Assembly: GCA_049323635.1 (NCBI GenBank)
Contig: JBMONS010000035.1
Coordinates: forward strand, 2,744 to 66,743
Direction of reading: 5' to 3'
Length of the DNA stretch: 64,000 nucleotides
From: Thermodesulfobacteriota bacterium
Lineage (GTDB): Bacteria > Desulfobacterota > Desulfobulbia > Desulfobulbales > Desulfurivibrionaceae
Below the pieces are notes generated by a model, which saw only the letters and a program-made list of their open reading frames with translations, was not told the DNA's origin and did no database searches. The translations under genes and the position numbers were made by a program. Shown piece after piece: positions 1 through 64,000 of this stretch; within the stretch, counting starts at the first letter, position 1; the number at the start of each line of letters is the position of its first letter.

Positions 1-773
1 TCGACCAGCGCGAGCGGGAGACCGAGGTGGAGGGCAAGTTCGGCCAGTTCCTCGACTTTTTGAACGAACATGTGTGGAGCAAGAAGAACCGGATCGGCGA
101 GCTGGAGATCGTCTATCTCCTGAGCGAGCATGAGCCCGACTCCTTTTCCTGCCGCAAGGTGCGGGTGATCGACCGGGCGGAGGCCAGGGCCACCAGCCGC
201 AAGCCGGGCCAGAAACTCACCCTGATCAAGCGGCGGCGCTTCGAGGTGGACGGCAGCGAGATCCCCATCTACGTGAGTATCCGCAAAAAGCCGCCCGAGG
301 CCAAGGTGCTGAAGCTGCTCAGAAAGGGCGAGGAGAACCCGGCGGTGGCGGTGGACGACGAGCTGGGCCTCATGGGGGTGGTGGACTCGGTAGCCGATGT
401 CAAGGCCTTCCAGAAGCACCTCACCCGCAGTGCCGCCAAGGCCGGCTCGCTGATGACCCTGGAGGAGGTGAGCGACACCCTGGCCAGCGGCGGCCACCGT
501 AGCGGCAGCATCGGCAGCTCGGCCAAGACGCAGATGTTCAAGTTCTTCGCCCGCATGGGCGGCATGCGCGTCGAGTTCATCGTCCACACCAACCGCTCCT
601 ACCTGAACTACATCTACCAGCGCGACGTCTCCCACGACGAGTATGAGGTCCGCCGGATCTTCGAGTCCGGGGTGGCGACCCTGCTCTTCCCGGAGGACAT
701 TTACGAGATCGACATCGCCGAGCAGAAGGAGGCGGTGGTGCGCTGGTTCCGGAAACGGATCGAGGAATTCTGA
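1..773 (+). CDS. hypothetical protein, 5'-truncated at the window edge
   Basis: The frame is open from nt 3 (DQRERETEVEGKF...) through the stop at 771-773, and codon usage matches neighbouring genes. I recognise no family. A faint resemblance to nucleotidyltransferase/RelA-SpoT-like strands (VAVDDELGLMGVVDS; MRVEFIVHTNRSY) is speculative. Confidence 0.5.
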   Translation, partial: DQRERETEVEGKFGQFLDFLNEHVWSKKNRIGELEIVYLLSEHEPDSFSCRKVRVIDRAEARATSRKPGQKLTLIKRRRFEVDGSEIPIYVSIRKKPPEAKVLKLLRKGEENPAVAVDDELGLMGVVDSVADVKAFQKHLTRSAAKAGSLMTLEEVSDTLASGGHRSGSIGSSAKTQMFKFFARMGGMRVEFIVHTNRSYLNYIYQRDVSHDEYEVRRIFESGVATLLFPEDIYEIDIAEQKEAVVRWFRKRIEEF

Positions 774-1014
774 TCCGCCCGGGAAAATCGGCCCGGCCCC
801 ACGCTGACCCTTGACAGGAGCGGGCAAAATCGGTAAGCCTTTTCAGGAAGTTAGGAGCAGTGCGAAAACACCTTGTTATGAATCCGCATTGCCCTTACGG
901 CTCCTGATGCCGTTGCCGGGATGCTGATTGTTCACGTTGTTTTTCCTCGACGGCGTACGAACCGCCTCAAGAAATGCCAGGCCTGGCCGGCCATAGCCCG
1001 CCAGCGGAGACCGC

Positions 1015-2454
1015 ATGCCCAAGCGAGAGCACCCCACCCCTCCTTCCGCCGCCACCCAGAAACTGCTCCGCGCCATTCCCAAGGTGGATGACTTCCTGGC
1101 CTGGCTGGATGCGGACCGGGTCGAGGCGCCCGCCTCCCTGACAAAAAAGACGGTGCGCGAGCTACTCGACGCCATCCGCCAGGATATCCTGTCCGGCGTG
1201 CCGGTGCAGCCCGCCGACCTCGACCGCCAACCCCTTGTGGCCCGCTGCCGGCAGCTGCTCGACGCCCGGCTTCGTCCCAACCTCCGGCCGGTGATCAACG
1301 CCACCGGCGTGGTGGTGCATACCAACCTGGGCCGCTCGCCCCTGCCTCCCCAGGCCATGGCCATGCTTGCCGCGGTGGGCGGCCGCTACGCCAACCTGGA
1401 GTTCGACCTGGCCACCGGCAGCCGCGGCAGCCGCTACAGCCTGGTGGACGACCTGCTCCGCGAGCTGACCGGCGCCGAGGCCTCGCTGGTGGTCAACAAC
1501 AACGCCGCCGCGGTGATGCTCTGCCTGGACACCCTCGCCAAGGGCCGCGAAGTCATCGTTTCGCGCGGCCAGCTGGTGGAGATCGGCGGCTCCTTCCGCA
1601 TCCCGGAGGTGATGGCCCGCACCGGCGCCAAGCTGGTGGAGGTGGGCGCCACCAACCGCACCCACCCGCGCGACTACGAGAAGGCCATCACCCCGGAAAC
1701 CAGCCTGCTCCTGAAGGTCCACACCAGCAACTACCGCCTGATCGGCTTCACCTCCGAGGTGCCGCTCCCGGAACTGGTGGAGCTGGGAAAACGCCACAAC
1801 CTGCCGGTGATGGAGGATCTGGGCAGCGGCTGCCTCCTCGATCTCTCCCGCTTCGGTCTTTCCCGGGAACCCACGGTGGGGGAGGTGGTGGCCGCCGGCG
1901 CCGATCTGGTCACCTTCAGCGGCGACAAGCTGCTGGGCGGCCCACAGGCTGGCATCATCGTCGGCAAAAAGGCCCTGATCGAGCAGGTGCGCAGAAACCC
2001 CATGAACCGGGCGCTCAGGATCGACAAGTTCACCTTGGCCGCCCTGGAGGCGGTGCTCCGCCTCTACCGCGACCCGGAGGCGGCCATCGCCGCCATCCCC
2101 ACCCTGGCCATGCTGGCCATGCCCGTGGAGGTGATCGACCGCAAGGCTCGGCGGCTACGCCGTCTGATCGCCAAGCCCTTGGCCGGCCGCTGCCAGCTTG
2201 AGACCATCACCATCGATTCCAGGGTGGGCGGCGGCGCCCTGCCCGAGCAGCCGCTGGCCAGCCGGGCCGTGGCGCTCACCCCGCTCGACCGCTCGGTCAA
2301 CCGGCTGGAATCGAGCCTGCGCTCCCTGCCGTTGCCGGTGGTCGGCCGCATCGAGGACGAACGGCTGCTGCTCGACCTGCGCACCGTGCCCGATGACGAG
2401 ATAGCCCCCCTGGCCAAGAGCCTGCTTGCCGCTTTCGAGGAGTCCCCCGCATGA
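1015..2454 (+). CDS. selA: L-seryl-tRNA(Sec) selenium transferase
   Basis: 479 aa. Typical SelA N-terminus (LLRAIPKVDDFLAW), NATGVVVHTNLGRSPL, and the PLP-lysine motif FSGDKLLGGPQAGIIVGKK. Confidence 0.9.
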   Translation: MPKREHPTPPSAATQKLLRAIPKVDDFLAWLDADRVEAPASLTKKTVRELLDAIRQDILSGVPVQPADLDRQPLVARCRQLLDARLRPNLRPVINATGVVVHTNLGRSPLPPQAMAMLAAVGGRYANLEFDLATGSRGSRYSLVDDLLRELTGAEASLVVNNNAAAVMLCLDTLAKGREVIVSRGQLVEIGGSFRIPEVMARTGAKLVEVGATNRTHPRDYEKAITPETSLLLKVHTSNYRLIGFTSEVPLPELVELGKRHNLPVMEDLGSGCLLDLSRFGLSREPTVGEVVAAGADLVTFSGDKLLGGPQAGIIVGKKALIEQVRRNPMNRALRIDKFTLAALEAVLRLYRDPEAAIAAIPTLAMLAMPVEVIDRKARRLRRLIAKPLAGRCQLETITIDSRVGGGALPEQPLASRAVALTPLDRSVNRLESSLRSLPLPVVGRIEDERLLLDLRTVPDDEIAPLAKSLLAAFEESPA

Positions 2455-4583
2455 GCATCCCCCTGACCCTGGACGCCGGGCCGCTGACCCCGGCTGACCT
2501 TGCCCGCCTCTCCACCCTTTTCGTCAAATCGCTCTTTGACTTCTTCGCCTGCGAGGATGTGGAACTGCTGCCCCTGGGCGACTCGGACAGCGGCCTGCCA
2601 CCGGAGCTGGCCGGTTCGTTGCGCCGCATCCGCAAGAACGGCCTGCCGCTGGCCGAGGCCGAGCGCCAGGAGCTGCTGCTGCCCATCTGGGCCGACGAGC
2701 GGCTCTGCGGGCTGGCGATAATCCGGGGCGGCGACCAGGCCCTCTATACCATGCCCCCGGTGTGGCTGGACGAGCAGAGCCACCTGATCTCCCGGGAGTT
2801 CTTCCACATCAAACAGAGCTGCCACGACCCAGCCACCGGGCTTTTGAACGGCTTCCACCTGCGCGGCGAGCTGGAGGCGCTGCTGCAGGCGGCCGGCCAT
2901 GATGGCCAGGTCCCGCCCGCCGCCCTGGCGCTCCTGGAGGTCTCCCCCCACAACCGCGACGCCGACCGGAGTCTCCGCCACATCGTGCGGGCCGGCGGCC
3001 TGCTCGCCTCGATGTTTGCCGACGAGCTGGATTTCCACCACCTGGGGGCCGGGGTCTTCGCCCTGCTCTGGGATGACCTGGAGATGGACGAGGCGCGCCA
3101 GCTGGGCGACCGGCTGCTGCAACGGCTCAAGCGCGAAGGATTCGCCTCGGCCCGCCTGGGCATCACCGCCATCGTGCCCCATGACCCGGAGCAGCACGGC
3201 ACCCCGGAGCAGCTTTTGGAGCAGGCGTGGCAGGCCCTGCGCATCGCCCGTGGCCGCGGTCCCTTTGGGCTGTGCGGCCACACCACCAGCCAGGCCATCG
3301 AGAACCACCCGTTGCGCAAGACCCCGGAGTCGACGCTGCGCAAGCTGCGCGCCCTCTGGCGGGGCAAGAACCGTTTCGTGCTGGCCCTGCTCCGCATGGA
3401 CCAGGAGCCGGCCAGCAGCCATTTCTCGAAAAGGCTGCGCTCGGCGGTGGGCCAGGACGCGCCGCTCATCCTGGTCAACCAGCGCGAGGCCTTTCTCTTT
3501 CTAGACGACCAGGACGAGGAAGGCGCGCTTGCCTGGCTGGCCGATTTCCGGCAGCGGATGGAGGCGATCGGCGGCAGCACCTTCTCCATGGGGGTTGCCT
3601 GCTTCCCATACCACGACTTCAAAAAATCCGTGCTGCCCGCCAACTGCCGCAAGGCCATGCTCCATGCAGAGCTGATAGGCCCGGACTCGCTGGCGGTCTT
3701 CGACGCGGTGAGCCTCAACATCAGCGGCGACGTGCATTACAACGACGGCGACCTGGCCGGGGCGCTGGCCGAATACCGCGAGGGACTGCGGCTGGACCCG
3801 GCCAATGTCAACATCCTCAACAGCATGGGGGTGGCCTACGTCCAGCTCAACCAACCCAGGCAGGCCCGCGCCTGCTTCGAAAAGGCGCTCTCCGTCGAGC
3901 CGGACAACTTCATGGCCCTCTTCAACCTGGGCTTCATCCGCCTGGACGACGGCGACCGCGACGCCACCCGCTCCCTGTGGGAAGGGGCGCTGGAGGTGGA
4001 ACCGGACCACCACGCCCTGCTCCGCCACCTGGGGATCCTCTACTGCCGGAGCGGCGAGTATCAGCGGGCCCGGGAGGTGCTTGGCCACTGCGACCGGCTG
4101 GCCGCGGCCAGCGCCGAGGAGGGGATCGAGCCGGTGATGGTGGCCCGGTGGTTGGGCCGCGCCCACGAAGGGCTTTCGGAAAACCGGCAGGCCATTGCCG
4201 CCTACCAGCGGGCGGTGAGCGGCAACCCGCGCGACGCCGGCAGCCTCAGCCGCCTGGGCAGGCTGTACGCCGCCGAGGGGCAGGGGCTGGAGATCGGCCT
4301 GTCGCTCTGCCGCCAGGCGGTCGGCCTGGACAGCGGCAAGGCCGCCCACTGGTACAGACTCGGCTGGGTGCAGGAGCAGGCCGGCGACCTGGGCGGCGCG
4401 GCCAAATCCCTTGCCGAATGCCTGCGTCTCGACCCCCGCCACTCCGAGGCCACCGCCCTGCGCGCCGGGGTGCTGGCCAGGATGGAAAAGGAAAAACGGG
4501 GGAAAAAGAAGGCAGCCGCTGGCCCCCGTGCCAAAAGTTCCAAGGCAAAAGGGGCCAAACCCCGCAAGGGCAAGGCCTCGTAA
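2451..4583 (+). CDS. signalling protein with two degenerate GGDEF-like domains, TPR repeats and a Lys-rich tail
   Basis: ATGA overlap with the selA stop. DPATGLLNGF...HLGAGVFALLW...LGITAI...ALRIARGRG follows the GGDEF fold with GGDEF replaced by GAGVF. A second copy has NQREAF in that position. The C-terminal half has TPR-like repeats (NSMGVAYVQLNQPRQARACFEKALSVEPDN...). The tail is KEKRGKKKAAAGPRAKSSKAKGAKPRKGKAS. Confidence 0.75.
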   Translation: MSIPLTLDAGPLTPADLARLSTLFVKSLFDFFACEDVELLPLGDSDSGLPPELAGSLRRIRKNGLPLAEAERQELLLPIWADERLCGLAIIRGGDQALYTMPPVWLDEQSHLISREFFHIKQSCHDPATGLLNGFHLRGELEALLQAAGHDGQVPPAALALLEVSPHNRDADRSLRHIVRAGGLLASMFADELDFHHLGAGVFALLWDDLEMDEARQLGDRLLQRLKREGFASARLGITAIVPHDPEQHGTPEQLLEQAWQALRIARGRGPFGLCGHTTSQAIENHPLRKTPESTLRKLRALWRGKNRFVLALLRMDQEPASSHFSKRLRSAVGQDAPLILVNQREAFLFLDDQDEEGALAWLADFRQRMEAIGGSTFSMGVACFPYHDFKKSVLPANCRKAMLHAELIGPDSLAVFDAVSLNISGDVHYNDGDLAGALAEYREGLRLDPANVNILNSMGVAYVQLNQPRQARACFEKALSVEPDNFMALFNLGFIRLDDGDRDATRSLWEGALEVEPDHHALLRHLGILYCRSGEYQRAREVLGHCDRLAAASAEEGIEPVMVARWLGRAHEGLSENRQAIAAYQRAVSGNPRDAGSLSRLGRLYAAEGQGLEIGLSLCRQAVGLDSGKAAHWYRLGWVQEQAGDLGGAAKSLAECLRLDPRHSEATALRAGVLARMEKEKRGKKKAAAGPRAKSSKAKGAKPRKGKAS

Positions 4584-4651
4584 GGGCATCAGCCGCCCCC
4601 GACCGGGGCGGGATCTCGCTGCTCGGAACAACGAAAGACAAGGAGGGATGC

Positions 4652-5338
4652 ATGCGCGTCACCAAGGGGGGAATGGTTATTGACGAACGGCAGCAGTACT
4701 CCCTGGACAACTTCCAGGTGGGCGACTCCTGGCGGCTGTTCCGGATCATGTCCGAGTTCGTGGACGGCTTCGACACCCTGGCCAGCATCGGCCGGCCCGC
4801 GGTCTCCATCTTCGGTTCCGCCCGGCTTGCCCCGGACAATCACTACTTCCAGCTGGCCGAACAGATCGCCCTCGACCTGGCCACCGCCGGCTACGGCATC
4901 ATTACCGGCGGCGGCCCCGGCATCATGGCCGCGGCCAACAAGGGCGCCGCTCTGGCCGAGGGGCTCTCCATCGGCCTCAACATCAACCTGCCCTTCGAGC
5001 AGGAGCCCAATCCCTTTGCCAACGTGCCCCTCAACTTCAAGTACTTCTTCGTGCGCAAGGTGATGTTCATCAAGTACTCCATGGCCTTCATCGGCATGCC
5101 CGGAGGCTTCGGCACCCTGGACGAGCTGTTCGAGTCGCTCACCCTGATCCAGACTCGCCGGGTCAAGGCCTTTCCGGTGATCCTGGTGGGTTCGGAGTTC
5201 TGGGGCGGGTTGGTGGAATGGATCCAGGAGAAGCTGCGAGGCGGCGGCTACATCAGCGAGGATGACACCCTGATCTTCCAGGTGATGGACAACCCCAAAG
5301 AGGTGGTCAACTACATCAAGCGGACCGTGGTGCTGTAA
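4652..5338 (+). CDS. LOG family protein (TIGR00730 Rossmann-fold nucleotide-binding / cytokinin riboside 5'-monophosphate phosphoribohydrolase-like)
   Basis: GGGPGIMAAANKGA and PGGFGTLDELFE motifs. RBS AAGGAGGG lies 4-11 nt upstream of the ATG at 4652. The upstream part of the 703-aa track ORF is an alternate frame of the preceding gene. Confidence 0.85.
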   Translation: MRVTKGGMVIDERQQYSLDNFQVGDSWRLFRIMSEFVDGFDTLASIGRPAVSIFGSARLAPDNHYFQLAEQIALDLATAGYGIITGGGPGIMAAANKGAALAEGLSIGLNINLPFEQEPNPFANVPLNFKYFFVRKVMFIKYSMAFIGMPGGFGTLDELFESLTLIQTRRVKAFPVILVGSEFWGGLVEWIQEKLRGGGYISEDDTLIFQVMDNPKEVVNYIKRTVVL

Positions 5339-5346
5339 GGGAAAAG

Positions 5347-5376
5347 CCCTGGAGCCGGCGGGCGCCGGCCCCAGGG
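5347..5376. terminator. GC-rich hairpin between convergent genes (possible bidirectional terminator)
   Basis: CCCTGGAGCCGGCG/CGCCGGCCCCAGGG inverted repeat with one mismatch, between the LOG stop (5338) and the DUF1566 gene stop (5391). There is no clear U-tract. Confidence 0.4.
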
Positions 5377-5390
5377 GGAGCGAGAGAGGC

Positions 5391-6323
5391 TCAGAGGGAA
5401 CGGCAGACCCGGCCGAAACCGCCGGGGATGGAGCCGGAGGCCCAGAAGACCGTGGCCTGCTTGAAGTCGGCGAACCAGTAGCCGCCTGGCTTGCGCTGGT
5501 CGGCGAGGAAGATGAAGGGCTGCTCCCGGGAAAAGCAGGGGTGCAGGTGGATGCCCTTGTCGTTGGCGCGAGGCTCCATAAGGGAGAGGGCCTCCTCCAT
5601 GGTGGGCAGCCGCCAGTCGTCATGCCCGGCGAACCGCTTGCGGTTCAACTCCTCCACATACCGCTTGACGTTGCGGATATTGGTGATGTCGCAGCCACCC
5701 CTCTGCCACATCAGGCCGGTGCGCTGATCGGTGACGGTGAGGCCGTCGCCGTTGTCCACCAACAGGTTGTCGAACCGGCCATTGGGGTGGCGCCGGCTGT
5801 CATGGAAGCCTCCCCGCCCCACCAGCGCGGCCACCTCCTGCTCGGCCACCACCCTGCCCTCGGCGCGGAGACTGACCCGCTCCACCTTCGGCAGCGCGAC
5901 GCCGGCCAAGGGCAGCCCGGTCTCCAAGTCCTCCCGGGCCGGGCCGTCATCCAGCGGCTCCACCTTGCCAAACTCTTCCGCCTCAAAGATGTGGGCCAAG
6001 AGCCACGCCTTGACCTTGTCGTCGATGGCGTAGCTCTTGTCCAGCAGCCCCTTGCCCTGCCGGGCCACGCACCGCTCCAGCAGCTCCTGCGGGCAGGCGA
6101 TGCGGGCGAGGATGCGGGCGTGCTTTACCCCCCGCTCCATGAGGAAGAGGCGCGCCTGCTCGCCCCAGTTGTCGATATAAAAGTAGTAGTGCTTTTCGGC
6201 GTTGTTGCGGATGCGCTCCTTGCCGCCCCAGCTTTCGAACATACCGAAGGTGTCCGAAGGGGTGAGTTCCCAATCAATGGAAAAGGGTTGTCCTGCCATA
6301 CCCAACCGATCCGCGAGTCCCAT
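5391..6323 (-). CDS. DUF1566 (Lcl C-terminal-like) domain protein with an unknown N-terminal domain
   Basis: The C-terminal part has the DUF1566 pattern (TGLMWQRGG...WRLPTMEEALSL...YWFADF). The start was chosen at MGLADRL (6323), which follows the RBS AAGGGAGG by 6 nt. No signal peptide is visible. Confidence 0.7.
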   Translation of the reverse strand: MGLADRLGMAGQPFSIDWELTPSDTFGMFESWGGKERIRNNAEKHYYFYIDNWGEQARLFLMERGVKHARILARIACPQELLERCVARQGKGLLDKSYAIDDKVKAWLLAHIFEAEEFGKVEPLDDGPAREDLETGLPLAGVALPKVERVSLRAEGRVVAEQEVAALVGRGGFHDSRRHPNGRFDNLLVDNGDGLTVTDQRTGLMWQRGGCDITNIRNVKRYVEELNRKRFAGHDDWRLPTMEEALSLMEPRANDKGIHLHPCFSREQPFIFLADQRKPGGYWFADFKQATVFWASGSIPGGFGRVCRSL

Positions 6324-6462
6324 GTCCAGCCTCCCTTGGTTGCCGAGCCGACAAGCCCGGCGGTTTCGTGGCAATCGGCGCCTGCCCGGGGCCGGCGTCG
6401 TCTTTTTCGCTTCATCCCAGTGGGGAAAAGGCTATAATGACGAAAGAAGCCAGTATTTCTTA

Positions 6463-6479
6463 ATAAGAATTATTCTTAT
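6463..6479. promoter_or_regulatory. perfect 8-1-8 palindrome ATAAGAAT-T-ATTCTTAT in a divergent promoter region
   Basis: Read directly from the sequence. It lies in an AT-rich 118-bp spacer between the DUF1566 gene (-) and glgX (+). A TATAAT hexamer sits at 6433-6438. Confidence 0.45.
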
Positions 6480-6495
6480 AATATAGGCTTTTTTG

Positions 6496-8642
<2,147 letters not shown>

Positions 8643-8646
<4 letters not shown>

Positions 8647-9170
8647 ACCTGCTACTGATCGGCGATTCGCTGGTGGAGTACAACGACTGGAGCCGCGGCC
8701 TGCCGGAACACCGGGTGGTCAACGCCGGGGTGGCCGGCGAATCGGTGGGCGGCCTGCTCGCCCGGCTGCCAAGGCTCCTGGCCATACGGCTCGCACCCGA
8801 GGCAATCGGGGTGATGATCGGGACCAACAACCTCCTGATGGAGGATTACGCCTTTTTCCAGGAGTACGAGGAGATCCTTGCCACCATCGCCGCCACGCTG
8901 CCGCGGGCAGGGCGCCTCGTCACCGGGCTGCCGCCCTTTGCTCTCCCCTGGCTGGCGGACTCAGCCATCCCCAGACTGAACACGGCGCTGACCGGGCTGG
9001 CCGCCCGCCACAAGGCCTTCTTCCTCGACCTGCACGCCGCCTTTACCGAAGCGGGAGGACCGGCCTCCTCCTGCTTCGAGCCCGACGGTGTCCACTTCAG
9101 CGCCCATGGCTACGCGCGGTGGGAACGGTCCCTCAAGAAGGCGCTCGCCACCATGGCGGCCCACGGTTGA
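8643..9170 (+). CDS. SGNH/GDSL-family hydrolase
   Basis: The GTG start overlaps the glgX stop (GTGA). Block I is LLIGDSL, there is a GxND-like IGTNN, and block V is DGVHFSAHGY. Confidence 0.75.
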
Positions 9171-9247
9171 GTCGCTTCGGATGGTTTTTGCCCACCTCCC
9201 TCCCATCATCGCTTGACGCTCTCCCCCTTTTCCTGCCAAGATAGGCC

Positions 9248-10153
9248 ATGCCCGCAAATATGGCGGCAAACGCCAACAGGATCGACACCATGGCAATCGA
9301 TACCACGACCACCCCGGCGGATTACCGCCACCCCATCCCCATAGCCGATGGCATCTACTGGGTGGGCTTTTACGACCAGCCCTCCGGCCTGCACTGCAAC
9401 CCTTACCTGATCGTAGATCATGGCGAGGCGGTGGTGATCGACGGCGGCAGCCGCCCTGATTTCCCGGTGGTGATGATGAAGATTCTCCGCGCCGGCATCG
9501 CCCCCGCCTCGATCAGCGCCCTCATTTACCAGCACTACGATCCTGATCTCTGCGGCAGCCTGGCCAACTTCGAGGAGATCATCGACAACCCCGAACTGCG
9601 GATCATCTCCGACAGGGAGAACAACATGTTCATCCGCCACTACTCGGTTTCATCGAAGCTGGTGGCGCTGGACAGCGTGGGACATCGTTTCCGCTTCCGC
9701 TCCGGCAGGGAGCTGCGCTTCATCAACACCCCCTACGCCCATTCCGCCGGCAGCTTCGTTACCCTCGATTCCCACTCCGGGGTGCTCTTTACCAGCGATC
9801 TCTTTGGCAGCTACGGCAGCGAGTGGGAACTCTTTCTGCGTCTTGAACCGCAATGCCGGCCATGCCTCACCTTTCCCCAGTGCCCCCACGGCAAAAGCTA
9901 CTGCCCGGTGGCGGACATCGCCCGCTTCCATCGCCGGATCATGCCGGCCACCGCCGCCCTCCGCCTTGCCATGGAACGGATTGCCGCCCTGCCCTATGCG
10001 ATCCTGGCGCCGCAGCACGGCAGCGTCATCCCGGAACGGACCGACGGCGAGGCCATGCTTTCGATGCTGTGTGGACTCGACGAGGTAGGGATCGACGGGG
10101 TGCTGACCCCATTGCGGGCCGGGCGCCCACCCCTTGGCGAGACGCCGCCATGA
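9248..10153 (+). CDS. flavodiiron-protein-like metallo-beta-lactamase-fold domain protein (ODP-type putative di-iron sensor), no flavodoxin domain
   Basis: Motifs are collinear with the FDP lactamase domain: VVIDGG, QHYDPDLCGSL (versus H-x-E-x-D-H), TPYAHSAGS, LFTSDLFGS, APQHGSV. The start is uncertain (9248, 9260 or 9290). Confidence 0.7.
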   Translation: MPANMAANANRIDTMAIDTTTTPADYRHPIPIADGIYWVGFYDQPSGLHCNPYLIVDHGEAVVIDGGSRPDFPVVMMKILRAGIAPASISALIYQHYDPDLCGSLANFEEIIDNPELRIISDRENNMFIRHYSVSSKLVALDSVGHRFRFRSGRELRFINTPYAHSAGSFVTLDSHSGVLFTSDLFGSYGSEWELFLRLEPQCRPCLTFPQCPHGKSYCPVADIARFHRRIMPATAALRLAMERIAALPYAILAPQHGSVIPERTDGEAMLSMLCGLDEVGIDGVLTPLRAGRPPLGETPP

Positions 10154-11061
10154 TCAAGACCCTGCCCCATCATGCCGACTTCGACGCCGAGGCCAACCGG
10201 CTCATCACCATGCTGGAGTACCAGGCCCGCCAGACCGACAGCGAGATCAACAAAAAGCTGCTCATGGAGCTGGTGCGCGGCTATGCCGAGGCGGAACGGG
10301 AGCTTGCGGAAAAACAGCGCCAGATCGAGGAGGATCTCCGCGCCGGGGCGATGATCCAGAAGACCATGCTGCCCCAGGCGCTGCCGGTCACCGACAACTT
10401 CCGCTTCGCCTCCCGCTTCATCCCCTGCAACTTCCTGGGCGGCGACATGTTCACCATCTTCCCGGTCACCGAGGAGATTGTCGGCATCGCCATCCTCGAC
10501 GTCAGCGGCCACGGGGTGCCCGCCGCCCTAGTCACCGTGTCGGTGGCCCAGACCCTGCAGGAAACCTGGAGCAACTCCATGCCCCACTCGCCCAAGGAGG
10601 TGGTGGAGAGCCTGGAAAAGGACTATCCCTTCGAGCGGTTCGAAAAATTCTTCACCATGGTCTATCTGCTGCTCGACACCAGCTCCGGCCAGCTCCATTA
10701 CTGCAACGCCGGCCACCCGCCGCCGCTGCTGCTCCGGCAAAACGGCTCGGTGGAACCGCTGGAAATGGGCGGCGGCATCGTGGGGCTTTCCGGGATGCTG
10801 GACTTCGAGGAAGGGGAAAAACAGCTGCGGCCGGGCGACACCCTGCTGCTTCATACGGACGGCCTGATCGAACACCAGAACCTGCGGGAGGAGTTCTTTG
10901 GCCTGGATCGCCTGACCGCCCTGCTCCCCTCCCTGCGCCTTCTGGAACCGGAGCCCATGCTCGACCAGATCCTGGCCTCGGCCATGGCGTTTGGCAAGGG
11001 TTGCCCGGTGCGCGACGACATCGCCCTGCTCGCCATCCGCTCTCAGGAGGAAAAGCCATGA
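10150..11061 (+). CDS. PP2C-family (SpoIIE/RsbU-type) serine phosphatase
   Basis: ATGA overlap with the upstream stop. SpoIIE-domain motifs: GGDMFTIF, AILDVSGHGVPAAL, YCNAGHPPPLL, LLLHTDGLIE, DDIALLAI. The N-terminal 70 aa is a coiled-coil-like linker. Confidence 0.85.
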   Translation: MIKTLPHHADFDAEANRLITMLEYQARQTDSEINKKLLMELVRGYAEAERELAEKQRQIEEDLRAGAMIQKTMLPQALPVTDNFRFASRFIPCNFLGGDMFTIFPVTEEIVGIAILDVSGHGVPAALVTVSVAQTLQETWSNSMPHSPKEVVESLEKDYPFERFEKFFTMVYLLLDTSSGQLHYCNAGHPPPLLLRQNGSVEPLEMGGGIVGLSGMLDFEEGEKQLRPGDTLLLHTDGLIEHQNLREEFFGLDRLTALLPSLRLLEPEPMLDQILASAMAFGKGCPVRDDIALLAIRSQEEKP

Positions 11062-11867
11062 CCACCCAGGAGTTGCGCCGGGAGGAACGGCTGACCATCG
11101 CCTCGATCATCTTCCCCTTCCTGGGGTCGCGGAACCGCGATTTCGCCTGTTTCCAGTACCTGCCCCTGGACTTCAGCGCCCATGGGCTCCAGATCGTCAT
11201 CCCCAGATGGGTGGTGAACCGGGAGCGGTTGCTGGCCGGGGAACGGATCAACCTGCACGTGCCGTTCAAGCTCAAGGGCGACACCTACAGTCAGGGGGAG
11301 ATCGCCTGGGCACGGGAAGACGCCAGCGTGGACGGCTTCCGCTACGGCGTCCAGCTGACCAGAAAACACCTGCCCAGCTACCCGCTCTACATCTCGCTGG
11401 GACTGGACAAGGGGGTGGGGGTCGATCTGAGCGACTTCGAGACCCCGGAGCTGATGCTGGTGCAGCTGATCAAGGACGCGGCGCTCCTCAAAAAAGGGAT
11501 CCAGATCTATTTCGACCATCTGATCCCCTACTTCTCCCGGATCGCCGATTACCCGGCCGAACTCTATCCAGAACTCAAGAAGCTGCTCTTCCACGACATC
11601 GGCGAGAAGATCCGGGAAAACCACCGCCGGCTGGAGGCGCTGCACGCCCGCCTTCTCGCCGATGCCTGGAGCCACCCCGGCATCCCCAAGGACTTCGATC
11701 TGGAGGAGCTGCGCGGCTTCATGGAGTCGGAGCTTTCCACCGATCTCCTGCAGCTCGCGCTGGGATCCAGCGCCATCACCCCCTATCTCAGCGCCATCAA
11801 GGAACTGGAGAAGAAGCAGTACACCACTTACAACGCTATCGTGCTGCTCTTTGTCCGCTCACTGTGA
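11058..11867 (+). CDS. PilZ domain protein with a C-terminal helical domain of unknown function
   Basis: ATGA overlap with the phosphatase stop. RxxxR (R7-REE-R11), and DxSxxG (DFSAHG) 27 aa later, match the c-di-GMP-binding PilZ signature. The remaining ~170 aa are unassigned. Confidence 0.7.
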   Translation: MTTQELRREERLTIASIIFPFLGSRNRDFACFQYLPLDFSAHGLQIVIPRWVVNRERLLAGERINLHVPFKLKGDTYSQGEIAWAREDASVDGFRYGVQLTRKHLPSYPLYISLGLDKGVGVDLSDFETPELMLVQLIKDAALLKKGIQIYFDHLIPYFSRIADYPAELYPELKKLLFHDIGEKIRENHRRLEALHARLLADAWSHPGIPKDFDLEELRGFMESELSTDLLQLALGSSAITPYLSAIKELEKKQYTTYNAIVLLFVRSL

Positions 11868-12899
11868 GCCGCGGCCCGGAAGCCCGCCGGCCAGCCACTG
11901 GGCGGCGCTCACCCCGTCCCGCCCCAAGAGTGGGACCACCTCCTTTCCCACTCCCTGCTGCAGCCGCCAGTCGTTTTCCTTGTTGACCTGAAACCAGCTT
12001 ATGCCGGCAAGGCCCCAAAGTTGCGCCTGCTGCCGTGCCTGGGCCAGCCAGGCGGCCTTGTCGCCGCCCTCGGTGGCCGAGGCGGTTTCAAAGACCACGA
12101 TGGGGAGATCCGGGGCGAGGGCGGTCAATTCGTCCCGCAGGGGAGAGAAGATCTCCGCAAAACTCTGCCAGCGGCTCTTCCAGCCATGGGTGGCCTGGCA
12201 ACGGGTGGTTCCCCAGTTGTAGCCGTCCATGCCCAGGACATCCACGTAGCCCCGTCCGGGGAAATAGGCGGCGGCGCGGTTCCAGCCGGCACCCTTGTCG
12301 TAAAGGGGGTGGGGGATCGACTCGGCGTTGGGGCAGAAGGCCCACAGCACGTTATGGGCCCCTTCCCGACGGAAGACCCGCACCACATGCCGGAACATGG
12401 CCACATAGGCCGCCGGGCTCGCCGGGCCATACTCCTGCCGGGAGGTGCCCCAGTGGTAGCGGGCGGTATTCATCTCATGGGCAAAGCGTATGATCACCGG
12501 CCTGCCCCACTCCCTGGCCTGGCGGGCAAAAGCGGCCAGGTAGCGGTCGTAGTCGCCGCCCACGATTTGCTGGGCCGGGATCATGGTCTCCTGGCCGCCC
12601 TGGTAGTGCATCGGCTCCCAGGTGATGCAGGGCAGGGCCTGCTGCCGGGCGATGGCGTCGAGGCTGGCCACCGGGAAGTTGTCCGCGCCAGGGTCGGCGG
12701 GCCATTGCAGGAAGAAGACCACCAGACCGGGCCGGACCCCGGTTTCCTCCGCCGCCTGGTTCAGCTGGGCATCGCTGAGGGGATTGCCCTCCAGCCCCAC
12801 TCCCCACAGCATCCCCCGCGACCAGCGCGCCCCGAGCGACAGCCCGGCCAGGAGCAGCAACATCATGCCGATCCAGGGCCGGCGCGCCGACATGGCCAT
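11859..12899 (-). CDS. secreted glycoside hydrolase family 26 protein
   Basis: Signal peptide MAMSARRPWIGMMLLLLAGLSLGA. GH26 acid/base block RFAHEMNTARYHWG and nucleophile block IVVFETAS. The start at 12899 is 2 nt after the synthase stop. The 5' 231 codons of the 577-aa track ORF are an out-of-frame overlap with the GT2 gene. Confidence 0.8.
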   Translation of the reverse strand: MAMSARRPWIGMMLLLLAGLSLGARWSRGMLWGVGLEGNPLSDAQLNQAAEETGVRPGLVVFFLQWPADPGADNFPVASLDAIARQQALPCITWEPMHYQGGQETMIPAQQIVGGDYDRYLAAFARQAREWGRPVIIRFAHEMNTARYHWGTSRQEYGPASPAAYVAMFRHVVRVFRREGAHNVLWAFCPNAESIPHPLYDKGAGWNRAAAYFPGRGYVDVLGMDGYNWGTTRCQATHGWKSRWQSFAEIFSPLRDELTALAPDLPIVVFETASATEGGDKAAWLAQARQQAQLWGLAGISWFQVNKENDWRLQQGVGKEVVPLLGRDGVSAAQWLAGGLPGRGSQ

Positions 12900-12901
12900 C
12901 C

Positions 12902-14530
12902 CTACTCCTTCTCCAGCGGATGATTGAAGTAGAGCACCCAGGAGAGGATGGCGAAGTGGTAAAGGCACCACAGCGAATTGGCCAGGATGGCGAAAAGCGG
13001 CTGCCGCTCGTAGTAGAGGCGGTGCCCGCCCCACACCATGGCCGCGAAGGCGACCAGGGCCAGGAGCAACTGCGGCCAGAGGCGATACAGGGGCAGGGCG
13101 CGGCTCTGTCCCTTGGGAGTGATGCCGAAGCTGCCCCGCACCCCGAGAATCGCCAGGGCCGAGGCCTTCATGTAGACCGGAAAGCAGATGGCGTTCAGAA
13201 ACAGCCCCTGGAACATCTGCCAGGGCCGGTAGTGGCGCTGCTCCAGGGTGCCGAGAAAGACCGAGAGGGAAAGGACCAGATAGGGAGTAAAAACCAGCAG
13301 GTAGATCTCCGGATAGACAAAGAAGGAGGGAATGCCGGTAAAGAGGTAGAGGATCGGGCAGGCGGCCAGGATCAGGAAGACCCAGCCCACGAAGTAGTGG
13401 GTGCCGGAGAGGAAGTACTCCCACCATTTGGCAGCGGAGAGCCGGTGCGGATTCCGGCGCATCTCGGCAAGAATGGAACGGAAGAGCCCCACCGTGCCCA
13501 GGGCCCAGCGGAACTGCTGACGGAAGTAGCCGCCCAGGTCCTCCGGTCCCATGCCGAAGGCGCATACCTTGTTGAGATAGGCCGACTTCCATCCCTTGAT
13601 GTGGAAGCGGAGCGAGGTGGCGAAGTCCTCGGTCACCGAGCTCTCGTCGAAGCCGCCCACGTCCATGAGCGCCTCGCGCCGGAAGATGACGTTGGTGCCG
13701 CAGCAGAACATCGCCTCCTGCAGGCTCTTGCCCTCGCAGATGAACTCATAGAAGACCGCCTGCTGCAACCCCGAGGCCCTGGCCACCCGGTTGGTCTCGA
13801 AGTTGGAGTAGTACTGGGGAGTCTGCACGAAGGCCAGGCGGGGGTTCTTCTCCATCATCGCCACCAGCGGCTCGACAAAGTCCGGAAAGGGGTTCATGTC
13901 GGCGTCAAAGACGATGATGTACTTCTCCTTCTCGCTGGGCCGGGTGCCGAAATGGCCAAAGGAAAAACCCTCCACATGGCCGCCGTCGATGAAGCGCAGG
14001 AAATCGTTGATCATGCCGGCCTTGGCGCCGTGCCACCTGCGGCGGAAGAGGTTGATGCCGATGCGCTGGCACATGGCGTCGACGCTCTCCCGGTAGGCCC
14101 GCATCCGCTCCGGCGTGTCCCAGTCCAGGTCGTAGCGGGTGTCGTCCAGGAAGTAGAGGCTCTTGTTGGGGTAGGTGAGGTTGTAGAAGCAGGTGAGGGT
14201 GTTCTCCACCACCTCGATGGGCTCCTTGTAGGAGGAGACGATGATGGCCACCGGCGGGTAGTCGTCCAGCTCGGTTTCCGTGGCCAGGGGCGGCGGCGCC
14301 TGGGGCCGGTTGACCACGTGGTAGATGTTCAGGAAGTAGCCGAAACCGTGGATCAGGATGAAGAGCTCGCCAAACAGCAGCATGGAGGCCAGGATCCGCT
14401 CCTGCCACTGGAAGGGGGCGACGAAGAAGAGGGCGGTCCGCACGGAGAGATAGACGATGATCCCCAGCATGGCCAGCAGCACCAGGATGCCCAGCAATGC
14501 GGATCTGCTCCAGTTCCTTGGCTTGAACAT
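12902..14530 (-). CDS. cellulose-synthase-like family 2 glycosyltransferase (processive membrane synthase, no PilZ domain)
   Basis: 542 aa with N- and C-terminal TM helices. Motifs: VAIIVSSYKEP, DDT, HGAKAGMIN, VFDADM, FCCGTN, VTEDFATS (TED), QQFRWALG (QxxRW). Confidence 0.9.
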   Translation of the reverse strand: MFKPRNWSRSALLGILVLLAMLGIIVYLSVRTALFFVAPFQWQERILASMLLFGELFILIHGFGYFLNIYHVVNRPQAPPPLATETELDDYPPVAIIVSSYKEPIEVVENTLTCFYNLTYPNKSLYFLDDTRYDLDWDTPERMRAYRESVDAMCQRIGINLFRRRWHGAKAGMINDFLRFIDGGHVEGFSFGHFGTRPSEKEKYIIVFDADMNPFPDFVEPLVAMMEKNPRLAFVQTPQYYSNFETNRVARASGLQQAVFYEFICEGKSLQEAMFCCGTNVIFRREALMDVGGFDESSVTEDFATSLRFHIKGWKSAYLNKVCAFGMGPEDLGGYFRQQFRWALGTVGLFRSILAEMRRNPHRLSAAKWWEYFLSGTHYFVGWVFLILAACPILYLFTGIPSFFVYPEIYLLVFTPYLVLSLSVFLGTLEQRHYRPWQMFQGLFLNAICFPVYMKASALAILGVRGSFGITPKGQSRALPLYRLWPQLLLALVAFAAMVWGGHRLYYERQPLFAILANSLWCLYHFAILSWVLYFNHPLEKE

Positions 14531-14539
14531 GGCGCCTCC

Positions 14540-17401
14540 TCAAAAGCTATAGCGAAGCGTGGCCCAGAGGCCTGTGGCGTCCCACTCCTCGGAGCGGTGG
14601 ACGAGCCCCTTCAGCTCGGCCTGCCAGTGATCAGCGAACTCGTAATGCCAGCTGAGCTCGAGCCGGGCGGAGGGGTTCTCCTCGGAGTCGCTGCCCACCC
14701 CCAGGCGGAGATCGTAGTAATGCTGCTCGCCGCCGCAGAAGAACCGCCTGGCCAGATCGTGCCGCCAGTCCAGGGTGACCCCGTAGGACCAGTAATCCTC
14801 CGGAGTCCAGTAAGGGTGGAGGATGTCGCGGGTCTGCCCGGCCACGGTCCGGTAGATGTTCATCTCCTCGGTGTCGCGATGGCCGGCGTCGACGATCACC
14901 CGGAGTTGGCGCGGATGCTCGGTGAGCTGGTAGCCCAGGGCCAGGGTCTGCTGCTCGCCGCGATTGCCGTCGGTGTACTCGAGCTGCTCCGCCATGGCCT
15001 CCAGGCGCCAGCGGCGGCCGAGGTTGCCGTTGAGCCCCACCCACCGGTGATCGGCCTCCGTGCCCTGCCGCAAGGCATGGAGATTGGCGATCTCTTCAGT
15101 GCGCTTGACCCCGACTCCCACCTCCAGAAGGTCATCCAGGTTGTACCACAGCTCGGCATGACCCGCGGCAAGATCGTCCAGGCTCTCCCGCTCATACCGC
15201 TTGCCGCTTGCGCCCACCGAGCCGCGGAGCCATGGGGTGATGGGACCGGAAAGCTTGATGGCCAGCCGCTCGGAGCGGTAGGTTTCCGAAAGAGGGCCAG
15301 GCCGCTCCTCCTCCTGGCCCAGGCCGGCCTGGAGGCGAAAACGGCAGGCCAGGGGCAGCTCGGCCACCAGCTCCTCGCGGTGGCGGGAGAGGTCGGCCAG
15401 CTCGCCACGGCCCGTCTCCTTCCAGGCGCTGGCGGAAAGACCGATCGCGGGGTTACTGCGGGTCCGCTGGCGGGCAAGCCCGGAGGCCGCCATGTCGTGC
15501 AGGGGGGAGATGGCCAGCAGCCGCTGGTACTCCTCGCCCTCCTCGTCGCACAGCCCCAGGGAACAGGCAACCTGGGAGGCGTCGAAGCGGGCCTCCTGAT
15601 TGCCCGTCTGGAAGGCGAGCAGCTGGCCGTAGGTCTCCCGGGCCGCAAGCGGCCGCTGCCGCCAGACCAGCTCCTTGCCGCGGCTTTCCAGCAGGGCGCT
15701 CTTCTGGATGCGGTAACGGCCAAAAAGCCGCTCGCGCTGCAGGGCCATGTGGTGCCACTGTTCGGGCGGCAGGCTCTCCTTGCCCTGCTCCAGAGCCTGG
15801 CTGAATGCCTCGTACCGGCCAAAGATCTCCTGGCCGGCCTCCGGCGGCGCGGCAGCTGGCAGGAGGGGCATGGTCGCGCCACCCGCCAGTCCGGCCAATG
15901 CCGTGCGCAGCGCCTCGTCCACCGGCTGGCCCCACAGCTCGGCATACATCCCCTTGGCCTCCTCCAGCCGCCTGTCCCAGGCAGCCATCCGGGCCCGCTC
16001 GATCCGGGGCAGAGGGTTGCTCGGATCCAGGGACAGCAGACGCGCGTACACCACCTCGGCCTGCCCATACTCCTTGGCCCAGCTCAGGATGCGGGCGCGG
16101 GTAAGAAGCAGCTTGGGGGTGTCGGGGAAGCCTTTTTCCAGGATGTCCAGTTCGTTCAGGGCTTCGCCGTATAGGCCATCGCTGGCAAGCGCCTCGGCCA
16201 GACCCATCCGGGCCGGGAAACAGGCGGGATCCCGGGCAAGGGCCGCCCGCTGGCAGGCGATGGCGGCCTGGCGCTCGCCGTGCTCGGCATAGAGGTTGCC
16301 CCAGCGGACCAGCCGCATGGGCTGCGGGGCAAGCTCGGCCAGCAGGCGGGCCAGAAAGACCGGAGTGGTGCGTTCCTCCCAGCTGGCGTGGTAGCTGGCC
16401 TCGACACTGGCCGGTTCCATGGCCAGCGCGGTTGCCAGCGCCTCCCGCCCGGCGGCCCCTTGGCCGGCGGCCAGGCAGGCCCGTCCCAGCCCGAGAAAAA
16501 CCCGGGCCTCGTCGGGATACCTGGCCGCCACCCCCCGGAAATGGATCATCGCCGCCTCGGCCTCGCCCTGGCGCAACAGCACCTCGCCCAGCAGTAAAGC
16601 CGCCACCAGATGGCCTGGATCCTGGGCAAGCACCTTTTCCAACCAGGCACGCGCGCTCGGGTCATCGCCTTCGCCATGCTTGATCCGGGCCAGGAGCACA
16701 AGGGGATCCTGCCGCTGGGGCACCGTCAGGAGCAGCTCCCGGGCCACCCCTTCCGCCTCGGCGAATCGCTGGCTGTTGGCCAGCGCCTCGGCAAGCGCCA
16801 ATCCCGGCTCCACATTGGCCGGTTCCTTTTCCCTCCAGCCCCGGAAAAGCTTTGCGGCCGCCAGGAAGTCTCCCCACAGGTTCAGGCGATTGGCATACCG
16901 GCGCGCCAGTTCCTCCTGACCGCCGCCAACGCGCAACGCCTGCTGATAGAGGTCGCGGCATGCATCCAGATGCCCCACCTCCGCCTCCAGATCGGCAAGA
17001 TCGGCAAGCCCACCGGCCAGTTGCCCAGCGGTTTCGCCCTGGAACGAACCCGCCAGGAGCCGCCGTGCCTCGGCCATGTGCCGGCCTGCCTCCTCGGGAC
17101 GGTCCAGCCGCAGGAGCGTGCGGGCATAGGCAAGCCGGACGGCCCACACGCCGGGCCGCGCCATCACCAGCCGCTCATAGAGAGCCGCCGCCTGCCGCCG
17201 TCCCTGCGCGGTCTCGGCCAGAAGGCCGGCCAGGAGCAGCTCCGCGTCAAGATCCGAGATCCTTGCCTCGGCCGGCACAATGGTTTCCGACCTTGGCGGC
17301 ATGCCCCAGACCATGGCCCCGCCAGTCAGCAGGACAAGCGATCCCGCCGCAAGGCCAATGGAGAGACGATGTCTGGCGCAGCGCGATTGGGAGGCCATCA
17401 T
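14540..17401 (-). CDS. TPR-repeat protein fused to a C-terminal outer-membrane beta-barrel (BcsC/PgaA/PelB-like exopolysaccharide export scaffold/porin)
   Basis: 953 aa. The N-terminal ~600 aa are Ala/Leu-rich TPR-like repeats. The C-terminal ~330 aa have an alternating beta-strand pattern with aromatic girdles and end in ATLRYSF, a typical OM barrel terminus. Confidence 0.7.
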   Translation of the reverse strand: MMASQSRCARHRLSIGLAAGSLVLLTGGAMVWGMPPRSETIVPAEARISDLDAELLLAGLLAETAQGRRQAAALYERLVMARPGVWAVRLAYARTLLRLDRPEEAGRHMAEARRLLAGSFQGETAGQLAGGLADLADLEAEVGHLDACRDLYQQALRVGGGQEELARRYANRLNLWGDFLAAAKLFRGWREKEPANVEPGLALAEALANSQRFAEAEGVARELLLTVPQRQDPLVLLARIKHGEGDDPSARAWLEKVLAQDPGHLVAALLLGEVLLRQGEAEAAMIHFRGVAARYPDEARVFLGLGRACLAAGQGAAGREALATALAMEPASVEASYHASWEERTTPVFLARLLAELAPQPMRLVRWGNLYAEHGERQAAIACQRAALARDPACFPARMGLAEALASDGLYGEALNELDILEKGFPDTPKLLLTRARILSWAKEYGQAEVVYARLLSLDPSNPLPRIERARMAAWDRRLEEAKGMYAELWGQPVDEALRTALAGLAGGATMPLLPAAAPPEAGQEIFGRYEAFSQALEQGKESLPPEQWHHMALQRERLFGRYRIQKSALLESRGKELVWRQRPLAARETYGQLLAFQTGNQEARFDASQVACSLGLCDEEGEEYQRLLAISPLHDMAASGLARQRTRSNPAIGLSASAWKETGRGELADLSRHREELVAELPLACRFRLQAGLGQEEERPGPLSETYRSERLAIKLSGPITPWLRGSVGASGKRYERESLDDLAAGHAELWYNLDDLLEVGVGVKRTEEIANLHALRQGTEADHRWVGLNGNLGRRWRLEAMAEQLEYTDGNRGEQQTLALGYQLTEHPRQLRVIVDAGHRDTEEMNIYRTVAGQTRDILHPYWTPEDYWSYGVTLDWRHDLARRFFCGGEQHYYDLRLGVGSDSEENPSARLELSWHYEFADHWQAELKGLVHRSEEWDATGLWATLRYSF

Positions 17402-17404
17402 GGC

Positions 17405-18058
17405 TTACTTCCCCGGAGAACCCAGGCTGAGCTGGAGCTGACGGATAGCCTCCTCCCGCTGCCCGGCCCAAGCGAGGACCTGGGCGTACTTGCGCCGCAC
17501 CTGGACATCATCGGGCAACGCCTCCAGAATCCGCCGATATTCGCGGATGGCCGCCTCGTACTGCTTGAGCCAGCCCAGCAGCTCGGCCAGCTTGAGCCGA
17601 ACACCGTGGTCGCCCGGAACGCGGCCGAGATGGTCCAGGTAGATTGCCCTGGCCCGCTCATACTCCTTGAGACCGACCAGGATGTCCGCCATGGCGATCC
17701 TGTCCGCCTCGCCGAGCTGCTCCAGGGGGAGCTGCTCGAAAAGCCGCAAGGCCTGCTCGGATCTGCCGGCCCAGAAGAGCACCCGGGCCTTCTCCATGCG
17801 CAGGGCCGGCTCGCCGGGCCGCTCCTTGAGAAGCCGGTCATACTCGGCCAGCGCCTCGTCGTAACGCTTGGCAAAGCCGAGCAGCCTGGCCAGCTCCCAC
17901 CGGGCCTGCCAGGCCGAAATCTCGCCTCCCACGGCCACGGCGGCGGGAGGCTCCGTCGGGCCGGGCTGCGCGGCCGCTGTCCCCAACCCCATGAGTTGGC
18001 CGGCCATCAGCCCGCCAAGCACCCAGCCACGCCATCGCCACGCCATTGCCCTTGTCAT
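17405..18058 (-). CDS. periplasmic TPR repeat protein
   Basis: 217 aa. Signal-like N-terminus (GGLMAGQLMGLGTAAAQP) followed by TPR-like repeats (YDEALAEYDRLLKERPGEP...). There is an ATGA overlap with the upstream gene. Confidence 0.65.
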   Translation of the reverse strand: MTRAMAWRWRGWVLGGLMAGQLMGLGTAAAQPGPTEPPAAVAVGGEISAWQARWELARLLGFAKRYDEALAEYDRLLKERPGEPALRMEKARVLFWAGRSEQALRLFEQLPLEQLGEADRIAMADILVGLKEYERARAIYLDHLGRVPGDHGVRLKLAELLGWLKQYEAAIREYRRILEALPDDVQVRRKYAQVLAWAGQREEAIRQLQLSLGSPGK

Positions 18059-18762
18059 CGCTCATTCTCCAACAGCTTGCGATACTGCTCAATCGCCTCG
18101 TCCAGCCGGCCGGCCCACCCCAGCACCCTGGCCAGTCCGAGCCGGGCCGGCCGGTGGTCCGGCTGGCGGGCCAGCACCTGGGCAAAGAGCGCGACCGCCT
18201 CATCGTAACGCCGCTGCCACCCCAAAACCGTGGCCAGCTTGACCGACACCGACACCTCGCCGGGGGCGCTGGCCAGAGCGTTCCGGTAGCAGGTTGTTGC
18301 CTGCTCGAACCGCTGCCCGGCCACGGCCAGATCCCCCAGGCGTTGCCAAAAGGGGAAGCGGACCGCCGGATCCTCCGGCAACCGGCCGGCCAGGGCGATT
18401 CCCTTGTCCAGCTCTCCCGCCTGCGTATAGAGTCCGGCCAACTCGTCGATCAACTGGGTGTCGTGAGGATGATCGCCCAGGGCCAGTTCCAGCTCCCCCA
18501 TGGCCAAGGCCGTATTCCCCTGCCGCCGATAGGCCTCGGCCAGACGCCGCCGCGCCGTGGCGTCGATCAGGCCGGCCTCGATGGCCTGCCGGTAGAGCAG
18601 GATCGCTCCGGGAAGATCCCGATGGACGAAGGCAACCTCGGCACGGCGGAAGAGCACCATCTCCCGGTGCGCATGGTGATACCCGGCGCTGGCCGCCAGC
18701 CCCACGGCCAGCAGCAAGACGAGATACATCCCCCATTGGGCCTGCTTACCCTGCCAGTCCAT
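18055..18762 (-). CDS. membrane-anchored TPR repeat protein
   Basis: 235 aa with one N-terminal TM helix (MYLVLLLAVGLAASAGY) followed by TPR-like repeats. The start may be 18762 or 18729. With the 18762 start it overlaps the 3' end of the RsbW-like gene. Confidence 0.65.
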   Translation of the reverse strand: MDWQGKQAQWGMYLVLLLAVGLAASAGYHHAHREMVLFRRAEVAFVHRDLPGAILLYRQAIEAGLIDATARRRLAEAYRRQGNTALAMGELELALGDHPHDTQLIDELAGLYTQAGELDKGIALAGRLPEDPAVRFPFWQRLGDLAVAGQRFEQATTCYRNALASAPGEVSVSVKLATVLGWQRRYDEAVALFAQVLARQPDHRPARLGLARVLGWAGRLDEAIEQYRKLLENER

Positions 18763-19225
18763 CGCCCTGCCCGCTCTCGCCGCCCCCTCCGTGGGAAAAC
18801 CACTTCACCAGCCGTAAGACGTTCCGACCTTCCTCGCTGCTGTACTCCACGCTATCCATCACGGTATTGATGATGACCAGGCCAACCCCCCCTTCCGGCG
18901 CGGCATCCAAGCCGGCTGGCTCAACGGCCCGCCGAGGCGCATCCAAACAAAGCCCTGGCCGCCCGTGATCGGTGATCGTGATAACCAGCCGATCCGTCCC
19001 CACCGCCAGCGACACCGCCACCTCCTGTCCGGCCTGGCCCTGGTAGGCGTGCTTGACCACGTTGGTCACCGCCTCCACCACGCACAGCTCCAGCTGGAAG
19101 GCGGTCTTTTCGTCAAAGGGCAGCTGGGTGCAGATCCCCTTCACCGCCAGGCCAACCAGCGCGATATTGTGCAGGGCGCTGTCAATGGCGATGCTGGCCC
19201 TGCGCTCCGGATCCCCATGGCTCAT
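18746..19225 (-). CDS. RsbW/SpoIIAB-like anti-sigma-type serine kinase (HATPase_c_2)
   Basis: ELCVVEAVTNVVKHAY (N-box), ITDHGRP (G1), and GGVGLVIINTVMDSVEY (G2) motifs. The start at MSHGD (19225) is preceded by RBS GAGGAA, 10 nt after the STAS stop. Confidence 0.8.
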   Translation of the reverse strand: MSHGDPERRASIAIDSALHNIALVGLAVKGICTQLPFDEKTAFQLELCVVEAVTNVVKHAYQGQAGQEVAVSLAVGTDRLVITITDHGRPGLCLDAPRRAVEPAGLDAAPEGGVGLVIINTVMDSVEYSSEEGRNVLRLVKWFSHGGGGESGQGDGLAG

Positions 19226-19235
19226 CGGCGGTTCC

Positions 19236-19574
19236 TCACCCGGCAAATCCCCGCAGCGCCTCATCCAGGGAGGGAAAGATCCTGAAGATCCTGGTCATGC
19301 GGGTCAGTTCGAAAAGGCTCATCACCTTGGGCGGCACGTTGCACAGCACCAGCTCGCCATCGTTGCCCAGGGTCTTGAGCAGGGAGACCAGCACCCCCAG
19401 CCCGCTGCTGTCGATGAACTCCACGCGCTGAAAATCCAGGACGATCCTGCGGCTGCCGTTGTTGACGCAGTCCACCATGGTCCCCTTCACCAGGATGGCG
19501 TTGGAGGCGTCGATGCGCTTGCCCTGGGGAGTGGCCACCAGGATGTCCCCCTCGTTGCGGGTCGCTATGTCCAT
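19236..19574 (-). CDS. STAS-domain anti-sigma-factor antagonist-like protein
   Basis: 112 aa. RIVLDFQRVEFIDSSGLGVLVSL contains the conserved phosphorylatable Ser of the SpoIIAA/RsbV family. Confidence 0.85.
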   Translation of the reverse strand: MDIATRNEGDILVATPQGKRIDASNAILVKGTMVDCVNNGSRRIVLDFQRVEFIDSSGLGVLVSLLKTLGNDGELVLCNVPPKVMSLFELTRMTRIFRIFPSLDEALRGFAG

Positions 19575-19601
19575 ATTGCTCCTTGTCCGCTCCGTGCGTG
19601 C

Positions 19602-21674
19602 TCAACCCCGCCGCGCCGACTCGATAAGCCCCCGCACCGCGCGGGTGAACTGGGGCAGGGGGAAGGGCTTCTGCATCATCGCCGTATTGGGCTGATCCCG
19701 GATCAACTCCTGGGAAGAGACCTCGAAAGAGTAACCGCTCATATAGAGGATCGGCAACCCAGGCGCCCGCTCCCGGATGGCCTGGCCCAGCGCCCTTCCT
19801 CCCATGCCGGGCATGATCAGATCGGTGATCAGCAGGTCGATACGACGCAGCTCCCGCTCATACACCGCCATGCCATCCTGGCCATTGGTGGCGGTCAGGA
19901 CCGAATATCCCGCCTCCTCCAGGGTTTCCCGCAGAATGTTCAACACGGTTTCATCATCCTCCACCAGCAGGACAACGCCGCTTCCCTGGTGAATATCCAC
20001 CGATGGCGCGCCCCCGCCCGCCTCCCCCGCCTGCTGCTCATTGCGGGGCAGGAAGACCGTGAAACAGCTGCCATGCCCCAGCTCCGACTCCACCACCACA
20101 TGGCCGCCATGCTGGGCCACGATGCCATGCACCGTGGCCAGCCCCAGGCCGGTGCCCTTGCCGGTCTCCTTGGTGGTGAAAAAGGGGTCGAAGATCATCC
20201 GGACCTTTTCCGGCTCAATCCCCTGCCCCTGATCGCGTACCGACAACACCACGAAATCGCCCGTCACCTCCTGGGCGTCGACATCGTACTGCGTATGGGG
20301 CGCCACGCTCCGGTTCTCGGTGGCGATGACCAATGCGCCCCCCTCCCCCATGGCGTCGCGAGCATTGACCACCAGGTTCAACAGCACCTGCTCCAGCTGG
20401 GTACGATCGGCAAGCACCGGCCACACCGTCTCTGTCAGCGCCAGGGAAAGGCTGATGTCTTCCCGGATCAGCCGGCGCAGCATCTTGGTCAACTCCCGCA
20501 CCAGCTCGTTGAGGTCAACCCGCTGGACCACCATCTCCTGCTTGCGGCAGAAGGCGAGGATGCGGCGGATCAGGTCGGCGGCCCGCTGGCCGCAATTGGC
20601 GATGGCGTCGAAGTATTGGCGGAGCGGGTGGTCCTGGTCGGTCTTTGCCTGGCCCAGGCCGCAGTAGCCGATGATCGGGGTGAGGATGTTGTTGAGGTCA
20701 TGGGCGATGCCGCCGGCCAGGGTGCCCAGGGCCTCGAGCTTCTGGCTCTGGCGGTACTGTTCCTCCAGGCGCCGCCGCTCCTCCTCGGCCTGCTTGCGGG
20801 CGGTTATGTCCCGGTCGATGCCGCGAAACCCGGCCACTTGCCCCATGGGATCCAAGACTGGCGCGCCACTGGACTCCACAAAGATCAACCGCCCCGTCTT
20901 GGTGAGGCAACGCCGCTCCACCGACTGGCAGCGGCTGGCCGAGGCCACGCAGGAGGCGAAAATCTGGCGGAAATGATCCCGCTCCCCTGGCTCGGAAAGC
21001 ACCTCGAAAAAGGTTTTCCCCAAGAGATCTTCCGGTTCATGGCCATACAACTCCCGGCACACCGGGGAACAGTAGGTTAAGCGGCCCTCGCGGTCCACCT
21101 CCCACACCCAGTCGCTGGTGGTTTCCACCAGGGCCCGGAAGCGCTGCTCCGAAGCAAGCAGCTCCTGGCGCTGTTCTTCCGCCTGGCGCGCCAACAACCA
21201 CTTGTCACTGAGCGACAGGGCAAGCTGCTTGAGCTCCTCCGGGTCGAAGGGCTTGCGGAAAAAGAGCAGGCCTGCCGATGACCCTACCGCCCGCACGATC
21301 TCTTCCCGGCTCCGGTCGGAGTATGCGGTAACAATGACCAGCTCCAGCCGCGGATCACTGGCCCGCAGCCGCACCGCGGTTTCCATGCCGTCCCAGCCGG
21401 GAGGCATCCGCACATCTACAAAGGCCAGGGCATAAGGCTCACCGCGGTCGGCGGCGGCCACTGCCATGTTAAAACCCTCCTCGCCCTGCCGGGCAAAGGA
21501 AAGAATGAACTCCGGTTCACGGTCCTCGGCGGCATCCCCCCCTAGCAGCCTGCCCATGGCCTCGGAGGCGGACCCTGTCTCCGCCTCTTCCCCCAGCACC
21601 ATGTCGTATGCCTTGAGCACGTCCGGATCGTCATCGATCACCAGTATCCGCCGCTGCGGCGTGGCTGCGGTCAT
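19602..21674 (-). CDS. hybrid sensor histidine kinase/response regulator (REC-PAS-HisKA-HATPase-REC)
   Basis: N-terminal REC (ILVIDDDPDVL, FVDVRMPPGWDG), PAS (DWVWEVDREGRLTY), H-box GGIAHDLNNILT, N/G boxes (NLVVNARDAM, DQGQGI, GTGLGLA), and C-terminal REC (VLLVEDDE, LLITDLIMPGMGG). Confidence 0.9.
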   Translation of the reverse strand: MTAATPQRRILVIDDDPDVLKAYDMVLGEEAETGSASEAMGRLLGGDAAEDREPEFILSFARQGEEGFNMAVAAADRGEPYALAFVDVRMPPGWDGMETAVRLRASDPRLELVIVTAYSDRSREEIVRAVGSSAGLLFFRKPFDPEELKQLALSLSDKWLLARQAEEQRQELLASEQRFRALVETTSDWVWEVDREGRLTYCSPVCRELYGHEPEDLLGKTFFEVLSEPGERDHFRQIFASCVASASRCQSVERRCLTKTGRLIFVESSGAPVLDPMGQVAGFRGIDRDITARKQAEEERRRLEEQYRQSQKLEALGTLAGGIAHDLNNILTPIIGYCGLGQAKTDQDHPLRQYFDAIANCGQRAADLIRRILAFCRKQEMVVQRVDLNELVRELTKMLRRLIREDISLSLALTETVWPVLADRTQLEQVLLNLVVNARDAMGEGGALVIATENRSVAPHTQYDVDAQEVTGDFVVLSVRDQGQGIEPEKVRMIFDPFFTTKETGKGTGLGLATVHGIVAQHGGHVVVESELGHGSCFTVFLPRNEQQAGEAGGGAPSVDIHQGSGVVLLVEDDETVLNILRETLEEAGYSVLTATNGQDGMAVYERELRRIDLLITDLIMPGMGGRALGQAIRERAPGLPILYMSGYSFEVSSQELIRDQPNTAMMQKPFPLPQFTRAVRGLIESARRG

Positions 21675-23461
21675 CCCTCACCCCCCTCGAATTGCCCGCC
21701 GTCCGTGAACCCGGCCGGCAGCCGCACCACGAACTCGGCACCTTGGCCCGGCCCGTCGCTCTTCGCCGCGATAGAGCCGTGGTTGGCGATCAGATAATTG
21801 GCGCAGGAGTGCAGGCCGAACCCGGACCCACGCTCCTTGGTGGAGTACCCAAAGGAAAAGAAACGGGCCTGTTGCTCCTCGGTGAAGCCGCAGCCGGTGT
21901 CCCGCACCGCGATTCGCACCATCGGATTTTCTCCCGGCTCAAGCGCCGTCTCCACCGACAACTCCCGTGGTCTTTCTCCGGCCATGCCATCCATGGCCTC
22001 GTAGCCGTTCTTGAGCAGGTTGACCAGCACCTGCAACAGCCGCGCCTCTTCCACCCGAACCGGCGGGGTTTCGCCAAGCTTCAAATTGAGCACGATGCCC
22101 CGTTTGGCCACCGCCTCAGCCACCATCTTCACCGCATCGCGCACCAGCCGGTTGATATCGACCAGCTCCGGATTGTCCATCAGCCGGGCATAGCGCATCT
22201 GCAGGCCGATGATATTCTCGATGTGGCCGTGCTTGCTGGCGATGTTGTCCAACTCCCGCACCGCCCGCTCAAACTCCTCGGCGATGGAGCCGGGCAGATG
22301 GCGGATGATCATGGCCAACCGCCGCCTCTCCTCGTCGCTCAACGCACGGCCGCCTTCCAGGTGCTCGGCAAGCGGCGCCAACGATGGCGCCAGCCGGTCG
22401 CGCAACGGGCTGTGCCGCAGGTGGCCAAGCAGCAGGGAGGCGCTCACCTTGGCCGGGGTGATGGCGTTGCCGATATTGTGGAGCACCCCCACCGCCATCT
22501 CGGCCATACCCGCCTCATGGGCCTGCTTGAGCAGGATCTCCTGGGCGGCCTCCAGTTCCCGGGTGCGCTCGGCCACCTTCTCCTCCAGGGAACGGGAATA
22601 GCCGTCCAGCTCCGCCATGGTCTGCCGGAGCCGGCCAGTCATGGCGTTGAACGAGTCGGCCAGGCCGGCGAACTCCTCGCACACCATGCCTTCAATCCCG
22701 ATGACATGGGAAAGATCGCCGCCCTCCACCCGCCGCACCCCGTCGTGCAGGGCGCCGGTCCCCCGCACCAGCTCCCGTGTGAGCAACACCGCTGCGAAGA
22801 GACCCGCGCCGAAGAAGAGCACCATCACCCCGGCCAGATAGAAGCGGAGGTGGCGCATCTGGGTTGCCCATTCCTCTCTGGCCTGCCCGACTTCCTTCTC
22901 CAGGGAGGCCAGCGAATAGCCGCACCGGACCATCCCCCACAGGCTGTCGCCGCTATAGACCGGAAAGACCGCCTCCATCACCGCCCCGCCGCTGGCTGGC
23001 ACGTCCTCGGGCCAGAAGTACTCCACCTGCATCGCCGTGCCGGGCCGCATTGCCGGGAACCGCGCTCCCATCAAAGCGGCGGCCCGCTTGCTTGCTGGAT
23101 CGTCCATCCTGAGGCCGACCTGGCCGCTGTCGCTGTGGGCGGCCACCCGCCGCTCCTGATCCATGACCAGGCAGTAGGCGATATCAGGATCGTCGCTGGC
23201 CACCTCGGCGATGAGCCCCTGCAGAAAGGTCAGATCCAGACCGGCCACCGCCTCGCCTGCGCTCACCGCGGTGTGGCGGACCAGGGAGGCGCCACGGCTG
23301 GCCAGCGACTGACGGATCATGGCGATGTTGCGGCCCAACTGCGCGTCCCGAAACTGCATGGTCTCCCGCGTCACCAGCAGCCCGAAGGCGGGGAAGAGCA
23401 CCATGAGCAGCAGCAGATTCATGCCCAGCAGATAGGCGCGGATGGATGGTTGTTTTCGCAT
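21671..23461 (-). CDS. membrane sensor histidine kinase with a periplasmic domain and HAMP
   Basis: Two TM helices flank a ~200-aa periplasmic region. It has a HAMP-like segment, the H-region VGVLHNIGNAIT, and a HATPase domain (LLKNGYEAM, DTGCGF, GSGFGLH). The start was chosen at MRKQPS (23461). There is an ATGA overlap with the downstream kinase. Confidence 0.85.
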   Translation of the reverse strand: MRKQPSIRAYLLGMNLLLLMVLFPAFGLLVTRETMQFRDAQLGRNIAMIRQSLASRGASLVRHTAVSAGEAVAGLDLTFLQGLIAEVASDDPDIAYCLVMDQERRVAAHSDSGQVGLRMDDPASKRAAALMGARFPAMRPGTAMQVEYFWPEDVPASGGAVMEAVFPVYSGDSLWGMVRCGYSLASLEKEVGQAREEWATQMRHLRFYLAGVMVLFFGAGLFAAVLLTRELVRGTGALHDGVRRVEGGDLSHVIGIEGMVCEEFAGLADSFNAMTGRLRQTMAELDGYSRSLEEKVAERTRELEAAQEILLKQAHEAGMAEMAVGVLHNIGNAITPAKVSASLLLGHLRHSPLRDRLAPSLAPLAEHLEGGRALSDEERRRLAMIIRHLPGSIAEEFERAVRELDNIASKHGHIENIIGLQMRYARLMDNPELVDINRLVRDAVKMVAEAVAKRGIVLNLKLGETPPVRVEEARLLQVLVNLLKNGYEAMDGMAGERPRELSVETALEPGENPMVRIAVRDTGCGFTEEQQARFFSFGYSTKERGSGFGLHSCANYLIANHGSIAAKSDGPGQGAEFVVRLPAGFTDGGQFEGGEG

Positions 23462-23677
23462 GGATTGTCTTTGCACAGCCCTCCGCGACAAAATGCAAGC
23501 CCCAGCCCTGATGGCAGCCGGATCCATATCAAGAGTAGTTGCGAGGCAGGGGAAAAGACAAGAAAAAAGAGGAGAAGCAAACCGGCGGGAGATGATCAAT
23601 CACATCTCCCCCGGCTGTTTTTTTTGCGGATCCGGGCACCAGGGGCTCCGCCGCCGATGGTACCCGGATGGGATTGC

Positions 23678-25777
23678 CTAGAATTTATAACGGAGTTCCC
23701 CCCAGAGGGCTCGGCCAGCAATGGGATAATCGTAGGGGATGTACGCGCCGCCCGGAGCGGCAGCCGCGTAGGGGCTGGGGATGCGGCCATCCTCATCAAA
23801 AATATTCATGACTCCCATGGCCGCCTCCCAATGCCCAGCGATGTTCTTCCGCCGCACCAGCAGGTTGACCACCTCGTAGTCGGCGATGTCGCCGCGCGGA
23901 TCACCCTTGGCGCGGTGGCGGTCGCCGATCCAATAGAGCTGGCCGTCCAGGGACCAGTCCGGGAGGAAGGCCCAACTCGGATTCAGGTAGAACTGCATCT
24001 CCGGTGCATCCGCCGCCACCGCATCGGTCTTCTTGTTCTCGGAACGCTGATAAGCGAAGTTGCTACGCAGCCGGAAGTCGCGGAGCAGGCGCCAATCCAT
24101 CTCCACCTCGAAGCCCCGGCCCTCCTGCTCGCCGTAGTTGGTGTACATCTGGGGCAAACTGGGGCCGACAAACTCGATGAGTTCGGTAGCCTGATAGTTG
24201 AACAGGTTGAAGATCAAGCGGAGATCCTTGGTGGGCTGGTAGTCAAAAGCCAACTCGATGGTCTCGATCTCTTCCGGCGCAAGATTAGGATTCCCGATTA
24301 CCACCGGGTTGTTCTTGACATACTGTTCGCCAAAGGAAGGAGCGCGAAAGGCTTGGCCATACATGAGCTTGGTGGTCAGATCATAGCGGGTCTCCCAGAC
24401 CAACGCGGCCCTGGGATTGACGGTGGAACCGAAGTCGGAATACTCGTCATACCGCGCACCGGCGGTGAGAGTCCATGCAGGCGCTAGCTGCCATTCATCC
24501 TGTACCAAGCCGTAGATCAGGGTGCGGCTTGCTTCGTCAATAAAAATAGCGTTAGGAGCGGTCACATGCACCATGGGGCCAAACTGGTTGACCCCGGCTG
24601 CCGGACCGAAGTTCTTGTACTGATCGCGGCCAAAGTTGTAGGACTTGGCGCCAGCACCGAGGCGAAGCTGATGCCCTGCAAATCCCTTGTACACGCCGCT
24701 CGCCTCCATACCGCCATCCTGGGAGGTTACAATGGGTTCTCCCAACTGGTTACGAAAACTGGGAGGGAAAAACTGAATAAACGTATCTTGGTCGATATAA
24801 GAGTAATAAACGCGGCTTTCCAATTCCCAATTCTTGACCAGCTTATCGTTGTGGTAGGTCAAATCGGCAAGCATCGACTTAGTATCCATATCGTTGCCAT
24901 AGGTGATAGCCTGGGAGCCGCCAGGACCAAGACTGGACTCCTGCAAGGTTCCATAGAGATGGAGGGTCCAGTTTTCCTTGCGCACGTTGAGATGGCTGTC
25001 CAACTGTTCGTTCCAGGTGTCCATGTGGCCTGGCGCGTTGGAAAGCGCACCGGCACCCACGGCGTACAGGAAATCCCGCTCGATGATCCGATCCAGATCT
25101 CCGCCGGTCTTGCGGCGCTCCACCCCAAAGGCCACGTCGAAGCCGTTGTACTGACCGCCATGCTGCGCCCAGATATCCGAGGTGTCAAAGGAGCCGTAGC
25201 GGGCTCCGGCCTGGGTGCCGTTGATCTCGAAGTTGTCCTTGGTGATGACGTTAACCGTACCAGCAAAGGCATCCGCGCCGTGCAAGGCCGAGCCCGGCCC
25301 CCGCACCACCTCCACCCGCGAGATCATGGCCACCGGCATCTGAAAATTCATAAAACGGCTGCCCTGATAGTTGGAGGTGAATGGGACGCCGTTGATCAAC
25401 AGAAGCACCTGGGGATTTTGGCTCGTATGCACCCCGCGGATCGACCAGATGGAGGAGAAATACGCGGTCCCAGACGGCTCCACATGCAACCCGGGCACCG
25501 ACTCCAGCACCTCGTCCAGGGTGGTGGCGCCCATGGACTTGATGTCCTCGGCGGTTATGACCGAGGCCACCGAGGGGGCCAGATGCACCGGCTTGAGGGA
25601 GCCGGTGGCGGTCAGGAGCAGCCGGTCAGCGCGGTAGACGTCCTCCTCCTGCGGTCCCTGCCCGAACATCTCCTGGAAGGATTTCGCCTCGTTCGAGACG
25701 GGCTCGGCAGCCATGCCCAGGGACGGGCCAGAAAAAAAGAACAATGCCGCCATGGTCGCCAGTCGTTTCCTACGCAT
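23678..25777 (-). CDS. TonB-dependent outer-membrane receptor
   Basis: 699 aa with a signal peptide. The plug region has DEVLESVPGLHV / IRGV, followed by a long beta-barrel that ends in ELRYKF. Confidence 0.9.
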   Translation of the reverse strand: MRRKRLATMAALFFFSGPSLGMAAEPVSNEAKSFQEMFGQGPQEEDVYRADRLLLTATGSLKPVHLAPSVASVITAEDIKSMGATTLDEVLESVPGLHVEPSGTAYFSSIWSIRGVHTSQNPQVLLLINGVPFTSNYQGSRFMNFQMPVAMISRVEVVRGPGSALHGADAFAGTVNVITKDNFEINGTQAGARYGSFDTSDIWAQHGGQYNGFDVAFGVERRKTGGDLDRIIERDFLYAVGAGALSNAPGHMDTWNEQLDSHLNVRKENWTLHLYGTLQESSLGPGGSQAITYGNDMDTKSMLADLTYHNDKLVKNWELESRVYYSYIDQDTFIQFFPPSFRNQLGEPIVTSQDGGMEASGVYKGFAGHQLRLGAGAKSYNFGRDQYKNFGPAAGVNQFGPMVHVTAPNAIFIDEASRTLIYGLVQDEWQLAPAWTLTAGARYDEYSDFGSTVNPRAALVWETRYDLTTKLMYGQAFRAPSFGEQYVKNNPVVIGNPNLAPEEIETIELAFDYQPTKDLRLIFNLFNYQATELIEFVGPSLPQMYTNYGEQEGRGFEVEMDWRLLRDFRLRSNFAYQRSENKKTDAVAADAPEMQFYLNPSWAFLPDWSLDGQLYWIGDRHRAKGDPRGDIADYEVVNLLVRRKNIAGHWEAAMGVMNIFDEDGRIPSPYAAAAPGGAYIPYDYPIAGRALWGELRYKF

Positions 25778-26009
25778 GCTGCCCCCGAAAGAAAGAATAT
25801 GGAGTTGAGGGAATTCGTTCTCCAGAAAAAATACGGATGCTGTGACCAGCCTAAAAAAAATTCAGAGAATAGGTCAAGATGATTGTCGCACCCTATCCAA
25901 CAGAACACCCTGAATAGCCAACAAAATCTCAACCATTTCCTTTGCTGTGGGGAAACGGAAACACGCGTTACAGGGAGAGACTCCCAATGGGGGGCAATCA
26001 GGAAGGGCG

Positions 26010-26972
26010 TTACCTGTATCCGATGACGGTGGTGGCCATGTCCAGGGCCTGAGCACTGATGGCAAGCCCGATGCGCTCGGCGACGCCCAGGTTGATGGAA
26101 ACCTGGGTGTCCAGCGGGTCCATCACCCCGATCTCGGCGGGACGCTGGCCATGCAGCAGGATGTTCCTGGCCACGGCGCCGGCCTGGGCGCCGATGTTGC
26201 GGTTGTCCGGGTTGACGGAAAGGGCCAGCCCCAGCTTGGTGATGTTGGGCGACTGGCCGACGCAAAGCAGCTTCTCCCGCATGCACCGCTCCTCCAGCCA
26301 ATCCATGTTCTCGACGGTGTAGAGCACCGGATCGTTGATCACCCAGAAGGCATCCACGCTCGGGGCGATCTGTTTGAAGGCGCGGGCGAAGTCGCCGGAG
26401 CGCTCAATGGAGTCCACCACCAGCTCAAGCCCCAGCAGGGCGGCGGCCTTGCGGGCCTGCTCCACCAGCTGGCGCGAGCCGGGGCCGTGGATCAGGCCGA
26501 TGCGGCGCACCTTGGGCGAAAAGATGGTCATGTTGACAAACTGGGTGCCCGGCGCCATCTCCGCGGCAATGCCGCACATGTTGGCGCTGCCGGAGAGCAG
26601 GTCGTAGCGCTGCCAGTTGAGCACCATGGCGAAGAGCACCGGAATCTCCTGGCGCTCCTTGGTCCACAGCTTGGCGGCGTAGGCGGCCTTGGCCCCCAGC
26701 GCCAGGATCAGCGACGGCTTTTGGTCCAGCAGCCGCTCACGCAGGGAGGGATCCTTGGCGATGTCGCCCTGGAGGTTGAACTCCCGCACCTCCGAATCCA
26801 CCTCCTGCCGGAAAGACTCCAGTGGCTGGCGATACGCCTCCTCGCTGTCGGAGAGCAGCACCACAACCGGGCCCCTGGCCGTGGCAGCGCGCACCTCTGG
26901 CGTTGCGGCGCACAGGCCGAAGAGCAGAGCCAGCAGCGCGAGGCTTATGTCAAGGAATCGTTTGCCACGCAT
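26010..26972 (-). CDS. periplasmic ABC_sub_bind-type (PF04392-like) substrate-binding protein
   Basis: Signal peptide, then the pattern VVVLLSDSEEAY...PSLILALGAKAAYAAK...IPVLFAMV typical of this family. No cognate permease or ATPase lies nearby. Confidence 0.65.
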   Translation of the reverse strand: MRGKRFLDISLALLALLFGLCAATPEVRAATARGPVVVLLSDSEEAYRQPLESFRQEVDSEVREFNLQGDIAKDPSLRERLLDQKPSLILALGAKAAYAAKLWTKERQEIPVLFAMVLNWQRYDLLSGSANMCGIAAEMAPGTQFVNMTIFSPKVRRIGLIHGPGSRQLVEQARKAAALLGLELVVDSIERSGDFARAFKQIAPSVDAFWVINDPVLYTVENMDWLEERCMREKLLCVGQSPNITKLGLALSVNPDNRNIGAQAGAVARNILLHGQRPAEIGVMDPLDTQVSINLGVAERIGLAISAQALDMATTVIGYR

Positions 26973-27783
26973 CGATCTGCAGCATCTCCATGATGGTTGC
27001 CGTGTTCTTGTCCTGCCTGCCCGCCAAAAAGATCTTTTTCACGCGCTCGACCTCGGCGGCGGACACCGCGCCCTGGGCATAGCACAGCACCGGCAGGGGA
27101 ATGGGATCGGAGACCGCCAGGGTCTTGACCGTCGCCAGGATGTTGGGATTGATCCGCCCCAGCTGCTCCAGGTTGTCCTGGCTGACCAAGGCGGCGCTCA
27201 CCTGCCGCAGGGTCAGGGCAAAAAGCGCGTCGGAATCCTTGGCCGTGGTGAGGAATTTCAGCTTGCCGCCATCCAGGCCATGGGGCCGGAAAACCGCCTG
27301 GTCGAGCATGGCCATGCCCGCTGGCCCCATGGGGGTCATGGCAATGGTGGTGCTGGGGATGTCCCTGATGGTGAACGCCGAATCCGCCGCCACCAGCAAC
27401 GCCTTCCGGTAGGTGGTGACGCCCTGGCGCATCGGCGCGAGAAAAGGCTTGAAGCGCGCTTGGTTGCCGTCCTGCCGCAGATACCACTCGGGCAGGAAGA
27501 GGAAGCCGGGAGGATCGCCCTGCATCTTGGAATCGAAATCCCGCAGCCGGGCAAAGGGCTGGAAGGAGAGGGTGAGCCCCTCGGCGGAGAGGGCCGAATC
27601 CATGACCTGCTTGAGGCGGGAGAGGTTGCTCTGGCTGGAATCGGGATTGAAGAAGTAGAAAAGACCGGGCGAGGTCGCCATGGCGCCCCCTGGGCCGGGC
27701 AGGGAAAGCAACAGCATTCCGGCCAGGAGCAGGAGGACGATGCTTGCTTTGGCTGGCCGGGGAAGGTTCATGCCGTGGTTCAC
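26950..27783 (-). CDS. periplasmic substrate-binding protein (PhnD/PBP2-like)
   Basis: Signal peptide (IVLLLLAGMLLLSLPGPGGA). The overall pattern resembles phosphonate-bd type binding proteins, but family assignment by eye is tentative. It overlaps the downstream gene start by 23 nt. Confidence 0.5.
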   Translation of the reverse strand: MNHGMNLPRPAKASIVLLLLAGMLLLSLPGPGGAMATSPGLFYFFNPDSSQSNLSRLKQVMDSALSAEGLTLSFQPFARLRDFDSKMQGDPPGFLFLPEWYLRQDGNQARFKPFLAPMRQGVTTYRKALLVAADSAFTIRDIPSTTIAMTPMGPAGMAMLDQAVFRPHGLDGGKLKFLTTAKDSDALFALTLRQVSAALVSQDNLEQLGRINPNILATVKTLAVSDPIPLPVLCYAQGAVSAAEVERVKKIFLAGRQDKNTATIMEMLQIDAWQTIP

Positions 27784-27851
27784 GCTATCCAGGGAAACGG
27801 GCTTTTCGCGCCGCCACGCACCCGGCGCGCGAAAAGGGCAACAGGCGTGGA

Positions 27852-28706
27852 CTATAACGGAAAGACACTCACCGCCTCAACATATTTCTCCAGAAACTCG
27901 TCGATGATCAGCCGCATGTTCTCCTCGAAACCCGGGACCCGGGGCAGCTCTTCCCGGATGTTTTCATAGGCCAGCACGTTGAAGAAGGAGTCCGCCGGAT
28001 CGTCCGGATCGATCTCGACCAGATGAATCAACTCGTTGGCCAGCCGGACGATCCGCGCCCCGAGTCGGCCGGCGCGCGGGTCCGCGCCGCCATGGTGCAA
28101 CCCCACCGGCACGGTGACGCTCTCCGGCACCCCCCATTTGACGAGCAGCGCCATGCCCACCTCGGCATGGTCGGTGTGGAGCAGCCGGCGCTCCACCATC
28201 ACCAGGCTCCGTTCATCCTCCTCGCCGAGGTTGTAGGCCTCCAGCCGCAGGGGATGTTCGAGCACCACCTTGCCCACATCATGGAGCAGGCCGGCGGTAT
28301 AGATGGCGGCGGTATCGAGATTCTTGCAGTGCCGGGCGATAAGGCTGGCCAACATGGCCACTCCCAGGCTGTGGCGCCACAGTTCGCCTCGGCCCAGGGC
28401 ATAGGCGCGGTGCGAGCCCCCGAGCAGCCCCACCGAGGCGCCGCTGATGGCGAGAATCTTCACCGCCTCCAGCCCGAGGCGCACCACGATGTCCTTGATG
28501 GAGGTGATCTTCTGCCGGTAGCCGAAGTAGGCGGAGTTGGCCAGTTGCAGCATGTTGGCGGTGAGGCCCGGATCCTGCTCGATCCGTTCGGCCAGCCGGC
28601 TGATGGAGCAGTCCGCTTCGTTGGCCACGGAAAGGATGTCCAGCGCCACTTCGGGGCAGGGCGCGAGTTTATCCACGTCCTTGATGTATTCCTGGGCTAT
28701 GTCCAT
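27852..28706 (-). CDS. HDOD domain signalling protein
   Basis: HDOD signature IEQDPGLTANMLQLANSAYFGYRQKITSIKDIVVRLGLEAV, plus a degenerate HD region (LLHDVGKVVL). Confidence 0.8.
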   Translation of the reverse strand: MDIAQEYIKDVDKLAPCPEVALDILSVANEADCSISRLAERIEQDPGLTANMLQLANSAYFGYRQKITSIKDIVVRLGLEAVKILAISGASVGLLGGSHRAYALGRGELWRHSLGVAMLASLIARHCKNLDTAAIYTAGLLHDVGKVVLEHPLRLEAYNLGEEDERSLVMVERRLLHTDHAEVGMALLVKWGVPESVTVPVGLHHGGADPRAGRLGARIVRLANELIHLVEIDPDDPADSFFNVLAYENIREELPRVPGFEENMRLIIDEFLEKYVEAVSVFPL

Positions 28707-28786
28707 GCAGCCTCCTTCTGAGCCTCATTCATGGGTATTATCCCACACCTTTCCCCCCCTTGTAAACAACCCCTTTGGCCACCGCC

Positions 28787-28814
28787 TTGACAGCCGAACC
28801 GGGATGCTTATCTT
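28787..28814 (+). promoter_or_regulatory. candidate promoter of htpG
   Basis: TTGACA (28787-28792), a 16-nt spacer, then TATCTT (28809-28814), about 90 nt upstream of the htpG ATG. I could not find a convincing sigma-32 CCCCAT box. Confidence 0.3.
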
Positions 28815-28902
28815 CATTCCGCCCCGCCGGAAAACCGCTGCGCGGGGATCGCGGCAATCAATCCCATTACCACCCGGCATACGATTCACACGAGGAGAGA
28901 CC

Positions 28903-30780
28903 ATGAGTTCCGAAGCACACGCCCCCCAGTCCGAGACCAAGGAGTTTCAGGCCGAAGTCAGGAAGATGCTCGACATCGTCATCCACTCGCTCTATACGGA
29001 AAAGGAGATCTTCCTGCGGGAGCTGATCTCCAACTCCGCCGACGCCCTGGAGAAGTTCCGCCACCAGTCGGTGGTGGAGAGCGAGGTGTTCGACAGCCAT
29101 CTGCCGCTGGAGATCACCATCGACTTCGACGCCGACAAGCACACCATCACCATCATCGACACCGGCATCGGCATGGACCGGGGGGAGCTGGAGGCGAACC
29201 TGGGCACCATCGCCCACTCCGGCTCCAAGACCTTCTTCACCCAGCTGGCCGAGACGGATCGCAAGAACGTCAACCTGATCGGCCAGTTCGGGGTCGGCTT
29301 CTACGCCGCCTTCATGGTGGCGGACAAGGTGACGGTACGCTCCCGCTCCTGGCGGATGGACGATGTCGGCCACCAGTGGGTCTCGGACGGGGCCGGCTCC
29401 TACACCATCTCGCTCTGCCCGGGCATCCGGCGCGGCACCTCCATCATCCTGGAGCTCAAGGAGGACGCCCACACCTTTGCCAACGAGCACACCATCCGCC
29501 AGATCATCAAGCGCTACTCCAGCTTCGTACCCTTCCCGATCAAACTGAAGGACGAGGCGGTCAACACGGTGCAGGCGCTGTGGACCCGCGGCAAGAGCGA
29601 GATCAAGGACGAGGAGTACACCGAGTTCTACAAGTTCGTGGCCAACGCCTTCGACGACCCGCGCGCCAGGCTGCATTTCTCCGCCGACGCGCCGCTGGCC
29701 ATCAAGGCCCTGCTCTTCGTGCCCAACGACAATCTGGAGACCATGGGCTTCGGTCGCATGGATCCGGGGGTGAACCTCTACTGCCAGCGGGTGCTCATCG
29801 AGCAGCACAGCAAGACCATTCTGCCGGAGTGGCTCCGCTTCCTGCGCGGCGTCATCGACAGCGAGGACCTGCCGCTCAACATCTCGCGCCAAGCCTTGCA
29901 GGACAACGCCCTGGTCGCGAAGATCAACAAGGTGGTGACCAAGCGGTTCCTGAAATTCCTGGAGGAGATGGCCACAAGCGAGCCGGAAAAATACCGGGAA
30001 CTCTGGGGCCATTTCGGGGTCTTTTTGAAGGAAGGCGTGATCTCCGACTTCGCCTACCGGGAAGAACTGGGCAAACTCCTGCGCTTCGAGTCCTCCAAGA
30101 CCGAACCAGGCAGCCTTACCTCGCTCAATGAATATGTGGAGCGCATGGGCGAGGACCAGAAGGAGATCTACTACATCAACGGCCCCAGCCGGGAGGCCAT
30201 CGAGAACGGGCCCTACGTGGAGGCCTTCAAGAAGCGCAACATCGAGGTGCTCTACACCCTAGAGCCCATCGACGACTTCGCCATGAGCCACCTGGGCTCC
30301 TTCAGCGAGAAGAAGCTGGTTTCCGCCGACCGGGGCGACATCGAGCTGCCCGACGCGCCGGAGACCGAGGCTTCCGAGGAGAAGAAGGCCGAGGCCATGC
30401 CCCAGAGCGACACCGAGTCGCTCTGCGCCTGGATGAAAGAGGTGCTGGGCGACCGGGTCAAGGAGGTGGCCGCCTCCAAGCGCCTCACCGACAGCCCGGC
30501 CATCATCGTCAACCAGGATGGCTTTGTGACCGCCAGCATGGAGCGGATCATGCGCGCCTCGGGCCAGGGGCTGCCGGGGCTTGCCCCGAAAACCCTGGAG
30601 ATCAACCCGGGCCATGCCCTGATCAAGGGACTGCTGGCCTTGAAGGCAAAAGACAACGAAGTGGCGGCGAGCATCGCCGAACAGATCTTCGACAACGCCA
30701 TGATCCAGGCGGGGCTGATGGTGGAGCCCCGCTCCATGGTGGCCCGCACCTACAAGCTGCTGGAAAAGCTGGTGGGATAG
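28903..30780 (+). CDS. htpG: molecular chaperone HtpG (Hsp90)
   Basis: EFQAEVRKMLDIVIHSLYTEKEIFLRELISNSADALEKFRH and IGQFGVGFYAAFMVADKV are classic Hsp90 N-domain motifs. RBS GAGGAGAG lies upstream of the ATG at 28903. Confidence 0.95.
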   Translation: MSSEAHAPQSETKEFQAEVRKMLDIVIHSLYTEKEIFLRELISNSADALEKFRHQSVVESEVFDSHLPLEITIDFDADKHTITIIDTGIGMDRGELEANLGTIAHSGSKTFFTQLAETDRKNVNLIGQFGVGFYAAFMVADKVTVRSRSWRMDDVGHQWVSDGAGSYTISLCPGIRRGTSIILELKEDAHTFANEHTIRQIIKRYSSFVPFPIKLKDEAVNTVQALWTRGKSEIKDEEYTEFYKFVANAFDDPRARLHFSADAPLAIKALLFVPNDNLETMGFGRMDPGVNLYCQRVLIEQHSKTILPEWLRFLRGVIDSEDLPLNISRQALQDNALVAKINKVVTKRFLKFLEEMATSEPEKYRELWGHFGVFLKEGVISDFAYREELGKLLRFESSKTEPGSLTSLNEYVERMGEDQKEIYYINGPSREAIENGPYVEAFKKRNIEVLYTLEPIDDFAMSHLGSFSEKKLVSADRGDIELPDAPETEASEEKKAEAMPQSDTESLCAWMKEVLGDRVKEVAASKRLTDSPAIIVNQDGFVTASMERIMRASGQGLPGLAPKTLEINPGHALIKGLLALKAKDNEVAASIAEQIFDNAMIQAGLMVEPRSMVARTYKLLEKLVG

Positions 30781-30790
30781 AAGAACGGTT

Positions 30791-30824
30791 GCGCCGATGC
30801 CCGGCGGTGGCGGGGCATCGGCGC
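30791..30824 (+). terminator. perfect 12-bp GC-rich hairpin downstream of htpG
   Basis: GCGCCGATGCCC-(10 nt loop)-GGGCATCGGCGC, starting 11 nt after the htpG stop. No U-tract follows. Confidence 0.5.
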
Positions 30825-30877
30825 ACTTGACAAATAGCTTTACTCATACTTGACTACAGCTGCATAATCATGGCGGC

Positions 30878-31015
30878 ATGGCTCCGTCCGAGCTGTGGAC
30901 CGCGATGGGCGTCTCCCCCGCCAAGGCGCGATGGATCTGCTCCGCCCCTGCTTGAGGCCGGCCTGCTGAAAAAGGTCGCCGGTAAAAAACGGACGTTATA
31001 CCCTGTGCAACCCAT
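30878..31015 (+). pseudogene. decayed fragment resembling the C-terminal winged-helix tail of a regulator
   Basis: Three short pieces in three frames read ELWTAMGVSPAKAR / DLLRP / LLEAGLLKKVAGKKRTLYPV. Joined together they resemble a wHTH recognition helix plus wing. There is no intact ORF. Confidence 0.3.
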
Positions 31016-31036
31016 GAACTTGCGGAGCCCTTGGCC

Positions 31037-32776
31037 ATGACAACGGATACCGCAGCCTTGCTTGTCATGCTTGAACAACTCCTCGCCCTTCCTCGGGAAG
31101 CGGCCACGGTGGAGTTCAAAGCAAACTGGGACAACCCACTGGACATAGGCCAGTATCTCTCCGCCCTGGCAAACGCTGCCGTGCTGGAACGGCACGACCG
31201 GGCATGGCTGGTCTGGGGGGTGGACAACGCAACCCACGCCGTGACTGGCACGTCCTTCAATCCATTCACGGCCAAAGGCGAAGGGAATCAATCCCTTGTC
31301 ATGTGGCTGACCCAGAAAACCTCGCCGCGCCCGGACTTTCAATTCCACGAGATCGCGCACCCGGACGGACGGCTGGTGATGCTCGAAATTCATCCTCCCC
31401 GCACCGCACCCCTAGCCTTTCAGGGCGTTCGCTATATCCGTATCGATAGCCACAAAACAAAACTGTCTGAGCATCCGGACAAGGAGGTACGTCTCTGGGA
31501 GGGGATGGGGGGGATGGAAGACTGGACCGGCCAAGTCGTTCCCGATGCCTCCCTGGATGATCTGGCTCCGGAAGCTGTCACTTTTGCCCGCGCCAAGTTC
31601 ACCGAATACCTGCTCAAAAACGAACAAGACACAAGCCGGCACGGCAAAATCAGGGAAGAGGCGTCAGCATGGGATGTGGCGACCCTGCTGAACAAGGCGC
31701 GCATCACCAGGCAGGGGAGGATTACCCGCGCCGCGCTTCTGCTGCTTGGCCGGGATGAGGCAGCGCATTTTCTGGCTCCGGCGGATGTGAAGATTAGCTG
31801 GATTCTGCGCGACTACCAGAACCAGCATATTGGCGGCCAGCACTTCTTCATGCCTCTGCTGATGGCCTCGGAGGCGCTCTTCAAACGCCTCCGGAATGTT
31901 TCCATGGAATACCTGCCAGACGGCACCCTCTTTCCAACGCCGATATCACAATATGACCCATGGGTCATTCGCGAGGCATTGCACAACTGCATAGCACACC
32001 AGGATTACCGGCTTGGCGGAAAAATCAACGTGGTCGAGCATCCGGACCGGCTGGTCTTTGCAAATCTCGGGTCCTTCATCCCGCCCAGTGTCGAATGGAT
32101 GCTGGAACACCAGTCTCCGCCGGAGCATTACCGCAATCAGTGGCTGATCAACGGCATGGTGCGATTGAGAATGATCGACCAGCTCGGCAGTGGCATCCGA
32201 CGGATGTTCGAAACTCAACGCGCACGCTTCTTCCCCTTGCCAGACTATGACATAGAGGCGGATGTGACAACAAAACCACGGGTCGAAGTCTCAGTAAACG
32301 GGAAGATTCTGGATGCCAACTATACTCAGGTCTTGATGAAAAGGCGTGACCTGACACTTTCGCAGGTTATCCTGCTCGATCGAATACAGAAACACCGAAA
32401 AATCTCGCCCGATGGGGCAAAATTGCTCCGGGCTGCGAAATTGATCGAAGGCCGCGCTCCTAACTATTTCGTTTCGGCCAAAGTCGCAGAATGGACGGGG
32501 CAAAAAGCACGTTACATCCGCAATAGGGCCTTGGACGATGATTATTACCGCAGGCTCGTTGTTGAATATCTTCAAAAATACAAGCGCGCCAATCGCAAGG
32601 AACTGGATGAACTGCTACTGCCCAAACTATCCGAGGTGCTGACGTATGAACAGAAGCGGCACAAGACAAGGAACCTGATCCAATCCCTGCGCGGGGCGGG
32701 AACCATCCGCAACGCCGGCACTAGGGGAGCCCCCTTGTGGGTTCTTGCCGACGGTAGCCACAGCTTTGCTAAATGA
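31037..32776 (+). CDS. AlbA_2 (Schlafen-like divergent AAA) / HATPase_c_4-type putative DNA/RNA-binding ATPase-regulator with a C-terminal wHTH
   Basis: N-terminus: EAATVEFKANWD...LSALANAAVLERHDRAWLVWGVDN, typical of AlbA_2 domain proteins often annotated as RecG-like transcriptional regulators. The middle has REALHNCIAHQDY...GSGIRRM. The gene is visibly lower in GC than its flanks. Confidence 0.65.
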   Translation: MTTDTAALLVMLEQLLALPREAATVEFKANWDNPLDIGQYLSALANAAVLERHDRAWLVWGVDNATHAVTGTSFNPFTAKGEGNQSLVMWLTQKTSPRPDFQFHEIAHPDGRLVMLEIHPPRTAPLAFQGVRYIRIDSHKTKLSEHPDKEVRLWEGMGGMEDWTGQVVPDASLDDLAPEAVTFARAKFTEYLLKNEQDTSRHGKIREEASAWDVATLLNKARITRQGRITRAALLLLGRDEAAHFLAPADVKISWILRDYQNQHIGGQHFFMPLLMASEALFKRLRNVSMEYLPDGTLFPTPISQYDPWVIREALHNCIAHQDYRLGGKINVVEHPDRLVFANLGSFIPPSVEWMLEHQSPPEHYRNQWLINGMVRLRMIDQLGSGIRRMFETQRARFFPLPDYDIEADVTTKPRVEVSVNGKILDANYTQVLMKRRDLTLSQVILLDRIQKHRKISPDGAKLLRAAKLIEGRAPNYFVSAKVAEWTGQKARYIRNRALDDDYYRRLVVEYLQKYKRANRKELDELLLPKLSEVLTYEQKRHKTRNLIQSLRGAGTIRNAGTRGAPLWVLADGSHSFAK

Positions 32777-32911
32777 AAACGGATCGGATCGTCTAGCTAA
32801 TGGCCAGCCAGTCATCTCCAATGCCAACTTATTGATATCATTATTTACTTGAACAACACACAATTAAACTTCAATCCAGATCCCCAGCAGACCTCCCAGA
32901 GACGGCCACCC

Positions 32912-33847
32912 ATGATCCAAGTAGAAAACCTCTCAAAATCCTACGACGAGGTGGAGGCGCTCTCCGGCGTCTCCTTCTCTGTGCGGGCCGGCGAGGTGAT
33001 CGGCCTGCTGGGCCCCAACGGCGCCGGCAAGACCACCCTCATGAAGATCCTGGCCGGCTATCTCCACCAGGACGCGGGCAGCGCCAAGGTGGACGGCCTT
33101 GAGGTGCTGGACCAGCCCGAGGCGGTGCAGGCCAGGATCGGCTACCTGCCGGAAAACGCCCCCCTCTATCCGGAGCTGACCGTGCAGTCGTCACTCCGGA
33201 TGATGGCCGACCTGCGGGGGATCCTCAAGCCCGAGCAGAAGGCGCGGATCTCCGAGGCGGTCCACGCGGTGGGGCTTGCCGACCGGCTGACCCGCCCCAT
33301 CGCCACCCTGAGCAAGGGCTTTCGCCAGCGGGTGGGTCTGGCGCAGGCCATCCTGCACCGGCCCAGCCTGTTGATCCTGGACGAACCCACCAACGGCCTC
33401 GACCCGACCCAGATCGTCGAGGTGCGCCATCTGATCAAAAAACTCGCCCGGCAGAGCACCGTGCTCCTCTCCACCCACATCCTTCCCGAGGTGGAGGCCA
33501 CCTGCGACCGGGCGATCATCATCATGCAGGGCCAGGTCCGGGCCGATGCCCGCCTTTCCGAGCTGGCCGCCACCGCCGACGCCTTGGTCACCATCAGCAA
33601 TGCCTCCACCGAAGCGGCCCTGGCCGGGCTCGCCGCCCTGCCCGGCGCCCGCCACGCCGAGCTCCTGGAGGAGGCCGAGGGCCGGGGCCGCTACCGGGTG
33701 CATGGCGACACCGACCTCGATCTCTGCCCGGCCATCTTCCAGCTGGCCAGCCAGAGCGGCTGGGTGCTCCACGAGCTTAGGCGGGAGGTCCGCACCCTGG
33801 AGGCGGTCTTCAACGCGCTGGCCCAGGGCCAGGGAGGTGTGCAATGA
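32912..33847 (+). CDS. ABC transporter ATP-binding protein (ABC-2/GldA-like)
   Basis: Walker A GPNGAGKTT, signature LSKGFRQRV, Walker B LLILDEPTNGLD. The ATG at 32912 is preferred over the upstream TTG. Confidence 0.9.
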   Translation: MIQVENLSKSYDEVEALSGVSFSVRAGEVIGLLGPNGAGKTTLMKILAGYLHQDAGSAKVDGLEVLDQPEAVQARIGYLPENAPLYPELTVQSSLRMMADLRGILKPEQKARISEAVHAVGLADRLTRPIATLSKGFRQRVGLAQAILHRPSLLILDEPTNGLDPTQIVEVRHLIKKLARQSTVLLSTHILPEVEATCDRAIIIMQGQVRADARLSELAATADALVTISNASTEAALAGLAALPGARHAELLEEAEGRGRYRVHGDTDLDLCPAIFQLASQSGWVLHELRREVRTLEAVFNALAQGQGGVQ

Positions 33848-36741
33848 CCCAGACCATGGCCATGGCCAAAAAGGAGCTCAAGGCCTACTTCGGCTCGCCC
33901 ATGGCGGCCATATTCATCGGCGCCTTCCTGCTCTGCGCCCTCTTCTCCTTCTTCTGGCTGGAATCGTTCTTTGCGCGCAACCTGGCCGACATCCGGCCGC
34001 TCTTTGGCTGGATGCCGCTCCTGCTCCTCTTTCTCTCCGCGGCCCTCACCATGCGCCAGTGGAGCGAGGAGCAGAAGATGGGCACCCTGGAGGTGCTCCT
34101 CACCCTGCCGGTGCCCTTCTCCCGCCTGGTGGTCGGCAAGTTCCTGGCGGTGCTCGCCCTGGTCGGCCTCTCCCTCTGCCTCACCCTCGGCCTGCCGCTG
34201 ACGGTGGCCATCCTGGGCGACCTGGACTGGGGGCCGGTCCTCGGCGGCTACCTGGGCGCGCTGCTCATGGCTTCGGCCTATATCGCCATCGGCCTCTTTG
34301 TCTCCTCCCGCACCGACAACCAGATCATTGCCCTGATTTCCACGGTGCTGTTGAGCACCCTCTTCTACCTGCCCGGCGCGAGCGGCGTCACCCATCTGCT
34401 GGGCAACCAGGCCGGCGAGTTCTTCCGGTCGCTCGGCACCGGCGGCCGCTTCCTGAGCATCGAGCGCGGGGTGATCGACCTGCGCGACCTGGCCTACTAC
34501 CTCTCCATCACCGCCTTCTTCCTGGCCGCCAACGTCGCCTCTCTGGCCAGCCAGCGCTGGAGCCAGGGCGAACGCAGCCAGGGTCTGCGGCGGGCCGCCC
34601 TCCTTGGAGTCGTCCTCCTCGGGGCCAACCTGCTGGCCGCCAACCTCTGGCTGGCCAAGACGCGCCCCGTCCGGCTCGATCTCACCCAGCAGCGCGAGTT
34701 CTCCATCTCCCAGCCCACCCGCGACCTGATCGAGAACCTGCCCGAGCCGCTGGAACTGCGCGGCTACTTCAGCGAGAAGACCCACCCGCTCCTGGCCCCG
34801 CTCATGCCGCGCATCCGCGACCTGATGGAGGAGTACCGTGTTGCCTCCGGCGGCAAGGTCAAGGTCTCCTTTGTCGATCCCAAGTTCGATCAGGCCGCCG
34901 AGGCCGAGGCCAACCAGCTTTACGGCATCAAGCCGGCGCCGTTCCAGGTGGCGGGCCGCTACGAGACGGCGGTGGTCAACTCCTACTTCAACATCCTGGT
35001 GCGTTACGGCGACCAGTTCGTCACCTTGGGCTTCAGCGACCTGATCGAGGCGCGGCCCCGGCCGGACGGCCAGATGGAGGTGGGGCTCCGGAACCTGGAG
35101 TACGACCTGAGCAAGTCCATCAAAAAGGTGGTGCTCGGCTTCGAGTCCCTGGACACCATCCTGGCCCGCGCCGCCAAGCCCATGGCCCTGACCCTGGTGG
35201 CCACCCCCGCCACCCTGCCCGGCCAGCTGGCCGACCTGCCCACCAACATCCGAGACGTGGCGGACGGCTTGGTCAAGGAGTCGCAGGGCAAGCTCTCCTT
35301 CACCCTGCTCGACCCGGATGCGCCGGGCGCTACGCTCAACCGCGGCCAGGCGGCGGAGAAGTTCGCCATCCAGCCCATTGCCGCTTCGCTCCTTGACAAA
35401 AAGGAGTTCTTCCTTCATCTGCTCCTGGCTGCCGGCGAGCGGCAGGAACGGGTCTACGTGGACGGCGCCATGGGCCCGGCCGAGATCCGCCAGGAGATCG
35501 AGGCGGCCATCAAGCGCACCTCCTCGGGATTCCTCAAGACCGTGGGCATCTGGACCCCCACCCCGGCCATGGAGATGATGATGCAGAACCCCGGCGGCCA
35601 GTACCGCTTCTGCCAGCAGCTCCTTCAGGAGAACTACAACGTCATGCCGGTGGATCTCAAGGGCGGCCACGTACCCGGCGAGGTAGACGTGCTGCTGCTG
35701 GTGGCGCCCCAGGGGATGAACGACCTGGAACGGCTGGCCATCGATCAGTACCTGATGCGGGGCGGCAGCGTGGTGGCCCTGGCCGGCGGCCAGGTGCTCG
35801 ACCTGACCCCGGGCGGCCAGACCCTGCATCTGCGGCCGGTGAAGGACGGCATCGCGACGCTGCTGGCCCGCTACGGGGTGACCATCGGGAAGGGCCTGGT
35901 GATGGACCGCCAGAACGAGCCCTTCCCCATCCCGGTGACCCGCGACCTGGGCGGCGTGCTGGTCCAGGAGATCCGGCAGATGGCCTACCCCTTCTTCGTG
36001 GACGTCCATGGCGACGGCATGGCCAAGGGCAACCCGGCCCTGGCCTCGCTGCCCTCGGTGACCCTGCACTGGCCCTCGCCGCTCACAGTGGACCAGGAGA
36101 AGGCCAAGGGGCTCGAACAGGTGACCCTGCTCGCCTCAAGCCCCCGCTCCTGGCTGCGGGACGACCTCGCCATCCAGCCGGACTTTGGCCGCTACCCGGA
36201 GCTTGGCTTTGCCGAGGAACAGGCCAAGGGCAGCCAGACCCTGGCCGTGTCGCTCAAGGGCTCCTTTGCGAGCGCCTTTGCCGGCCAGCCCGACCCGCGC
36301 CTGACCGCGCCGCCCCCGGAACCCAAGGGACCGGAGCAGGGGCATGCCCATGACGACAAGCCGGGCAAGGCCGCGGCCGCCATCCCCATGGCGCCGCTGC
36401 TCCAGCGCTCGCCCGACTCGGCGCGCCTGGTGGTGGTGGGCAGCTCCGAGTTCGCGAGCGACATGGTGATCTCCATCGCCCAGTCCACCGGCCAGGACCG
36501 TATCTTGAACAGCCTGGGCTTCCTGCAGAACCTCATCGACTGGTCGGTGGAGGACGAGGCGTTGCTCTCCATCCGCTCACGCGGCAGCCACACCCGCCTC
36601 CTGCCCCAACTGAGCCGTCACGAACAGGCCTTCTGGGAGTGGCTCAACTATGGCCTGGCCCTGCTGGCCCTGCTCCTGGCCGCCTGGCACGGCAGCCGGA
36701 GACACCAGCGGGAAGAACCGATGGAACTGGACGCGGCGTGA
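33844..36741 (+). CDS. fused ABC-2 permease (GldF-like) and GldG-like auxiliary domain protein
   Basis: ATGA overlap with the ATPase gene. The N-terminal ~240 aa hold six TM helices of ABC-2 type. The large extracytoplasmic region resembles the ABC_transp_aux/GldG family, and there is a C-terminal TM helix. Confidence 0.75.
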   Translation: MTQTMAMAKKELKAYFGSPMAAIFIGAFLLCALFSFFWLESFFARNLADIRPLFGWMPLLLLFLSAALTMRQWSEEQKMGTLEVLLTLPVPFSRLVVGKFLAVLALVGLSLCLTLGLPLTVAILGDLDWGPVLGGYLGALLMASAYIAIGLFVSSRTDNQIIALISTVLLSTLFYLPGASGVTHLLGNQAGEFFRSLGTGGRFLSIERGVIDLRDLAYYLSITAFFLAANVASLASQRWSQGERSQGLRRAALLGVVLLGANLLAANLWLAKTRPVRLDLTQQREFSISQPTRDLIENLPEPLELRGYFSEKTHPLLAPLMPRIRDLMEEYRVASGGKVKVSFVDPKFDQAAEAEANQLYGIKPAPFQVAGRYETAVVNSYFNILVRYGDQFVTLGFSDLIEARPRPDGQMEVGLRNLEYDLSKSIKKVVLGFESLDTILARAAKPMALTLVATPATLPGQLADLPTNIRDVADGLVKESQGKLSFTLLDPDAPGATLNRGQAAEKFAIQPIAASLLDKKEFFLHLLLAAGERQERVYVDGAMGPAEIRQEIEAAIKRTSSGFLKTVGIWTPTPAMEMMMQNPGGQYRFCQQLLQENYNVMPVDLKGGHVPGEVDVLLLVAPQGMNDLERLAIDQYLMRGGSVVALAGGQVLDLTPGGQTLHLRPVKDGIATLLARYGVTIGKGLVMDRQNEPFPIPVTRDLGGVLVQEIRQMAYPFFVDVHGDGMAKGNPALASLPSVTLHWPSPLTVDQEKAKGLEQVTLLASSPRSWLRDDLAIQPDFGRYPELGFAEEQAKGSQTLAVSLKGSFASAFAGQPDPRLTAPPPEPKGPEQGHAHDDKPGKAAAAIPMAPLLQRSPDSARLVVVGSSEFASDMVISIAQSTGQDRILNSLGFLQNLIDWSVEDEALLSIRSRGSHTRLLPQLSRHEQAFWEWLNYGLALLALLLAAWHGSRRHQREEPMELDAA

Positions 36742-36752
36742 GGAGACCAGCC

Positions 36753-37706
36753 ATGAACAGACGCAATCTCTTTCTGGTGATCCTGCTGGCCGTGCAACTG
36801 GCGCTGCTGGCGATTCTTTCCTTCACCAACGGCAAGGGCGACGCGCAGCGGCTCACTTTTTTGGCGGGGGTCACCCCGGAACGGATCACCGGCCTTGAGA
36901 TCGACGGCGAGGGGGGCAAGGGGCTCCGGCTGGCCAGGGCAGCGGATGGCTGGCGCATCACCTCCCAGGACAACCTGCCGGTGGAGCAGGAACGGATCGA
37001 CAAGGCCCTGGCCACGCTGACCGCCCTCTCCTCCAATCAGCTGGTCACCCGCACCAGCGAGAGCCACGGCCGCTTCCTCGTCGCCGAGCAGCGCTTCCGC
37101 CAGCGGCTGACCGTGAGGCTGGGCGACGGCAGCAAGAAGGTGCTCTACCTGGGCAGCGCGCCCTCCTTCAAGGCCACCCATGTCCGCCTGGAAGGCGACC
37201 AGCGCATCTTCCTGGTCCGCGACTTCTCCGCCCTGGATCTGCCGCTGGAGGCCGCCTCCTGGTGGAAGAGCGGCTATGTGGATGTGCCGGAGGACACGCT
37301 TACCCGAATCCGCATCGCGAACAGCCATGGGACCCTGGTGCTGAGCCGCCAGCCCGGCGGCAAGTGGGAGATGACCGAACCCAAGGGAACCGTCGATCCG
37401 GCCCGGGCCCAGGCCCTGGTGGACAAGGTGCGCCGGATCGTGCTCTCCGAATATCTGGGACAGGAGGACAAGGATGCCCATGGCCTGAAAACGCCGACAG
37501 CCACCCTCTCCCTGACCACCGAGGCCGGGGAGATTGTGCTGCGGGTGGGGGCCGCCGACCCGAGCGGCACGGGCCTCGTTATCAAGTCCTCCGCCTCGCC
37601 CTCCTTTGCCAGGGCAAGCAAGGCGGCGCTGGCCGGGGTGCTGGACGCCAGGGCCGAGGCGCTGTTGCTGGGGAGCGCGCCCACGCCGGCGAAAGATCAA
37701 AAATAG
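36753..37706 (+). CDS. DUF4340-like protein (partner of GldG-type ABC systems)
   Basis: N-terminal TM anchor (LFLVILLAVQLALLAILSF) and repeated beta-rich modules. Its position directly after a GldG-like gene is typical for DUF4340. Confidence 0.6.
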   Translation: MNRRNLFLVILLAVQLALLAILSFTNGKGDAQRLTFLAGVTPERITGLEIDGEGGKGLRLARAADGWRITSQDNLPVEQERIDKALATLTALSSNQLVTRTSESHGRFLVAEQRFRQRLTVRLGDGSKKVLYLGSAPSFKATHVRLEGDQRIFLVRDFSALDLPLEAASWWKSGYVDVPEDTLTRIRIANSHGTLVLSRQPGGKWEMTEPKGTVDPARAQALVDKVRRIVLSEYLGQEDKDAHGLKTPTATLSLTTEAGEIVLRVGAADPSGTGLVIKSSASPSFARASKAALAGVLDARAEALLLGSAPTPAKDQK

Positions 37707-37830
37707 CGATACGCGATAGAGATAAAACCAATATTTCCTATTGGGCTTTTTCCCGTCTCCTCCTTACAATGGCGGAATGACCGGCCGGGATCTCCCCGGC
37801 CACCACATCCATCACCGGGAGGATTCTCGC

Positions 37831-38181
37831 ATGCTGCTCACCCACGCCATCCGCCGGGCCGCCGGCCTGCTCGTTGTCCTGTTTGCTCTCCTGTCGCTGC
37901 TCGCCGCCTGCACCGGCGCAAGCAGCGACACCAGTAGCGCCCTGCAACCCGACGGCAGCCGGATCGCCAAGGGCAAGGTGATCGAGGTGACCGAGGCCAT
38001 GGTCACGATCAAGCCGCCGGCCGGCGCGGCGGTCCAGGCGCGGCTCACCCCGGAAACCCGCTACAGCGGCGTGGCCGCGGGCCAGATCAAGAAGGGTCAG
38101 GCGTTGGAGATTCGCTACAAAACGGAGGGGATGGCCAACACCGCCATCAGTGTCACCGCCATCAAGGAAGGATCGTGCTGA
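37831..38181 (+). CDS. small lipoprotein
   Basis: Lipobox LLAAC after a hydrophobic signal. RBS GGGAGG lies 8 nt upstream of the ATG at 37831. 116 aa. Confidence 0.6.
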   Translation: MLLTHAIRRAAGLLVVLFALLSLLAACTGASSDTSSALQPDGSRIAKGKVIEVTEAMVTIKPPAGAAVQARLTPETRYSGVAAGQIKKGQALEIRYKTEGMANTAISVTAIKEGSC

Positions 38182-38202
38182 AACAGAACAACGACCACTG
38201 CA

Positions 38203-38238
38203 AAAAACCCGCCCGGCCCTGAGCCCGGCGGGGGTTTT
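38203..38238. terminator. bidirectional rho-independent terminator
   Basis: A-run, a CCCGCC(C)GG / CCGGCGGG stem with an 8-nt loop, then TTTT. It lies between the convergent lipoprotein gene and gspG. Confidence 0.6.
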
Positions 38239-38247
38239 CGGTTCGGG

Positions 38248-38676
38248 TCACTCCCAGCTGCGTATATCGCTGTCCTCGTTGTCGCCGCCGGGCTTGTTGT
38301 CCTTGCCGAACGAGTAGATGTCCACCTCCCCGTGCTCGCCGGGGTTCTGGTAGAAGTAGGCATTGCCCCAGGGATCGTAGGGCACCGCCTTCTTGAGGTA
38401 AGGCCCCTTCCAGCTCTTCCCGCCGCCGGAGGGTTCCACCACCAGGGCGGCCAGCCCCTCCTGCTGGGAAGGATAACGGCCCATGTCCTTTTTAAAGGAG
38501 GCCAACCCGTCCATCAGCATCTTGATCTGGGTCTTGGCGGTCTGCTGCTGGGCCCGCCCGAAGTTGCCGAAGATCTTCGGCCCGATCAGGGAGCCGATGA
38601 ACCCCAGGATGAAGAGGGTCACCAGCAGTTCCAGAAAAGTGAATCCGCGACTGCAGTTTTTCGTGCGCAGCATCAT
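38248..38676 (-). CDS. gspG: type II secretion major pseudopilin GspG-like protein
   Basis: Prepilin leader and N-methylation site RGFTFLELLVTLFILG, and GspG core TQIKMLMDGLASFKKDMGRYP...PYDPWGNAYFY...SFGKDNKPGG. Confidence 0.8.
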   Translation of the reverse strand: MMLRTKNCSRGFTFLELLVTLFILGFIGSLIGPKIFGNFGRAQQQTAKTQIKMLMDGLASFKKDMGRYPSQQEGLAALVVEPSGGGKSWKGPYLKKAVPYDPWGNAYFYQNPGEHGEVDIYSFGKDNKPGGDNEDSDIRSWE

Positions 38677-38978
38677 GGTCGTTCCGTCTCGCCAGGCCCG
38701 TGTCCCCGAGAATTTTCGCGCCTCTGCTCCCGCCAGGCCGGCGGAATCAGGCGGAGTGTCCTCGGACGGGCTCCTAAGGGGATGGGGTTTCCGATTCGTC
38801 GGCACGGCCGCCGACACGTCACCCCGTGGCTCCCTCATATAATGGCCCCCGCGACCATGTCAATCAAAAAGCTCTCGCAAGAAACTCTCTCCTTGCGGAG
38901 CACGGCAGCACTCGCATCCCGAAGAGCACGAAGAGTCATATTCCCAGAGCCTTGAGTGCCTTTCAGCGCCGGCAACTC

Positions 38979-40451
38979 TCACGGCACCCCCAACGCCATC
39001 TGATCGGCCAGGGCAAGGAAGATCCCCGGCTCAAGGAAAAGGGCCACACTGGCCAGGGCGGTGACCGCCGCCGCCAGCCAGCAGGCCGCCGGCGCCTCGG
39101 CAATCCCCTTCCCCCCTTGGTCGGCCCGGAAAAAGGCCACATAGACGATGGGCAGAAAGTAGGCGGCATTCAGCAGGGCACTGAGCGTGAAAAGCCATTC
39201 CGCCCAGGAGAGGCCGGCCCCCAGCCCCCCTTCCACGATCAGCTGCTTGCTGAGCGCCCCACCACCCGGCGGCAGGCCGATGAGCGACAGGGTGGCCACG
39301 GAGAAGGCCGTCATGGTGATCGGCATCCTGCGGCCGATCCCGCTCAGCTCGCTCACCTTCCTCTTGCCGGTGGCCACGAAGATGGCGCCGGCGCAAAAGA
39401 AGAGGGTGATCTTGGCGCTGGCATGCATGGCGATGTGCAGTAGACCGCCCTTGATCCCCATGGGCGTGGCAAGCCCTATCCCGAAAACGATATACGCAAG
39501 CTGGCCGATGGTGGAGAAGGCCAGCCGCCGCTTGAGGTTGTCCTGGAAAAGGGCAAACAGTGACGCCGTCACCAGGGTAACCCCGCTGATCCCGCAGATG
39601 AGCGTGTTGAGCCCGCTCCCCCGCAAGAGCTCAAAGCCAAAGACGCCAGATAAGACCCGCATCAGGCTGAAGACCCCCACCTTGACCACCGCCACCGCGT
39701 GAAGCAGGGCACTGACCGGGGTGGGCGCCACCATGGCCGCTGGCAGCCAGCCATGCAGCGGCATGAGGCCGGCCTTGGCAAAGCCGAACAGGAAGAGCAG
39801 CAACAGCACGGCCAGGGTGAGGCGGCTGGTTGCGGCCGGAAAGAGCCCGGCGGCGCTGAAATCCAGGCTGCCGCAGAGCAGGTGGGTGATGACCATGGCC
39901 GGCAGGGCCAACCCAATGGAGGTTGCCAGCAGATACCCAAGGTACATCCTGCCGCCTCGCCTGGCCCCGTCGTCTTGATGGTGGGTGACCAAGGGCCAGG
40001 TGGCAAGGGAGAGCATCTCGTAAAAGACGTAGAGGGTAAAAAGATTCCCGCTAAAGGCCACCCCCAAGGTAGCGGAGAGGGCCACGCTGAAGCAGGCAAA
40101 GAAGCGGGTCTGACGATGTTCGGCAAGGCCGCGCATGTAGCCCACCGAGTAGAGGGTGGTGATCAGCCACAGCGAGGCGGCAACCAGGGCGAAGAGCAGC
40201 CCTGCCGCGTCCACCCGGAAGAGCAGGGAGATCCCCGGCAACAGCCGGCAGAGCTCATAGGTGTGGGTATGATCGGCCAGCACCCAGCCGGCCATGGAGG
40301 CCACCAGCCAGAGCTTGGTCAGGCCGGCCGCCATGGAGACCCCTTCCCGCAGATTGGGTCGCTTGCCGCACAGGACGATGAGCGGCGCCGCCAGGAGGGA
40401 GACCAGCACGGCCCACAGGGGGGTAGCGGCATGGAAGGGAAGGGGTTGCAT
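38979..40451 (-). CDS. Mrp/Mnh antiporter subunit D-like (NuoN/NuoM family proton-conducting membrane protein)
   Basis: 490 aa and polytopic. It shows the Proton_antipo_M pattern (GFAKAGLMPLHGWLPAAMVAPTPVSALLHAVAVVKVG). Confidence 0.8.
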   Translation of the reverse strand: MQPLPFHAATPLWAVLVSLLAAPLIVLCGKRPNLREGVSMAAGLTKLWLVASMAGWVLADHTHTYELCRLLPGISLLFRVDAAGLLFALVAASLWLITTLYSVGYMRGLAEHRQTRFFACFSVALSATLGVAFSGNLFTLYVFYEMLSLATWPLVTHHQDDGARRGGRMYLGYLLATSIGLALPAMVITHLLCGSLDFSAAGLFPAATSRLTLAVLLLLFLFGFAKAGLMPLHGWLPAAMVAPTPVSALLHAVAVVKVGVFSLMRVLSGVFGFELLRGSGLNTLICGISGVTLVTASLFALFQDNLKRRLAFSTIGQLAYIVFGIGLATPMGIKGGLLHIAMHASAKITLFFCAGAIFVATGKRKVSELSGIGRRMPITMTAFSVATLSLIGLPPGGGALSKQLIVEGGLGAGLSWAEWLFTLSALLNAAYFLPIVYVAFFRADQGGKGIAEAPAACWLAAAVTALASVALFLEPGIFLALADQMALGVP

Positions 40452-40456
40452 GACTC

Positions 40457-41953
40457 TTACAGGCCAGAGGGAATATTGAAACGGATGAACAGGGAGACGA
40501 TCTCGCCGGCATACAGCCCGAAAACGACGAGACTGCCCGCCACCAGCAGCATGGGGGCCAGCATGGAGGCAGGCGCCTCCTGGATGGCGGACGAGGCGAC
40601 CTCGTCATGCCTCTGGGTGGAAAGACCGCCATACCAGGCCCTCTCCAGGAACCGGTAGAAAATAACCGCATGGACCAGGCTGGAAAAGATCAAGGCAGCC
40701 ACGTAATGGTACTGACCGGAGGCGATGCCGCCCCGCAACAGGTACCATTTGCTGAAAAAACCGCAGGTCGGCGGCACCCCCACCACTGCCAAGCCCCCCA
40801 GGATAAAGACCGCCATGGTCAGCGGCATCCGCGCGAGGATCCCTTCCATGGCCTCGATGCCGCTTTTGCCGGTCCGGTGGACAATGGCGCCCACCGCCAT
40901 GAAGAGGCAGAGGGTCATCAGCCCGTCCGCCACCATGTGATAGAGCGCGCCGACAAGGCCGTCCGGGCTGGCCAGCCAGAGCCCCCCCACCATGTAGCCC
41001 ACCTCGGCAACGATGATGTAGGCCAGCGTCCGCCGCAGGCTGCCCTGGGCCAGCGCCCGCAGGGAACCGGCGACGATGGCCACCGTGGCCAGGGCCACCA
41101 TCCCATGGCGCCACGGCAGGGTCTCGAAGACATAGCCCGCCGAGAAGACGGAGAACATCATCCGCGCCATGACGTAGACCGCCACCTTGGTCATCAGCGG
41201 CGCGATCAGGCAGCCGGTGGCGGTGGCCGCTCGGCTATAGGCATTGGGCAGCCAGCCGTGCAGGGGGAAGAAGGCCATCTTGATCCCCATCCCCACCATG
41301 ATCAGGAGAAAGCCGATGCGGATGGAGATCGAGTCCTGCAGGCCGGGCTGGGCCAGCAGCCGGTGGAGGTCGGCCATGTTGAGGGTGCCGGTCTTGATGT
41401 AGAGGTAGCCCACCCCCAGCAGGTAGAAACAGGCGCCGATGGTGCCCATGATGATATACTTGAAGGTGGCGTAGTAGGCGTGACCACGGCCGCTGGCCAG
41501 CATGGCGTAGCTGGAAAGCGCCGCGATCTCGAGGAGTACGTAGAGGTTGAAGGCGTCGCCGGTGGCAACCATGCCGGCAAGTCCGGTAACCAGCAGACAG
41601 AAGAGGGTGTAGTAGTGGTGAAGCCGGTCCGGCAGCTGTTTCCTGGCCGGCCGCCAGGAGTAGATGGCGGTGAGCAGGGCGCAGCCGGTGACCAGCACCA
41701 GCACCAGGGCGGCGAGATGATCGACGACCAGTTCGATGCCGATGGGTGGCGGCCAGCCGCCCACCGCGTAGTGGATGGGACCGGAAGCGAGCACGGCACG
41801 CAGGGTGACCAGGCTGGCCGCGCCGGCGCCGGCCATGGCCATGACCAGCAGGCTGTATGAGAGGTGGTCGCGGCCGCGGCCGAACAGGCTGATGGCAAAG
41901 GCGGCGAACAGCGGCACGATCAGGATGGTGATGGGGGCCTGGGTCTCGATCAC
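40457..41953 (-). CDS. Mrp/Mnh antiporter subunit D-like, second copy
   Basis: 498 aa with the same family pattern (GIKMAFFPLHGWLPNAYSRAATATGCLIAPLMTKVAVY). Confidence 0.8.
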   Translation of the reverse strand: MIETQAPITILIVPLFAAFAISLFGRGRDHLSYSLLVMAMAGAGAASLVTLRAVLASGPIHYAVGGWPPPIGIELVVDHLAALVLVLVTGCALLTAIYSWRPARKQLPDRLHHYYTLFCLLVTGLAGMVATGDAFNLYVLLEIAALSSYAMLASGRGHAYYATFKYIIMGTIGACFYLLGVGYLYIKTGTLNMADLHRLLAQPGLQDSISIRIGFLLIMVGMGIKMAFFPLHGWLPNAYSRAATATGCLIAPLMTKVAVYVMARMMFSVFSAGYVFETLPWRHGMVALATVAIVAGSLRALAQGSLRRTLAYIIVAEVGYMVGGLWLASPDGLVGALYHMVADGLMTLCLFMAVGAIVHRTGKSGIEAMEGILARMPLTMAVFILGGLAVVGVPPTCGFFSKWYLLRGGIASGQYHYVAALIFSSLVHAVIFYRFLERAWYGGLSTQRHDEVASSAIQEAPASMLAPMLLVAGSLVVFGLYAGEIVSLFIRFNIPSGL

Positions 41954-42357
41954 TCTTCCACCGCCTCGCCGTGGGCCTCCTGCAGGGCCAGGATCTCATC
42001 CTCCTCGATGGTGCCATAAACCCGGTGAATCTTCTGCAGGATGGCCAATGCCACCCCCAGGGTCGCCACCCCCACCACGATGGCGGTGAGCATCAAGACA
42101 TGGGGCAACGGATTGGCGTAACGGGTCGGATCGATGGCCTGCCCGGCGACGCCATGCTCCAGGATCGGGATGGTGGCACCCTGCTTGTGGCCGATGGAGA
42201 CATAGAAGAGGATGATCGCCGACTGGAAGATCGTCATGGCAATGACCTTCTTCAGCAGGTTGTTCTTGGCGATCATCCCATAGAGCCCGATGCAGAGCAG
42301 GGCAAGCGCTCCCCAGTAGTTGTATTTGGCCACGATCAACGGCAGCAGTTCCTGCAT
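41950..42357 (-). CDS. Mrp/Mnh antiporter subunit C (NuoK-like)
   Basis: 135 aa with three TM helices. It resembles MnhC (GLYGMIAKNNLLKKVIAMTIFQSAIILFYV). Confidence 0.8.
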   Translation of the reverse strand: MQELLPLIVAKYNYWGALALLCIGLYGMIAKNNLLKKVIAMTIFQSAIILFYVSIGHKQGATIPILEHGVAGQAIDPTRYANPLPHVLMLTAIVVGVATLGVALAILQKIHRVYGTIEEDEILALQEAHGEAVEE

Positions 42358-42366
42358 GGCGCTCTC

Positions 42367-43113
42367 CTACAACCCCTCGTCCAGATCGCCGCCCGAGGCG
42401 AGATCGACGTACAGGGAGAACATGATGGCCATGACGGTGATGGCCACGCCGATCTCCACCCCCAGAATGGCGTGGGAATGGGCCATGCTCTCTGAAAATC
42501 CGAAAACCGAAAGCTGCCCATAGCTCAGGAAGTCCCCCCCCAGGAGCAGGCAAAGCAGGCCGATCCCGGCGTAGATCAGCACCCCGATGGCGGCCATGCG
42601 CAGGACGAGTTGTTCCCACAGCCGTTGCAGCACCATGCCCAGATCATAGGAGAGGGCCAGCAGGATGAAGCTTGCGCCCAGGATCACCCCTGCCTGGAAG
42701 CCGCCACCCGGACTGTGGTGGCCCAGGGCCAGCACATAGAGGGCGAAGAGTTGCATGAGCGGCACCAGCAGCCGGGAGGCGGACTGGAGGATGACGTCGG
42801 CGCCCTGCCGCCCCGGCCGCGCCCCAACCTGCTTGGGCAGCCGGCGGTGGGTGCGACGCAGCAGGGTGAGTACAGTGATGCCGGCACAGAAGATCACCGT
42901 GGTCTCGAACAAGGTATCGTAACCGCGGTAATCGGCGAGCAGCGAGGTGACCAGGTTGGGAACCGCCGTGTCCTCCAAGGACCTGGTGATGTAATGGGGC
43001 GAGAGGTAATCGCTGGCCGGGGTATGCACGCCTCCCCACTGGGGCAAATCCTCGGCAGCCCAGGCAAGCAGCAGGAAAAGGAGGATGGAGAAAGGAAGGA
43101 CCAGTTTCTTCAT
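42367..43113 (-). CDS. Mrp/Mnh antiporter subunit B domain protein
   Basis: MnhB pattern (NLVTSLLADYRGYDTLFETTVIF). The start at MKKLV (43113) has RBS GAGGGTGGG upstream. Confidence 0.75.
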   Translation of the reverse strand: MKKLVLPFSILLFLLLAWAAEDLPQWGGVHTPASDYLSPHYITRSLEDTAVPNLVTSLLADYRGYDTLFETTVIFCAGITVLTLLRRTHRRLPKQVGARPGRQGADVILQSASRLLVPLMQLFALYVLALGHHSPGGGFQAGVILGASFILLALSYDLGMVLQRLWEQLVLRMAAIGVLIYAGIGLLCLLLGGDFLSYGQLSVFGFSESMAHSHAILGVEIGVAITVMAIMFSLYVDLASGGDLDEGL

Positions 43114-43218
43114 GTTCCCACCCTCAATCCTGGTTGGCAGGGTCGCCAATGGCTATCCCGCTCAATCGCTTCGATTGCATCTCCGGACCTGTCTCCTTGG
43201 GAGGACGTTGCACGACCA

Positions 43219-43482
43219 TCAATCCTTGGACCGCCGCCGAACATGCAAGGCGGTGCTCACCAGCAGCACGGTGCTCACCCCGGCGCCCACCGCCGCCTCG
43301 GTGAAGGCGACATCCACCGCCAGCATCCCGGTCCAGAGCAGGCACATCAGAAAGCTGTAGGCCCCACCGATGATGGCGCAACTCACCAGGTCGCGCACCA
43401 CCAAGACCGCCACCGCGCAGATCAGCACCATGGTGAGGATGAGCAGGTCAAACTGCCAGAGCAGGGTCGGATCGAGGCTCAT
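43219..43482 (-). CDS. DUF4040-like small membrane protein (MbhD / MrpA C-terminal-like)
   Basis: 87 aa with three TM helices (AIIGGAYSFLMCLLWTGMLAVDVAFTEAAVGAGVSTVL), as found next to MnhB in Mbh/Mbx-type modules. Confidence 0.65.
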   Translation of the reverse strand: MSLDPTLLWQFDLLILTMVLICAVAVLVVRDLVSCAIIGGAYSFLMCLLWTGMLAVDVAFTEAAVGAGVSTVLLVSTALHVRRRSKD

Positions 43483-43832
43483 GAACCTTCCCCCGTTCCA
43501 GCCCGCTCCTCAGAGCCATCCCCTTTGGCCCAAGGCACCACCTTGGCCTCGAAGCCGGCGTCCATGATGGCATGGGTGGCGGTCGGGCTGACAAGAAAGA
43601 TGAACAGCACGATGAACAGGATTTTGACCGCCACCAGAGCCGTCTCCAGGGTGAGGTGCTGAAGATGGTACAGAGCGAGCCCGGTGAGGAGCAAGATGGA
43701 AGAGAGGGTATCGCCCTTGCCGGCGGCGTGCATGCGGGTATACAAATCGGGGAAACGGAGCAATCCCACCGAGGTCCCGAAGAAGAAGAAAAGCCCCAAC
43801 CCCATGAGCATCATGACCACGGAGTTCAGCAT
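43479..43832 (-). CDS. Mrp/Mnh antiporter subunit G
   Basis: GLLRFPDLYTRMHAAGKGDTL is the PhaG/MnhG signature. Confidence 0.8.
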   Translation of the reverse strand: MLNSVVMMLMGLGLFFFFGTSVGLLRFPDLYTRMHAAGKGDTLSSILLLTGLALYHLQHLTLETALVAVKILFIVLFIFLVSPTATHAIMDAGFEAKVVPWAKGDGSEERAGTGEGS

Positions 43833-44155
43833 TGCCCACCCCTTCTCTCGGTTTGCACAAGATCCACCTTGCGGTGCCGCTGGAAAAGCCGGGCGGCGGC
43901 CAGCGAGGCGATGAAGTTCAAGAGGGCGTAGGTCAGGGCGATGTCCACGAACATATCCACCCGATGATACAGGGTGCCGATGATGACGATGAGGATGGTG
44001 GTCTTGGTGCCGATGACGTTGACCCCCACCAACCGGTCGATGGTGGATGGTCCGCGCACCGCACGATACAGGGGCATGAACATCATCAGCAGCAGGCAGA
44101 TCCCGGAGAAGACCAAAAAACTCTCCATGGCGCCCTTAAAGGCGAAATCCAACAT
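43826..44155 (-). CDS. Mrp/Mnh antiporter subunit F
   Basis: LYRAVRGPSTIDRLVGVNVIGTKT matches the MnhF family pattern. Confidence 0.8.
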   Translation of the reverse strand: MLDFAFKGAMESFLVFSGICLLLMMFMPLYRAVRGPSTIDRLVGVNVIGTKTTILIVIIGTLYHRVDMFVDIALTYALLNFIASLAAARLFQRHRKVDLVQTERRGGQC

Positions 44156-44661
44156 CAGGCGCCCCCCTCGAATACCCAGGCCACCCGCCGCTCCATCTCG
44201 CTCATGGTCTCGCCCTCCGCCAGGTCGCCGGCGGCATGCCGGCTGATGGCGTGGACATGGAAGAGATCGCCCTCGATGCGGATAGTGATGGTGCCTGGGG
44301 TCAGGGTAATGGAGTTGGCCAGCACGAAGCGGGCGAAGTCCGTGGTCAGCCTGGTGCGGAAGGTGATGACGTGGGGGTCGAGATCACGGCGGCAACGGTT
44401 GGGAGACAGGGCAAGCGCGATAACGTGCAGGTTGGCCAGCACGATCTGCCAGAGCAGCCAGCCGCAATAGGGAATGAAACGCCACGCTTCCCGGAAACGG
44501 ACGCGCAGTCCCTTGCCGCGCTCCTGAAAGAGCAGATCGTGGGAGAGCTGGGTGACGAGGAGACAGGCCACGCTGCCCAGCGTCAGGTGAAAGGGGTCGA
44601 ACCTCCCCGACAGGAGCAGCCAGACGATGGCGAGGAGAAAAAAGGTGGCGAGCTTGAACAT
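44155..44661 (-). CDS. Mrp/Mnh antiporter subunit E
   Basis: LLAIVWLLLSGRFDPFHLTLG and SITLTPGTITI are typical of MnhE. Confidence 0.8.
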   Translation of the reverse strand: MFKLATFFLLAIVWLLLSGRFDPFHLTLGSVACLLVTQLSHDLLFQERGKGLRVRFREAWRFIPYCGWLLWQIVLANLHVIALALSPNRCRRDLDPHVITFRTRLTTDFARFVLANSITLTPGTITIRIEGDLFHVHAISRHAAGDLAEGETMSEMERRVAWVFEGGA

Positions 44662-44699
44662 CGGCCTCGGCAGGGGAAGAGGTTACGCCGGCGCCCCCT

Positions 44700-45053
44700 T
44701 CAGCCCTTGATGTCCAACAGGCTGCCGAGCATCTCGTCGGCGGTCCGCACCGTTTTGAGGTTGGCCTGAAAGAACCGGCGGCCAAGCATCATGCTGGGCA
44801 GTTCCTCGCTCAGCTCGGTGTTGGACTTCTCCACCAGGGCCTCGCCTTCCCGGGTCTGCTCGTAGACCATGGGGCCAGGGGTCTCCACCCGCTCCACCCG
44901 GGCGGTCACCCCCTGGGGCTCCTGCTCGGAGAGGGTGACCCGATAATGCTTGTAGCCGTCGGTGTTGACGTTGGCCACGTTGGTGGAGTTGGCCTCCATC
45001 TTCTTCTGCAGGGCAACCAGGCCGGAAAGGGCGGAATGGACACCGGAGATCAT
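44700..45053 (-). CDS. short protein with a flagellar basal-body rod N-terminal motif
   Basis: 117 aa. NSTNVANVNTDGYK matches the Flg_bb_rod N-terminal signature. No rod C-terminal domain and no other flagellar genes are present in the window. Confidence 0.55.
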   Translation of the reverse strand: MISGVHSALSGLVALQKKMEANSTNVANVNTDGYKHYRVTLSEQEPQGVTARVERVETPGPMVYEQTREGEALVEKSNTELSEELPSMMLGRRFFQANLKTVRTADEMLGSLLDIKG

Positions 45054-45176
45054 GGCGACACCTCGCGAGGAATTATACAAATAGAATAATTCCCAGCGGA
45101 CTGATTGGCAAGTGACGTTTTGGCAACCCCGCCGAAGCTGATCCCTGAAACCCAAACGCCCTCCCGGGCCGCGCCC

Positions 45177-45452
45177 TTAAAACCGGCGGGATTTCCGCTT
45201 GGAACGCTTGGGCGGCGGCTGGGACTGAATGACCTTGATATCCCGTCCCTTGTACATGCTCTTGTTGAGCGCCTTGATGGCCACATCGGCCTGGGAGTTG
45301 TCCGGCATATCCACAAAGCCGAACCCTTTGGACTGCCCGGTAAAACGGTCCTTCACCATGGTGATGGAGGCCACCGTGCCGTACTGGATGAAAAGCTCCA
45401 TCAGGTCGGCATCGGAAACCGAGGCGGGAAGATTGCTCACATAAATATTCAT
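45177..45452 (-). CDS. RRM-type RNA-binding protein
   Basis: RNP-2 IYVSNL, RNP-1 KGFGFVDM, and a basic C-terminal tail. Confidence 0.9.
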   Translation of the reverse strand: MNIYVSNLPASVSDADLMELFIQYGTVASITMVKDRFTGQSKGFGFVDMPDNSQADVAIKALNKSMYKGRDIKVIQSQPPPKRSKRKSRRF

Positions 45453-45576
45453 ACAATGTCCTTCTTGCTGTGGTTGGAAACCGTTACGAAGTAGAAACAG
45501 CCATCATGGTTTTTTCGTGACGGCTTCCTGGAGCGCTTGTGTCGCCAGGATGGTGGTTGTCCGCGGTCACTGGCCA

Positions 45577-47025
45577 TCAGCGCCGGGAGGCGGGACGGCT
45601 GGCACCTTTCTTCTCTGAAAAAATCCCGTCCTGGCTGGTCTGGTGACGCGACCGCCGGCCACTGCCCCTGGAATCGCGGCGGCCAGCGGCATCGCCCGCC
45701 GGAGCTGTCGCATGGGGCTTTGACCGTTCGCCCGCCTTGGCGATATCCTCCCGGTTGATCGGATTTCCCTGCCTGGCTGGCCGAGGCGCCCCATGTCCGG
45801 TCCCCCGCCCACGCGCGGCCTGCCCATAGCCGGCCTTGCCGTTACGGGCCGGCGGCCGCGGCGGACGCTTTTCCGTGGCCCGCTCGATCTCCTGATCGGC
45901 ATGCACCACATCCTCGGGCAGATCCACCTGACGACGGGACATGCTGGCCCCGATGACCCGCTCAATCTGGCGGATCATCGGCCCGTCCTCGCGGCCGGCG
46001 AAGGTGAACGCCTCACCGAACCGATCAGCCCGGCCAGTACGGCCGATCCGGTGGGTATATGCCTCGATGGTGTCCGGGATATCGTAGTTGATGACGTGAC
46101 TGACCCGCTCCACGTCGATCCCCCGCGCCGCGATGTCCGTGGCCACCAAATACTTGTAGTCGCCGGTGCGAAAACCGTTCAACGCCTGTTCCCGCTTCTG
46201 CTGGGAGAGGTTGCCCTGCAGACAGGTGGCCTTGAAGCCGGCCTTCTCCAACTGGACGGCCAGGCTCTTGGCCTTGTGCTTGGTGCGGGTGAAGATCAGC
46301 GAGGAGCCCATCTCCACCTCGGCGAGCAAGGTCTTGAGCAGCGTGGTCTTCTGGGCCTGGCCCACCTCGAAAAGCACATGGGAGACGGTAAGGGCCGGCC
46401 GGCTGTGGCCGATCTCCACCCGTTCCGGCTGGTGGAGGATATCCTCGGCCAGGGAACGGATCTCCGCCGGCATGGTGGCCGAGAAGAGCAGGTTCTGCCG
46501 TTTGGCGGGCAGATGCTTGAAAATTCTGCGAATGGTGGGCAGAAAACCCATGTCGAACATGTAATCCGCCTCGTCCAGCACCAGGGTTTCCACCGTGGAA
46601 AGCGCGAAGGCCCCTTCGCCTAAGAAATCAAGCAGTCTGCCCGGGCAGGCGACAATGATCTCCGCCCCTTCCCGGATGGCGCGCAACTGGCCTTGCTTGC
46701 CCACGCCGCCGTATACCACCACTGAACGCAGGCCGGTAAACTGGCCCATCCGGGTAAACTCCGCGTGGATCTGCTCCGCCAGTTCCCGGGTCGGCGCGAG
46801 CACCAGGGCGCGCACCACCCCGCGCTTGCCGGCCAGCAGGCGCTGCAGGAGCGGCAGGCCAAAGGCGGCGGTCTTGCCTGTGCCGGTCTGCGCCAGGCCC
46901 AGCACATCACGGCCCGCCAGGGTCATGGGAATGGTCTGCTCCTGGATGGGGGTTGGGTTGGTGAACCCGCAACGATCGATGGCCTGCATGATCTGCGGGT
47001 GAAACTCGAATTTCTTGAAACTCAT
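45577..47025 (-). CDS. DEAD-box ATP-dependent RNA helicase with an Arg/Gly-rich C-terminal tail
   Basis: Q-motif GFTNPTPIQ, motif I AQTGTGKT, II VLDEADYM (DEAD), III SAT, VI HRIGRTGR. The start at MSFKKF (47025) was chosen; the upstream 100 codons of the track ORF have atypical composition. Confidence 0.9.
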   Translation of the reverse strand: MSFKKFEFHPQIMQAIDRCGFTNPTPIQEQTIPMTLAGRDVLGLAQTGTGKTAAFGLPLLQRLLAGKRGVVRALVLAPTRELAEQIHAEFTRMGQFTGLRSVVVYGGVGKQGQLRAIREGAEIIVACPGRLLDFLGEGAFALSTVETLVLDEADYMFDMGFLPTIRRIFKHLPAKRQNLLFSATMPAEIRSLAEDILHQPERVEIGHSRPALTVSHVLFEVGQAQKTTLLKTLLAEVEMGSSLIFTRTKHKAKSLAVQLEKAGFKATCLQGNLSQQKREQALNGFRTGDYKYLVATDIAARGIDVERVSHVINYDIPDTIEAYTHRIGRTGRADRFGEAFTFAGREDGPMIRQIERVIGASMSRRQVDLPEDVVHADQEIERATEKRPPRPPARNGKAGYGQAARGRGTGHGAPRPARQGNPINREDIAKAGERSKPHATAPAGDAAGRRDSRGSGRRSRHQTSQDGIFSEKKGASRPASRR

Positions 47026-47570
47026 GTACTTTTTTCCTTGATAAAGATGATGGAGCAAGAGCAGGCATACTGCCTGCGAAGATGCGTAATGCATGACAAA
47101 ACTTCCGCCGTTCGGCCTGCTTGGCCGCACCGGGTAGAGCCAGAAGCGCGAAGAGCGCAGCTGCAACGGCAGAAACGTCGGATGGGGATTCTGCGTGGAA
47201 CACCGGAGGCGAGCTTCCTCCGTTGGGCAACGCGGACCGGGGTCAGAATACGGATCTCCCGGAAGGAGGGATATGCTGGGGTTTACAAGGGAACAAGCTT
47301 CTTTGGCGCGGACGGGATACTGCACGGCGAGGAAGGAAATACGCGCTTAATTTGTCATTAAAGCACTTATTTCCTCATCCCGCAAGGACTTTTCCGAAAA
47401 AAGCACCACAGAGGGGCAGAGCGCCGGGCACAATCCGGGGTCGGGGGGATGGGGCAATCTCATGATGGGACTCACCTTATTGGTGGCAATGATCTCCATT
47501 TGCAGGTACTTTTTATACAGTTCGGCCAAGGAGACTGGCCCTTGACCCACACGCCACGGAACAGACCGAC

Positions 47571-48359
47571 ATGCCTTTCTACAACACCCAGGACGCGGTG
47601 CGGTTCTTCCTGAACCCCCTCTTTCCGGCCTTCCTCCTCTTGCTCTGGCTGCTGCTCAAGAAGGAGCGCCGGCGTGGCGGGGTGCTGGCGCTGCTCTGCT
47701 ACCTCTACCTGGTCACCATCCCCTGCACCGCGCAGGTGGTAATGCGACGCTGGGAGGTGGAGGATACGGTGGACCGGAGCAAGCGCTACGACGCGGCGGT
47801 GGTGCTGGGCGGGGTGGTGGACTACAAGTGGTACCTGCGCCATTCCACCCCCGGCGAACGAGAGATCTTCCAGGGGCTTGCCAACTACCAGCAGTTCGGC
47901 CAGAGTGCCGCCCGGGTGCTGATGGGGGCAAGCGTCATCAAGAGCGGTCTGGCCGACAAGCTGCTGCTCAGCCAAGTGAGCATCCGCAAGGTCAACGAAA
48001 CCAGGATCGTTCAGGACTTTTACCGGAACCAGGGGATTGGCGATGACAAAATCGCGGTGCATGGCCGGGTGCGGAATACCCTGGCCGAGGCCAAGAGCAT
48101 CAAGGCCTACTGCGAGCAGAACAACCTCAAGGACATCCTGCTGATCACCTCGGCCAGTCACATGCGGCGGGCCGCGGCCCTCTTCCGCAAGCAGGGGCTG
48201 GAGCCGGCCCTGCTCTCGGTGTCGCGGCAGAATACCCCCATCACCCGCGAGAGCTTTGTTCCCTCCGCCGACGGCCTGGAGGCGACCTACTCCATGCTGC
48301 TCGAGCTGGTCGGCTACTCAGGTTACGCCCTGCGCGGCGACATCGACCCGGCCGACTGA
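47571..48359 (+). CDS. DUF218 (YdcF/ElyC/SanA-like) membrane-associated protein
   Basis: N-terminal TM helices, then YDAAVVLGG...LLITSASHMRRAAALFRKQG, typical of DUF218. Confidence 0.7.
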   Translation: MPFYNTQDAVRFFLNPLFPAFLLLLWLLLKKERRRGGVLALLCYLYLVTIPCTAQVVMRRWEVEDTVDRSKRYDAAVVLGGVVDYKWYLRHSTPGEREIFQGLANYQQFGQSAARVLMGASVIKSGLADKLLLSQVSIRKVNETRIVQDFYRNQGIGDDKIAVHGRVRNTLAEAKSIKAYCEQNNLKDILLITSASHMRRAAALFRKQGLEPALLSVSRQNTPITRESFVPSADGLEATYSMLLELVGYSGYALRGDIDPAD

Positions 48360-48363
48360 GGAC

Positions 48364-50646
48364 TCACTCCTCCTCGCCCACCTTCTTCGCAAAGCCGCAC
48401 GCCTTGTCCGGGCAGATCAACCGCAATCCCTCCTTCCGGGAATCCTTTTCCAGCAGGTAGGGCGAGCCGCATTGCGGGCAGGCCTCCTTGACCGGCCGGT
48501 CCCACAGGGCGAAGGTGCACTTGGGGTAGCGGTTGCAGCTGTAGAAGACCTTGCCCTTCTTCGAGACCTTCTGGATCAGCTCGCCGGAACAGTTCGCCTC
48601 CGGGCAGGGCACGCCGGTGGTGGTGGCCCGGATGTTCTTGCAGGCCGGATAGCCGGAGCAGGCCAGGAATTTGCCATAGCGGCCCATCTTGAAGACCATG
48701 GGCTTGCCGCACTTGTCGCACACCTCCCCGGACTCCTCGGGTTCGTCGCGCCGCACCGGCACGATGGCGCCCTCCTCGTTGCGGGTGAAATCCTGGGTGG
48801 ACTTGCAGCCGGGATAGTTCTCGCAGGCCAGAAACTCACCGTTCTTGCCCCACTTGATCACCATGGTGCCGCCGCAGAGCGGGCAGGGAACCTGGGTGGG
48901 GATGGCGGTGCGCTTGATCGCCTTCATCTCGCCCTTGGCCTTCTCCAGGGTGGCGCTGAACGGCCCGTAAAAATCGCGGAGGATGGCAAGCCACTTGGCC
49001 TGGCCATGCTCGATGCCATCGAGTTTCTCCTCCATGGCGGCGGTGAACTTGACGTTGAGCACGTCCGGGAAGTGTGCCACCAGCAGCTCGTTGACCAGCT
49101 TGCCCAAATCGGTGGGCATGAAGCGCCGCTGGGAAAGCAGCACGTACTCCTTCTCCTGGATGGTGGAGAGGATGGCCGCGTAGGTGCTGGGCCGGCCCAC
49201 CCCGTTCTCCTCCAGCGCCTTGACCAGGGTCGCCTCGGTGTAGCGGGGCGGCGGCTGGGTGAAGTGCTGGCGCGGCTCGATGCCGGTGAGCGCCACCGTA
49301 TCGCCCTTGCGCAGGTCGGGCAGGATGGCGTCCTCCTCGCCCTCGGTCGCGGCGCCCTCCTCCTGCCCCTCCTCGTAGAGGGTCATGAAGCCGGCAAAAC
49401 GCATGATCGACCCCACCGCCTTGAAGCCGTGCTCGCCGGCGGCAAGCAGCACCGTGGTCTGGTCATACTCGGCCGACCTCATCTGGCAGGCCACGAAGCG
49501 TTTCCAGATCAGGGAGTAGAGGGCCAGCATGTCCTTGTCCAGGAAGGCGGCCACCTGCTCCGGCGTCCGGCTGACATCGGTGGGGCGGATCGCTTCGTGG
49601 GCGTCCTGGGCCGACTTGCTGGTCTTGAAGAGATTGGGCTTGGCCGGCAGGAATTCGGGGCCAAAGGTCGTGTCCACATACTGCCGCACCGCGGCCAGCG
49701 CCTCGTCGTTGATGCGGGTGGAATCGGTACGCATGTAGGTGATCAAGCCCACCGGCCCCTCCGCCCCCAGCTCGACGCCCTCGTAGAGGCGCTGTGCCAG
49801 GGTCATGGTTTTCTTGGCCGAGAAGCGCAGCTTGCGGTTGGCGTCCATCTGCATGGTGCTGGTGATGAAGGGCGGGCTCGGGTTGCGCTTCTTCTGCTTC
49901 TTCTCGATCCCCTCCACCAGCAGGGGGCCCTTGCCCACCGCCGTGACAATGGCCTCGGCCTCGCCGGCGGTGGCGATCCGCCCCTTCTTGAGATCGATCT
50001 TGCGGTCGCCGATCCGGTCGAGCTGGGCGGCAAAGGGCGGCGGAGAAACGGCGGCGAGGTTGGCGTGGATGGTCCAGTACTCCTCGGAGACAAAGGCGGC
50101 AATCGCCTCCTCCCGCTCGCAGACCATGCGCACCGCCACCGACTGGACGCGGCCGGCGGAGAGCCCGCGCCGCACCTTGTCCCACAACAGCGGGGAGATC
50201 TGGTAGCCCACCAACCGGTCCAGGATGCGGCGGGTCTGCTGCGCCTCGAAGCGGTTGCGGTTGACCTGGGTGGCCTGCTCGATGGCGGCCAGGATCGCCT
50301 TCTTGGTCAGTTCGTGGAAGAGCACCCGCTGGATCGGCTTCTTGGTCGGGGCCAGCAGTTCGGCGATATGAAAGGCGATGGCCTCTCCCTCGCGGTCCGG
50401 GTCGGGGGCCAGATAGATATGGTCGGCGGCCTGGGCGGCCTGCTTGAGCTCGGTGATGATCTTGCCCTTGCCGCGGATGGTGACGTACTCGGGGGCGAAG
50501 TCGTGCTCGATGTCCACCCCCAGGGTCTTCACCGGCAGGTCGATGATATGGCCCACCGAGGCCTTGACCGTGAAGGCCTTGCCGAGATACTTCTGCAGGG
50601 TCCTGGCCTTGGCCGGGGACTCGACGATGATCAGCGATTTGGACAT
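48364..50646 (-). CDS. topA: DNA topoisomerase I
   Basis: Toprim start MSKSLIIVESPAKARTLQKYLG, the active-site region ITYMRTDS, and multiple C-terminal CxxC zinc ribbons. Confidence 0.95.
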   Translation of the reverse strand: MSKSLIIVESPAKARTLQKYLGKAFTVKASVGHIIDLPVKTLGVDIEHDFAPEYVTIRGKGKIITELKQAAQAADHIYLAPDPDREGEAIAFHIAELLAPTKKPIQRVLFHELTKKAILAAIEQATQVNRNRFEAQQTRRILDRLVGYQISPLLWDKVRRGLSAGRVQSVAVRMVCEREEAIAAFVSEEYWTIHANLAAVSPPPFAAQLDRIGDRKIDLKKGRIATAGEAEAIVTAVGKGPLLVEGIEKKQKKRNPSPPFITSTMQMDANRKLRFSAKKTMTLAQRLYEGVELGAEGPVGLITYMRTDSTRINDEALAAVRQYVDTTFGPEFLPAKPNLFKTSKSAQDAHEAIRPTDVSRTPEQVAAFLDKDMLALYSLIWKRFVACQMRSAEYDQTTVLLAAGEHGFKAVGSIMRFAGFMTLYEEGQEEGAATEGEEDAILPDLRKGDTVALTGIEPRQHFTQPPPRYTEATLVKALEENGVGRPSTYAAILSTIQEKEYVLLSQRRFMPTDLGKLVNELLVAHFPDVLNVKFTAAMEEKLDGIEHGQAKWLAILRDFYGPFSATLEKAKGEMKAIKRTAIPTQVPCPLCGGTMVIKWGKNGEFLACENYPGCKSTQDFTRNEEGAIVPVRRDEPEESGEVCDKCGKPMVFKMGRYGKFLACSGYPACKNIRATTTGVPCPEANCSGELIQKVSKKGKVFYSCNRYPKCTFALWDRPVKEACPQCGSPYLLEKDSRKEGLRLICPDKACGFAKKVGEEE

Positions 50647-50823
50647 GATATGGCGATAACCTTGAGCAAAGCGGCCAGGCCGCGATTTGTTCCAGTCAGC
50701 ATGACAACAAGGGAGGCCGGAACCCCATTACGCAAACGTCAGGCCTAGCCTTATACACCGGCAGCGTCCGATTCCGCAAGCCCCCGGACGCACAAATCCT
50801 TGATTCTCCGCGCGGAGGGCGAC

Positions 50824-51963
50824 TCAGACACCGGAAAACCGCTGATACTGCCCGCCGGGCAGGGCGGCGGCCAGGCCGGCCATCTCCAGATGGAGCAGCA
50901 GTTCGCTGGTCCGCTGGGCCGAAAGGCCGCTGGCCTCGACGATCTCCTCCACCGAGCGGGGATAGACATCCAGGCAGGCGAGCAGCCGGCGCTCCTCCTC
51001 GGAAAGCGCCGCCATGGCAGCCTGGTCGTCACCCCTGGGGCTGGTGGCCGCCAGGGCGGCGGCGCCGAACCCCAACTCGTCGAACACGTCCGCCGCGCAG
51101 TGGACCAGCTTGGCCCCTTCCTGCACCAGGCGGTGGCACCCCTCGCTCTTGGCCGAGTCGATGCGGCCAGGCACCGCGAAGACATCCCTGCCCTGCTCCA
51201 GGGCCTGACGGGCGGTGATCAGGGTGCCGGAACGGCGGGCGGCCTCCACCACCAGCACCCCCAGGGCAAGGCCGCTGACGATACGATTGCGGGCCGGGAA
51301 GCGGTACCCCTCCGGCAGAGCGCCCATCGGCGACTCGCTGACCAGCACCCCGCCGCCTGTGAGGATCCCCTCCCGCAAGGCGCGGTTCTGACTGGGGTAA
51401 TCCACGTCCAGGCCGCACCCCATCACCGCCACCGTGGGTCCGCCTGCCGTGAGCGCTCCCCGGTGGGCGGCGCTGTCGATCCCCAGGGCAAAGCCGCTGA
51501 TGATGGAAAGCCCGGCGCGGGCCAGCTCGCTGCTCAGCCGCTCCGCCACCCGCAGGCCATAGGTGGTGGCGGCCCGCGCCCCGACCACGGCCACGCCAGG
51601 CCGGGCCAGCAGCGCCACCTCCCCGCGCACGTAGAGCACCGGCGGCGGATCGGGGATCGCGGCCAACAGGGGAGGATAGTCGGGATCAGCCGGGCAGAGC
51701 AGGGTAACCTCGGCCTGTTCCGCCCGGCGCATCTCCGCATCCGCCGCGGCCAGCAGGTGGTCGCGCCGGTCGGCCAGGGCGGCCAGCGCATCGCGGCGCA
51801 GGCAGTTGCTTTCGGCCAGCAGCGCCTTGCCGGCGGCAAAAACCTGGCGCACCCCGCCAAAGGCCTCGCACAGCCGCCGTATCCCCACCGCGCCCAGCCC
51901 TGGGGTCAATGCCAGGGCCAACCATAATCGTCTCTCCATCATCCGGTCTCGCCAATACGGCAA
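50824..51963 (-). CDS. dprA: DNA-processing protein DprA
   Basis: LALALTPGLG SAM-like start, Rossmann core VVGARAATTYG...ISGFALGIDSAAHRGAL...SGTLITA. The start is uncertain (51963, 51942 or 51939). Confidence 0.85.
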   Translation of the reverse strand: MPYWRDRMMERRLWLALALTPGLGAVGIRRLCEAFGGVRQVFAAGKALLAESNCLRRDALAALADRRDHLLAAADAEMRRAEQAEVTLLCPADPDYPPLLAAIPDPPPVLYVRGEVALLARPGVAVVGARAATTYGLRVAERLSSELARAGLSIISGFALGIDSAAHRGALTAGGPTVAVMGCGLDVDYPSQNRALREGILTGGGVLVSESPMGALPEGYRFPARNRIVSGLALGVLVVEAARRSGTLITARQALEQGRDVFAVPGRIDSAKSEGCHRLVQEGAKLVHCAADVFDELGFGAAALAATSPRGDDQAAMAALSEEERRLLACLDVYPRSVEEIVEASGLSAQRTSELLLHLEMAGLAAALPGGQYQRFSGV

Positions 51964-52058
51964 CGGCCGCCCCGTTCACGCGAGGCGGCCGTCCGCTGCT
52001 CCCAGGCCTGGCTGGCGGCGGCGCGAAACCGCTCCACCAGCGTCAAGCCCCGGAGGTA

Positions 52059-53684
52059 TCAATCGTTGTAAAAGGCAAAGAGCAGGTTGCGCCGGGTGGG
52101 GTGCTTGAGCTTCTTGAGCGCCTTGGACTCGATCTGGCGGATGCGCTCCCTGGTCACAGCGAAGTTCTCCCCCACCTCCTCCAGGGTCAGATCCACCGAG
52201 GTATCGATGCCGAACCGCATCCGCAACACCAATTCCTCCCTGGGGGTGAGGGTGCCGAGCACGCTGCGCAGGCTCTCTCGCAGACTGGAGCGGACAGTGG
52301 CCTCTTCCGGGGGCAGCGAATTGACATCCTCGATAAAGTCGGCCAGGTAGCTGTCCTCGCTGGAACCGATGGGGGTGTCCAACGAAAGCGGCTCCTTGGC
52401 GATCTTGAGGATGTTCTTCACCTTGGTCAGGTCCACGCTCAGCCGTTCGGCCATCTCCTCCGGGGTGGGCTCGCGGCCGGTCTCCCGCAGGAAATCCTTG
52501 GCGCCGCGGAGCAGCCGGTTGATGGTGTCGATCATATGCACCGGGATGCGGATGGTGCGGCCCTGGTCGGCAATAGCCCGGGTGATGGCCTGGCGGATCC
52601 ACCAAGTGGCGTAGGTGCTGAACTTGTAGCCCCGGCGGTACTCAAACTTCTCCACCGCCTTCATCAGGCCGATGTTGCCCTCCTGAATCAGGTCGAGCAG
52701 CTGCAAGCCCCGGTTGGCGTACTTCTTGGCCACGCTCACCACCAGGCGCAGGTTGGCCTGCACCAGGATGTTCTTGGACTCGCGGCTCTGCTTCTCGGCA
52801 ACCGCCACCTCGGCCAGCAGCTTGTTCAAGGTCTCATGGTCGATGCCGTGGGCGCGCACGCAGCCCTGGCGATAGCGGCCATACTTGACCGGATCGTCGC
52901 TGATCGAAGCGGGCGGGGTCAGTTTGGCAGCCTGCTTGCGCAGCCGCCTGATCATGGCATTGAGGTGCTTGCCGCAGATGCGGTCTTCCTCGAAGAGAGC
53001 GGCGACTGCCTTGCTGTTCCGCTGGATGCGGATGCGAATCTTCTGCGCCTCGGCCTTGGTGAGCCCGACCTCGCAGAGGTCGAAGCGGAATGCGGAGATC
53101 TCCTCGTTAAGCCGGTGCGCCTCGCCCACCCGCCAGAAGAACTGCTCCTTTTTCTCCGCCTCGGCGGGGCCGCCCGCCTCATCCATGCCGCGCAGCACGT
53201 CGGCGATGGAACGCTTGCCGGCCAAAAGCCGGCTCGCCTCTTCCCGCAGGTACTCCATGGCAAGGGGAGTCACCAGGATGGCATCCTGGATGGCCTTTTC
53301 CGCCTCCTCGATCCTTTTGGCGATCTCGGTTTCCGCCTCGGAGGAGAGAAGCGCCACCGCCCCCATCTCCTGCAGGTAGACCTTCACCGGATCAAGCTGG
53401 CTGCCGGCGGCAAGCTCCCGTCGGGAGACAAGCCCTTCGCCGACCGCAAACTCTTCCTGGGCCGGGGCGATCACCTCTTCCAGGTCATCCTCCACCGCGT
53501 GATCGTCCAGGGCAAAGATGCCGGAAAAATTATCCTGCTCTTCGCCTTCCCAGCAGCCGTCCTCCTGCAGCCCTTCGGCCATGGGATCTTCCTCGGTCAC
53601 CAAAGCCTTGGCCATCTCGGCGGCGTTCAAACGCGGCTTCTTCACTCCCCGTGCCTGCTTGCCATTCTCCTTCTTGATCCCCAT
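52059..53684 (-). CDS. rpoD: RNA polymerase sigma factor RpoD (sigma-70)
   Basis: Region 2 [39 protein letters not shown] and region 4 [14 protein letters not shown]...TLEEVG. The start at MGIKKE (53684) has RBS GGGGGAG upstream. Confidence 0.95.
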
Positions 53685-53776
53685 GGAACTCCCCCTGTTT
53701 TGGTTCTGTTTCCCCTCGTCGATACCGCCCAACCGCGCCGTTGCGGCGCGTTCTCCTTTTGGCCGGCTCGACTCCA

Positions 53777-55528
53777 TCACCGCATGGCTTCGTCCAGTTG
53801 CTTCTTTTGGGTCATCAGCTCAAGGCAGAGCTGTTGATTGTTATCCCGGTGCGCCTCGCTGATCCGTTGCACCAGCCGCTGCTTGCGTATCTTCAGGCTG
53901 TGTGACCACAGCCACTCGATCATCTCCCGGGCGGTATGCTCCCGCACTTCCTCGTCCAGGCAGGGCGAGGCGATGAGCAGACGGGAGACAAAGGTCCGGG
54001 CCTCGCCGCTGGCCAATTCGAGCAACCGCTCCGGCCCACCGGCCTGATCGACCTGTTCCTTGAGGAGCCGCAATAGCTCGACCCCGAAGGGGGCCACCAC
54101 GATATCCTCGATCCCCGCCTCGAGAAAACCGGCAAGATACTCGGGATAGGAGATCAGAAACTCCAGCAGCTGCCGCTGCTTCATGGGCAGCGCCGTGCCG
54201 ACCGGCCGCGGCGGGGCCGGGGCCGCCTTCGCCTCCGGGGCGCGCACCCCTCCCAGCAGCTGCTCGGGGGAGATCTCCAGCTTCTTGCTGAAATGGGAGA
54301 CAAAGAGGGTGCGCTGCAGGTGCTGGTCATCGAGGCCCTTGGCCAACTCGCGCAACTCCTCGACGATTTTCACCTTGCCATCCACCCCCAGGCCATGCTG
54401 TGCCACCAGCCGCGCGAAAACAAACTCCGCCAATGGCAGGCCGGCCTCCACCAGATCGTGCAGGCCGGCGGCGCCGTGGGCGCGGATAAAGGTGTCCGGA
54501 TCATGGCCATCCGGCAGCACCACCACCCTGGCCGCCACCTGCTCGGCCAGGAAGAGGGGCACCGCCCGCATGGCCGCCTTGAGACCGGCCTGGTCGCCGT
54601 CGAAAAGCAAAATCACCTCACCCGCATAGCCCTTGAGGGCGCGGACATGGTGCTGGGTCAGGGCGGTGCCCAAGGGCGCCGCCACATGCCGTACCCCATG
54701 CACCACCAGGGAAAGCAGATCGAAGTTGCCCTCCACCACGAGGCAGCGGCCGGCCTTGCGGATCTGCTCCCGGTTCTGGTAGAGGCCGAAGAGGGTGCGG
54801 CTCTTGTCGAAGACCGGCGACTCCGGCGAGTTCATGTACTTGGGCTGCCCCTCGCCCAGGATGCGCCCGCCAAAGGCAACCACCCGCCCGGTCAGGTCGA
54901 GGATCGGGAACATCACCCGGTTGCGGAAGCGGTCGTAAAAGCCGCCCGAGTCGCGGCTCACCAGCAGGCCGGCTTCCCTGGCCGTCTCGATGCGGAGCTG
55001 GTGGCGGGTCAGGGCCGGAGCGAGGAAGTTCCAGTTGTCCGGCGCGAATCCCAGCCGGAACTCGGCGATGATCTCCTGGGGAATGCCCCGCTTGGCGAGG
55101 TAGTCGCGGCAGGCCTGAGCCGAGGGATCGGAGAGCAGCTGCGCATGGTACAGCTCGGCAGCCTTGGCATTGACCGCGTACAGGGCGTCGCGCTTGCGAG
55201 CCCGCTCCAGTTCGCCGGGATTCAAAGGCTTTTCCGGCAGTTCGACCTGATAGCGCCGGGCCAGGTCGCGGAGCGCCTCCACGAAGGAGAGGCGGTGGTA
55301 ACGCATCACGAAGTTGATCACATCGCCGCCCTCGCCGCAGCCAAAGCAGTGGTAGGTACCGCGGGCGGGATTGACCGTGAAGGAGGGGGTTTTCTCGGCG
55401 TGGAAGGGGCAGAGCCCCTTGAGATTGGCGCCGGCGCGCTTGAGGCTGACATGCTCGCCGACGACTCCGGCGATGTCCGCTGCCTCCTTGACGCGTTGCA
55501 CTGCGTCGTCACGCTGGTAAACCGCCAT
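53777..55528 (-). CDS. dnaG: DNA primase
   Basis: Zinc ribbon [13 protein letters not shown]...[11 protein letters not shown] and a Toprim domain ([21 protein letters not shown]). The start was chosen at MAVYQRD (55528). Confidence 0.95.
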
Positions 55529-55701
55529 GGGCAAATGCCTCGCGGGCCATTGGTGCCGGCCCGGTAAAAGGATGATGCGCAACCCGCCGCACCTGATGTA
55601 TGATTCTGGAAGTGTATCTTCTTAGTAATCAATCCACAATGACTGTCAAGCAAAAATTGAGAAAAAATTAAGAAAGTCAACTTTTTAGAGAGTATTTAGA
55701 G

Positions 55702-55724
55702 TTAATTATTTATTAAATAATTAA
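55702..55724. promoter_or_regulatory. perfect 23-bp AT-only palindrome (11-1-11) TTAATTATTTA-T-TAAATAATTAA
   Basis: Read directly from the sequence. It is centred in an extremely AT-rich ~150-bp spacer between divergent dnaG-rpoD (-) and the aldolase/SDR gene (+). Confidence 0.5.
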
Positions 55725-55769
55725 ATCATTAAAGGCTTTCCGTCTGTCAGGCAGCCCGAAGGAGTCGCC

Positions 55770-57860
55770 ATGAAGAATCGATACAACGAAGAGGACGCCC
55801 GCGCCTCGGTCCGGGCCATGCCGGACTGCCCGCCGGATCTGGCCATGCGGGTCCACACCTCCCGACTGCTCGGCGCCGAGGAGGATCTGGTCCTGCACGG
55901 CGGCGGCAACACCTCGGTGAAGACCGTGGTCACCTCCCTGCTGGGCGAGGAACAGGAGGTGCTCTTCATCAAGGGCAGCGGCTGGGACCTGGCCACCATC
56001 GCGCCCCAGGGCTTTCCCGGCCTGGATCTTCCCTACCTGCGCCGATTGCGGCGCCTTGAAGCGCTTACCGACGAGGAGATGGTCAACCAGTTCCGCACCC
56101 ACCTGCTCGACGCCTCCTCGCCCACCCCTTCCATCGAGACCCTGGTGCACGCTTTTCTGCCCCACCGCTTCATCGACCACACCCATGCCGATGCCATCGT
56201 CACCCTCACCAACCGCGACGATGCCGAGGTCATCCTCCGGGAGGCCTTGGGCGAGCGGATCGCGGTGCTGCCCTTCATCATGCCCGGCTTTCCCCTGGCC
56301 AAGGCCATGGCCGAGCTGTGCGAGGCAAACCCGGATGCCGAAGCGATCGTCCTCAAAAACCACGGCATCTTCACCTTTGGCGACGAGGCCCGCACCGCCT
56401 ACGACCGGATGATCGACTACGTCAGCCGGGCCGAGGCATACCTGGCCAGGAAACATGCCGCCTCTCCGGCTGTTGCCGTGGCAACTCCGCCACCGGTGGA
56501 TCCCCTTCTGGCCCTTCCCCTGCTGCGCGGCTTCCTGAGCCTCACCGACGACCACGGCAACCGCCGCACCTGCCATCTCTGCCTGCGCCGCGACGAGGCA
56601 CTGCTGGCCGGGCTCGCCCGTCCGGACGCCAGAGAGCTGCTCATAAGCGGGGTGCTCACCCCGGACCACGTCATCCGCACCAAGAACCATCCCCTCTGGC
56701 TGAATCTGGGCGGACTTGGGGAGGAGGACACCCGGGAGGCCATCGCCGCCGAGGTCTCTGCCTACGAAGCGCGATACCAGGCCTACTTCGAGGAGCAGAT
56801 CGCCAGCAAGCGCCTCCATCGCACCATGCTCGACCCCAAGCCCAGGGTGGCGCTGATCCCCGGCCTGGGGGTGGTGACGGCGGGATTCACCCGCAAGGAT
56901 GCGGAGATCGCCGCGGACATCGCCGCGCACACCATCCTCGCCAAGCTGGCCGGCGCGGCCCTCGGCCCATACCGCGAGCTGGGCGAACCGGACATCTTCG
57001 ACATGGAGTACTGGTCCCTGGAGCAGGCCAAACTGGGCAAGCAGAAGCCCCGACTGCTGGAAGGCCGCGTCGCCTTGGTCACCGGCGGCGGCGGCGCCAT
57101 AGGGCTCGGGATCGGCCGCCAGCTGCTGGCTGCCGGCGCCATGGTCTTCATGGCCGACATCAACGAGGAACGGCTGGCCACCGTGTGCGACAAGCTGGCG
57201 GACACATACGGCGCCAATCTGGTGCGCCCCTTGGCCCTGGACGTCACCAGCGCCGCCTCGGCGGAGGCGGCCATGGCCCGGCTGATCGGGGAGGCGGGCG
57301 GCCTGGACATCCTGGTGCCCAACGCCGGGATCGCCCAGGTGGCCCGACTGGAAGAACTCGACCCGGACGCCTTCCGCAAGGTAATGGAGGTCAACTGCAT
57401 GGGGGTCTTCACGGTGATCCGCGCCGCGATCCCCGTCTTCCGACGCCAGGGCACCGGCGGCAGCGTGGTGATCAACAGCTCAAAGAACGTCTTCGCCCCT
57501 GGCGCGGCCTTCGGCGCCTACAGCGCCTCCAAGGCCGGCGCCCACCAGCTGGGCAAGATCGCCGCCATCGAGCTGGCGCCGCTGGAGGTACGGGTGAACA
57601 TGATCAACGCCGACGCCATCTTCGACGACGACGGCGTCTCCTCCGGCCTCTGGGACGTGGTGGGGCCGGACCGCATGCGCTCCCGCAACCTGGACCCGGC
57701 CGGGCTCAAGGAGTACTACCGCCAGCGCAACCTGCTCAAGACCACGGTTCGTGCCGAGCACGTGGGCAACGCGGTGCTCTTTTTCGCCAGCAACCAGACC
57801 CCCACCACCGGCGCCACCCTGCCGGTGGACGGCGGCATCACCGAGGCCTTCCCCCGCTGA
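55770..57860 (+). CDS. bifunctional class II aldolase/adducin-domain and short-chain dehydrogenase protein (rhamnulose-1-phosphate aldolase/alcohol dehydrogenase-like)
   Basis: 696 aa. The N-terminal aldolase_II pattern is LHGGGNTSVK...FIDHTHADAIV. The C-terminal SDR has TGGGGAIG, NAG, and YSASKAG catalytic YxxxK. Confidence 0.85.
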   Translation: MKNRYNEEDARASVRAMPDCPPDLAMRVHTSRLLGAEEDLVLHGGGNTSVKTVVTSLLGEEQEVLFIKGSGWDLATIAPQGFPGLDLPYLRRLRRLEALTDEEMVNQFRTHLLDASSPTPSIETLVHAFLPHRFIDHTHADAIVTLTNRDDAEVILREALGERIAVLPFIMPGFPLAKAMAELCEANPDAEAIVLKNHGIFTFGDEARTAYDRMIDYVSRAEAYLARKHAASPAVAVATPPPVDPLLALPLLRGFLSLTDDHGNRRTCHLCLRRDEALLAGLARPDARELLISGVLTPDHVIRTKNHPLWLNLGGLGEEDTREAIAAEVSAYEARYQAYFEEQIASKRLHRTMLDPKPRVALIPGLGVVTAGFTRKDAEIAADIAAHTILAKLAGAALGPYRELGEPDIFDMEYWSLEQAKLGKQKPRLLEGRVALVTGGGGAIGLGIGRQLLAAGAMVFMADINEERLATVCDKLADTYGANLVRPLALDVTSAASAEAAMARLIGEAGGLDILVPNAGIAQVARLEELDPDAFRKVMEVNCMGVFTVIRAAIPVFRRQGTGGSVVINSSKNVFAPGAAFGAYSASKAGAHQLGKIAAIELAPLEVRVNMINADAIFDDDGVSSGLWDVVGPDRMRSRNLDPAGLKEYYRQRNLLKTTVRAEHVGNAVLFFASNQTPTTGATLPVDGGITEAFPR

Positions 57861-57876
57861 ACGCAACGAGGCGCAC

Positions 57877-58176
57877 ATGCTGATCAAAGCGGAAATCACC
57901 TTTCGGCTGGACAACGTCGCCCAGGTGGCGCAACGATTTGTCGCCCTGCCACGATTGCCGGACCACCTTGAGCTCACCGGCCCCTTCTTCCGCATGGAAG
58001 AGGGACGCCGCCTGCGCGCCATGGCCTTCTACCGGGTCGAACTGGACCGCCGGAAGGAGAGCGAGGCGTACCTGCGGGAGCGCTACCACGCCTTTGCCGA
58101 TCAGCCGGAATTCCATCTCTCCCTGGAAGCCTGGGAGGAGTACAGCGACGCCCTGAAACGGCTGGGAATCCTCTAG
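57877..58176 (+). CDS. hypothetical protein (99 aa)
   Basis: The ORF starts 17 nt after the upstream stop and its codon usage is consistent with neighbours. I recognise no family. Confidence 0.5.
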   Translation: MLIKAEITFRLDNVAQVAQRFVALPRLPDHLELTGPFFRMEEGRRLRAMAFYRVELDRRKESEAYLRERYHAFADQPEFHLSLEAWEEYSDALKRLGIL

Positions 58177-58314
58177 GGGATGGCGACGCTCCCATAACCC
58201 GCTGGAAAAAGCCGCTGGCCTGGTGTATCCTTTCCGCAGAACACGAAAAAAGAAACGGATCGCTGGCCGATTTCCTCGGCCCTGCCACAGACCAAACAAG
58301 CAACAAGGAGCACC

Positions 58315-58911
58315 ATGGCGGAAATCAAGAGCACCATGGAGATGGTGATGGAACGGGCGGCCCGCATGGCCGGCTCCTCCACGGACACCACTTACGACAG
58401 CGAGGAACAGCGCAAGGAGGGCATGCGGCTTGCCGCCGCCTACATGCGGGGCGAACTCGACGATCCGACCGGCCGCCTCGCCACGCTTCCGGCGGAGCGA
58501 CAGCCGGCGACCCGGCAGGGCGCCGTGGAGGGCCTCTTGCGCAACATCTTTCTGGCTCGGGAGGAGGAGCAGTTGCAGGCCGCCGAAAAGGCCATGACAG
58601 CACTGCTCGCCATCGGCCGCGGCGAAGGGCAGCTGCCGCAGGTCTTCGCCGAGATGCAGCGGATCCTGGCCGGCTATAGCCAGCACCGGGAACAGCTCAG
58701 GCAGCAATTGGAGGCGCAGTTTTCCCAGCAGATGGAGCTGATGGAACAGAATCTGGCCCGGCAGACCGGCATGTCCATGAAGCTGCAGCCCTCCCAACAC
58801 CCCAAGTTTCAGGAGGAGTGGAGCCGTCTCCAGGCCCAGCTCGACGACCAGTACGGCCGGGCGCTTTCCCAGCTCAAGGCCATGACCGAGGAACTGCTGA
58901 CAGGGGGATGA
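58315..58911 (+). CDS. hypothetical helical protein (198 aa)
   Basis: RBS AAGGAG lies 6 nt upstream of the ATG. The composition is Gln/Glu/Leu-rich and coiled-coil-like. I recognise no family. Confidence 0.55.
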   Translation: MAEIKSTMEMVMERAARMAGSSTDTTYDSEEQRKEGMRLAAAYMRGELDDPTGRLATLPAERQPATRQGAVEGLLRNIFLAREEEQLQAAEKAMTALLAIGRGEGQLPQVFAEMQRILAGYSQHREQLRQQLEAQFSQQMELMEQNLARQTGMSMKLQPSQHPKFQEEWSRLQAQLDDQYGRALSQLKAMTEELLTGG

Positions 58912-58984
58912 GCCTGGAGCGTTTGCTCTTCGCGACAGACGCAAAGATCACGGGCTGTCCCCCTCACCAACCAAGGAGAATCCC

Positions 58985-59245
58985 ATGGAAGCGGAAATCT
59001 GGCTCGACGTGGAAGAGGCTGATCCCGGCAACCTGCCCGAGATCGAAAAGCGGTTCATGGAGTGGTACCGGGCCGGCGAGGAGGCCCGCTACAACAAGCC
59101 CTGCTTCGAGTTTTTGGCCGTGCTCGAGAAACCGCACCGCTATCAGGTGGACTTCGGTCAGTCCGACTTCACCCGCGCCATCCAGGATCTGCACGCCCGC
59201 CTCCACCGCTTCGGGGTCAAGGTTTTCATCCACTTCCTACACTGA
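58985..59245 (+). CDS. hypothetical protein (86 aa)
   Basis: RBS AAGGAGAA is upstream and the ORF ends 14 nt before the peptidase gene. I recognise no family. Confidence 0.45.
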   Translation: MEAEIWLDVEEADPGNLPEIEKRFMEWYRAGEEARYNKPCFEFLAVLEKPHRYQVDFGQSDFTRAIQDLHARLHRFGVKVFIHFLH

Positions 59246-59259
59246 CCCACAAGACACCA

Positions 59260-60354
59260 ATGTATCACGCCCTTGACCGCCTTCGCCATGGACTCGGCCA
59301 CCGCCGCCTGGATGCCCTCCTGGTCACCCAACCGGACAACCGCCGCTTTCTGAGCGGCTACACGGCCATCGACCACGCCATCAACGAGAGCGCCGGGGTG
59401 CTGTTGATCCCCAGGAGCGGCGACCCGTTCCTGCTCACCGATTCCCGGTTCGAACTTCAGGCCAGGGAGGAGGCGAAGGACTTTGCCGTCAAGCTCTATC
59501 CGCGCGGCCTTTTCCCCCTGCTGCGCTCACTGCTCAGGAAACTCAAGATCAAGCGCCTTGGCTTCGAGAGCCACTACTTTCTTCACGCCACAGCCCAGCG
59601 GTTGAGCGCGCTGGCGGAGAAGCTCACGGTGGAACTGGTTCCCCTCAGCGGGGTGGTGGAAGAGCTGCGGCTGGTCAAGACCGGAGAGGAACTCGCCAAG
59701 ATCGAAAAATCGGTACGCCTCAACGAGCGGGTGTTCCAGGAGGTGTACCGCACGTTGCAGCCGGGGCAGACAGAAAGAGCCGTGGCGCGGGCCATCGAGA
59801 ACGCCATGTACGCCATGGGCGCCGAGCGACCCTCCTTCGACACCATCGTGGCCAGCGGCCCCAACGCGGCCCTGCCCCACGCCACCCCCTCCAACCGCCA
59901 GATCCAGCAGGGCGAGACCATCGTTATCGACATGGGGCTGATTCTGGATGGCTACTGCTCGGACATGACCCGCACCGTGGTGCTGGGAACCCCGGACGAG
60001 CGCACCGTCTCCCTCTTCCGCCTGGTGCGACGCGCCCAGCTGGCCGGGCTTTCCAGCCTGCGGGCCGGAGTTTCCGGCATGGCGGTGGACAAAATCGCCC
60101 GCGGCGTCATCGAACAGGCGGGCCTGGGCGAGCGCTTCGGCCACGGCCTGGGCCATGGAGTCGGCCTCAACGTCCACGAAGGGCCATCGCTCAACTGGCG
60201 CAACCGCAAGCCGCTGCAAAGCGGCATGGTGGTCACCGTCGAGCCGGGAGTCTACCTGCCGGGCTGGGGCGGCATCCGCCTGGAGAACATGGCGGTGATC
60301 GAGGAACACGGTTGCCGCATACTGAACCAGGACACCACCTGCCTCGATTTCTAG
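59260..60354 (+). CDS. M24-family Xaa-Pro aminopeptidase/dipeptidase
   Basis: Creatinase-like N-domain (LDALLVTQPDNRRFLSGY) and pita-bread metal ligands (VIDMG...DGYCSDMTRT, HGLGHGVGLNVHEGP, VTVEPGVY, IRLEN). Confidence 0.85.
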   Translation: MYHALDRLRHGLGHRRLDALLVTQPDNRRFLSGYTAIDHAINESAGVLLIPRSGDPFLLTDSRFELQAREEAKDFAVKLYPRGLFPLLRSLLRKLKIKRLGFESHYFLHATAQRLSALAEKLTVELVPLSGVVEELRLVKTGEELAKIEKSVRLNERVFQEVYRTLQPGQTERAVARAIENAMYAMGAERPSFDTIVASGPNAALPHATPSNRQIQQGETIVIDMGLILDGYCSDMTRTVVLGTPDERTVSLFRLVRRAQLAGLSSLRAGVSGMAVDKIARGVIEQAGLGERFGHGLGHGVGLNVHEGPSLNWRNRKPLQSGMVVTVEPGVYLPGWGGIRLENMAVIEEHGCRILNQDTTCLDF

Positions 60355-60410
60355 CTCGGCGCGGGCAAGGACTCCCCGCCCCAAAAGCGCTGTCTCCCCA
60401 GCACGACAAC

Positions 60411-60683
60411 CTACCCCGCCTGTCGGCAGGCAGCCAAGGCCACCAGACTGCCGAACATCCACTCGTTGGGGAAAAGGTCGAGTGGCACCTGCTCGGCCCC
60501 CATCTCGCGGGCCGCCTCATGTCGAGCGCATTGGGCAAAATCGCCCCGACAGTACAGGGAGAGGAAATGGTCGAGCAATTCGCCCTCGCCGCCGACAAGC
60601 GTGGCAAGGAAAGGGCACTGTTCCAGCATGGCGCACTCTTGCATGGCAAACTCCGGATGAAGGGGTGACACATCACCCGACAC
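60411..60683 (-). CDS. hypothetical small Cys-containing protein
   Basis: A 90-codon ORF (possibly starting at MQECAM, 60644) downstream of and co-directional with the HD-GYP gene. I recognise no family, and its coding status is uncertain. Confidence 0.35.
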   Translation of the reverse strand: MSGDVSPLHPEFAMQECAMLEQCPFLATLVGGEGELLDHFLSLYCRGDFAQCARHEAAREMGAEQVPLDLFPNEWMFGSLVALAACRQAG

Positions 60684-60760
60684 TTTACCCAGTCGCGCCT
60701 GTGATTCCTATGGGGAGAAGCCGGTAAAGATGAATGGGGAGATCTCCCCATTCTGTCGCT

Positions 60761-62005
60761 TCAGAGAATGCCCAGCACCTTGAGCGGATTGATCCGCCAG
60801 CGCTGGACCGACTCGTAGCCGACGATGCGGTCGCCTCCCCCCTTGCCATCCGGCCGGGAAAGATCGATGTCCCGCTCATGCACCGGCCACTCGTGCCGGG
60901 TATCGTAGATCACCCGCACCACCGGCCGGAGCAGGTTGCCGGTGGACTCCACCACGACCCCGATAAGGCCGCTCTCCAGCTGCACCAGGGTTCCCACCGG
61001 ATAGATGCCGATACAGCGGATGAAACGGTGCACCAGCGCCTCGTTGAAATGATCCTGCCGCCAACCGTAGATACGGCGCAGCACCTCCACCCGGTCGATA
61101 CCGTTGCGATAGCAGCGGTCCGAGGTCAGGGCGTCGAAGACATCGGCAATTGCCGCCATCTGCCCCCCCAGACTGATTCCTTTCCCAGCCAGGCCATGGG
61201 GATAGCCGGTGCCGTCGAATCGCTCGTGGTGTTCGGTGGCGATGCGGACCACATCCATGGGGATGTTATGGGTGGTGGTCAGGATATCCTGGCAGCGAAC
61301 CACGTGCTCCTTCATCCGCAGGTACTCGTCATCGTTGAGCGCCCCGGGCTTGTTGAGAATCTCCAGGGGCACCGCCATCTTGCCCACGTCATGGAGCAGG
61401 CCGCCAAGCCCGATGGAGCGGGTGGTTTCATCGTCCAGCCCCATGGAACGGCAGAGGGCCAGCAGCAACACCCCCACGCTCACCGAGTGGTCGAAGGTGT
61501 ACTCGTCCCGCTTGCGCAACTGCATCAGCACCAGGAGCGCGTCCCGATTCTGCTGCACGGAGCTGTCCAGCCCCGCCACCGCCACCCGCGCCTCTTCGGT
61601 GCGGATCCTGCCGCCGGCCTGCACCGTGGCGAGGATGTTTCGGGCCGCCCGGTGCGCCTGAATCCGGACCTGCCTCGCCCGGGCAAGCTCATGCCGCAAC
61701 GGCACCCGCCGCACCTGATAATCAAGCTGCAGCTCCTGGGCAAGCTCTTCCGACTCCCCTGGCGGCGATAACGCGGGAGCGGCAGGGGCATCGGCCACCG
61801 CAGGCCCGGCCTGCACCTCGCGCCCGGCGGCATCGAGATCGGCCACGTAGAGGGTGTTGACCCCCCACGACCTGAGCCGCTCAACCTCCTTGAGGGATTT
61901 GATCTCTTTACGATTGAATAGAAAGGGGTGATGGAGCCAGCCGCCACCGAAACGCTCTACGAACATCCCTGGACGCAACTCGTCGATGGATATCTTCTTC
62001 GGCAT
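60761..62005 (-). CDS. HD-GYP domain c-di-GMP phosphodiesterase-type protein
   Basis: HDVGKMAVP, EHHERFDGTGYPHGL (HD...GYP), and FDALTSDRCYR. The N-terminal ~130 aa resemble DUF3391 (MPKKISIDELRPGMFV). Confidence 0.9.
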   Translation of the reverse strand: MPKKISIDELRPGMFVERFGGGWLHHPFLFNRKEIKSLKEVERLRSWGVNTLYVADLDAAGREVQAGPAVADAPAAPALSPPGESEELAQELQLDYQVRRVPLRHELARARQVRIQAHRAARNILATVQAGGRIRTEEARVAVAGLDSSVQQNRDALLVLMQLRKRDEYTFDHSVSVGVLLLALCRSMGLDDETTRSIGLGGLLHDVGKMAVPLEILNKPGALNDDEYLRMKEHVVRCQDILTTTHNIPMDVVRIATEHHERFDGTGYPHGLAGKGISLGGQMAAIADVFDALTSDRCYRNGIDRVEVLRRIYGWRQDHFNEALVHRFIRCIGIYPVGTLVQLESGLIGVVVESTGNLLRPVVRVIYDTRHEWPVHERDIDLSRPDGKGGGDRIVGYESVQRWRINPLKVLGIL

Positions 62006-62137
62006 GGCTGCCCTCCGATGGCTCCGGCTTGGGCAGCCTGGAGTGGGGAGTGACTTTCAATCCATTCTCATTTACTATACGCCCAGTTCCACATCAGGGC
62101 AAGCCCCACCCGGCCACCTTCCGGAGACCCCAACCAT

Positions 62138-62917
62138 ATGCTTTCGCTCCCACGACACCCAGGCCGCCACCTGGTTCTTCTGTTGGCGCTGCTGCTTGCC
62201 CTGCCCGGCTGCTCGGCGCTCAAGCCCGACCAACCCGACTGCGACATCGCCTCCTCGTCACTTGCCCCCATGGGGCATGCCATCCAAGTGGGCGCCTTCC
62301 GCCTCCAGGAAAACGCCGTCCGCCTGACGGAACAGCTCAACCGCCAGGGCCTGGACGCCTACCACTTCCGCGAGCAGGGGGGGCTCTACAAGGTGCGGTT
62401 CGGGGACTTTCCAACGGAAAAAGAGGCGCGACGCCGAGCCGAACGGCTGCGCCAGACCGGGGCGATCACCGACTTTCTCCTGATCCCCCCGGCGGCACAG
62501 GGGGCTGCCAGGCCCTTCTGCCGGGAGCCGAACGAGATGCGGCGGATGCTGCTGCGTACCGCCGAAAGCATGCTGGGGATCCCCTACCAATGGGGCGGGG
62601 AGTCGATGGAGAGCGGCTTCGACTGCAGCGGCCTCACCATGACGGTCTACCGTTTAAACGGCCTCAGATTGCCCCGTCATTCCGTGGCCCAGTTCGAGGC
62701 AGGCCAGCCGGTGCATCGCCGGGAACTCCGCCCAGGCGATCTGGTCTTTTTTGCCACCAACGGCGGCGACACCGTCTCCCACGTGGGCATCTACGCCGGC
62801 AACGACCGCTTCATCCACGCTCCGGAGCAGGGCAAGTCCATCCAGTACGGCTCCCTGGCCAGCGACTACTTCGAGAGCCGGTTTCTCGGTGGCCGCACCT
62901 ACCTTGCCGGTGGCTGA
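62138..62917 (+). CDS. lipoprotein with a SPOR domain and an NlpC/P60 (C40) peptidoglycan endopeptidase domain
   Basis: Lipobox LALPGC. SPOR-like region: IQVGAFRLQENAVRLTEQL...YKVRFGDFPTEKEARR. C40 catalytic region: YQWGGES..GFDCSGLT...HVGIY. Confidence 0.85.
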   Translation: MLSLPRHPGRHLVLLLALLLALPGCSALKPDQPDCDIASSSLAPMGHAIQVGAFRLQENAVRLTEQLNRQGLDAYHFREQGGLYKVRFGDFPTEKEARRRAERLRQTGAITDFLLIPPAAQGAARPFCREPNEMRRMLLRTAESMLGIPYQWGGESMESGFDCSGLTMTVYRLNGLRLPRHSVAQFEAGQPVHRRELRPGDLVFFATNGGDTVSHVGIYAGNDRFIHAPEQGKSIQYGSLASDYFESRFLGGRTYLAGG

Positions 62918-62926
62918 TCCGCGTCA

Positions 62927-63349
62927 TTAGGCAGCCACCACCGCCGCCTGATTGCTCAGGAAAAGAGGCGAATCGGTAAGCGCCTTGAAGTCGTTGAAGT
63001 ACAGCCCGCCAAACTGATGGGTGCAGTGCGGACATCCCCGCAGCCACAGGATATGGTGCCGGTAGTTGAAACGGGAATGCCGTCGGGATATCCACTGGCT
63101 GCTGCAGCATTCGAAACAGTACAGCAAGGTCCACTCCTCGCCCAGCAGCGCCTCGGCGCACTCACGGCACACCGGCACCACCAGTTCCCGCACGCTGACC
63201 GCCTCCACCTCGTTCTGGGTGTAGCCAAAGGGCATGACCAGATAATCCACCGCCGGATAGTCCTCACGCCGGGTCTCGGGCCCGTGGTTCAGTTCACAGA
63301 ACTCGCCGGTCAGTTCAGCCAGAAGCTGGAGCCTGTCAATCTCGTTCAT
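62927..63349 (-). CDS. hypothetical Cys-rich (zinc-ribbon-like) protein
   Basis: 140 aa with CRECA, CFECC and CPHC pairs. I recognise no family. Confidence 0.5.
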   Translation of the reverse strand: MNEIDRLQLLAELTGEFCELNHGPETRREDYPAVDYLVMPFGYTQNEVEAVSVRELVVPVCRECAEALLGEEWTLLYCFECCSSQWISRRHSRFNYRHHILWLRGCPHCTHQFGGLYFNDFKALTDSPLFLSNQAAVVAA

Positions 63350-63563
63350 GGGGCCTCCTTCAGCCTGGGCAGGCTTATGGTTGGGACACGCTTGCAGCGA
63401 TTCCCTTGACCATCATATCGGCAGCCCCAATCGGTCTGATAACACCCATTTTGGGAAGAAACAGGATCTTTCTTGAATAAAAACAGTGCTCAAGAAAAAG
63501 AAGCGGGAACCGATAAGAAGCGTGGAAACGAAAGAAGACCCCTAAGAGGCGACGAGGCGTTCC

Positions 63564-63821
63564 ATGCTGAAATGGCGGATCAACAACATCATCCGGTGGC
63601 TGTGCCCGGAGTGCACCAAGGCCAACGCCCACCTTTTTCTGCTCTACCAGCATCAATGGCTGGGGGAGGAGACCGATGCAGAGGCGGCCTGCGACTGTTG
63701 CCGCTGCACCAGGACGCAAATCGAACGCTTCGGCAAGCTGCGCTGGCTGCTCTATCCCTTCCTGGGGCTCTTGCCGCGCTGGTGGCCCGCCCCGGCCAAG
63801 GCGATGCGTCGGGCGAAATAA
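63564..63821 (+). CDS. hypothetical small Cys-rich protein
   Basis: 85 aa with CPEC and CDCCRC motifs, a Trp/Leu-rich C-terminus, and a strong terminator downstream. Confidence 0.4.
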   Translation: MLKWRINNIIRWLCPECTKANAHLFLLYQHQWLGEETDAEAACDCCRCTRTQIERFGKLRWLLYPFLGLLPRWWPAPAKAMRRAK

Positions 63822-63838
63822 CAGGGACTCCAAACAAT

Positions 63839-63872
63839 AAAACTCCAGCCGGCATGACGCCGCTGGAGTTTT
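63839..63872. terminator. bidirectional rho-independent terminator
   Basis: AAAACTCCAGC-(12 nt loop)-GCTGGAGTTTT is a perfect 11-bp stem flanked by an A-run and a T-run. It lies between the small ORF (+) and tRNA-Arg (-). Confidence 0.75.
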
Positions 63873-63881
63873 CCGATGACA

Positions 63882-63958
63882 TGGCGCGCCCGGCAGGATT
63901 CGAACCTGCGACCATCGGCTTAGAAGGCCGGTGCTCTGTCCAGCTGAGCTACGGGCGC
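63882..63958 (-). tRNA. tRNA-Arg (anticodon UCU)
   Basis: The reverse complement is GCGCCCGTAGCTCAGCTGGACAGAGCACCGGCCTTCTAAGCCGATGGTCGCAGGTTCGAATCCTGCCGGGCGCGCCA. It forms a cloverleaf with a 7-bp acceptor stem, a GG D-loop, the anticodon loop CT-TCT-AA, a TTCGAAT T-loop and an encoded CCA. It is close to E. coli argU-type tRNA. Confidence 0.9.
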
Positions 63959-64000
63959 CCGGGCTTCCGATATTAGAACGATCACGGCCGGAAAGCAACA

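What the first reader, a model, noticed from the sequence alone, without database searches (positions are those of the whole stretch)
9248..28706. Integrated hypothesis: a roughly 19-kb partner-switching / c-di-GMP / polysaccharide-secretion supercluster
Thirteen co-directional minus-strand genes with short or overlapping junctions run from 28706 to 11859: HDOD, two binding proteins, a TonB receptor, two kinases, STAS, an RsbW-like kinase, three TPR proteins, a GT2 synthase and GH26. Their 3' end overlaps by 9 nt the 3' end of a plus-strand operon encoding the missing partner-switch component (a PP2C phosphatase), together with a di-iron sensor-like domain and a PilZ protein. All three parts of a partner switch are therefore present (kinase, STAS substrate, phosphatase). 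No sigma factor is nearby, and the genes physically downstream of STAS/kinase are a polysaccharide synthase machine whose synthase lacks its usual PilZ. The parsimonious reading is that O2/NO/redox sensing and c-di-GMP control secretion of an unknown glycan through STAS phosphorylation. I do not know of a characterised system with this composition.
Basis: partly seen in the sequence, partly recalled or inferred. Interest (0 to 1): 0.8.

Follow-up and report, generated by a model that had tools for sequence, protein, structure and literature searches.

The report
Phospho-switch-controlled polysaccharide secretion gene cluster
Ten genes encode a cellulose-synthase-like sugar-polymer export machine that, across many anaerobic bacteria, sits beside its own phosphorylation switch and c-di-GMP receptor (here also an oxygen-sensor-like iron protein), a combination I found described nowhere; the neighbouring 9 kb of sensor genes is a separate unit.

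Summary
The gene content and coordinates are real. The proposed 19-kb "supercluster" is two independently conserved units.

The real system is about 10.3 kb (9248-19574) and has ten genes:
- Regulators: STAS, an RsbW-like kinase, ODP, a PP2C phosphatase and a PilZ protein.
- Machine: two small TPR proteins, a TPR plus 16-strand porin (BcsC/PelB/PgaA-like fold), a BcsA-like GT2 synthase that ends where BcsA's PilZ would begin, and a lichenase-like GH26.

The machine core recurs in all 80 species-level genomes I fetched, from several phyla. Of 41 loci with full flanks:
- 33 carry STAS and 33 carry this PilZ family.
- 26 carry PP2C, 19 RsbW and 6 ODP.
- Gene orders are shuffled, and no sigma factor was found.

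PP2C orthologues carry interchangeable sensors (CHASE/PAS, REC). The sensor-less short form pairs with ODP.

The upstream genes (two binding proteins, TonB receptor, two kinases) form their own cassette in 36 metagenome loci. That cassette is never next to these polysaccharide genes. HDOD is not conserved either.

Likely mechanism (inferred): ODP-gated dephosphorylation of STAS Ser56, together with c-di-GMP on the trans-acting PilZ, licenses synthesis of a beta-glucan.

Precedents exist in Vibrio SypA/SypE and Anabaena HenR/All4160. I rate this a new variant of a known kind.

The parts
9248..10153 (+). ODP, a stand-alone oxygen-binding di-iron protein (metallo-beta-lactamase fold). Proposed trans-acting sensor for the PP2C.
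   Evidence: PF19583 E 8e-52. Matches the T. denticola and T. maritima ODP structures 6qrq/6qnm. Ligand positions H96, D98, D100, H165, D184, H257 and a Cys4 insertion (C203, C206, C212, C219) are invariant in 9 orthologues. Sits next to a PP2C gene in 8 of 9 ODP-containing loci.
10150..11061 (+). PP2C/SpoIIE-type serine phosphatase, short form. About 100 aa of N-terminal helical region and no sensor domain.
   Evidence: PF07228 E 3.5e-47, residues 111-297. The DVSGHG, TDG and DD motifs are visible in the translation. Its start overlaps the ODP stop by 4 nt. Orthologues carry CHASE+PAS, PAS, REC or a fused RsbW-kinase N-terminus instead.
11058..11867 (+). Stand-alone PilZ c-di-GMP receptor: N-terminal PilZ barrel plus a C-terminal helical bundle of unknown fold family.
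   Evidence: PF07238. R7xxxR11 is 70-90% conserved and D38xS40xxG43 is at least 90% conserved across the 49 locus orthologues aligned with the window protein. AF2 model pLDDT 84. Best fold match for the barrel is the PilZ domain of BcsA; the helical bundle has no match. The helical domain occurs in only 155 of 1.84 billion cluster representatives, nearly all with this same architecture.
11859..12899 (-). Periplasmic GH26 glycoside hydrolase, lichenase-like. Proposed polymer-trimming enzyme.
   Evidence: PF02156. Full-length match to the C. thermocellum CelH GH26 domain (2vi0, E 2e-35) with both glutamate-containing motifs (HE, and E before ASA) aligned (these are the catalytic residues as I recall them); mannanases reach only E 1e-7. 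N-terminal signal-peptide-like sequence. Present in 75 of 80 loci directly after GT2.
12902..14530 (-). Processive BcsA-like GT2 synthase without a PilZ domain.
   Evidence: Pfam GT2 and Cellulose_synt hits. BcsA structures E 5e-35 over residues 46-477. D209xD211, T300-E-D302, Q338QFRW342 and the gating-loop motif F468xxTPK473 are invariant. Scores 223 bits against a 699-bit cut-off for NCBIfam CelA.
14540..17401 (-). Outer-membrane exporter: periplasmic TPR domain plus a C-terminal 16-strand beta-barrel.
   Evidence: TPR Pfam hits and a weak PgaA_barrel hit. NCBIfam PgaA porin region E 1e-9. AF2 model of the C-terminal 466 aa has pLDDT 78. Top fold matches are BcsC 9b8a/6tzk, PelB 9h80 and PgaA 4y25. 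The protein ends in ...RYSF.
17405..18058 (-). Small TPR protein with a signal-peptide-like N-terminus (tprB).
   Evidence: TPR Pfam hits. Present in 74 of 80 loci in the same position.
18055..18762 (-). Small TPR protein with an N-terminal membrane-anchor or signal-like segment (tprA).
   Evidence: TPR Pfam hits. Present in 74 of 80 loci, always the first gene of the machine core.
18746..19264 (-). RsbW/SpoIIAB-type serine kinase.
   Evidence: PF13581 E 4e-26. Matches RsbW 6m36 with the N box (EAVTN..H) and G boxes aligned. Present in 19 of 41 full loci, always with STAS.
19236..19574 (-). Single-domain STAS protein with phosphorylatable Ser56. Proposed output element of the switch.
   Evidence: PF01740 E 1.5e-20. 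Aligns to SpoIIAA 1th8_B with FIDSSGLG matching FMDSSGLG. The D-S pair is at least 90% conserved in 48 orthologues. Has its own AAGGAG ribosome-binding site 5 nt before the ATG. Present in 33 of 41 full loci.
19602..27783 (-). NOT part of the system. Adjacent, independently conserved signalling cassette: two periplasmic binding proteins, a TonB-dependent receptor, an sCache kinase and a hybrid kinase.
   Evidence: The same five families occur together in 36 metagenome loci with no STAS, GT2, GH26, PilZ or PP2C nearby. They are absent from the 80 polysaccharide loci except for generic kinase hits.
27852..28706 (-). NOT part of the system. HDOD protein, a neighbour gene.
   Evidence: PF08668 E 6e-50. 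Found in 1 of 80 polysaccharide loci and 0 of 36 cassette loci. A sigma-70-like promoter match lies at 28766-28737.

Best explanation
Ten genes (9248-19574) form one system: a synthase-dependent exopolysaccharide secretion machine with its own post-translational control.

The machine:
- An inner-membrane BcsA-like GT2 polymerises and translocates a beta-glucan-type chain.
- Two small TPR proteins and a TPR-porin guide the chain across the periplasm and outer membrane.
- A periplasmic lichenase-like GH26 trims the polymer.

Control (inferred):
- The synthase has lost its built-in PilZ domain. A dedicated PilZ-plus-helical-bundle protein binds c-di-GMP and acts on the synthase in trans.
- A partner switch without a sigma factor adds a second gate. 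The RsbW-like kinase phosphorylates STAS on Ser56, and the PP2C removes the phosphate.
- By analogy with SypA and All4160, unphosphorylated STAS is the active form and binds the synthase/PilZ complex.
- In this genome the PP2C has no sensor domain. It is regulated by the co-translated di-iron protein ODP, so oxygen or redox state would set the STAS phosphorylation level.

Shown: gene content, intact motifs, folds and the conserved co-location.
Inferred: every protein-protein step, the direction of regulation, the ODP signal and the polymer.
For: - The core tprA-tprB-porin-GT2-GH26 is invariant in 74-80 of 80 species-level loci from Thermodesulfobacteriota, Verrucomicrobiota, Chromatiales, Riflebacteria and others, with GT2 56-73% identical.
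- Regulators co-locate in at least six different gene orders. Of 41 loci with full flanks, STAS is in 33, PilZ in 33, PP2C in 26, RsbW in 19 and ODP in 6.
- STAS and PilZ co-occur 32/1/1/7, Fisher p = 3e-6.
- The reverse test from PilZ homologues returned the same cluster in 3 of 3 contigs.
- The PilZ helical domain is essentially confined to this family.
- PP2C orthologues swap sensors (CHASE+4 PAS, PAS, REC, fused kinase). The short sensor-less form is the one paired with ODP.
- Catalytic and ligand motifs are intact in STAS, the kinase, PP2C, PilZ, ODP, GT2 and GH26.
- The porin's best fold matches are BcsC, PelB and PgaA.
- No sigma factor was found in 1.29 Mb of loci, and only rpoD is present in the window.
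- Precedents for STAS phosphorylation controlling polysaccharide output: PMC4517449 and PMC13555669.
Against: - There is no experimental or structural evidence for any interaction.
- 14 of 33 STAS-bearing loci show no separate RsbW gene within 10 kb. Some have it fused to the PP2C, as in L037.
- Five full loci, mostly from one GT2 clade, have no regulators nearby. The machine can therefore exist without them, or they are encoded elsewhere.
- Loci are phylogenetically non-independent, so the p-value overstates support.
- ODP accompanies only about 15% of clusters.
- The polymer's identity rests only on the best matches of GH26 and GT2.
Confidence: 0.6

Rival explanations
1. All about 19 kb is one integrated supercluster, in which the binding proteins, TonB receptor, two histidine kinases and HDOD feed the same partner switch and secretion machine.
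For: - Thirteen co-directional genes with short junctions.
- Only 27 nt separate the hybrid-kinase stop from the STAS start, so read-through transcription is likely.
- In some relatives a PAS kinase, Hpt and REC-PP2C sit inside the cluster (L119), so two-component input to this switch does occur elsewhere.
Against: - The five-gene cassette is conserved on its own in 36 metagenome loci, including about 10 with full 10-kb flanks. None has a STAS, RsbW, PP2C, PilZ, GT2 or GH26 gene.
- None of the 80 polysaccharide loci has the cassette.
- The window's PP2C has no receiver domain to accept a phosphoryl group.
- In relatives STAS is typically the first gene of the operon (for example L005).
Confidence: 0.1
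2. A classical partner switch. The RsbW-like kinase is an anti-sigma factor for a sigma factor encoded elsewhere. STAS frees that sigma factor, which then transcribes the polysaccharide operon, so control is transcriptional rather than enzymatic.
For: The best NCBIfam and PDB matches of the kinase and STAS are RsbW/SpoIIAB and RsbV/SpoIIAA. Co-location of a regulator with its target operon is common.
Against: - No sigma-70-family gene is detectable in any of the 80 loci or near the cluster in the window.
- STAS is retained more often than the kinase (33 versus 19 of 41). That is the opposite of what is expected if the kinase were the output element.
- The phmmer query could miss very divergent ECF sigma factors.
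Confidence: 0.13
3. STAS acts upstream of c-di-GMP. As with HsbA-HsbD or SiaC-SiaD in Pseudomonas aeruginosa, STAS would switch a diguanylate cyclase on or off, and the PilZ protein would then read the c-di-GMP level and activate the synthase.
For: - STAS and PilZ co-occur tightly and are often adjacent.
- The PP2C shows weak similarity to the SiaA phosphatase model.
- GGDEF genes lie within 10 kb in 17 of 80 loci.
Against: - There is no GGDEF gene in the 64-kb window.
- A rate of 17 of 80 is close to what I would expect for genomes rich in GGDEF genes (my estimate, not computed), and the GGDEF proteins found have unrelated architectures.
Confidence: 0.13

Closest known systems
Bacterial cellulose synthase system (BcsA-BcsB-BcsC-BcsZ)
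   Same: - Processive GT2 with D, DxD, TED, QxxRW and a gating-loop motif.
- Best sequence match of the GT2 is BcsA.
- TPR plus 16-strand porin whose best fold match is BcsC.
- A periplasmic glycoside hydrolase and c-di-GMP input through a PilZ barrel most like BcsA's.
   Different: - No BcsB.
- PilZ is a separate protein with an extra helical domain.
- The hydrolase is GH26 (lichenase-like), not GH8.
- Two extra small TPR proteins.
- GT2 falls far below the NCBIfam CelA cut-off (223 versus 699 bits).
- A STAS/kinase/phosphatase switch is attached.
Vibrio fischeri Syp regulation (SypA STAS protein and SypE kinase-REC-phosphatase)
   Same: - A single-domain STAS protein with Ser56, encoded in a polysaccharide locus and controlled by an RsbW-type kinase and a PP2C phosphatase.
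- No sigma factor is involved, and the unphosphorylated form is active (PMC4517449).
- One relative (L037) even fuses the kinase and phosphatase as SypE does.
   Different: - From my own knowledge, syp is an 18-gene locus with many glycosyltransferases and a Wza-type exporter, not a single synthase.
- Here the kinase and phosphatase are separate proteins, the input is ODP rather than a receiver domain, and a PilZ protein is added.
Anabaena HenR / All4160 / Alr3423 module
   Same: A SpoIIE-type phosphatase and a serine kinase set the phosphorylation of a STAS domain, which directly controls a glycosyltransferase needed for an envelope polysaccharide (PMC13555669).
   Different: - There the STAS domain is fused to the glycosyltransferase and the genes are dispersed.
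- Here STAS is a free protein and all genes are clustered.
- The enzyme here is a processive membrane synthase.
Alginate Alg8/Alg44 and other split c-di-GMP receptors
   Same: A GT2 synthase without PilZ is paired with a separate PilZ-containing protein (my own knowledge of Alg44).
   Different: Alg44 is a membrane protein with a periplasmic MFP-like domain. This PilZ protein is soluble and carries a family-restricted helical bundle.
Treponema denticola / Thermotoga maritima ODP
   Same: Same Pfam family and the same aligned metal-ligand positions.
   Different: - The known ODP signals to a chemoreceptor (my own knowledge of the original study, which I did not retrieve).
- Here ODP is paired with a PP2C phosphatase and carries an invariant Cys4 insertion that the solved ODPs lack.

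Membership tests
Bcs cellulose synthase system | BcsA catalytic subunit with a C-terminal PilZ domain, reaching the curated CelA/BcsA model cut-off | tested here: not met
   GT2 is 542 aa and aligns to BcsA only up to the point where PilZ begins. TIGR03030 scores 223 bits against a 699-bit cut-off; PRK11498 scores 137 against 992.
Bcs cellulose synthase system | BcsB co-polymerase subunit | tested here: not met
   No BcsB Pfam hit on any cluster protein. No additional recurrent gene family was found in the 80 loci.
Synthase-dependent exopolysaccharide secretion (general class: Bcs, Pga, Pel, Alg) | Processive inner-membrane synthase, plus a TPR-containing outer-membrane beta-barrel exporter, plus a periplasmic polymer-modifying hydrolase | tested here: met
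   GT2 motifs. Porin model matches BcsC, PelB and PgaA. GH26 with aligned catalytic residues and a signal-like N-terminus.
Partner-switching system (RsbV/RsbW/RsbU type) | STAS protein with a conserved phosphorylatable serine | tested here: met
   Ser56 in FIDSSGLG aligns with the SpoIIAA phospho-serine motif. At least 90% conserved in 48 orthologues.
Partner-switching system (RsbV/RsbW/RsbU type) | RsbW-type GHKL serine kinase and a PP2C phosphatase | tested here: met
   PF13581 E 4e-26 with N and G boxes aligned to RsbW. PF07228 E 3.5e-47. Enzymatic activity was not testable.
Partner-switching system (RsbV/RsbW/RsbU type) | A sigma factor as the switched partner | tested here: not met
   No sigma-70-family gene in the 80 loci. 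Only rpoD is present in the window, 33 kb away. A distant target cannot be excluded.
PilZ c-di-GMP receptors | RxxxR and (D/N)xSxxG binding motifs on a PilZ barrel | tested here: met
   R7xxxR11 and D38xS40xxG43 are present and conserved. The barrel fold matches c-di-GMP-bound PilZ structures. Binding itself is not testable here.
ODP (oxygen-binding di-iron protein, PF19583) | Family model above cut-off and conserved di-iron ligand positions | tested here: met
   176 bits against a 27-bit cut-off. HxDxD, H, D and H align to 6qrq and are invariant in 9 orthologues. O2 binding is not testable here.
Vibrio Syp locus | SypE-type fused kinase-REC-phosphatase and the multi-glycosyltransferase syp gene set | tested here: not met
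   The kinase and phosphatase are separate genes with no receiver domain. The machine has a single GT2 synthase.
PNAG (PgaABCD) | PgaC synthase model and a PgaB deacetylase | tested here: not met
   TIGR03937 scores 77 bits against a 422-bit cut-off. No deacetylase domain is present in the cluster.

The most novel reading that the evidence does not exclude
This would be an uncharacterised, widely transferred class of synthase-dependent polysaccharide system, found mainly in anaerobes. The c-di-GMP receptor has been split from the synthase into a dedicated PilZ-helical-bundle subunit. A free STAS protein would be a direct, phosphorylation-gated allosteric subunit of the synthase complex. In the ODP-bearing subset, oxygen exposure would trigger matrix production through a di-iron sensor acting on a PP2C.
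Probability: 0.35. Interest if true: 0.75.

Novelty: new variant of a known kind. Interest (0 to 1): 0.62.

Why it matters
- How STAS proteins control polysaccharide output without a sigma factor is unresolved; the target of SypA was still unknown in the 2015 study I read. This system pairs a STAS switch with a minimal machine that has a single synthase, so the list of possible targets is very short and the question becomes directly testable.
- It offers a natural example of a BcsA-like synthase whose c-di-GMP receptor acts in trans.
- It suggests a new output for the ODP di-iron sensor, namely a phosphatase.
- The carriers are sulfate reducers, syntrophs, Geobacter, anammox bacteria and Opitutaceae, whose biofilm matrices matter for corrosion, sediments and bioreactors but are poorly understood.
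- The polymer may be a cellulose-like or mixed-linkage beta-glucan.

Tried and rejected
- An exact-protein look-up of the window's GT2 found no record. The window's source was identified through a 100%-identical NCBI protein from a Thermodesulfobacteriota MAG.
- The closest relative's contig (84% identical GT2) is cut at tprA, so it could not test the upstream genes.
- The sigma-54 promoter consensus gave no hit in the region.
- The terminator and promoter scan gave nothing useful between genes, apart from a promoter-like site upstream of HDOD.
- A sequence search of PDB with the porin region found nothing. A structure prediction was needed instead.
- A Rosetta-stone search for fusions of the PilZ helical domain found none. 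Two longer hits had no Pfam domains.
- The word-indexed homologue search for the porin region returned only 3 proteins.
- Clustering of unassigned ORFs in the 80 loci found no further conserved component. The only recurrent families were generic GGDEF and ABC proteins.
- Literature searches for this gene combination found no description.
- I rejected the reading of GH26 as a mannanase.
- I rejected the 19261-19605 frame for STAS.

Full report
**1. What is in the window**

Plus strand:
- ODP, a stand-alone protein of the oxygen-binding di-iron family (PF19583, E 8e-52), at 9248-10153.
- A SpoIIE/PP2C phosphatase at 10150-11061.
- A PilZ protein at 11058-11867.
- Both junctions are 4-nt overlaps.

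Minus strand:

| Gene | Coordinates |
|---|---|
| GH26 | 11859-12899 |
| GT2 | 12902-14530 |
| TPR + barrel | 14540-17401 |
| TPR (tprB) | 17405-18058 |
| TPR (tprA) | 18055-18762 |
| RsbW-like kinase | 18746-19264 |
| STAS | 19236-19574 |
| Hybrid histidine kinase | 19602-21674 |
| sCache/HAMP kinase | 21671-23599 |
| TonB-dependent receptor | 23678-25777 |
| ABC_sub_bind binding protein | 26010-26972 |
| Phosphonate-bd binding protein | 26950-27783 |
| HDOD | 27852-28706 |

Further points:
- The ORF tool's longer GH26 (to 13592) and the 19261-19605 "STAS" ORF are frame artefacts of a 65% GC genome.
- The 9-nt overlap of the convergent stop codons is exact.
- Core junctions run from -29 to +9 nt.
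- STAS has its own AAGGAG ribosome-binding site, 27 nt after the kinase stop.
- The window comes from a Thermodesulfobacteriota MAG (100%-identical NCBI protein).

**2. The machine**

- GT2 is most similar to BcsA (E 5e-35) across the glycosyltransferase and membrane parts. It ends where BcsA's PilZ would start.
- The DxD, TED, QxxRW and gating-loop (FxxTPK) motifs are invariant among orthologues.
- An AlphaFold model of the C-terminal 466 residues of the large TPR protein (pLDDT 78) has helical repeats followed by 16 long strands.
- Its five best PDB fold matches are BcsC, PelB and PgaA, the known exporters of synthase-dependent systems.
- GH26 matches the Clostridium thermocellum CelH GH26 domain over its full length (E 2e-35). 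From my own knowledge this domain is the lichenase CtLic26A. Both glutamate-containing motifs (the catalytic residues as I recall them) align. Mannanases reach only E 1e-7.
- There is no BcsB. No NCBIfam equivalog reaches its cut-off for any of the ten proteins, and the PilZ and GH26 proteins hit no model at all.
- I therefore read this as a synthase-dependent secretion system of the Bcs/Pga/Pel/Alg kind but not a member of any of them.
- Its polymer is probably a beta-glucan, either cellulose-like or mixed-linkage. This is inference. BcsA-like enzymes can make either product (PMC10374906).

**3. Are the regulators really part of it?**

I fetched 80 species-level genome loci encoding GT2 orthologues (56-73% identity). 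They come from Desulfobacter, Desulfovibrionaceae, Geobacter, Syntrophales, Opitutaceae and other Verrucomicrobiota, Thiocapsa, Riflebacteria, Oligoflexia and Brocadiaceae. I then searched their ORFs with every window protein.

- The core tprA-tprB-porin-GT2-GH26 is essentially invariant (74-80 of 80).
- Among the 41 loci with at least 7 kb upstream and 3.5 kb downstream, the counts are:

| Regulator | Loci (of 41) |
|---|---|
| STAS | 33 |
| PilZ (same family, full length) | 33 |
| PP2C | 26 |
| RsbW-like kinase | 19 |
| ODP | 6 |
| None of these | 5 |

- Gene orders differ widely. Examples are ODP>PP2C>STAS>tprA..., ODP>PP2C>PilZ>STAS>tprA..., GH26>PilZ>RsbW<STAS<PP2C<, and PP2C>STAS>RsbW>tprA...GH26>PilZ<. 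That is the signature of functional rather than accidental linkage.
- STAS and PilZ co-occur 32/1/1/7 (p = 3e-6, not corrected for phylogeny).
- Loci without regulators fall mostly in one GT2 clade.
- The reverse test also holds. Three PilZ-family members on long contigs all lie next to GH26-GT2-TPR with STAS and PP2C.
- The PilZ protein's C-terminal helical bundle (AF2 pLDDT 84, no PDB fold match) occurs in only 155 of 1.84 billion cluster representatives. Almost all have the same 250-295 aa architecture. It is a dedicated accessory subunit.
- No sigma-70-family gene was detected in the 1.29 Mb of loci. In the window the only one is rpoD next to dnaG.

**4. Inputs**

- PP2C orthologues in these clusters carry different N-terminal sensors: CHASE plus four PAS, single PAS, a receiver domain, or a fused RsbW-type kinase as in SypE.
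- One locus inserts a PAS kinase and an Hpt before a REC-PP2C.
- The short, sensor-less PP2C (300-330 aa) is the form found immediately downstream of ODP, in 8 of 9 ODP-bearing loci.
- This supports the inference that ODP is the sensor acting in trans on the phosphatase.
- ODP aligns with the solved T. denticola and T. maritima proteins, with all metal-ligand positions conserved.
- This subfamily also carries an invariant Cys4 insertion that the solved ODPs lack.

**5. What is not part of it**

- A metagenome scan with the sCache kinase returned 36 loci. In these, the binding proteins, TonB receptor, sCache kinase and hybrid kinase recur together.
- None of those loci has any STAS, RsbW, PP2C, PilZ, GT2, GH26 or HDOD gene. 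What follows the cassette varies, for example arginase and arginine decarboxylase, or a HAD hydrolase.
- Conversely, the 80 polysaccharide loci lack the cassette.
- The 19-kb "supercluster" is therefore two neighbouring units plus HDOD.
- Read-through from the cassette into STAS is possible in this genome. However, the window's PP2C has no receiver domain to accept such input.

**6. Mechanism and comparison with known systems**

Motifs are intact for:
- phospho-Ser56 of STAS;
- the kinase N and G boxes;
- the PP2C metal-binding motifs;
- PilZ RxxxR and DxSxxG.

The best-supported model is dual post-translational gating of the synthase:
- c-di-GMP acts through the trans-acting PilZ subunit.
- STAS phosphorylation state is set by the kinase against the sensor-controlled PP2C.
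- STAS is the output-proximal element, because it is retained more often than the kinase.

Closest precedents:
- Vibrio SypA/SypE, where unphosphorylated SypA is active and its target is unknown (PMC4517449).
- Anabaena HenR/All4160, where the STAS domain is fused to a glycosyltransferase (PMC13555669).
- Split PilZ receptors such as Alg44 (my own knowledge).

Rivals I could not exclude:
- a distant sigma factor as the switched partner;
- a diguanylate cyclase as the STAS target, as with HsbA/HsbD or SiaC/SiaD. No GGDEF gene lies in the window, and GGDEF genes near 17 of 80 loci are about what I would expect as background (my estimate).

**7. Verdict**

It is wrong about the extent of the unit, and it overstates the lack of precedent.
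- I found no description of this gene combination in four full-text searches or in NCBIfam. Those searches cover open-access literature only.
- I rate it a new variant of a known kind, of real interest to the biofilm and partner-switching fields. Cultured carriers such as Desulfobacter curvatus DSM 3379 are available for testing.

Noticed in passing
window 9854-9904 (ODP residues 203-219): This ODP subfamily carries an invariant Cys4 insertion (C-x2-C-x5-7-C-x6-C-P) in 9 of 9 orthologues. The solved T. denticola ODP lacks it. It could be a zinc, iron-sulfur or redox-active site.
   Followed up: partly
window 19602-27783; loci L082-L117: Two periplasmic binding proteins, a TonB-dependent receptor, an sCache kinase and a hybrid kinase form a conserved signalling cassette in 36 metagenome loci. 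The TonB receptor sits either before or after the kinases. Its signal and output are unknown, and no response regulator with an output domain is adjacent.
   Followed up: partly
L037:3876-6266 (Opitutaceae MAG): A 796-aa protein fuses an RsbW-type kinase domain to a PP2C domain next to STAS in the orthologous cluster. This is the same logic as Vibrio SypE.
   Followed up: no
L119:11286-16696: In one relative a 1153-aa PAS kinase, an Hpt protein, a REC-PP2C, STAS and an RsbW kinase sit between GH26 and PilZ. This resembles the HptB-HsbR-HsbA relay of Pseudomonas.
   Followed up: no
window 13931-14005 (GT2 residues 176-200): The GT2 family has an insertion of about 19 residues in the glycosyltransferase domain relative to BcsA, with conserved Gly and Phe positions. 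It is a candidate docking site for PilZ or STAS.
   Followed up: no
L017:11472-11777 and four other loci: A small conserved ORF of about 96 aa with no Pfam hit follows GH26 in five loci where no STAS or PilZ gene was detected.
   Followed up: no
L031:3303-4305: The PP2C next to ODP is split into three overlapping ORFs. It is either a pseudogene or an assembly frameshift.
   Followed up: no
window 60761-62056: An HD_5 + DUF3391 protein (HD-GYP-like, a possible c-di-GMP phosphodiesterase) is the only other c-di-GMP-related gene seen in the window besides PilZ. No GGDEF gene is present.
   Followed up: no
window 30986-32776: A Schlafen AlbA_2 + HATPase_c_4 protein lies in a stretch of lower GC, with third-position GC of 0.66 against about 0.85 for its neighbours. 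It may be horizontally acquired.
   Followed up: no
window 24001-26000: The TonB-receptor region has the lowest GC in the window (0.57 versus about 0.65).
   Followed up: no
window 38979-43152: A run of Mrp/Mbh-type membrane subunits (two Proton_antipo_M proteins, MnhB and MbhE) lies on the minus strand.
   Followed up: no
window 5391-9170 and L081:9806-13617: GlgX-type debranching enzyme, a GDSL lipase and an Lcl_C-domain protein flank ODP both in the window and in the closest relative. They are absent from more distant loci.
   Followed up: partly

What the first reader, a model, noticed from the sequence alone, without database searches (positions are those of the whole stretch)
9248..11867. 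Translationally coupled flavodiiron-like sensor, SpoIIE phosphatase and PilZ operon
Three ORFs are joined by ATGA start/stop overlaps (10150-10153 and 11058-11061). ORF1 has the flavodiiron lactamase-fold motif series but no flavodoxin domain, the architecture reported for ODP-type O2/Fe(II) sensors. ORF2 is a SpoIIE/RsbU-type PP2C with only a coiled-coil N-terminus and no sensor domain of its own, so ORF1 is a plausible trans-acting sensor. ORF3 carries RxxxR (RREER) and DxSxxG (DFSAHG) PilZ motifs plus a ~170-aa unassigned helical domain. Coupling a di-iron gas-sensor fold to a partner-switching phosphatase and a c-di-GMP receptor in one operon is unusual.
Basis: partly seen in the sequence, partly recalled or inferred. 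Interest (0 to 1): 0.75.

Follow-up and report, generated by a model that had tools for sequence, protein, structure and literature searches.

The report
Di-iron sensor driving a slime-synthesis switch
A small iron-containing protein of the kind known to sense oxygen for bacterial chemotaxis is here wired instead to a protein phosphatase, and together with a c-di-GMP-binding protein it most likely controls a neighbouring exopolysaccharide synthesis operon. The same sensor-phosphatase pair turns out to be widespread but unstudied in sulfate-reducing bacteria.

Summary
Three + strand genes are joined by ATGA overlaps.

- **ORF1 (9248-10153)** is an ODP-family oxygen-binding di-iron protein. It scores Pfam PF19583 E=8e-52, its best fold matches are T. 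maritima and T. denticola ODP, it keeps all seven candidate ligand positions, and it has no flavodoxin domain.
- **ORF2 (10150-11061)** is an intact SpoIIE/PP2C phosphatase with no sensor domain.
- **ORF3 (11058-11867)** is a canonical PilZ domain followed by a 145-aa helical bundle found in no other protein family.

New here: in 60 of 77 related species loci with room downstream, this ODP subclade is followed at once by such a phosphatase. In most of the rest it is followed by a sensor-less histidine kinase, and once by a PAS-GGDEF. All of these partners start with one shared ~50-aa helical module. That module occurs nowhere else in 1.29 Mb and is absent from the REC-SpoIIE phosphatases.

ORF3's family always sits beside a GH26 / BcsA-like GT2 (no PilZ) / TPR-porin / STAS operon, which lies convergent here at 11859-19574. 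Relatives without ODP carry REC-SpoIIE in that position.

Best reading: ODP (O2/Fe(II)) controls the PP2C, which dephosphorylates STAS (opposed by an RsbW-like kinase) to regulate the polysaccharide synthase, with PilZ as a trans c-di-GMP receptor. This is a new variant of a known kind. The biochemistry is untested.

The parts
9248..10153 (+). ORF1: ODP-family oxygen-binding di-iron protein. It is a single metallo-beta-lactamase-fold domain with no flavodoxin domain. The likelier start is ATG 9290.
   Evidence: Pfam PF19583 8.3e-52. Closest solved sequences are TmODP 6qrq/6qwo (2.4e-18) and TdODP 6qnm/6r9n. AF2 pLDDT 86. Foldseek top hits are 6qwo, 6qrq and 6r9n, E 1e-16 to 1e-14, TM 0.79-0.82, ahead of flavodiiron cores and far ahead of hydrolytic MBLs. 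H96, D98, D100, H165, D184, H228 and H257 are shared with both crystallised ODPs and are at least 97% conserved in 120 homologs.
9854..9904 (+). Conserved four-cysteine insert C203-x2-C206-x5-C212-x6-C219 within ORF1. It is a putative extra metal or redox site.
   Evidence: At least 97% conserved in 120 homologs and invariant in alignment A1. Present in 78 of 83 ODP loci. No cysteines in the aligned stretch of Tm/Td ODP. Its function was not tested.
10150..11061 (+). ORF2: SpoIIE/RsbU-type PP2C serine phosphatase with no sensor domain of its own.
   Evidence: PF07228 3.5e-47. Best solved relatives are P. aeruginosa RssB 3eq2, Rv1364c and SiaA 6k4e. Metal and catalytic residues D99, D117, G120-H121-G122, D237-G238 and D289-D290 are invariant in 52 ODP-linked phosphatases. 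It is the only SpoIIE gene in the window.
10192..10323 (+). N-terminal helical module of ORF2 (aa ~15-58, MLEYQARQTDSEINKKLLMELVRGYAEAERELAE). It is the proposed ODP-docking and transmitter element.
   Evidence: An HMM of SpoIIE N-termini hits the N-termini of 16 of 17 non-SpoIIE genes downstream of ODP, E 1e-8 to 1e-17. Alignment A3 shows the module running straight into either the kinase H-box or the PP2C linker. The module HMM gave 82 hits in 9,028 ORFs (1.29 Mb), all just downstream of ODP. It does not match REC-SpoIIE proteins.
11058..11867 (+). ORF3: soluble PilZ domain (aa ~6-122) plus a family-specific five-helix C-terminal domain (aa 125-269). It is the proposed trans c-di-GMP receptor of the neighbouring synthase.
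   Evidence: PF07238 1.3e-6. AF2 pLDDT 87.5. Foldseek top hits are c-di-GMP-bound PilZ domains (VCA0042 2rde, BcsA 9fnn/4p00, YcgR), probability 1.0, and nothing matches the helical part. Both binding motifs are intact here and in 50 of 68 family members. The C-terminal domain is found in only 155 clusters among 1.84e9 representatives, almost all with the same architecture. The gene is always next to GH26-GT2-TPR.
11859..12901 (-). Periplasmic GH26 glycoside hydrolase, last gene of the polysaccharide operon. Its stop overlaps the ORF3 stop.
   Evidence: PF02156 3.8e-10. Start ATG 12899 has GGAG upstream and is followed by a signal-peptide-like N-terminus, 346 aa, matching the 343-354 aa of relatives.
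12902..14530 (-). BcsA-like processive GT2 synthase that lacks the C-terminal PilZ domain.
   Evidence: Cellulose_synt and Glyco_trans_2_3 hits. BcsA 4hg6 E 4.9e-35, aligned to BcsA 98-512. E. coli BcsA aligned 218-684, which stops before its PilZ domain. TIGR03030 CelA 5e-66 over model positions 59-560 of 714, below the cut-off. About 7 TM-like segments.
14540..17401 (-). TPR plus a C-terminal PgaA/BcsC-like outer-membrane export protein.
   Evidence: Multiple TPR families. C-terminal aa 744-926 match the barrel region of the PgaA porin model TIGR03939, E 1.3e-9. No PDB sequence match for the C-terminal half.
17405..18762 (-). Two small TPR proteins (17405-18058 and 18055-18762) with hydrophobic N-termini. 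They are conserved members of the operon.
   Evidence: Counterparts of 213-238 aa occur in L001, L005, L007 and L008.
18746..19264 (-). RsbW/SpoIIAB-type serine kinase (HATPase_c_2), the proposed kinase of the STAS protein.
   Evidence: PF13581 3.7e-26. NCBIfam RsbW 2.7e-20, below the cut-off. N-box and G-box motifs are visible in the translation. No alternative sigma factor lies nearby.
19236..19574 (-). Single-domain STAS protein, first gene of the polysaccharide operon. It is the proposed substrate of ORF2.
   Evidence: PF01740 1.4e-20. TIGR00377 69.5 bits, above the 53.45 cut-off. It carries the phosphorylatable DSSG motif. STAS directly follows ODP-SpoIIE in L010 and L025.
19602..23599 (-). 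PAS hybrid histidine kinase (19602-21674) and sCache-HAMP histidine kinase (21671-23599) upstream of STAS. They are a possible second input whose target in this genome is unknown.
   Evidence: In relatives a PAS hybrid kinase, with Hpt in L003, accompanies REC-SpoIIE. The window has no REC-SpoIIE.

Best explanation
The three genes are the regulatory arm of a roughly 10-kb unit that controls synthesis of a secreted polysaccharide.

1. **Sensor.** ORF1 is an ODP, a soluble di-iron protein whose characterised relatives bind Fe(II) and then O2 as a stable peroxo species and pass that state on to a partner protein.
2. **Transmission.** Here the partner is not a chemoreceptor. It is ORF2, a PP2C phosphatase whose only input element is a ~50-aa N-terminal helical module that runs directly into the linker helix of the phosphatase. 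I infer that ODP docks on this module and changes the packing or dimerisation of the linker. That would switch the phosphatase on or off, as RsbT does through the N-terminal domain and linker of RsbU.
3. **Switch.** ORF2 dephosphorylates the conserved serine (DSSG) of the STAS protein at 19236-19574. The RsbW-like kinase at 18746-19264 re-phosphorylates it.
4. **Output.** No alternative sigma factor is present, and the STAS gene heads the polysaccharide operon. So I infer that the unphosphorylated STAS protein acts post-translationally on the synthase machinery: a BcsA-like GT2, a TPR-porin and a GH26. The precedents are SypA in Vibrio fischeri and the STAS-glycosyltransferase All4160 in Anabaena.
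5. **Second input.** ORF3 supplies in trans the PilZ domain that this BcsA-like synthase lacks, so polymerisation would also need c-di-GMP.

My guess at the sign, held with low confidence: in these anaerobes O2-bound ODP activates the phosphatase, and this promotes matrix production.

Shown here: domain identities, conserved catalytic, ligand and binding residues, gene linkage, and the shared module. Inferred: the physical ODP-module contact, the signal identity, STAS as substrate, the STAS target, the PilZ-synthase contact, and the sign of regulation.
For: **ODP identity.**

**Published role of ODP.** It acts as an auxiliary iron- and oxygen-binding subunit that interacts with sensor-less receptors according to its conformation (PMC6978683; PMC7319448; PMC7666581).

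**ODP-PP2C pairing.**
- 344 species genomes carry this subclade.
- Of the 80 best loci, 60 have a ~320-340-aa SpoIIE immediately downstream on the same strand, 3 have no room and 17 have another gene.
- Junctions are mostly -11 to +18 nt.

**Other partners.** They are also sensor-less output enzymes: HisKA-HATPase_c kinases (L032 and L088) and one PAS-GGDEF (L087).

**Shared N-terminal module.**
- E 1e-8 to 1e-17 against 16 of 17 non-SpoIIE partners.
- The alignment runs straight into the H-box or the PP2C linker.
- 82 hits in 9,028 ORFs (1.29 Mb), all just downstream of ODP, in 81 of 84 ODP-bearing sequences. Two of the three exceptions are contig ends.
- No match to REC-SpoIIE.

**Input swap on one phosphatase clade.** ORF2 is 42-47% identical to the REC-SpoIIE of ODP-less polysaccharide loci, about the same as to other ODP-linked phosphatases.

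**Link to STAS and the polysaccharide operon.** The same gene set occurs in three arrangements:
- convergent (window, L007);
- divergent (L008; L015, Desulfobacter curvatus DSM 3379);
- co-directional, ODP-SpoIIE-STAS-TPR...GT2-GH26 (L010, L025).

ODP-less relatives have REC-SpoIIE, STAS and sometimes HATPase_c_2 in the same operon context.

**Active sites.** PP2C, the DSSG of STAS, and the kinase boxes are all intact.

**Synthase.** The GT2 aligns to BcsA only up to the point where the BcsA PilZ domain begins.

**ORF3.** PilZ fold and motifs and strict synteny with the synthase.

**Mechanistic precedents.**
- Partner-induced coiled-coil linker control of PP2C, with the same input modules shared among PP2C, kinases and GGDEF (PMC12143880).
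- STAS phosphorylation acting directly on a polysaccharide enzyme (PMC13555669).
- SypA/SypE (PMC4517449).
Against: - No physical or biochemical data exist for any step.
- Most ODP-SpoIIE pairs (about 54 of 60) are not next to a polysaccharide locus or a recognisable STAS gene. The pair is therefore a general module, and its target here is inferred from position only.
- The STAS and kinase genes lie 7.4 kb away on the other strand.
- The module alignment includes sequences later scored by its HMM. Only about 57 of the 81 hits are independent of model building.
- This ODP subclade differs from the characterised ODPs: about 21-24% identity, a conserved 4-Cys insert and a C-terminal extension. 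The ligand could be something other than O2/Fe(II), such as NO, H2O2 or redox state.
- 18 of 68 ORF3-family members lack one or both c-di-GMP motifs. c-di-GMP binding is therefore not essential to the family's core role, which seems to reside in the C-terminal domain.
- No diguanylate cyclase lies near the locus.
- Two histidine kinases still sit upstream of STAS with no evident receiver partner, so the input logic is incomplete.
- The RsbW-like protein could still bind a sigma factor encoded elsewhere.
Confidence: 0.62

Rival explanations
1. The ODP-PP2C pair is a general O2/iron-responsive partner-switching input whose real substrate is a STAS or anti-sigma system encoded elsewhere. Its position next to the polysaccharide operon is incidental, or serves only co-regulation. 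In that case PilZ and the polysaccharide genes form a separate functional unit.
For: Most ODP-SpoIIE pairs are stand-alone bicistrons in unrelated contexts. The PilZ family associates with the polysaccharide operon whether or not ODP is present.
Against: Seven independent loci, including the window, keep ODP-SpoIIE beside the same operon in three different arrangements. In two of them STAS follows SpoIIE directly. ODP-less versions of the operon always carry a REC-SpoIIE in its place. The window has no other SpoIIE to serve the local STAS and kinase pair.
Confidence: 0.2
2. ORF1 is not a sensor but an enzyme. It could be an O2/NO/H2O2-detoxifying di-iron protein or a hydrolytic metallo-beta-lactamase-fold enzyme that is merely co-expressed with the signalling genes.
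For: The fold and ligands are shared with flavodiiron O2/NO reductases. NCBI names it only 'MBL fold metallo-hydrolase', and JGI names relatives 'flavorubredoxin'. One ODP without a signalling partner (L028) sits among a cation-efflux gene, a NifU-like gene and a GGGtGRT gene.
Against: It has no flavodoxin or rubredoxin domain to deliver electrons. It carries the ODP-type H-x-D-x-D-L motif rather than H-x-E-x-D-H. ODP structures outrank flavodiiron cores, and hydrolytic MBLs appear only below rank 40. The gene is tightly coupled, essentially without exception, to sensor-less output enzymes that share a dedicated N-terminal module. That pattern is hard to explain for a detoxifying enzyme.
Confidence: 0.08
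3. The conserved four-cysteine insert, not the di-iron site, is the sensing element. It would be a redox-sensitive Zn or Fe-S site, so the subclade would report thiol or redox or NO stress rather than O2/Fe(II) binding at the di-iron centre.
For: C-x2-C-x5-C-x6-C is nearly invariant in this subclade and absent from the characterised ODPs. From my own knowledge, the C-x2-C-x5-C part resembles the spacing in WhiB-type Fe-S proteins. The one ODP without a signalling partner (L028) also lacks the insert.
Against: All seven di-iron-site positions are conserved just as strictly. Four other ODPs that have signalling partners also lack the motif (L058, L061, L070, L086). The insert could simply be a structural Zn site. 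The tools return no model coordinates, so its geometry could not be checked.
Confidence: 0.1

Closest known systems
ODP (oxygen-binding di-iron protein) of Treponema denticola (TDE2498) and Thermotoga maritima, with their cytoplasmic chemoreceptors (Muok et al. 2019, PNAS 116:14955; PDB 6qnm, 6r9n, 6qrq, 6qwo)
   Same: Same Pfam family and same fold, with no flavodoxin domain. Same H-x-D-x-D...H...D...H...H positions. Both are stand-alone auxiliary sensors encoded next to a signalling protein that has no sensor domain of its own.
   Different: The output is a PP2C phosphatase, or a histidine kinase or GGDEF in sister loci, instead of a methyl-accepting chemoreceptor. Sequence identity is only about 21-24%. 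There is an extra conserved 4-Cys insert and a C-terminal extension. The partner carries a dedicated ~50-aa N-terminal module. The published list of ODP neighbourhood classes that I could read names Pkinase, MCP, GGDEF/EAL, START and HD, but not SpoIIE or HisKA. The Muok paper itself was not available.
RsbT-RsbU activation in the Bacillus subtilis general stress response (Baral et al. 2025, PMC12143880)
   Same: A separate partner protein controls a SpoIIE/RsbU-type PP2C through a small N-terminal helical domain and a linker that forms a coiled coil. The same input module is reused on histidine kinases and GGDEF cyclases. The phosphatase acts on a STAS protein that an RsbW-type kinase opposes.
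   Different: The partner here is a metal- and gas-binding ODP, not a kinase-fold protein released from a stressosome. The N-terminal module matches no Pfam family, so no RsbU_N hit was seen. No sigma factor lies in the locus. The contact and the mechanism are inferred, not shown.
SypA/SypE control of the Vibrio fischeri syp polysaccharide, and HenR/All4160 in Anabaena (PMC4517449; PMC13555669)
   Same: A STAS protein or domain is encoded with polysaccharide genes. Its phosphorylation state, set by an RsbW-like kinase and a SpoIIE-type phosphatase, controls polysaccharide production without an evident sigma factor.
   Different: Those phosphatases receive input through receiver (REC) domains, as in the ODP-less relatives found here. 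The polysaccharide machinery also differs: syp is an 18-gene locus and All4160 is a STAS-sugar-transferase fusion. Here it is a synthase-dependent BcsA-like GT2 with a TPR-porin and a GH26.
Bacterial cellulose synthase BcsA (GT2 plus C-terminal PilZ), and Alg8/Alg44 of alginate synthesis (PilZ on a separate subunit)
   Same: The catalytic and membrane core is BcsA-like. It has an outer-membrane TPR-porin and a periplasmic hydrolase, as in other synthase-dependent systems. A PilZ domain is genetically tied to the synthase. The BcsA PilZ domain is among the best structural matches of ORF3. From my own knowledge, Alg44 is the precedent for a PilZ domain supplied in trans.
   Different: No BcsB-like subunit was found. 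The hydrolase is GH26, not GH8. The PilZ protein is soluble, with a unique helical domain and no membrane or periplasmic part. The polymer is unknown. The GT2 scores far below the CelA cut-off (223 against 699 bits).

Membership tests
ODP (Pfam PF19583, oxygen-binding di-iron protein) | Matches the family profile above the curated threshold | tested here: met
   176.3 bits against a cut-off of 27.2, E 8.3e-52, full model length 1-194
ODP (Pfam PF19583, oxygen-binding di-iron protein) | Stand-alone metallo-beta-lactamase fold closest to solved ODPs, without the flavodoxin domain of flavodiiron proteins | tested here: met
   No second Pfam domain. Foldseek ranks 6qwo, 6qrq and 6r9n first (E 1e-16 to 1e-14, TM 0.79-0.82), ahead of flavodiiron cores.
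ODP (Pfam PF19583, oxygen-binding di-iron protein) | Conserved metal-site positions (H-x-D-x-D, H, D, H, H) shared with the crystallised ODPs | tested here: met
   H96, D98, D100, H165, D184, H228 and H257 align with identical residues in TmODP and TdODP and are at least 97% conserved in 120 homologs. Assigning each residue as an iron ligand rests on the flavodiiron analogy and my own knowledge, because the ODP paper was not readable.
ODP (Pfam PF19583, oxygen-binding di-iron protein) | Encoded with a signalling protein that lacks its own sensor domain | tested here: met
   SpoIIE, HisKA kinase or GGDEF lies directly downstream in essentially all loci with room.
ODP (Pfam PF19583, oxygen-binding di-iron protein) | Binds Fe(II) and forms a stable O2 adduct that changes partner activity | not testable with these tools
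   Needs metal analysis, UV-vis or resonance Raman spectroscopy, and activity assays.
SpoIIE/RsbU-type PP2C of a partner-switching system | SpoIIE profile match with intact metal-binding and catalytic aspartates | tested here: met
   PF07228 3.5e-47. D99, D117, GHG120-122, D237 and D289-D290 are invariant.
SpoIIE/RsbU-type PP2C of a partner-switching system | Cognate single-domain STAS protein with a phosphorylatable serine, plus an RsbW-type serine kinase | tested here: met
   STAS 19236-19574 carries DSSG. HATPase_c_2 kinase at 18746-19264. STAS is adjacent to ODP-SpoIIE in L010 and L025.
SpoIIE/RsbU-type PP2C of a partner-switching system | Output through release of an alternative sigma factor encoded with the module | tested here: not met
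   No sigma factor was found among the ORFs I scanned across the window except a housekeeping-type rpoD at 52059-53780 next to dnaG. None appears in the related loci shown. It should therefore be called partner-switching-like, with a non-sigma output.
SpoIIE/RsbU-type PP2C of a partner-switching system | Dephosphorylates the STAS phosphoserine | not testable with these tools
   Needs an in vitro phosphatase assay.
PilZ c-di-GMP receptor | PilZ profile match and beta-barrel fold | tested here: met
   29.1 bits against a cut-off of 22.5. AF2 predicts a barrel over aa ~20-122. Foldseek top hits are c-di-GMP-bound PilZ domains, probability 1.0, E about 2e-3.
PilZ c-di-GMP receptor | RxxxR and (D/N)xSxxG motifs with canonical spacing | tested here: met
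   R7-R8-E-E-R11 and D38-F-S40-A-H-G43, 26 residues apart. Both are kept in 50 of 68 family members.
PilZ c-di-GMP receptor | Binds c-di-GMP | not testable with these tools
   Needs DRaCALA, ITC or MST.
Bcs-type cellulose synthase system | BcsA with a fused C-terminal PilZ domain, a BcsB partner and a GH8 BcsZ | tested here: not met
   The GT2 aligns to BcsA only over the GT and TM core and ends where the PilZ domain would begin. It scores 223 bits against the 699 cut-off for CelA. No BcsB-like gene is present, and the hydrolase is GH26. It works like a synthase-dependent system but is not a Bcs member.

The most novel reading that the evidence does not exclude
This cysteine-bearing ODP subclade and the ~50-aa N-terminal helical module form a previously undescribed two-protein sensory cassette. 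It is analogous to RsbT with the N-terminal domain of RsbU, but gated by a di-iron and possibly Cys4 metal centre. The cassette plugs interchangeably into PP2C phosphatases, histidine kinases and diguanylate cyclases in several hundred species of anaerobes. In this genome it would make synthesis of an uncharacterised GH26-associated exopolysaccharide depend jointly on O2/Fe(II) status and on c-di-GMP.
Probability: 0.5. Interest if true: 0.72.

Novelty: new variant of a known kind. Interest (0 to 1): 0.62.

Why it matters
ODP is so far a single-system story: chemotaxis in a spirochaete and in Thermotoga.

If the pairing found here is functional, ODP would be a general, exchangeable O2/iron input for at least three major classes of bacterial output enzymes. 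There is a recognisable docking module that can be searched for and mutated. This gives a concrete test case for the proposed 'exchangeable toolkit' of linker-coupled inputs shared by PP2C phosphatases, histidine kinases and GGDEF cyclases.

It also offers a testable route by which strict anaerobes such as sulfate reducers and syntrophs could couple oxygen or ferrous-iron exposure to matrix production and aggregation.

Finally, it points to an uncharacterised synthase-dependent polysaccharide system whose c-di-GMP receptor is a separate soluble protein with a new helical domain.

Cultured carriers exist, so experiments are feasible. Desulfobacter curvatus DSM 3379 has the full set. Desulfoluna species and Desulfoferrobacter suflitae have the ODP-PP2C pair.

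Tried and rejected
- **Exact-sequence look-up of the 301-aa ORF1:** nothing found, because public gene calls start at M15. The identical 287-aa protein is in NCBI as 'MBL fold metallo-hydrolase' from a Thermodesulfobacteriota MAG.
- **Primary ODP paper (PMC6660769):** not held. Ligand roles and O2/Fe(II) chemistry therefore rest on secondary citations and my own knowledge.
- **Search of the 5.8-billion-protein collection with the 63-column module alignment:** no hit at E<=1e-3, since the query is too short for that database size.
- **Fusions of the ORF3 helical domain to a glycosyltransferase or another domain (Rosetta-stone evidence):** none. Nearly all of the 155 relatives have the same architecture. 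The three longer proteins tested have no Pfam domain.
- **PDB sequence search with the C-terminal half of the 953-aa TPR protein:** no match. Only an NCBIfam match to the PgaA barrel region supports a porin.
- **Promoter and terminator consensus scan of 8600-12400:** no sigma-70-like promoter, and terminator-like sites no more frequent than in shuffled sequence. It was uninformative.
- **A diguanylate cyclase or alternative sigma factor near the locus:** none among the ORFs I scanned across the window. Only an HD-GYP-like gene 49 kb away and housekeeping rpoD were found.
- **The idea that the module is just the generic PP2C linker:** rejected, because the module HMM does not match the REC-SpoIIE relatives.
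- **An ordinary hydrolytic MBL for ORF1:** rejected on the profile, fold and context evidence.

Full report
**1. The observation**

The + strand between 9248 and 11867 carries three ORFs. Their junctions are ATGA overlaps at 10150-10153 and 11058-11061, and they translate to 301, 303 and 269 residues.

- ORF3 has a strong AGGAGGA 8 nt before its ATG.
- ORF1 has a better ribosome-binding site (AGGA) before the in-frame ATG at 9290. This is the start used by NCBI for the identical protein, which is 287 aa and annotated 'MBL fold metallo-hydrolase' from a Thermodesulfobacteriota MAG on a 167-kb contig.
- ORF3 is also 100% identical to a protein of that MAG.
- The window has 64.6% G+C.

**2. What the three proteins are**

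*ORF1.*
- It matches Pfam ODP (PF19583) end to end, E 8.3e-52, and has no other domain.
- Its closest solved relatives by sequence are the Thermotoga maritima and Treponema denticola oxygen-binding di-iron proteins. Flavodiiron proteins follow, matching only over their lactamase-like core.
- An AlphaFold2 model built on 28 homologs (pLDDT 86) finds the same order by fold. TmODP (6qwo, 6qrq) and the peroxo form of TdODP (6r9n) come first, at E 1e-16 to 1e-14 and TM 0.79-0.82. Flavodiiron cores come next, and hydrolytic metallo-beta-lactamases appear only below rank 40.
- Seven residues (H96, D98, D100, H165, D184, H228, H257) are identical in both crystallised ODPs and at least 97% conserved in the 120 closest homologs.
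- The motif is H-x-D-x-D-L, the ODP form, not the flavodiiron H-x-E-x-D-H.

*ORF2.*
- It is a SpoIIE-type PP2C (E 3.5e-47, aa 111-297).
- All metal-binding and catalytic positions are intact.
- Its closest solved relatives are RssB, Rv1364c and SiaA.
- Nothing is assigned to its first ~100 residues.

*ORF3.*
- It passes the Pfam PilZ threshold.
- It carries R7xxxR11 and D38xS40xxG43 with canonical spacing.
- It models confidently (pLDDT 87.5) as a beta-barrel (aa ~20-122) followed by five helices (130-268).
- Foldseek matches the barrel to c-di-GMP-bound PilZ domains, including that of BcsA. It finds nothing meaningful for the helices.
- The protein has no membrane segment.

**3. Surroundings**

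An operon on the - strand converges on ORF3, and the two stop codons overlap at 11859-11867. Read in its own direction it encodes:

| Gene | Coordinates | Evidence |
|---|---|---|
| STAS protein with a DSSG phosphorylation motif | 19236-19574 | |
| RsbW/SpoIIAB-type serine kinase | 18746-19264 | |
| Two small TPR proteins | 17405-18762 | |
| 953-aa TPR protein whose C-terminus matches the barrel region of the PgaA porin model | 14540-17401 | |
| GT2 synthase | 12902-14530 | |
| GH26 hydrolase with a signal peptide | 11859-12901 | |

The GT2 aligns to BcsA over the catalytic and membrane core but ends where the BcsA PilZ domain begins.

This is the gene set of a synthase-dependent polysaccharide secretion system. 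It is not a Bcs system: there is no BcsB, the hydrolase is GH26 instead of GH8, and the CelA score is far below the cut-off.

Upstream of STAS lie a PAS hybrid histidine kinase and an sCache histidine kinase. The rest of the window is housekeeping (selA, htpG, an ABC transporter, Mrp/Nuo-like subunits, topA, dprA, rpoD-dnaG), plus one HD-GYP-like gene at 60761-62005.

Among the ORFs I scanned across the window there is no alternative sigma factor and no GGDEF protein. ORF2 is the only SpoIIE gene.

**4. Comparative evidence for the PilZ protein**

- ORF3 belongs to a small family. There are 68 clusters at 90% identity. The helical domain alone finds 155 clusters at 50% identity among 1.84 billion representatives, almost all 245-295 aa with the same layout.
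- Every member seen with enough flanking DNA lies beside GH26, a BcsA-like GT2, a large TPR protein, small proteins and STAS. This holds for L001, L002, L003, L005, L006, L007, L008, L010, L015 and L025.
- The C-terminal domain is the best-conserved part.
- Both c-di-GMP motifs are intact in 50 of 68 members, including the window's copy, but are lost in a minority.
- The synthase lacks its own PilZ. I therefore read ORF3 as the c-di-GMP receptor supplied in trans, as Alg44 does for Alg8 (my own knowledge). Its helical domain would be the likely contact to the machinery.

**5. Comparative evidence for ODP as the sensor of the phosphatase**

A scan of one genome per species found 344 genomes with this ODP subclade. 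The breakdown of the best 80 loci is:

| Gene immediately downstream of ODP | Loci |
|---|---|
| SpoIIE phosphatase of 320-340 aa, same strand | 60 |
| Contig ends, no room | 3 |
| Another gene | 17 |

Junctions are mostly -11 to +18 nt.

Of the 17 loci with another gene:
- Fourteen carry a ~290-aa-class gene in that position. The eight I scanned are all histidine kinases with no sensor domain (HisKA + HATPase_c). Two of them (L053, L054) are longer hybrid kinases that carry their own REC domains.
- In L036 and L074 the kinase is followed by a receiver protein and a PilB-like ATPase with an MshEN domain. Several sister loci show ORFs of matching sizes.
- One carries a PAS-GGDEF cyclase (L087).
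- One (L028) has no signalling partner.

A profile of the first 95 residues of the phosphatases hits the N-termini of 16 of these 17 non-phosphatase partners, at E 1e-8 to 1e-17. The alignment shows a shared module, consensus ..LLEYrA...DxEINNxLLKxLVxKYsxAERKLxELN. It continues directly into either the H-box helix of the kinases or the linker helix of the PP2C.

A 63-position profile of the module alone was searched against every stop-to-stop ORF of at least 60 aa in all 89 loci plus the window (9,028 ORFs, 1.29 Mb).
- It gave 82 hits.
- Every hit lies immediately downstream of an ODP gene on the same strand.
- 81 of 84 ODP-bearing sequences have one. Of the three exceptions, two are contig ends and the third is L028.
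- About 24 of the hits are training sequences. The remaining ~57 are independent.
- The profile does not match the REC-SpoIIE phosphatases.

So the module is specific to ODP partners and independent of output type. That is what one expects of a docking and transmitter element, and it is hard to reconcile with ODP being a co-expressed enzyme.

**6. Link between the ODP-phosphatase pair and the polysaccharide operon**

Polysaccharide loci of the same type without ODP carry a receiver-domain SpoIIE (REC-SpoIIE). Its PP2C part is 42-47% identical to ORF2, as close as the ODP-linked phosphatases are to each other. The input was therefore exchanged on one phosphatase clade.

Loci with ODP-SpoIIE keep the same gene set in three arrangements:
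- convergent (window, L007);
- divergent (L008; L015 from Desulfobacter curvatus DSM 3379);
- co-directional, with STAS immediately after SpoIIE (L010, L025).

Retention through rearrangement, and STAS directly following the phosphatase, argue that the local STAS protein is the substrate. The kinase gene is not always present (it is absent in L005 and L006). STAS and the phosphatase are present in every locus where the contig reaches that far, so STAS looks like the conserved output element.

**7. Mechanism proposed**

Published work describes ODP as an auxiliary subunit that binds iron and oxygen and interacts with its receptor in a conformation-dependent way.

Baral et al. showed that RsbT activates RsbU by ordering its N-terminal domain and linker into a coiled coil that dimerises the PP2C domains. 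They also showed that the same inputs are reused on histidine kinases and GGDEF cyclases. The distribution of the module found here follows exactly that pattern.

I therefore propose this chain:
1. ODP senses Fe(II)/O2 state.
2. ODP acts on the N-terminal module and linker of ORF2.
3. ORF2 dephosphorylates STAS, and the RsbW-like kinase opposes this.
4. STAS acts post-translationally on the synthase complex, with SypA and the STAS-glycosyltransferase All4160 as precedents.
5. c-di-GMP-loaded ORF3 provides a second, independent requirement for polymerisation.

The sign of each step is a guess.

**8. What remains open**

- Nothing is shown biochemically.
- This subclade has a nearly invariant C-x2-C-x5-C-x6-C insert (78 of 83 loci) that the studied ODPs lack. 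It may be structural, or it may be a second sensing site.
- Most ODP-SpoIIE pairs stand alone, and their substrates are unknown.
- The two histidine kinases upstream of STAS have no evident receiver partner in this genome.
- No diguanylate cyclase is nearby.
- The polymer is unknown.

**9. Novelty**

ODP as a recruited sensor for several signalling pathways is published. The neighbourhood classes listed in the one accessible re-analysis are Pkinase, MCP, GGDEF/EAL, START and HD. SpoIIE and HisKA are not among them.

Full-text searches found no paper that links ODP to PP2C phosphatases or partner switching. The primary ODP paper could not be read, so prior mention there cannot be excluded.

I rate this a new variant of a known kind: a known sensor type joined to new output classes through a previously unnoticed module, here governing an uncharacterised polysaccharide system.

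Noticed in passing
window 9854-9904 (ORF1 aa C203-C219): A four-cysteine insert, C-x2-C-x5-C-x6-C, is nearly invariant in this ODP subclade (78 of 83 loci) and absent from the crystallised T. maritima and T. denticola ODPs. It may be an extra Zn, Fe or Fe-S site, or a redox site.
   Followed up: partly
L036:10847-14031, L074:1290-4527 (also L012, L029, L075, L077, L080, L082): In sister loci the same ODP subclade is followed by a sensor-less HisKA-HATPase_c kinase that carries the same N-terminal module. In L036 and L074 this is followed by a single-domain receiver and a PilB-like T2SSE ATPase with an MshEN domain. Several of the other loci show ORFs of matching sizes. This suggests ODP control of type IV pilus or secretion ATPases.
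   Followed up: partly
L087:2017-3881 (Spirochaetales MAG): Here ODP is followed by a protein with the shared N-terminal module, then PAS and GGDEF. This is a third output class, a diguanylate cyclase, for the same cassette.
   Followed up: partly
L028:8565-12609: This is the one ODP of the subclade without a signalling partner. It also lacks the 4-Cys motif. It sits between a cation-efflux (CDF) transporter gene and NifU-like and GGGtGRT genes, yet still next to a STAS/TPR/GT2/GH26 operon.
   Followed up: partly
window 11859-11867: The ORF3 and GH26 genes converge and their stop codons overlap by 9 nt, leaving no room for terminators. Overlapping convergent ends recur in relatives (9 nt in L007, 28 nt in L005). 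Transcriptional interference or antisense effects are possible.
   Followed up: no
window 19602-23599 (- strand): A PAS hybrid histidine kinase and an sCache-HAMP histidine kinase lie directly upstream of STAS. In relatives such kinases, with an Hpt protein in L003, accompany a REC-SpoIIE. This genome has lost the REC-SpoIIE, so the kinases have no evident target in the window.
   Followed up: partly
window 11859-17401 (- strand): This is an uncharacterised synthase-dependent polysaccharide system: a BcsA-like GT2 without PilZ, a PgaA/BcsC-like TPR-porin and a periplasmic GH26 instead of GH8, with no BcsB. The polymer is unknown. GH26 hints at a beta-mannan or a mixed-linkage or beta-1,3-type glycan (my own knowledge of GH26 specificities).
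   Followed up: partly
window 60761-62005 (- strand): A DUF3391 + HD_5 protein, the usual architecture of HD-GYP c-di-GMP phosphodiesterases. It is the only c-di-GMP-turnover candidate found among the ORFs I scanned across the window.
   Followed up: no
window 23678-25777 (- strand): A TonB-dependent receptor gene (Plug + beta-barrel) lies immediately upstream of the two histidine kinases, on the same strand. A link to iron uptake, which could bear on an Fe(II)-responsive locus, was not examined.
   Followed up: no
window 6493-9170 and L007:7205-9858, L001:1-665, L009:2189-7450: Glycogen or starch-type enzymes lie just upstream of the ODP gene or the polysaccharide locus in several relatives: isoamylase/CBM48 and alpha-amylase, and GH57 in L009. 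A GDSL lipase gene does so in the window and in L007. This may be conserved synteny or a metabolic link to sugar supply.
   Followed up: no

What the first reader, a model, noticed from the sequence alone, without database searches (positions are those of the whole stretch)
11859..18762. Non-canonical synthase-dependent exopolysaccharide locus (BcsA-like GT2 without PilZ, GH26, TPR-barrel, two extra TPR proteins, no BcsB-like co-polymerase)
The GT2 has the full processive-synthase motif set (DDT, HGAKAGxxN, DAD, FCCGT, TED, QxxRW) but ends after its TM helices with no PilZ domain. The associated hydrolase is GH26, a family that includes mannanases, lichenases and beta-1,3-xylanases, rather than the GH8 of cellulose operons. 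Export appears to use a 953-aa TPR plus beta-barrel fusion. Two additional TPR proteins, one TM-anchored and one periplasmic, sit where a BcsB/Alg44/PgaD-type partner would be expected. The polymer therefore need not be cellulose, and the inner-membrane co-factor is unknown.
Basis: partly seen in the sequence, partly recalled or inferred. Interest (0 to 1): 0.65.

Follow-up and report, generated by a model that had tools for sequence, protein, structure and literature searches.

The report
Uncharacterised beta-glucan secretion operon, split PilZ
This is a real, widely conserved and apparently unstudied gene cluster for making and exporting a sugar polymer (probably a beta-glucan), whose c-di-GMP sensor is a separate neighbouring protein and is paired with a phosphorylation switch.

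Summary
On the minus strand, 18762 to 11859 encodes a membrane-anchored TPR protein, a periplasmic TPR protein, a 953-aa TPR plus beta-barrel protein, a 542-aa BcsA-like GT2 that ends just after its last TM helix, and a GH26 hydrolase whose true start is 12899.

- A stand-alone PilZ protein (11058-11867, +) converges on the GH26 gene. It is co-transcribed with a PP2C phosphatase and an ODP di-iron sensor.
- A STAS protein and an RsbW-like kinase sit directly upstream of the TPR genes.

Relatives of the GT2 occur in at least 145 species of several phyla. The five core genes are nearly always together, and PilZ and STAS accompany them in 27-28 of 32 loci with full flanks.

The GT2 forms its own clade outside BcsA and BgsA but keeps every beta-glucan-synthase hallmark, including the gating loop and the Glu that BcsA pairs with its PilZ arginine. 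The GH26 is closest to the lichenase CtLic26A, not to mannanases.

Best reading: a new type of synthase-dependent system. The polymer (probably a beta-glucan, possibly mixed-linkage) and the control by a trans-acting PilZ plus a STAS switch are inferred, not shown. I found no description of it in the searchable literature.

The parts
12902..14530 (-). Processive GT2 synthase, 542 aa. It is BcsA-like, with 2 N-terminal and 4 C-terminal TM helices plus interface helices, and ends 12 residues after the last TM helix with no PilZ domain.
   Evidence: Pfam GT2 families. TIGR03030 scores 223 bits, below the 699 cut-off. RsBcsA 4hg6 matches at E 5e-35. Motifs are invariant. TM segments. It forms its own clade. 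E330 and the gating loop F468/T471/P472/K473 are invariant apart from E330 in one sequence (82 of 83).
11859..12899 (-). Periplasmic GH26 hydrolase, 346 aa, with a signal-peptide-like N-terminus. It is most like the lichenase CtLic26A.
   Evidence: Pfam GH26 41.6 bits. The C. thermocellum Endoglucanase H GH26 domain matches at E 2e-35 over the full length, while mannanases reach only about 1e-7. Identity is 34%. The catalytic residues E142 and E271 are kept in 73/77 and 72/76 orthologues.
14540..17401 (-). Outer-membrane export protein, 953 aa. A TPR superhelix (about residues 44-647) is followed by a C-terminal beta domain of 16 predicted strands (652-953) that ends in Phe.
   Evidence: AF2 gives pLDDT about 90 for the TPR part and 35-80 for the 16 strands. 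The only PDB hit of the C-terminal family profile is the PgaA barrel 4y25, E 0.0057. hhalign against E. coli PgaA gives E 9e-5, probability 59%. Terminal Phe occurs in 66 of 72 large (at least 800 aa) TPR ORFs, one of which (L059:1267-4245) is a second TPR ORF in its locus, not the barrel protein. Beta-amphipathicity is 1.34 against 0.69 +/- 0.13 in shuffles.
17405..18058 (-). Periplasmic TPR protein, 217 aa, with a signal-peptide-like N-terminus.
   Evidence: Pfam TPR families. Detected in 72 of 82 related loci (74 of 84, which counts two non-family loci that lack it); typically 37-54% identity.
18055..18762 (-). Inner-membrane-anchored TPR protein, 235 aa, with one N-terminal hydrophobic helix.
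   Evidence: Pfam TPR families. Hydrophobic segment at residues 8-26. Detected in 73 of 82 related loci (75 of 84); some weaker hits may be cross-matches to the neighbouring TPR genes.
11058..11867 (+). Cytoplasmic stand-alone PilZ protein, 269 aa. A PilZ beta-barrel (about 12-125) is followed by a helical bundle (130-268). It converges on the GH26 gene with a 9-nt overlap.
   Evidence: Pfam PilZ 29.1 bits against a cut-off of 22.5. Orthologous to the PilZ genes of the cassette in L001 and L002 (E 3e-51 and 3e-56). RxxxR and DxSxxG are mostly conserved. AF2 pLDDT 87. Foldseek finds PilZ domains, including that of BcsA. Present in 28 of 32 full-flank loci.
19236..19574 (-). Single-domain STAS protein, 112 aa, with the phosphorylatable DSSG serine (S56).
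   Evidence: Pfam STAS 73 bits. Orthologous to the cassette STAS in L001. S56 is conserved in 49/50. Present in 27 of 32 full-flank loci, always together with PilZ.
18746..19264 (-). RsbW-like serine kinase (HATPase_c_2), 172 aa; the real start may be M14 at 19225.
   Evidence: Pfam HATPase_c_2 92 bits. NCBIfam RsbW 72 bits, below the cut-off. Present in 14 of 32 full-flank loci.
10150..11061 (+). PP2C / SpoIIE-type phosphatase, 303 aa, overlapping the PilZ start codon by 4 nt.
   Evidence: Pfam SpoIIE 160 bits. Gene call. Present in 17 of 32 full-flank loci.
9290..10153 (+). ODP-family di-iron protein, 287 aa, overlapping the phosphatase start by 4 nt. It is a possible O2/iron input to the switch.
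   Evidence: Pfam ODP 176 bits. Gene call. Lies near the PP2C gene (adjacent in the loci where both were placed) in 7 other related loci.
19602..23599 (-). Two sensor kinases immediately upstream on the same strand: a PAS-HisKA-HATPase-REC hybrid (19602-21674) and an sCache-HAMP kinase (21671-23599). They are possibly in the same transcript, and whether they belong to the system is uncertain.
   Evidence: Pfam. The gaps or overlaps to the next gene are 27 nt and 4 nt. The sCache kinase falls in no multi-locus ORF cluster; the hybrid kinase falls in a mixed kinase/phosphatase/receiver cluster, so its conservation could not be judged.

Best explanation
This is a member of an uncharacterised, widespread family of synthase-dependent exopolysaccharide secretion systems.

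Shown by homology:
- An inner-membrane BcsA-like GT2 polymerises and translocates the polymer.
- Three TPR proteins are encoded beside it. The largest has a C-terminal domain distantly like the PgaA beta-barrel.
- A periplasmic GH26 is most like a beta-1,3-1,4-glucanase.

Inferred:
- The three TPR proteins form the periplasmic path and the outer-membrane pore.
- The GH26 trims or clears the polymer, as BcsZ, PgaB, PelA and AlgL do in their systems.
- The substrate is UDP-glucose and the product a beta-glucan, most likely with mixed beta-1,3/1,4 linkages.
- Control is post-translational. The synthase is a BcsA cut off exactly where the PilZ domain would begin.
- The missing module is supplied in trans by a dedicated cytoplasmic protein made of a PilZ domain and a helical bundle. 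That protein binds c-di-GMP and docks on the synthase.
- Docking acts on the conserved gating loop (FxITPK) and on the conserved Glu (E330) that in BcsA pairs with the PilZ arginine.
- A STAS protein adds a second input. Its phosphorylation state is set by an RsbW-like kinase and a PP2C phosphatase, the latter coupled here to an ODP di-iron sensor.
- The STAS protein probably acts by binding the PilZ protein or the synthase directly, not through a sigma factor.
For: Core machinery:
- The gene order TPR-TPR-TPR/barrel-GT2-GH26 is conserved in about 80 loci. They come from Thermodesulfobacteriota, Desulfovibrionales, Chromatiaceae, Verrucomicrobiota, Riflebacteria, Oligoflexia, Brocadiaceae and Marinimicrobia.
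- The genes are packed with gaps of 9 nt or less, or with overlaps.

Beta-glucan product:
- The GT2 keeps every motif reported as fully conserved in bacterial beta-glucan synthases (PMC6821405): D,D,D, QxxRW, KAG, QxPQ and FxVTxK (here FxITPK).
- It also keeps equivalents of RsBcsA Y80/R84/E108, namely Y27/R31/E55.
- No nucleotide-sugar gene is conserved in the neighbourhood, which fits a housekeeping donor.
- The GH26 matches the lichenase CtLic26A at E 2e-35 with 34% identity. Both catalytic Glu residues are conserved. Mannanases reach only about 1e-7, and no xylanase appears at E <= 1.

Barrel.

PilZ acting in trans:
- The GT2 ends 12 residues after TM8.
- The PilZ protein is orthologous across cassettes.
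- Its RxxxR and DxSxxG motifs are kept in about 80-90% of members.
- Its fold matches PilZ domains, including that of BcsA.
- The family is tiny, with 218 representatives among 1.84 billion proteins. In the 82 loci examined it is tied to this cassette: 28 of 32 full-flank loci carry it.
- E330 aligns with RsBcsA E371, and the gating loop is essentially invariant. The mechanism for BcsA is described in PMC10374906.

STAS switch:
- PilZ and STAS co-occur in 27 of 32 full-flank loci.
- The phospho-serine is conserved in 49 of 50.
- The kinase overlaps the STAS and TPR genes, and the phosphatase overlaps the PilZ gene.
- Precedents exist for STAS switches that control polysaccharide synthesis: SypA/SypE, the Anabaena STAS-glycosyltransferase All4160, and the Bgr system that controls the mixed-linkage glucan of S. 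meliloti.
Against: - Nothing here is biochemical. Polymer identity rests on 34% identity to a single characterised lichenase, and GH26 specificity can shift at that distance.
- The GT2 is no closer to the mixed-linkage synthase BgsA than to BcsA.
- The barrel part of the model has low confidence (pLDDT 35-80), and the homology signal to PgaA is weak (probability 59%).
- No GT2-PilZ fusion was found that would prove a physical partnership.
- About 10-20% of PilZ family members have degenerate binding motifs.
- Of the 32 loci with full flanks, four lack both PilZ and STAS. Among all loci, 15 that lack them carry a different small protein instead. Yet their GT2s keep E330 and the gating loop.
- The kinase and the phosphatase are each present in only about half of the loci.
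- In the window the PilZ gene is on the opposite strand, not in the operon.
Confidence: 0.55

Rival explanations
1. This is a divergent cellulose (beta-1,4-glucan) system. The GT2 makes cellulose, and the GH26 simply replaces the GH8 BcsZ as the chain-clearing endoglucanase.
For: BcsA is among the closest characterised relatives (27-33% core identity; best PDB hits). All cellulose-synthase motifs are present. According to PMC10374906, structural features of such synthases do not distinguish cellulose from mixed-linkage products.
Against: The GT2 lies outside the BcsA plus BgsA clade. There is no BcsB and no GH8. The hydrolase's nearest characterised relative is a lichenase, not a cellulase.
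Confidence: 0.2
2. The partner-switching proteins act indirectly, as in S. meliloti Bgr or P. aeruginosa HsbA-HsbD. The STAS protein would regulate a diguanylate cyclase encoded elsewhere, and only the PilZ protein would touch the synthase.
For: Documented precedents exist in which a STAS protein controls a cyclase that feeds an exopolysaccharide synthase. One related locus (L002) has a CHASE-PAS-GGDEF gene close by.
Against: No GGDEF gene is conserved with the cassette. STAS and PilZ are often adjacent or overlapping genes, as in L001, and they co-occur almost perfectly.
Confidence: 0.2
3. The PilZ, STAS, kinase and phosphatase genes are unrelated neighbours, for example a sigma-factor or stress switch. 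The synthase would be constitutive or regulated only at the level of transcription.
For: PilZ and STAS are not detected near the core genes in some loci. RsbW-like kinases normally control sigma factors. In the window the PilZ gene is on the other strand.
Against: PilZ and STAS accompany the core in 27-28 of 32 full-flank loci, across phyla and in several different arrangements. The PilZ family is very small, and every full-length orthologue detected in the 82 loci lies within 10 kb of the cassette. No sigma-factor gene lies nearby; the only one in the window is rpoD at 52-54 kb. The GT2 keeps the gating loop and the PilZ-contact Glu.
Confidence: 0.1
4. The polymer is a beta-mannan, a beta-1,3-xylan or an amino-sugar polymer, not a glucan.
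For: Most characterised GH26 enzymes are mannanases, and some are beta-1,3-xylanases. Specificity cannot be read with certainty at 34% identity.
Against: Mannanases match about 28 orders of magnitude worse than the lichenase, and xylanases do not match at E <= 1. No GDP-mannose or UDP-xylose genes are conserved nearby. The GT2 carries the hallmark residues of beta-glucan synthases. PgaC and NfrB are more distant.
Confidence: 0.08

Closest known systems
Bacterial cellulose synthase system (BcsA-BcsB-BcsZ-BcsC)
   Same: Processive GT2 with D,D,D, QxxRW, KAG, QxPQ, a gating loop and a channel of TM helices. A periplasmic endoglucanase. A TPR plus 16-strand barrel exporter. c-di-GMP sensed by a PilZ domain.
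   Different: The PilZ domain is a separate protein with an extra helical bundle. There is no BcsB, and the GT2 lacks the two N-terminal TM helices that contact BcsB. The hydrolase is GH26 instead of GH8. The barrel is PgaA-like rather than BcsC-like. The GT2 falls outside the BcsA clade and far below the NCBIfam cut-off.
Mixed-linkage beta-glucan system BgsBA of Sinorhizobium meliloti, with its Bgr partner-switching control
   Same: A BcsA-like GT2 without a PilZ domain. c-di-GMP dependence. A STAS / kinase / PP2C switch in the regulatory path. A mixed-linkage glucan is the product suggested here by the lichenase-like GH26.
   Different: BgsA binds c-di-GMP through its own C-terminal domain. 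Export uses an HlyD-type adaptor and TolC, not TPR proteins and a barrel. BgsBA is a two-gene operon (PMC13438883), so it encodes no hydrolase. The Bgr STAS protein acts on a cyclase. BgsA-like enzymes group with BcsA and not with this family.
PNAG system (PgaABCD)
   Same: An outer-membrane protein built from TPR repeats plus a 16-strand barrel. The only structural homologue detected for the C-terminal domain is the PgaA barrel.
   Different: The synthase is not PgaC-like (77 bits against a cut-off of 422). There is no PgaD and no deacetylase.
Alginate Alg8-Alg44 and Pel PelD-PelF
   Same: The c-di-GMP receptor is a separate polypeptide from the glycosyltransferase. TPR proteins occupy the periplasm.
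   Different: Alg44 is membrane-anchored with a fusion-protein domain, and PelD is a degenerate GGDEF receptor. Here the receptor is a soluble protein made of a PilZ domain and a helical bundle. These comparisons rest on general knowledge and were not tested here.
STAS switches that control polysaccharide synthesis: SypA/SypE (Vibrio fischeri) and All4160/HenR (Anabaena)
   Same: A STAS domain is phosphorylated by an RsbW-type kinase and dephosphorylated by a PP2C. It controls polysaccharide production after transcription and without a sigma factor.
   Different: Those systems belong to Wzx/Wzy-type or other pathways. In Anabaena the STAS domain is fused to the glycosyltransferase. Neither involves a PilZ protein.
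CtLic26A, the GH26 domain of Clostridium thermocellum Endoglucanase H
   Same: Full-length similarity (E 2e-35, 34% identity), with both catalytic glutamates and the HE(M/A)N and (F/A)E(T/F) motifs aligned.
   Different: CtLic26A is a secreted cellulosomal biomass-degrading enzyme. Here the domain is a stand-alone periplasmic protein inside a biosynthetic operon.

Membership tests
Bcs cellulose synthase system | Catalytic subunit reaches the BcsA equivalog score (TIGR03030 at least 699 bits; NF008558 at least 992 bits) | tested here: not met
   223 and 137 bits. Separate clade in the NJ tree.
Bcs cellulose synthase system | C-terminal PilZ domain fused to the synthase | tested here: not met
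   The protein ends 12 residues after the last TM helix, and Pfam finds no PilZ domain in it.
Bcs cellulose synthase system | BcsB co-polymerase encoded with the synthase | tested here: not met
   No such gene in the window, and no conserved extra gene in 82 loci. The rest of the genome could not be examined.
Bcs cellulose synthase system | GH8 endoglucanase BcsZ | tested here: not met
   The hydrolase is GH26.
Bacterial beta-glucan synthases of GT2 (BcsA / CrdS / BgsA group) | Fully conserved motifs D,D,D, QxxRW, KAG, QxPH/Q and FxVTxK, plus the equivalents of Y80/R84/E108 | tested here: met
   All are present and invariant in the family, with I in place of V in the gating loop. The motif list is from PMC6821405.
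BgsBA mixed-linkage glucan system | GT2 in the BgsA clade, with its own C-terminal c-di-GMP-binding domain, and an HlyD-type BgsB partner | tested here: not met
   BgsA-like enzymes group with BcsA and not with this family. There is no C-terminal domain. No HlyD gene is present.
Pga PNAG system | PgaC-type synthase (TIGR03937 at least 422 bits), PgaD, and the PgaB deacetylase | tested here: not met
   77 bits. No PgaB- or PgaD-like genes.
Pga PNAG system | PgaA-type outer-membrane porin (TPR plus 16-strand barrel) | tested here: inconclusive
   TIGR03939 scores 36.8 bits against a cut-off of 367. The family profile finds only the PgaA barrel in the PDB, at E 0.0057. hhalign probability is 59%. 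AF2 predicts 16 strands at low confidence.
Nfr system (NfrB-NfrA-YbcH) | GT2 with a C-terminal c-di-GMP-binding MshEN domain, and an NfrA exporter | tested here: not met
   18% core identity to NfrB and no C-terminal domain. No similarity to NfrA.
Glycoside hydrolase family 26 | Pfam GH26 above its cut-off, and the two catalytic glutamates | tested here: met
   41.6 bits against 20.2. E142 and E271 align with the catalytic motifs of CtLic26A and are conserved in 73/77 and 72/76 orthologues.
Glycoside hydrolase family 26 | Beta-1,3-1,4-glucanase (lichenase) specificity | not testable with these tools
   There is only sequence proximity to the one characterised lichenase of the family.
PilZ c-di-GMP receptors | PilZ fold with the RxxxR and D/NxSxxG motifs | tested here: met
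   Pfam 29.1 bits against 22.5. R7 and R11, and D38, S40 and G43 are present in the window protein and in most orthologues. AF2 plus Foldseek match PilZ domains. Binding itself was not testable.
Partner-switching systems (RsbV-RsbW-RsbU type) | STAS protein with a phosphorylatable Ser, an RsbW-type kinase, and a PP2C phosphatase | tested here: met
Partner-switching systems (RsbV-RsbW-RsbU type) | A cognate sigma factor as the output | tested here: not met
   No sigma-factor gene lies near the locus or is conserved with it; only rpoD is present, at 52059-53780.

The most novel reading that the evidence does not exclude
This is a previously undescribed class of synthase-dependent exopolysaccharide machine, widespread in anaerobic sulfate reducers, purple sulfur bacteria and Verrucomicrobia. 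It would make a mixed-linkage beta-glucan. Its synthase would be gated by a detachable PilZ subunit whose action is licensed by a phosphorylated or dephosphorylated STAS protein. One enzyme would then integrate c-di-GMP with a kinase/phosphatase signal, here possibly oxygen or iron sensed by an ODP protein, entirely after translation.
Probability: 0.3. Interest if true: 0.8.

Novelty: new variant of a known kind. Interest (0 to 1): 0.62.

Why it matters
Only a handful of synthase-dependent polysaccharide systems are understood: cellulose, PNAG, alginate, Pel, and more recently Nfr and the rhizobial mixed-linkage glucan. A further conserved system would add a new architecture, with these features:
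- a different hydrolase family;
- no BcsB;
- a PilZ subunit supplied in trans;
- a built-in STAS switch.

It would also give a tractable case for two open questions. The first is how a PilZ module gates a processive synthase when it is not covalently attached. The second is what single-domain STAS proteins such as SypA act on.

It would also point to an unrecognised matrix polymer in sulfate-reducing and other anaerobic communities. If the product is a mixed-linkage glucan, it would be a new bacterial source of a polymer of biotechnological interest.

Tried and rejected
- Foldseek with the whole 953-aa model returned only eukaryotic and other TPR proteins and said nothing about the barrel.
- The word-indexed homologue search with the 953-aa protein was swamped by unrelated TPR proteins and gave only 6 true orthologues. 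The alignment for structure prediction was therefore shallow.
- I looked for a Rosetta-stone fusion of the PilZ module to a GT2. The only long hit (P0367, 826 aa) has a coiled-coil N-terminus, not a GT2.
- The 114-aa ORF 19261-19605 was first taken as a STAS candidate and rejected. The real STAS gene is in another frame, at 19236-19574.
- Pfam found no family for the helical bundle of the PilZ protein, for residues 1-206 of the originally assumed 402-aa phosphatase ORF (which spans the ODP overlap and the N-terminal third of the 303-aa protein), or for the small protein of the loci without PilZ.
- The promoter and terminator scans were no better than chance.
- NfrA showed no similarity to the barrel.
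- GT2 residues that might separate loci with and without PilZ/STAS gave only 2 weak positions.
- Literature searches combining GH26, PilZ, STAS, TPR and synthase-dependent terms found no description of this cassette.
- The paper on CtLic26A specificity is not held in the library.

Full report
**1. What is at the coordinates**

The window has about 65% G+C. According to the source name of the identical GT2 protein, it comes from a Thermodesulfobacteriota metagenome-assembled genome (P0001).

Five tightly packed genes lie on the minus strand:
- TPR235, 18055-18762
- TPR217, 17405-18058
- a 953-aa TPR protein, 14540-17401
- a 542-aa GT2, 12902-14530
- a GH26 protein, 11859-12899

The listed ORF 11859-13592 over-extends the GH26. 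The ATG at 12899 lies 2 nt after the GT2 stop, and an independent gene call gives the same 346-aa product. The gaps between the five genes are 9 nt or less, or they overlap.

Pfam and NCBIfam confirm TPR repeats, GT2 families and GH26. They find no PilZ domain in the GT2. Hydropathy gives one N-terminal anchor in TPR235 and seven hydrophobic segments in the GT2. The proteins described in section 2 have no TM helices.

**2.

Converging on the GH26 gene is a 269-aa PilZ protein (11058-11867, +; Pfam 29.1 bits against a cut-off of 22.5). Its start codon overlaps the stop of a PP2C/SpoIIE phosphatase (10150-11061). The phosphatase's own start overlaps an ODP-family di-iron protein (9290-10153).

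Directly upstream of TPR235, on the same strand, are an RsbW-like kinase (18746-19264) and a single-domain STAS protein (19236-19574; Pfam 73 bits). Two sensor kinases precede them (19602-23599). The export and synthesis genes are therefore flanked by a complete partner-switching set plus a c-di-GMP receptor.

**3. Related loci**

The GT2 has more than 1,300 relatives with E <= 1e-10. The best 120 are 63-100% identical (63-84% apart from the source MAG's own protein), and all but four are 520-580 aa long.

In Thiocapsa rosea and Desulfovibrio inopinatus the neighbourhood reads PilZ - STAS - TPR - TPR - TPR/barrel - GT2 - GH26 as a single block. The window's PilZ protein is an orthologue of those PilZ genes over its whole length (E 3e-51 and 3e-56).

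A scan of one genome per species found 145 species with a relative, and 80 loci were kept. They come from:
- Desulfobacterales, Desulfobacca, Desulfarculia, Syntrophales, Geobacter and Desulfovibrionales
- Thiocapsa
- Opitutaceae and other Verrucomicrobiota
- Riflebacteria, Oligoflexia, Brocadiaceae and Marinimicrobia

tblastn with the window proteins gave these counts over 84 loci, two of which are non-family BgsA-like loci that hold only a distant GT2 match. Many contigs are truncated.

| Protein | Loci with a match |
|---|---|
| TPR/barrel | 80 |
| GH26 | 77 |
| TPR235 | 75 |
| TPR217 | 74 |
| PilZ | 51 |
| STAS | 49 |
| PP2C | 38 |
| RsbW-like kinase | 28 |

Among the 32 loci with at least 9 kb upstream and 6 kb downstream, the counts were as follows.

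| Protein | Loci of 32 |
|---|---|
| PilZ | 28 |
| STAS | 27 (always with PilZ) |
| PP2C | 17 |
| Kinase | 14 |

The regulatory genes occupy several different positions and orientations relative to the core. This argues for functional linkage and against inherited synteny.

All-against-all clustering of ORFs found no other conserved neighbour. In particular there is no nucleotide-sugar enzyme, no GGDEF protein, and no BcsB-, HlyD- or PgaB-like gene. Fifteen loci that lack PilZ and STAS nearby have a small 78-85-aa helical protein after the GH26. It matches no Pfam family.

**4. The synthase**

The best structural relatives are the BcsA enzymes of Rhodobacter and E. coli (E 5e-35 and 3e-30). 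The score on the BcsA equivalog model is 223 bits against a cut-off of 699.

Core identities to the window GT2 are as follows.

| Reference enzyme | Core identity |
|---|---|
| BcsA (three references) | 27-33% |
| BgsA-like enzymes encoded next to HlyD genes | 28-29% |
| PgaC | 23% |
| NfrB | 18% |

In a neighbour-joining tree the family forms its own clade. BcsA and the BgsA-like enzymes group together to its exclusion with bootstrap 100.

The enzyme keeps everything reported as fully conserved in bacterial beta-glucan synthases (PMC6821405):
- D,D,D and QxxRW
- KAG
- QxPQ (here QTPQ)
- the FxVTxK gating loop (here FGITPK)
- the counterparts of RsBcsA Y80/R84/E108, namely Y27/R31/E55

That correspondence shows its two N-terminal TM helices are BcsA TM3-4. 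The enzyme therefore lacks the first two helices. According to PMC10374906, BcsA's N-terminal TM helix coils with BcsB and is also missing in BcsB-independent synthases.

The chain ends 12 residues after TM8, which is where the PilZ domain of BcsA begins. E330, in the nearly invariant GPEDLG motif, aligns with RsBcsA E371. In BcsA that residue forms a salt bridge with the PilZ arginine and holds the gating loop shut (PMC10374906). The gating-loop residues F468/T471/P472/K473 are invariant in the 83 family sequences aligned, and E330 is kept in 82 of them.

**5. The PilZ protein**

The alignment comprises 53 sequences: the window protein and 52 homologues. Counts of the binding-motif residues are as follows.

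| Residue | Conserved |
|---|---|
| R7 | 41 of 46 non-gap |
| R11 | 43 of 47 non-gap |
| D38 | 45 of 53 |
| S40 | 42 of 53 |
| G43 | 45 of 53 |

AlphaFold2 (pLDDT 87) gives a beta-barrel at about residues 12-125, followed by a helical bundle at 130-268. Foldseek matches the barrel to PilZ domains of PP4397, RsBcsA, E. coli BcsA, VCA0042 and YcgR. The bundle has no match.

A profile search of 1.84 billion representative proteins found only 218 members at E <= 0.001. None is fused to a GT2.

**6. The STAS switch**

The DSSG motif carries the serine that is phosphorylated in RsbV/SpoIIAA-type proteins (general knowledge). It is conserved in 49 of 50 orthologues. No sigma-factor gene lies nearby or is conserved with the cassette; the only one in the window is rpoD at 52-54 kb.

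Precedents exist for STAS switches that control polysaccharide synthesis without a sigma factor:
- SypA/SypE in Vibrio fischeri (PMC11112999)
- the STAS-domain glycosyltransferase All4160 with HenR in Anabaena (PMC13555669)
- the Bgr system, which controls the cyclase feeding the mixed-linkage glucan synthase of S. meliloti

**7. The hydrolase**

Against all PDB sequences, the GH26 protein matches the GH26 domain of Clostridium thermocellum Endoglucanase H over its full length, at E 2e-35 and 34% identity. That domain is the lichenase CtLic26A (entries 2bv9, 2cip, 2vi0).

Mannanases reach only about 1e-7 over a 100-residue stretch. No beta-1,3-xylanase appears at E <= 1.

The acid/base motif HEMN (E142) and the nucleophile motif FET (E271) align with those of CtLic26A. 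They are conserved in 73/77 and 72/76 orthologues.

GH26 is known to contain mannanases, beta-1,3-xylanases and this one lichenase (PMC10470212). A 2026 paper states that no Wzx/Wzy-dependent gene cluster involving a GH26 enzyme had been characterised (PMC13390465).

**8. The exporter**

AlphaFold2 with a shallow alignment (6 sequences) gives a confident TPR superhelix at residues 44-647, with pLDDT about 90. It then gives 16 beta strands at 652-953, with pLDDT 35-80.

Further evidence on the C-terminal domain:
- A profile of the C-terminal 320 residues of 32 orthologues finds a single PDB entry, the PgaA barrel 4y25, at E 0.0057.
- hhalign against E. coli PgaA gives E 9e-5 and probability 59%.
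- NfrA does not match.
- 66 of 72 large TPR ORFs (at least 800 aa) end in Phe, the usual outer-membrane signal.
- The predicted strands have an alternating hydrophobic pattern far above shuffled controls: 1.34 against 0.69 +/- 0.13, with 0 of 1000 shuffles reaching it.

The barrel is likely but not proven.

**9. How it most likely works**

Shown:
- the gene content and its conservation
- the homologies and the conserved catalytic and binding motifs

Inferred:
- The GT2 polymerises glucose from UDP-glucose and threads the chain through its own channel without a BcsB.
- The anchored TPR235, the soluble TPR217 and the long TPR arm of the 953-aa protein guide the chain to a PgaA-like pore.
- The GH26 cuts stalled or excess chains in the periplasm.
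- The cytoplasmic PilZ protein is the detached regulatory domain of the synthase. It opens the gating loop when it binds c-di-GMP.
- The STAS protein binds the PilZ protein or the synthase, depending on its phosphorylation. In this organism that phosphorylation is linked to an ODP sensor and to two sensor kinases.

The mixed-linkage product is the least secure step. It depends on one characterised relative at 34% identity.

**10. Comparison and novelty**

The system works like the cellulose, PNAG, alginate and Pel machines. It fails the defining tests for membership of Bcs, Bgs, Pga and Nfr (see the membership table).

It is a new variant of a known kind: a synthase-dependent system with a novel set of parts. 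No description was found in 8 million open papers and preprints. Subscription literature could not be searched.

**11. Verdict**

The locus is more complete and more interesting than described, because the missing PilZ is there as a separate, dedicated protein coupled to a STAS switch. Interest is moderate to high. Everything beyond homology still needs experiments.

Noticed in passing
window 9290-10153 (+), with 10150-11061 and 11058-11867: An ODP-family di-iron protein, a family I recall (not checked here) as O2/iron sensors, is translationally coupled to the PP2C phosphatase and the PilZ gene. The same protein lies near the PP2C gene in 7 other related loci. This suggests oxygen or iron as an input to polymer production in these anaerobes.
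   Followed up: partly
L021:11520-11777, L035:12647-12904, L054:12663-12899 and 12 other loci: Fifteen related loci with no PilZ or STAS gene within reach carry a conserved 78-85-aa helical protein directly after the GH26 gene. It matches no Pfam family. It may be an alternative regulator or subunit.
   Followed up: partly
protein P0367 (826 aa), from the representative library: This is the only long member of the PilZ-helical-bundle family. It has a 560-residue coiled-coil-like N-terminus rich in E, A and R, instead of being a stand-alone protein. Its context is unknown.
   Followed up: partly
window 8643-9170 (+) and 6493-8646 (+): A GDSL/SGNH hydrolase and a GlgX-like isoamylase (CBM48 plus alpha-amylase domain) lie just upstream of the ODP gene. 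Neither is conserved with the cassette. SGNH proteins can be polysaccharide acetyl-esterases or acetyltransferases, so a local modification role is possible.
   Followed up: partly
window 12920-16174 (+), 16610-18208 (+), 10134-11867 (+): Very long ORFs antisense to, or out of frame with, the real genes (up to 1084 aa) are artefacts of the high G+C content. Such shadow ORFs also formed apparently conserved clusters in the ORF clustering (for example clusters 7, 9, 10 and 11).
   Followed up: yes
window 18746-19264 and 19236-19574 (-): The kinase ORF overlaps the STAS gene by 29 nt and the TPR235 start by 17 nt. Internal ATGs (M14 of the kinase at 19225, M12 of TPR235 at 18729) would remove both overlaps, so the annotated starts may be too early.
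   Followed up: no
window 1015-2454 (+), 27852-28706 (-), 31031-32776 (+), 33844-37706 (+): Other genes in the window: selenocysteine synthase SelA, an HDOD-domain protein, a Schlafen/AlbA_2 ATPase-like protein, and a GldG-like ABC auxiliary protein followed by a DUF4340 protein. From 38 to 58 kb lie Mrp antiporter subunits, topA, dprA, rpoD and dnaG. There are no further polysaccharide genes.
   Followed up: partly
window 2451-4583 (+): A further 710-aa TPR protein lies 7 kb from the locus and grouped with the cassette's TPR proteins in the ORF clustering. This probably reflects repeat similarity only.
   Followed up: no
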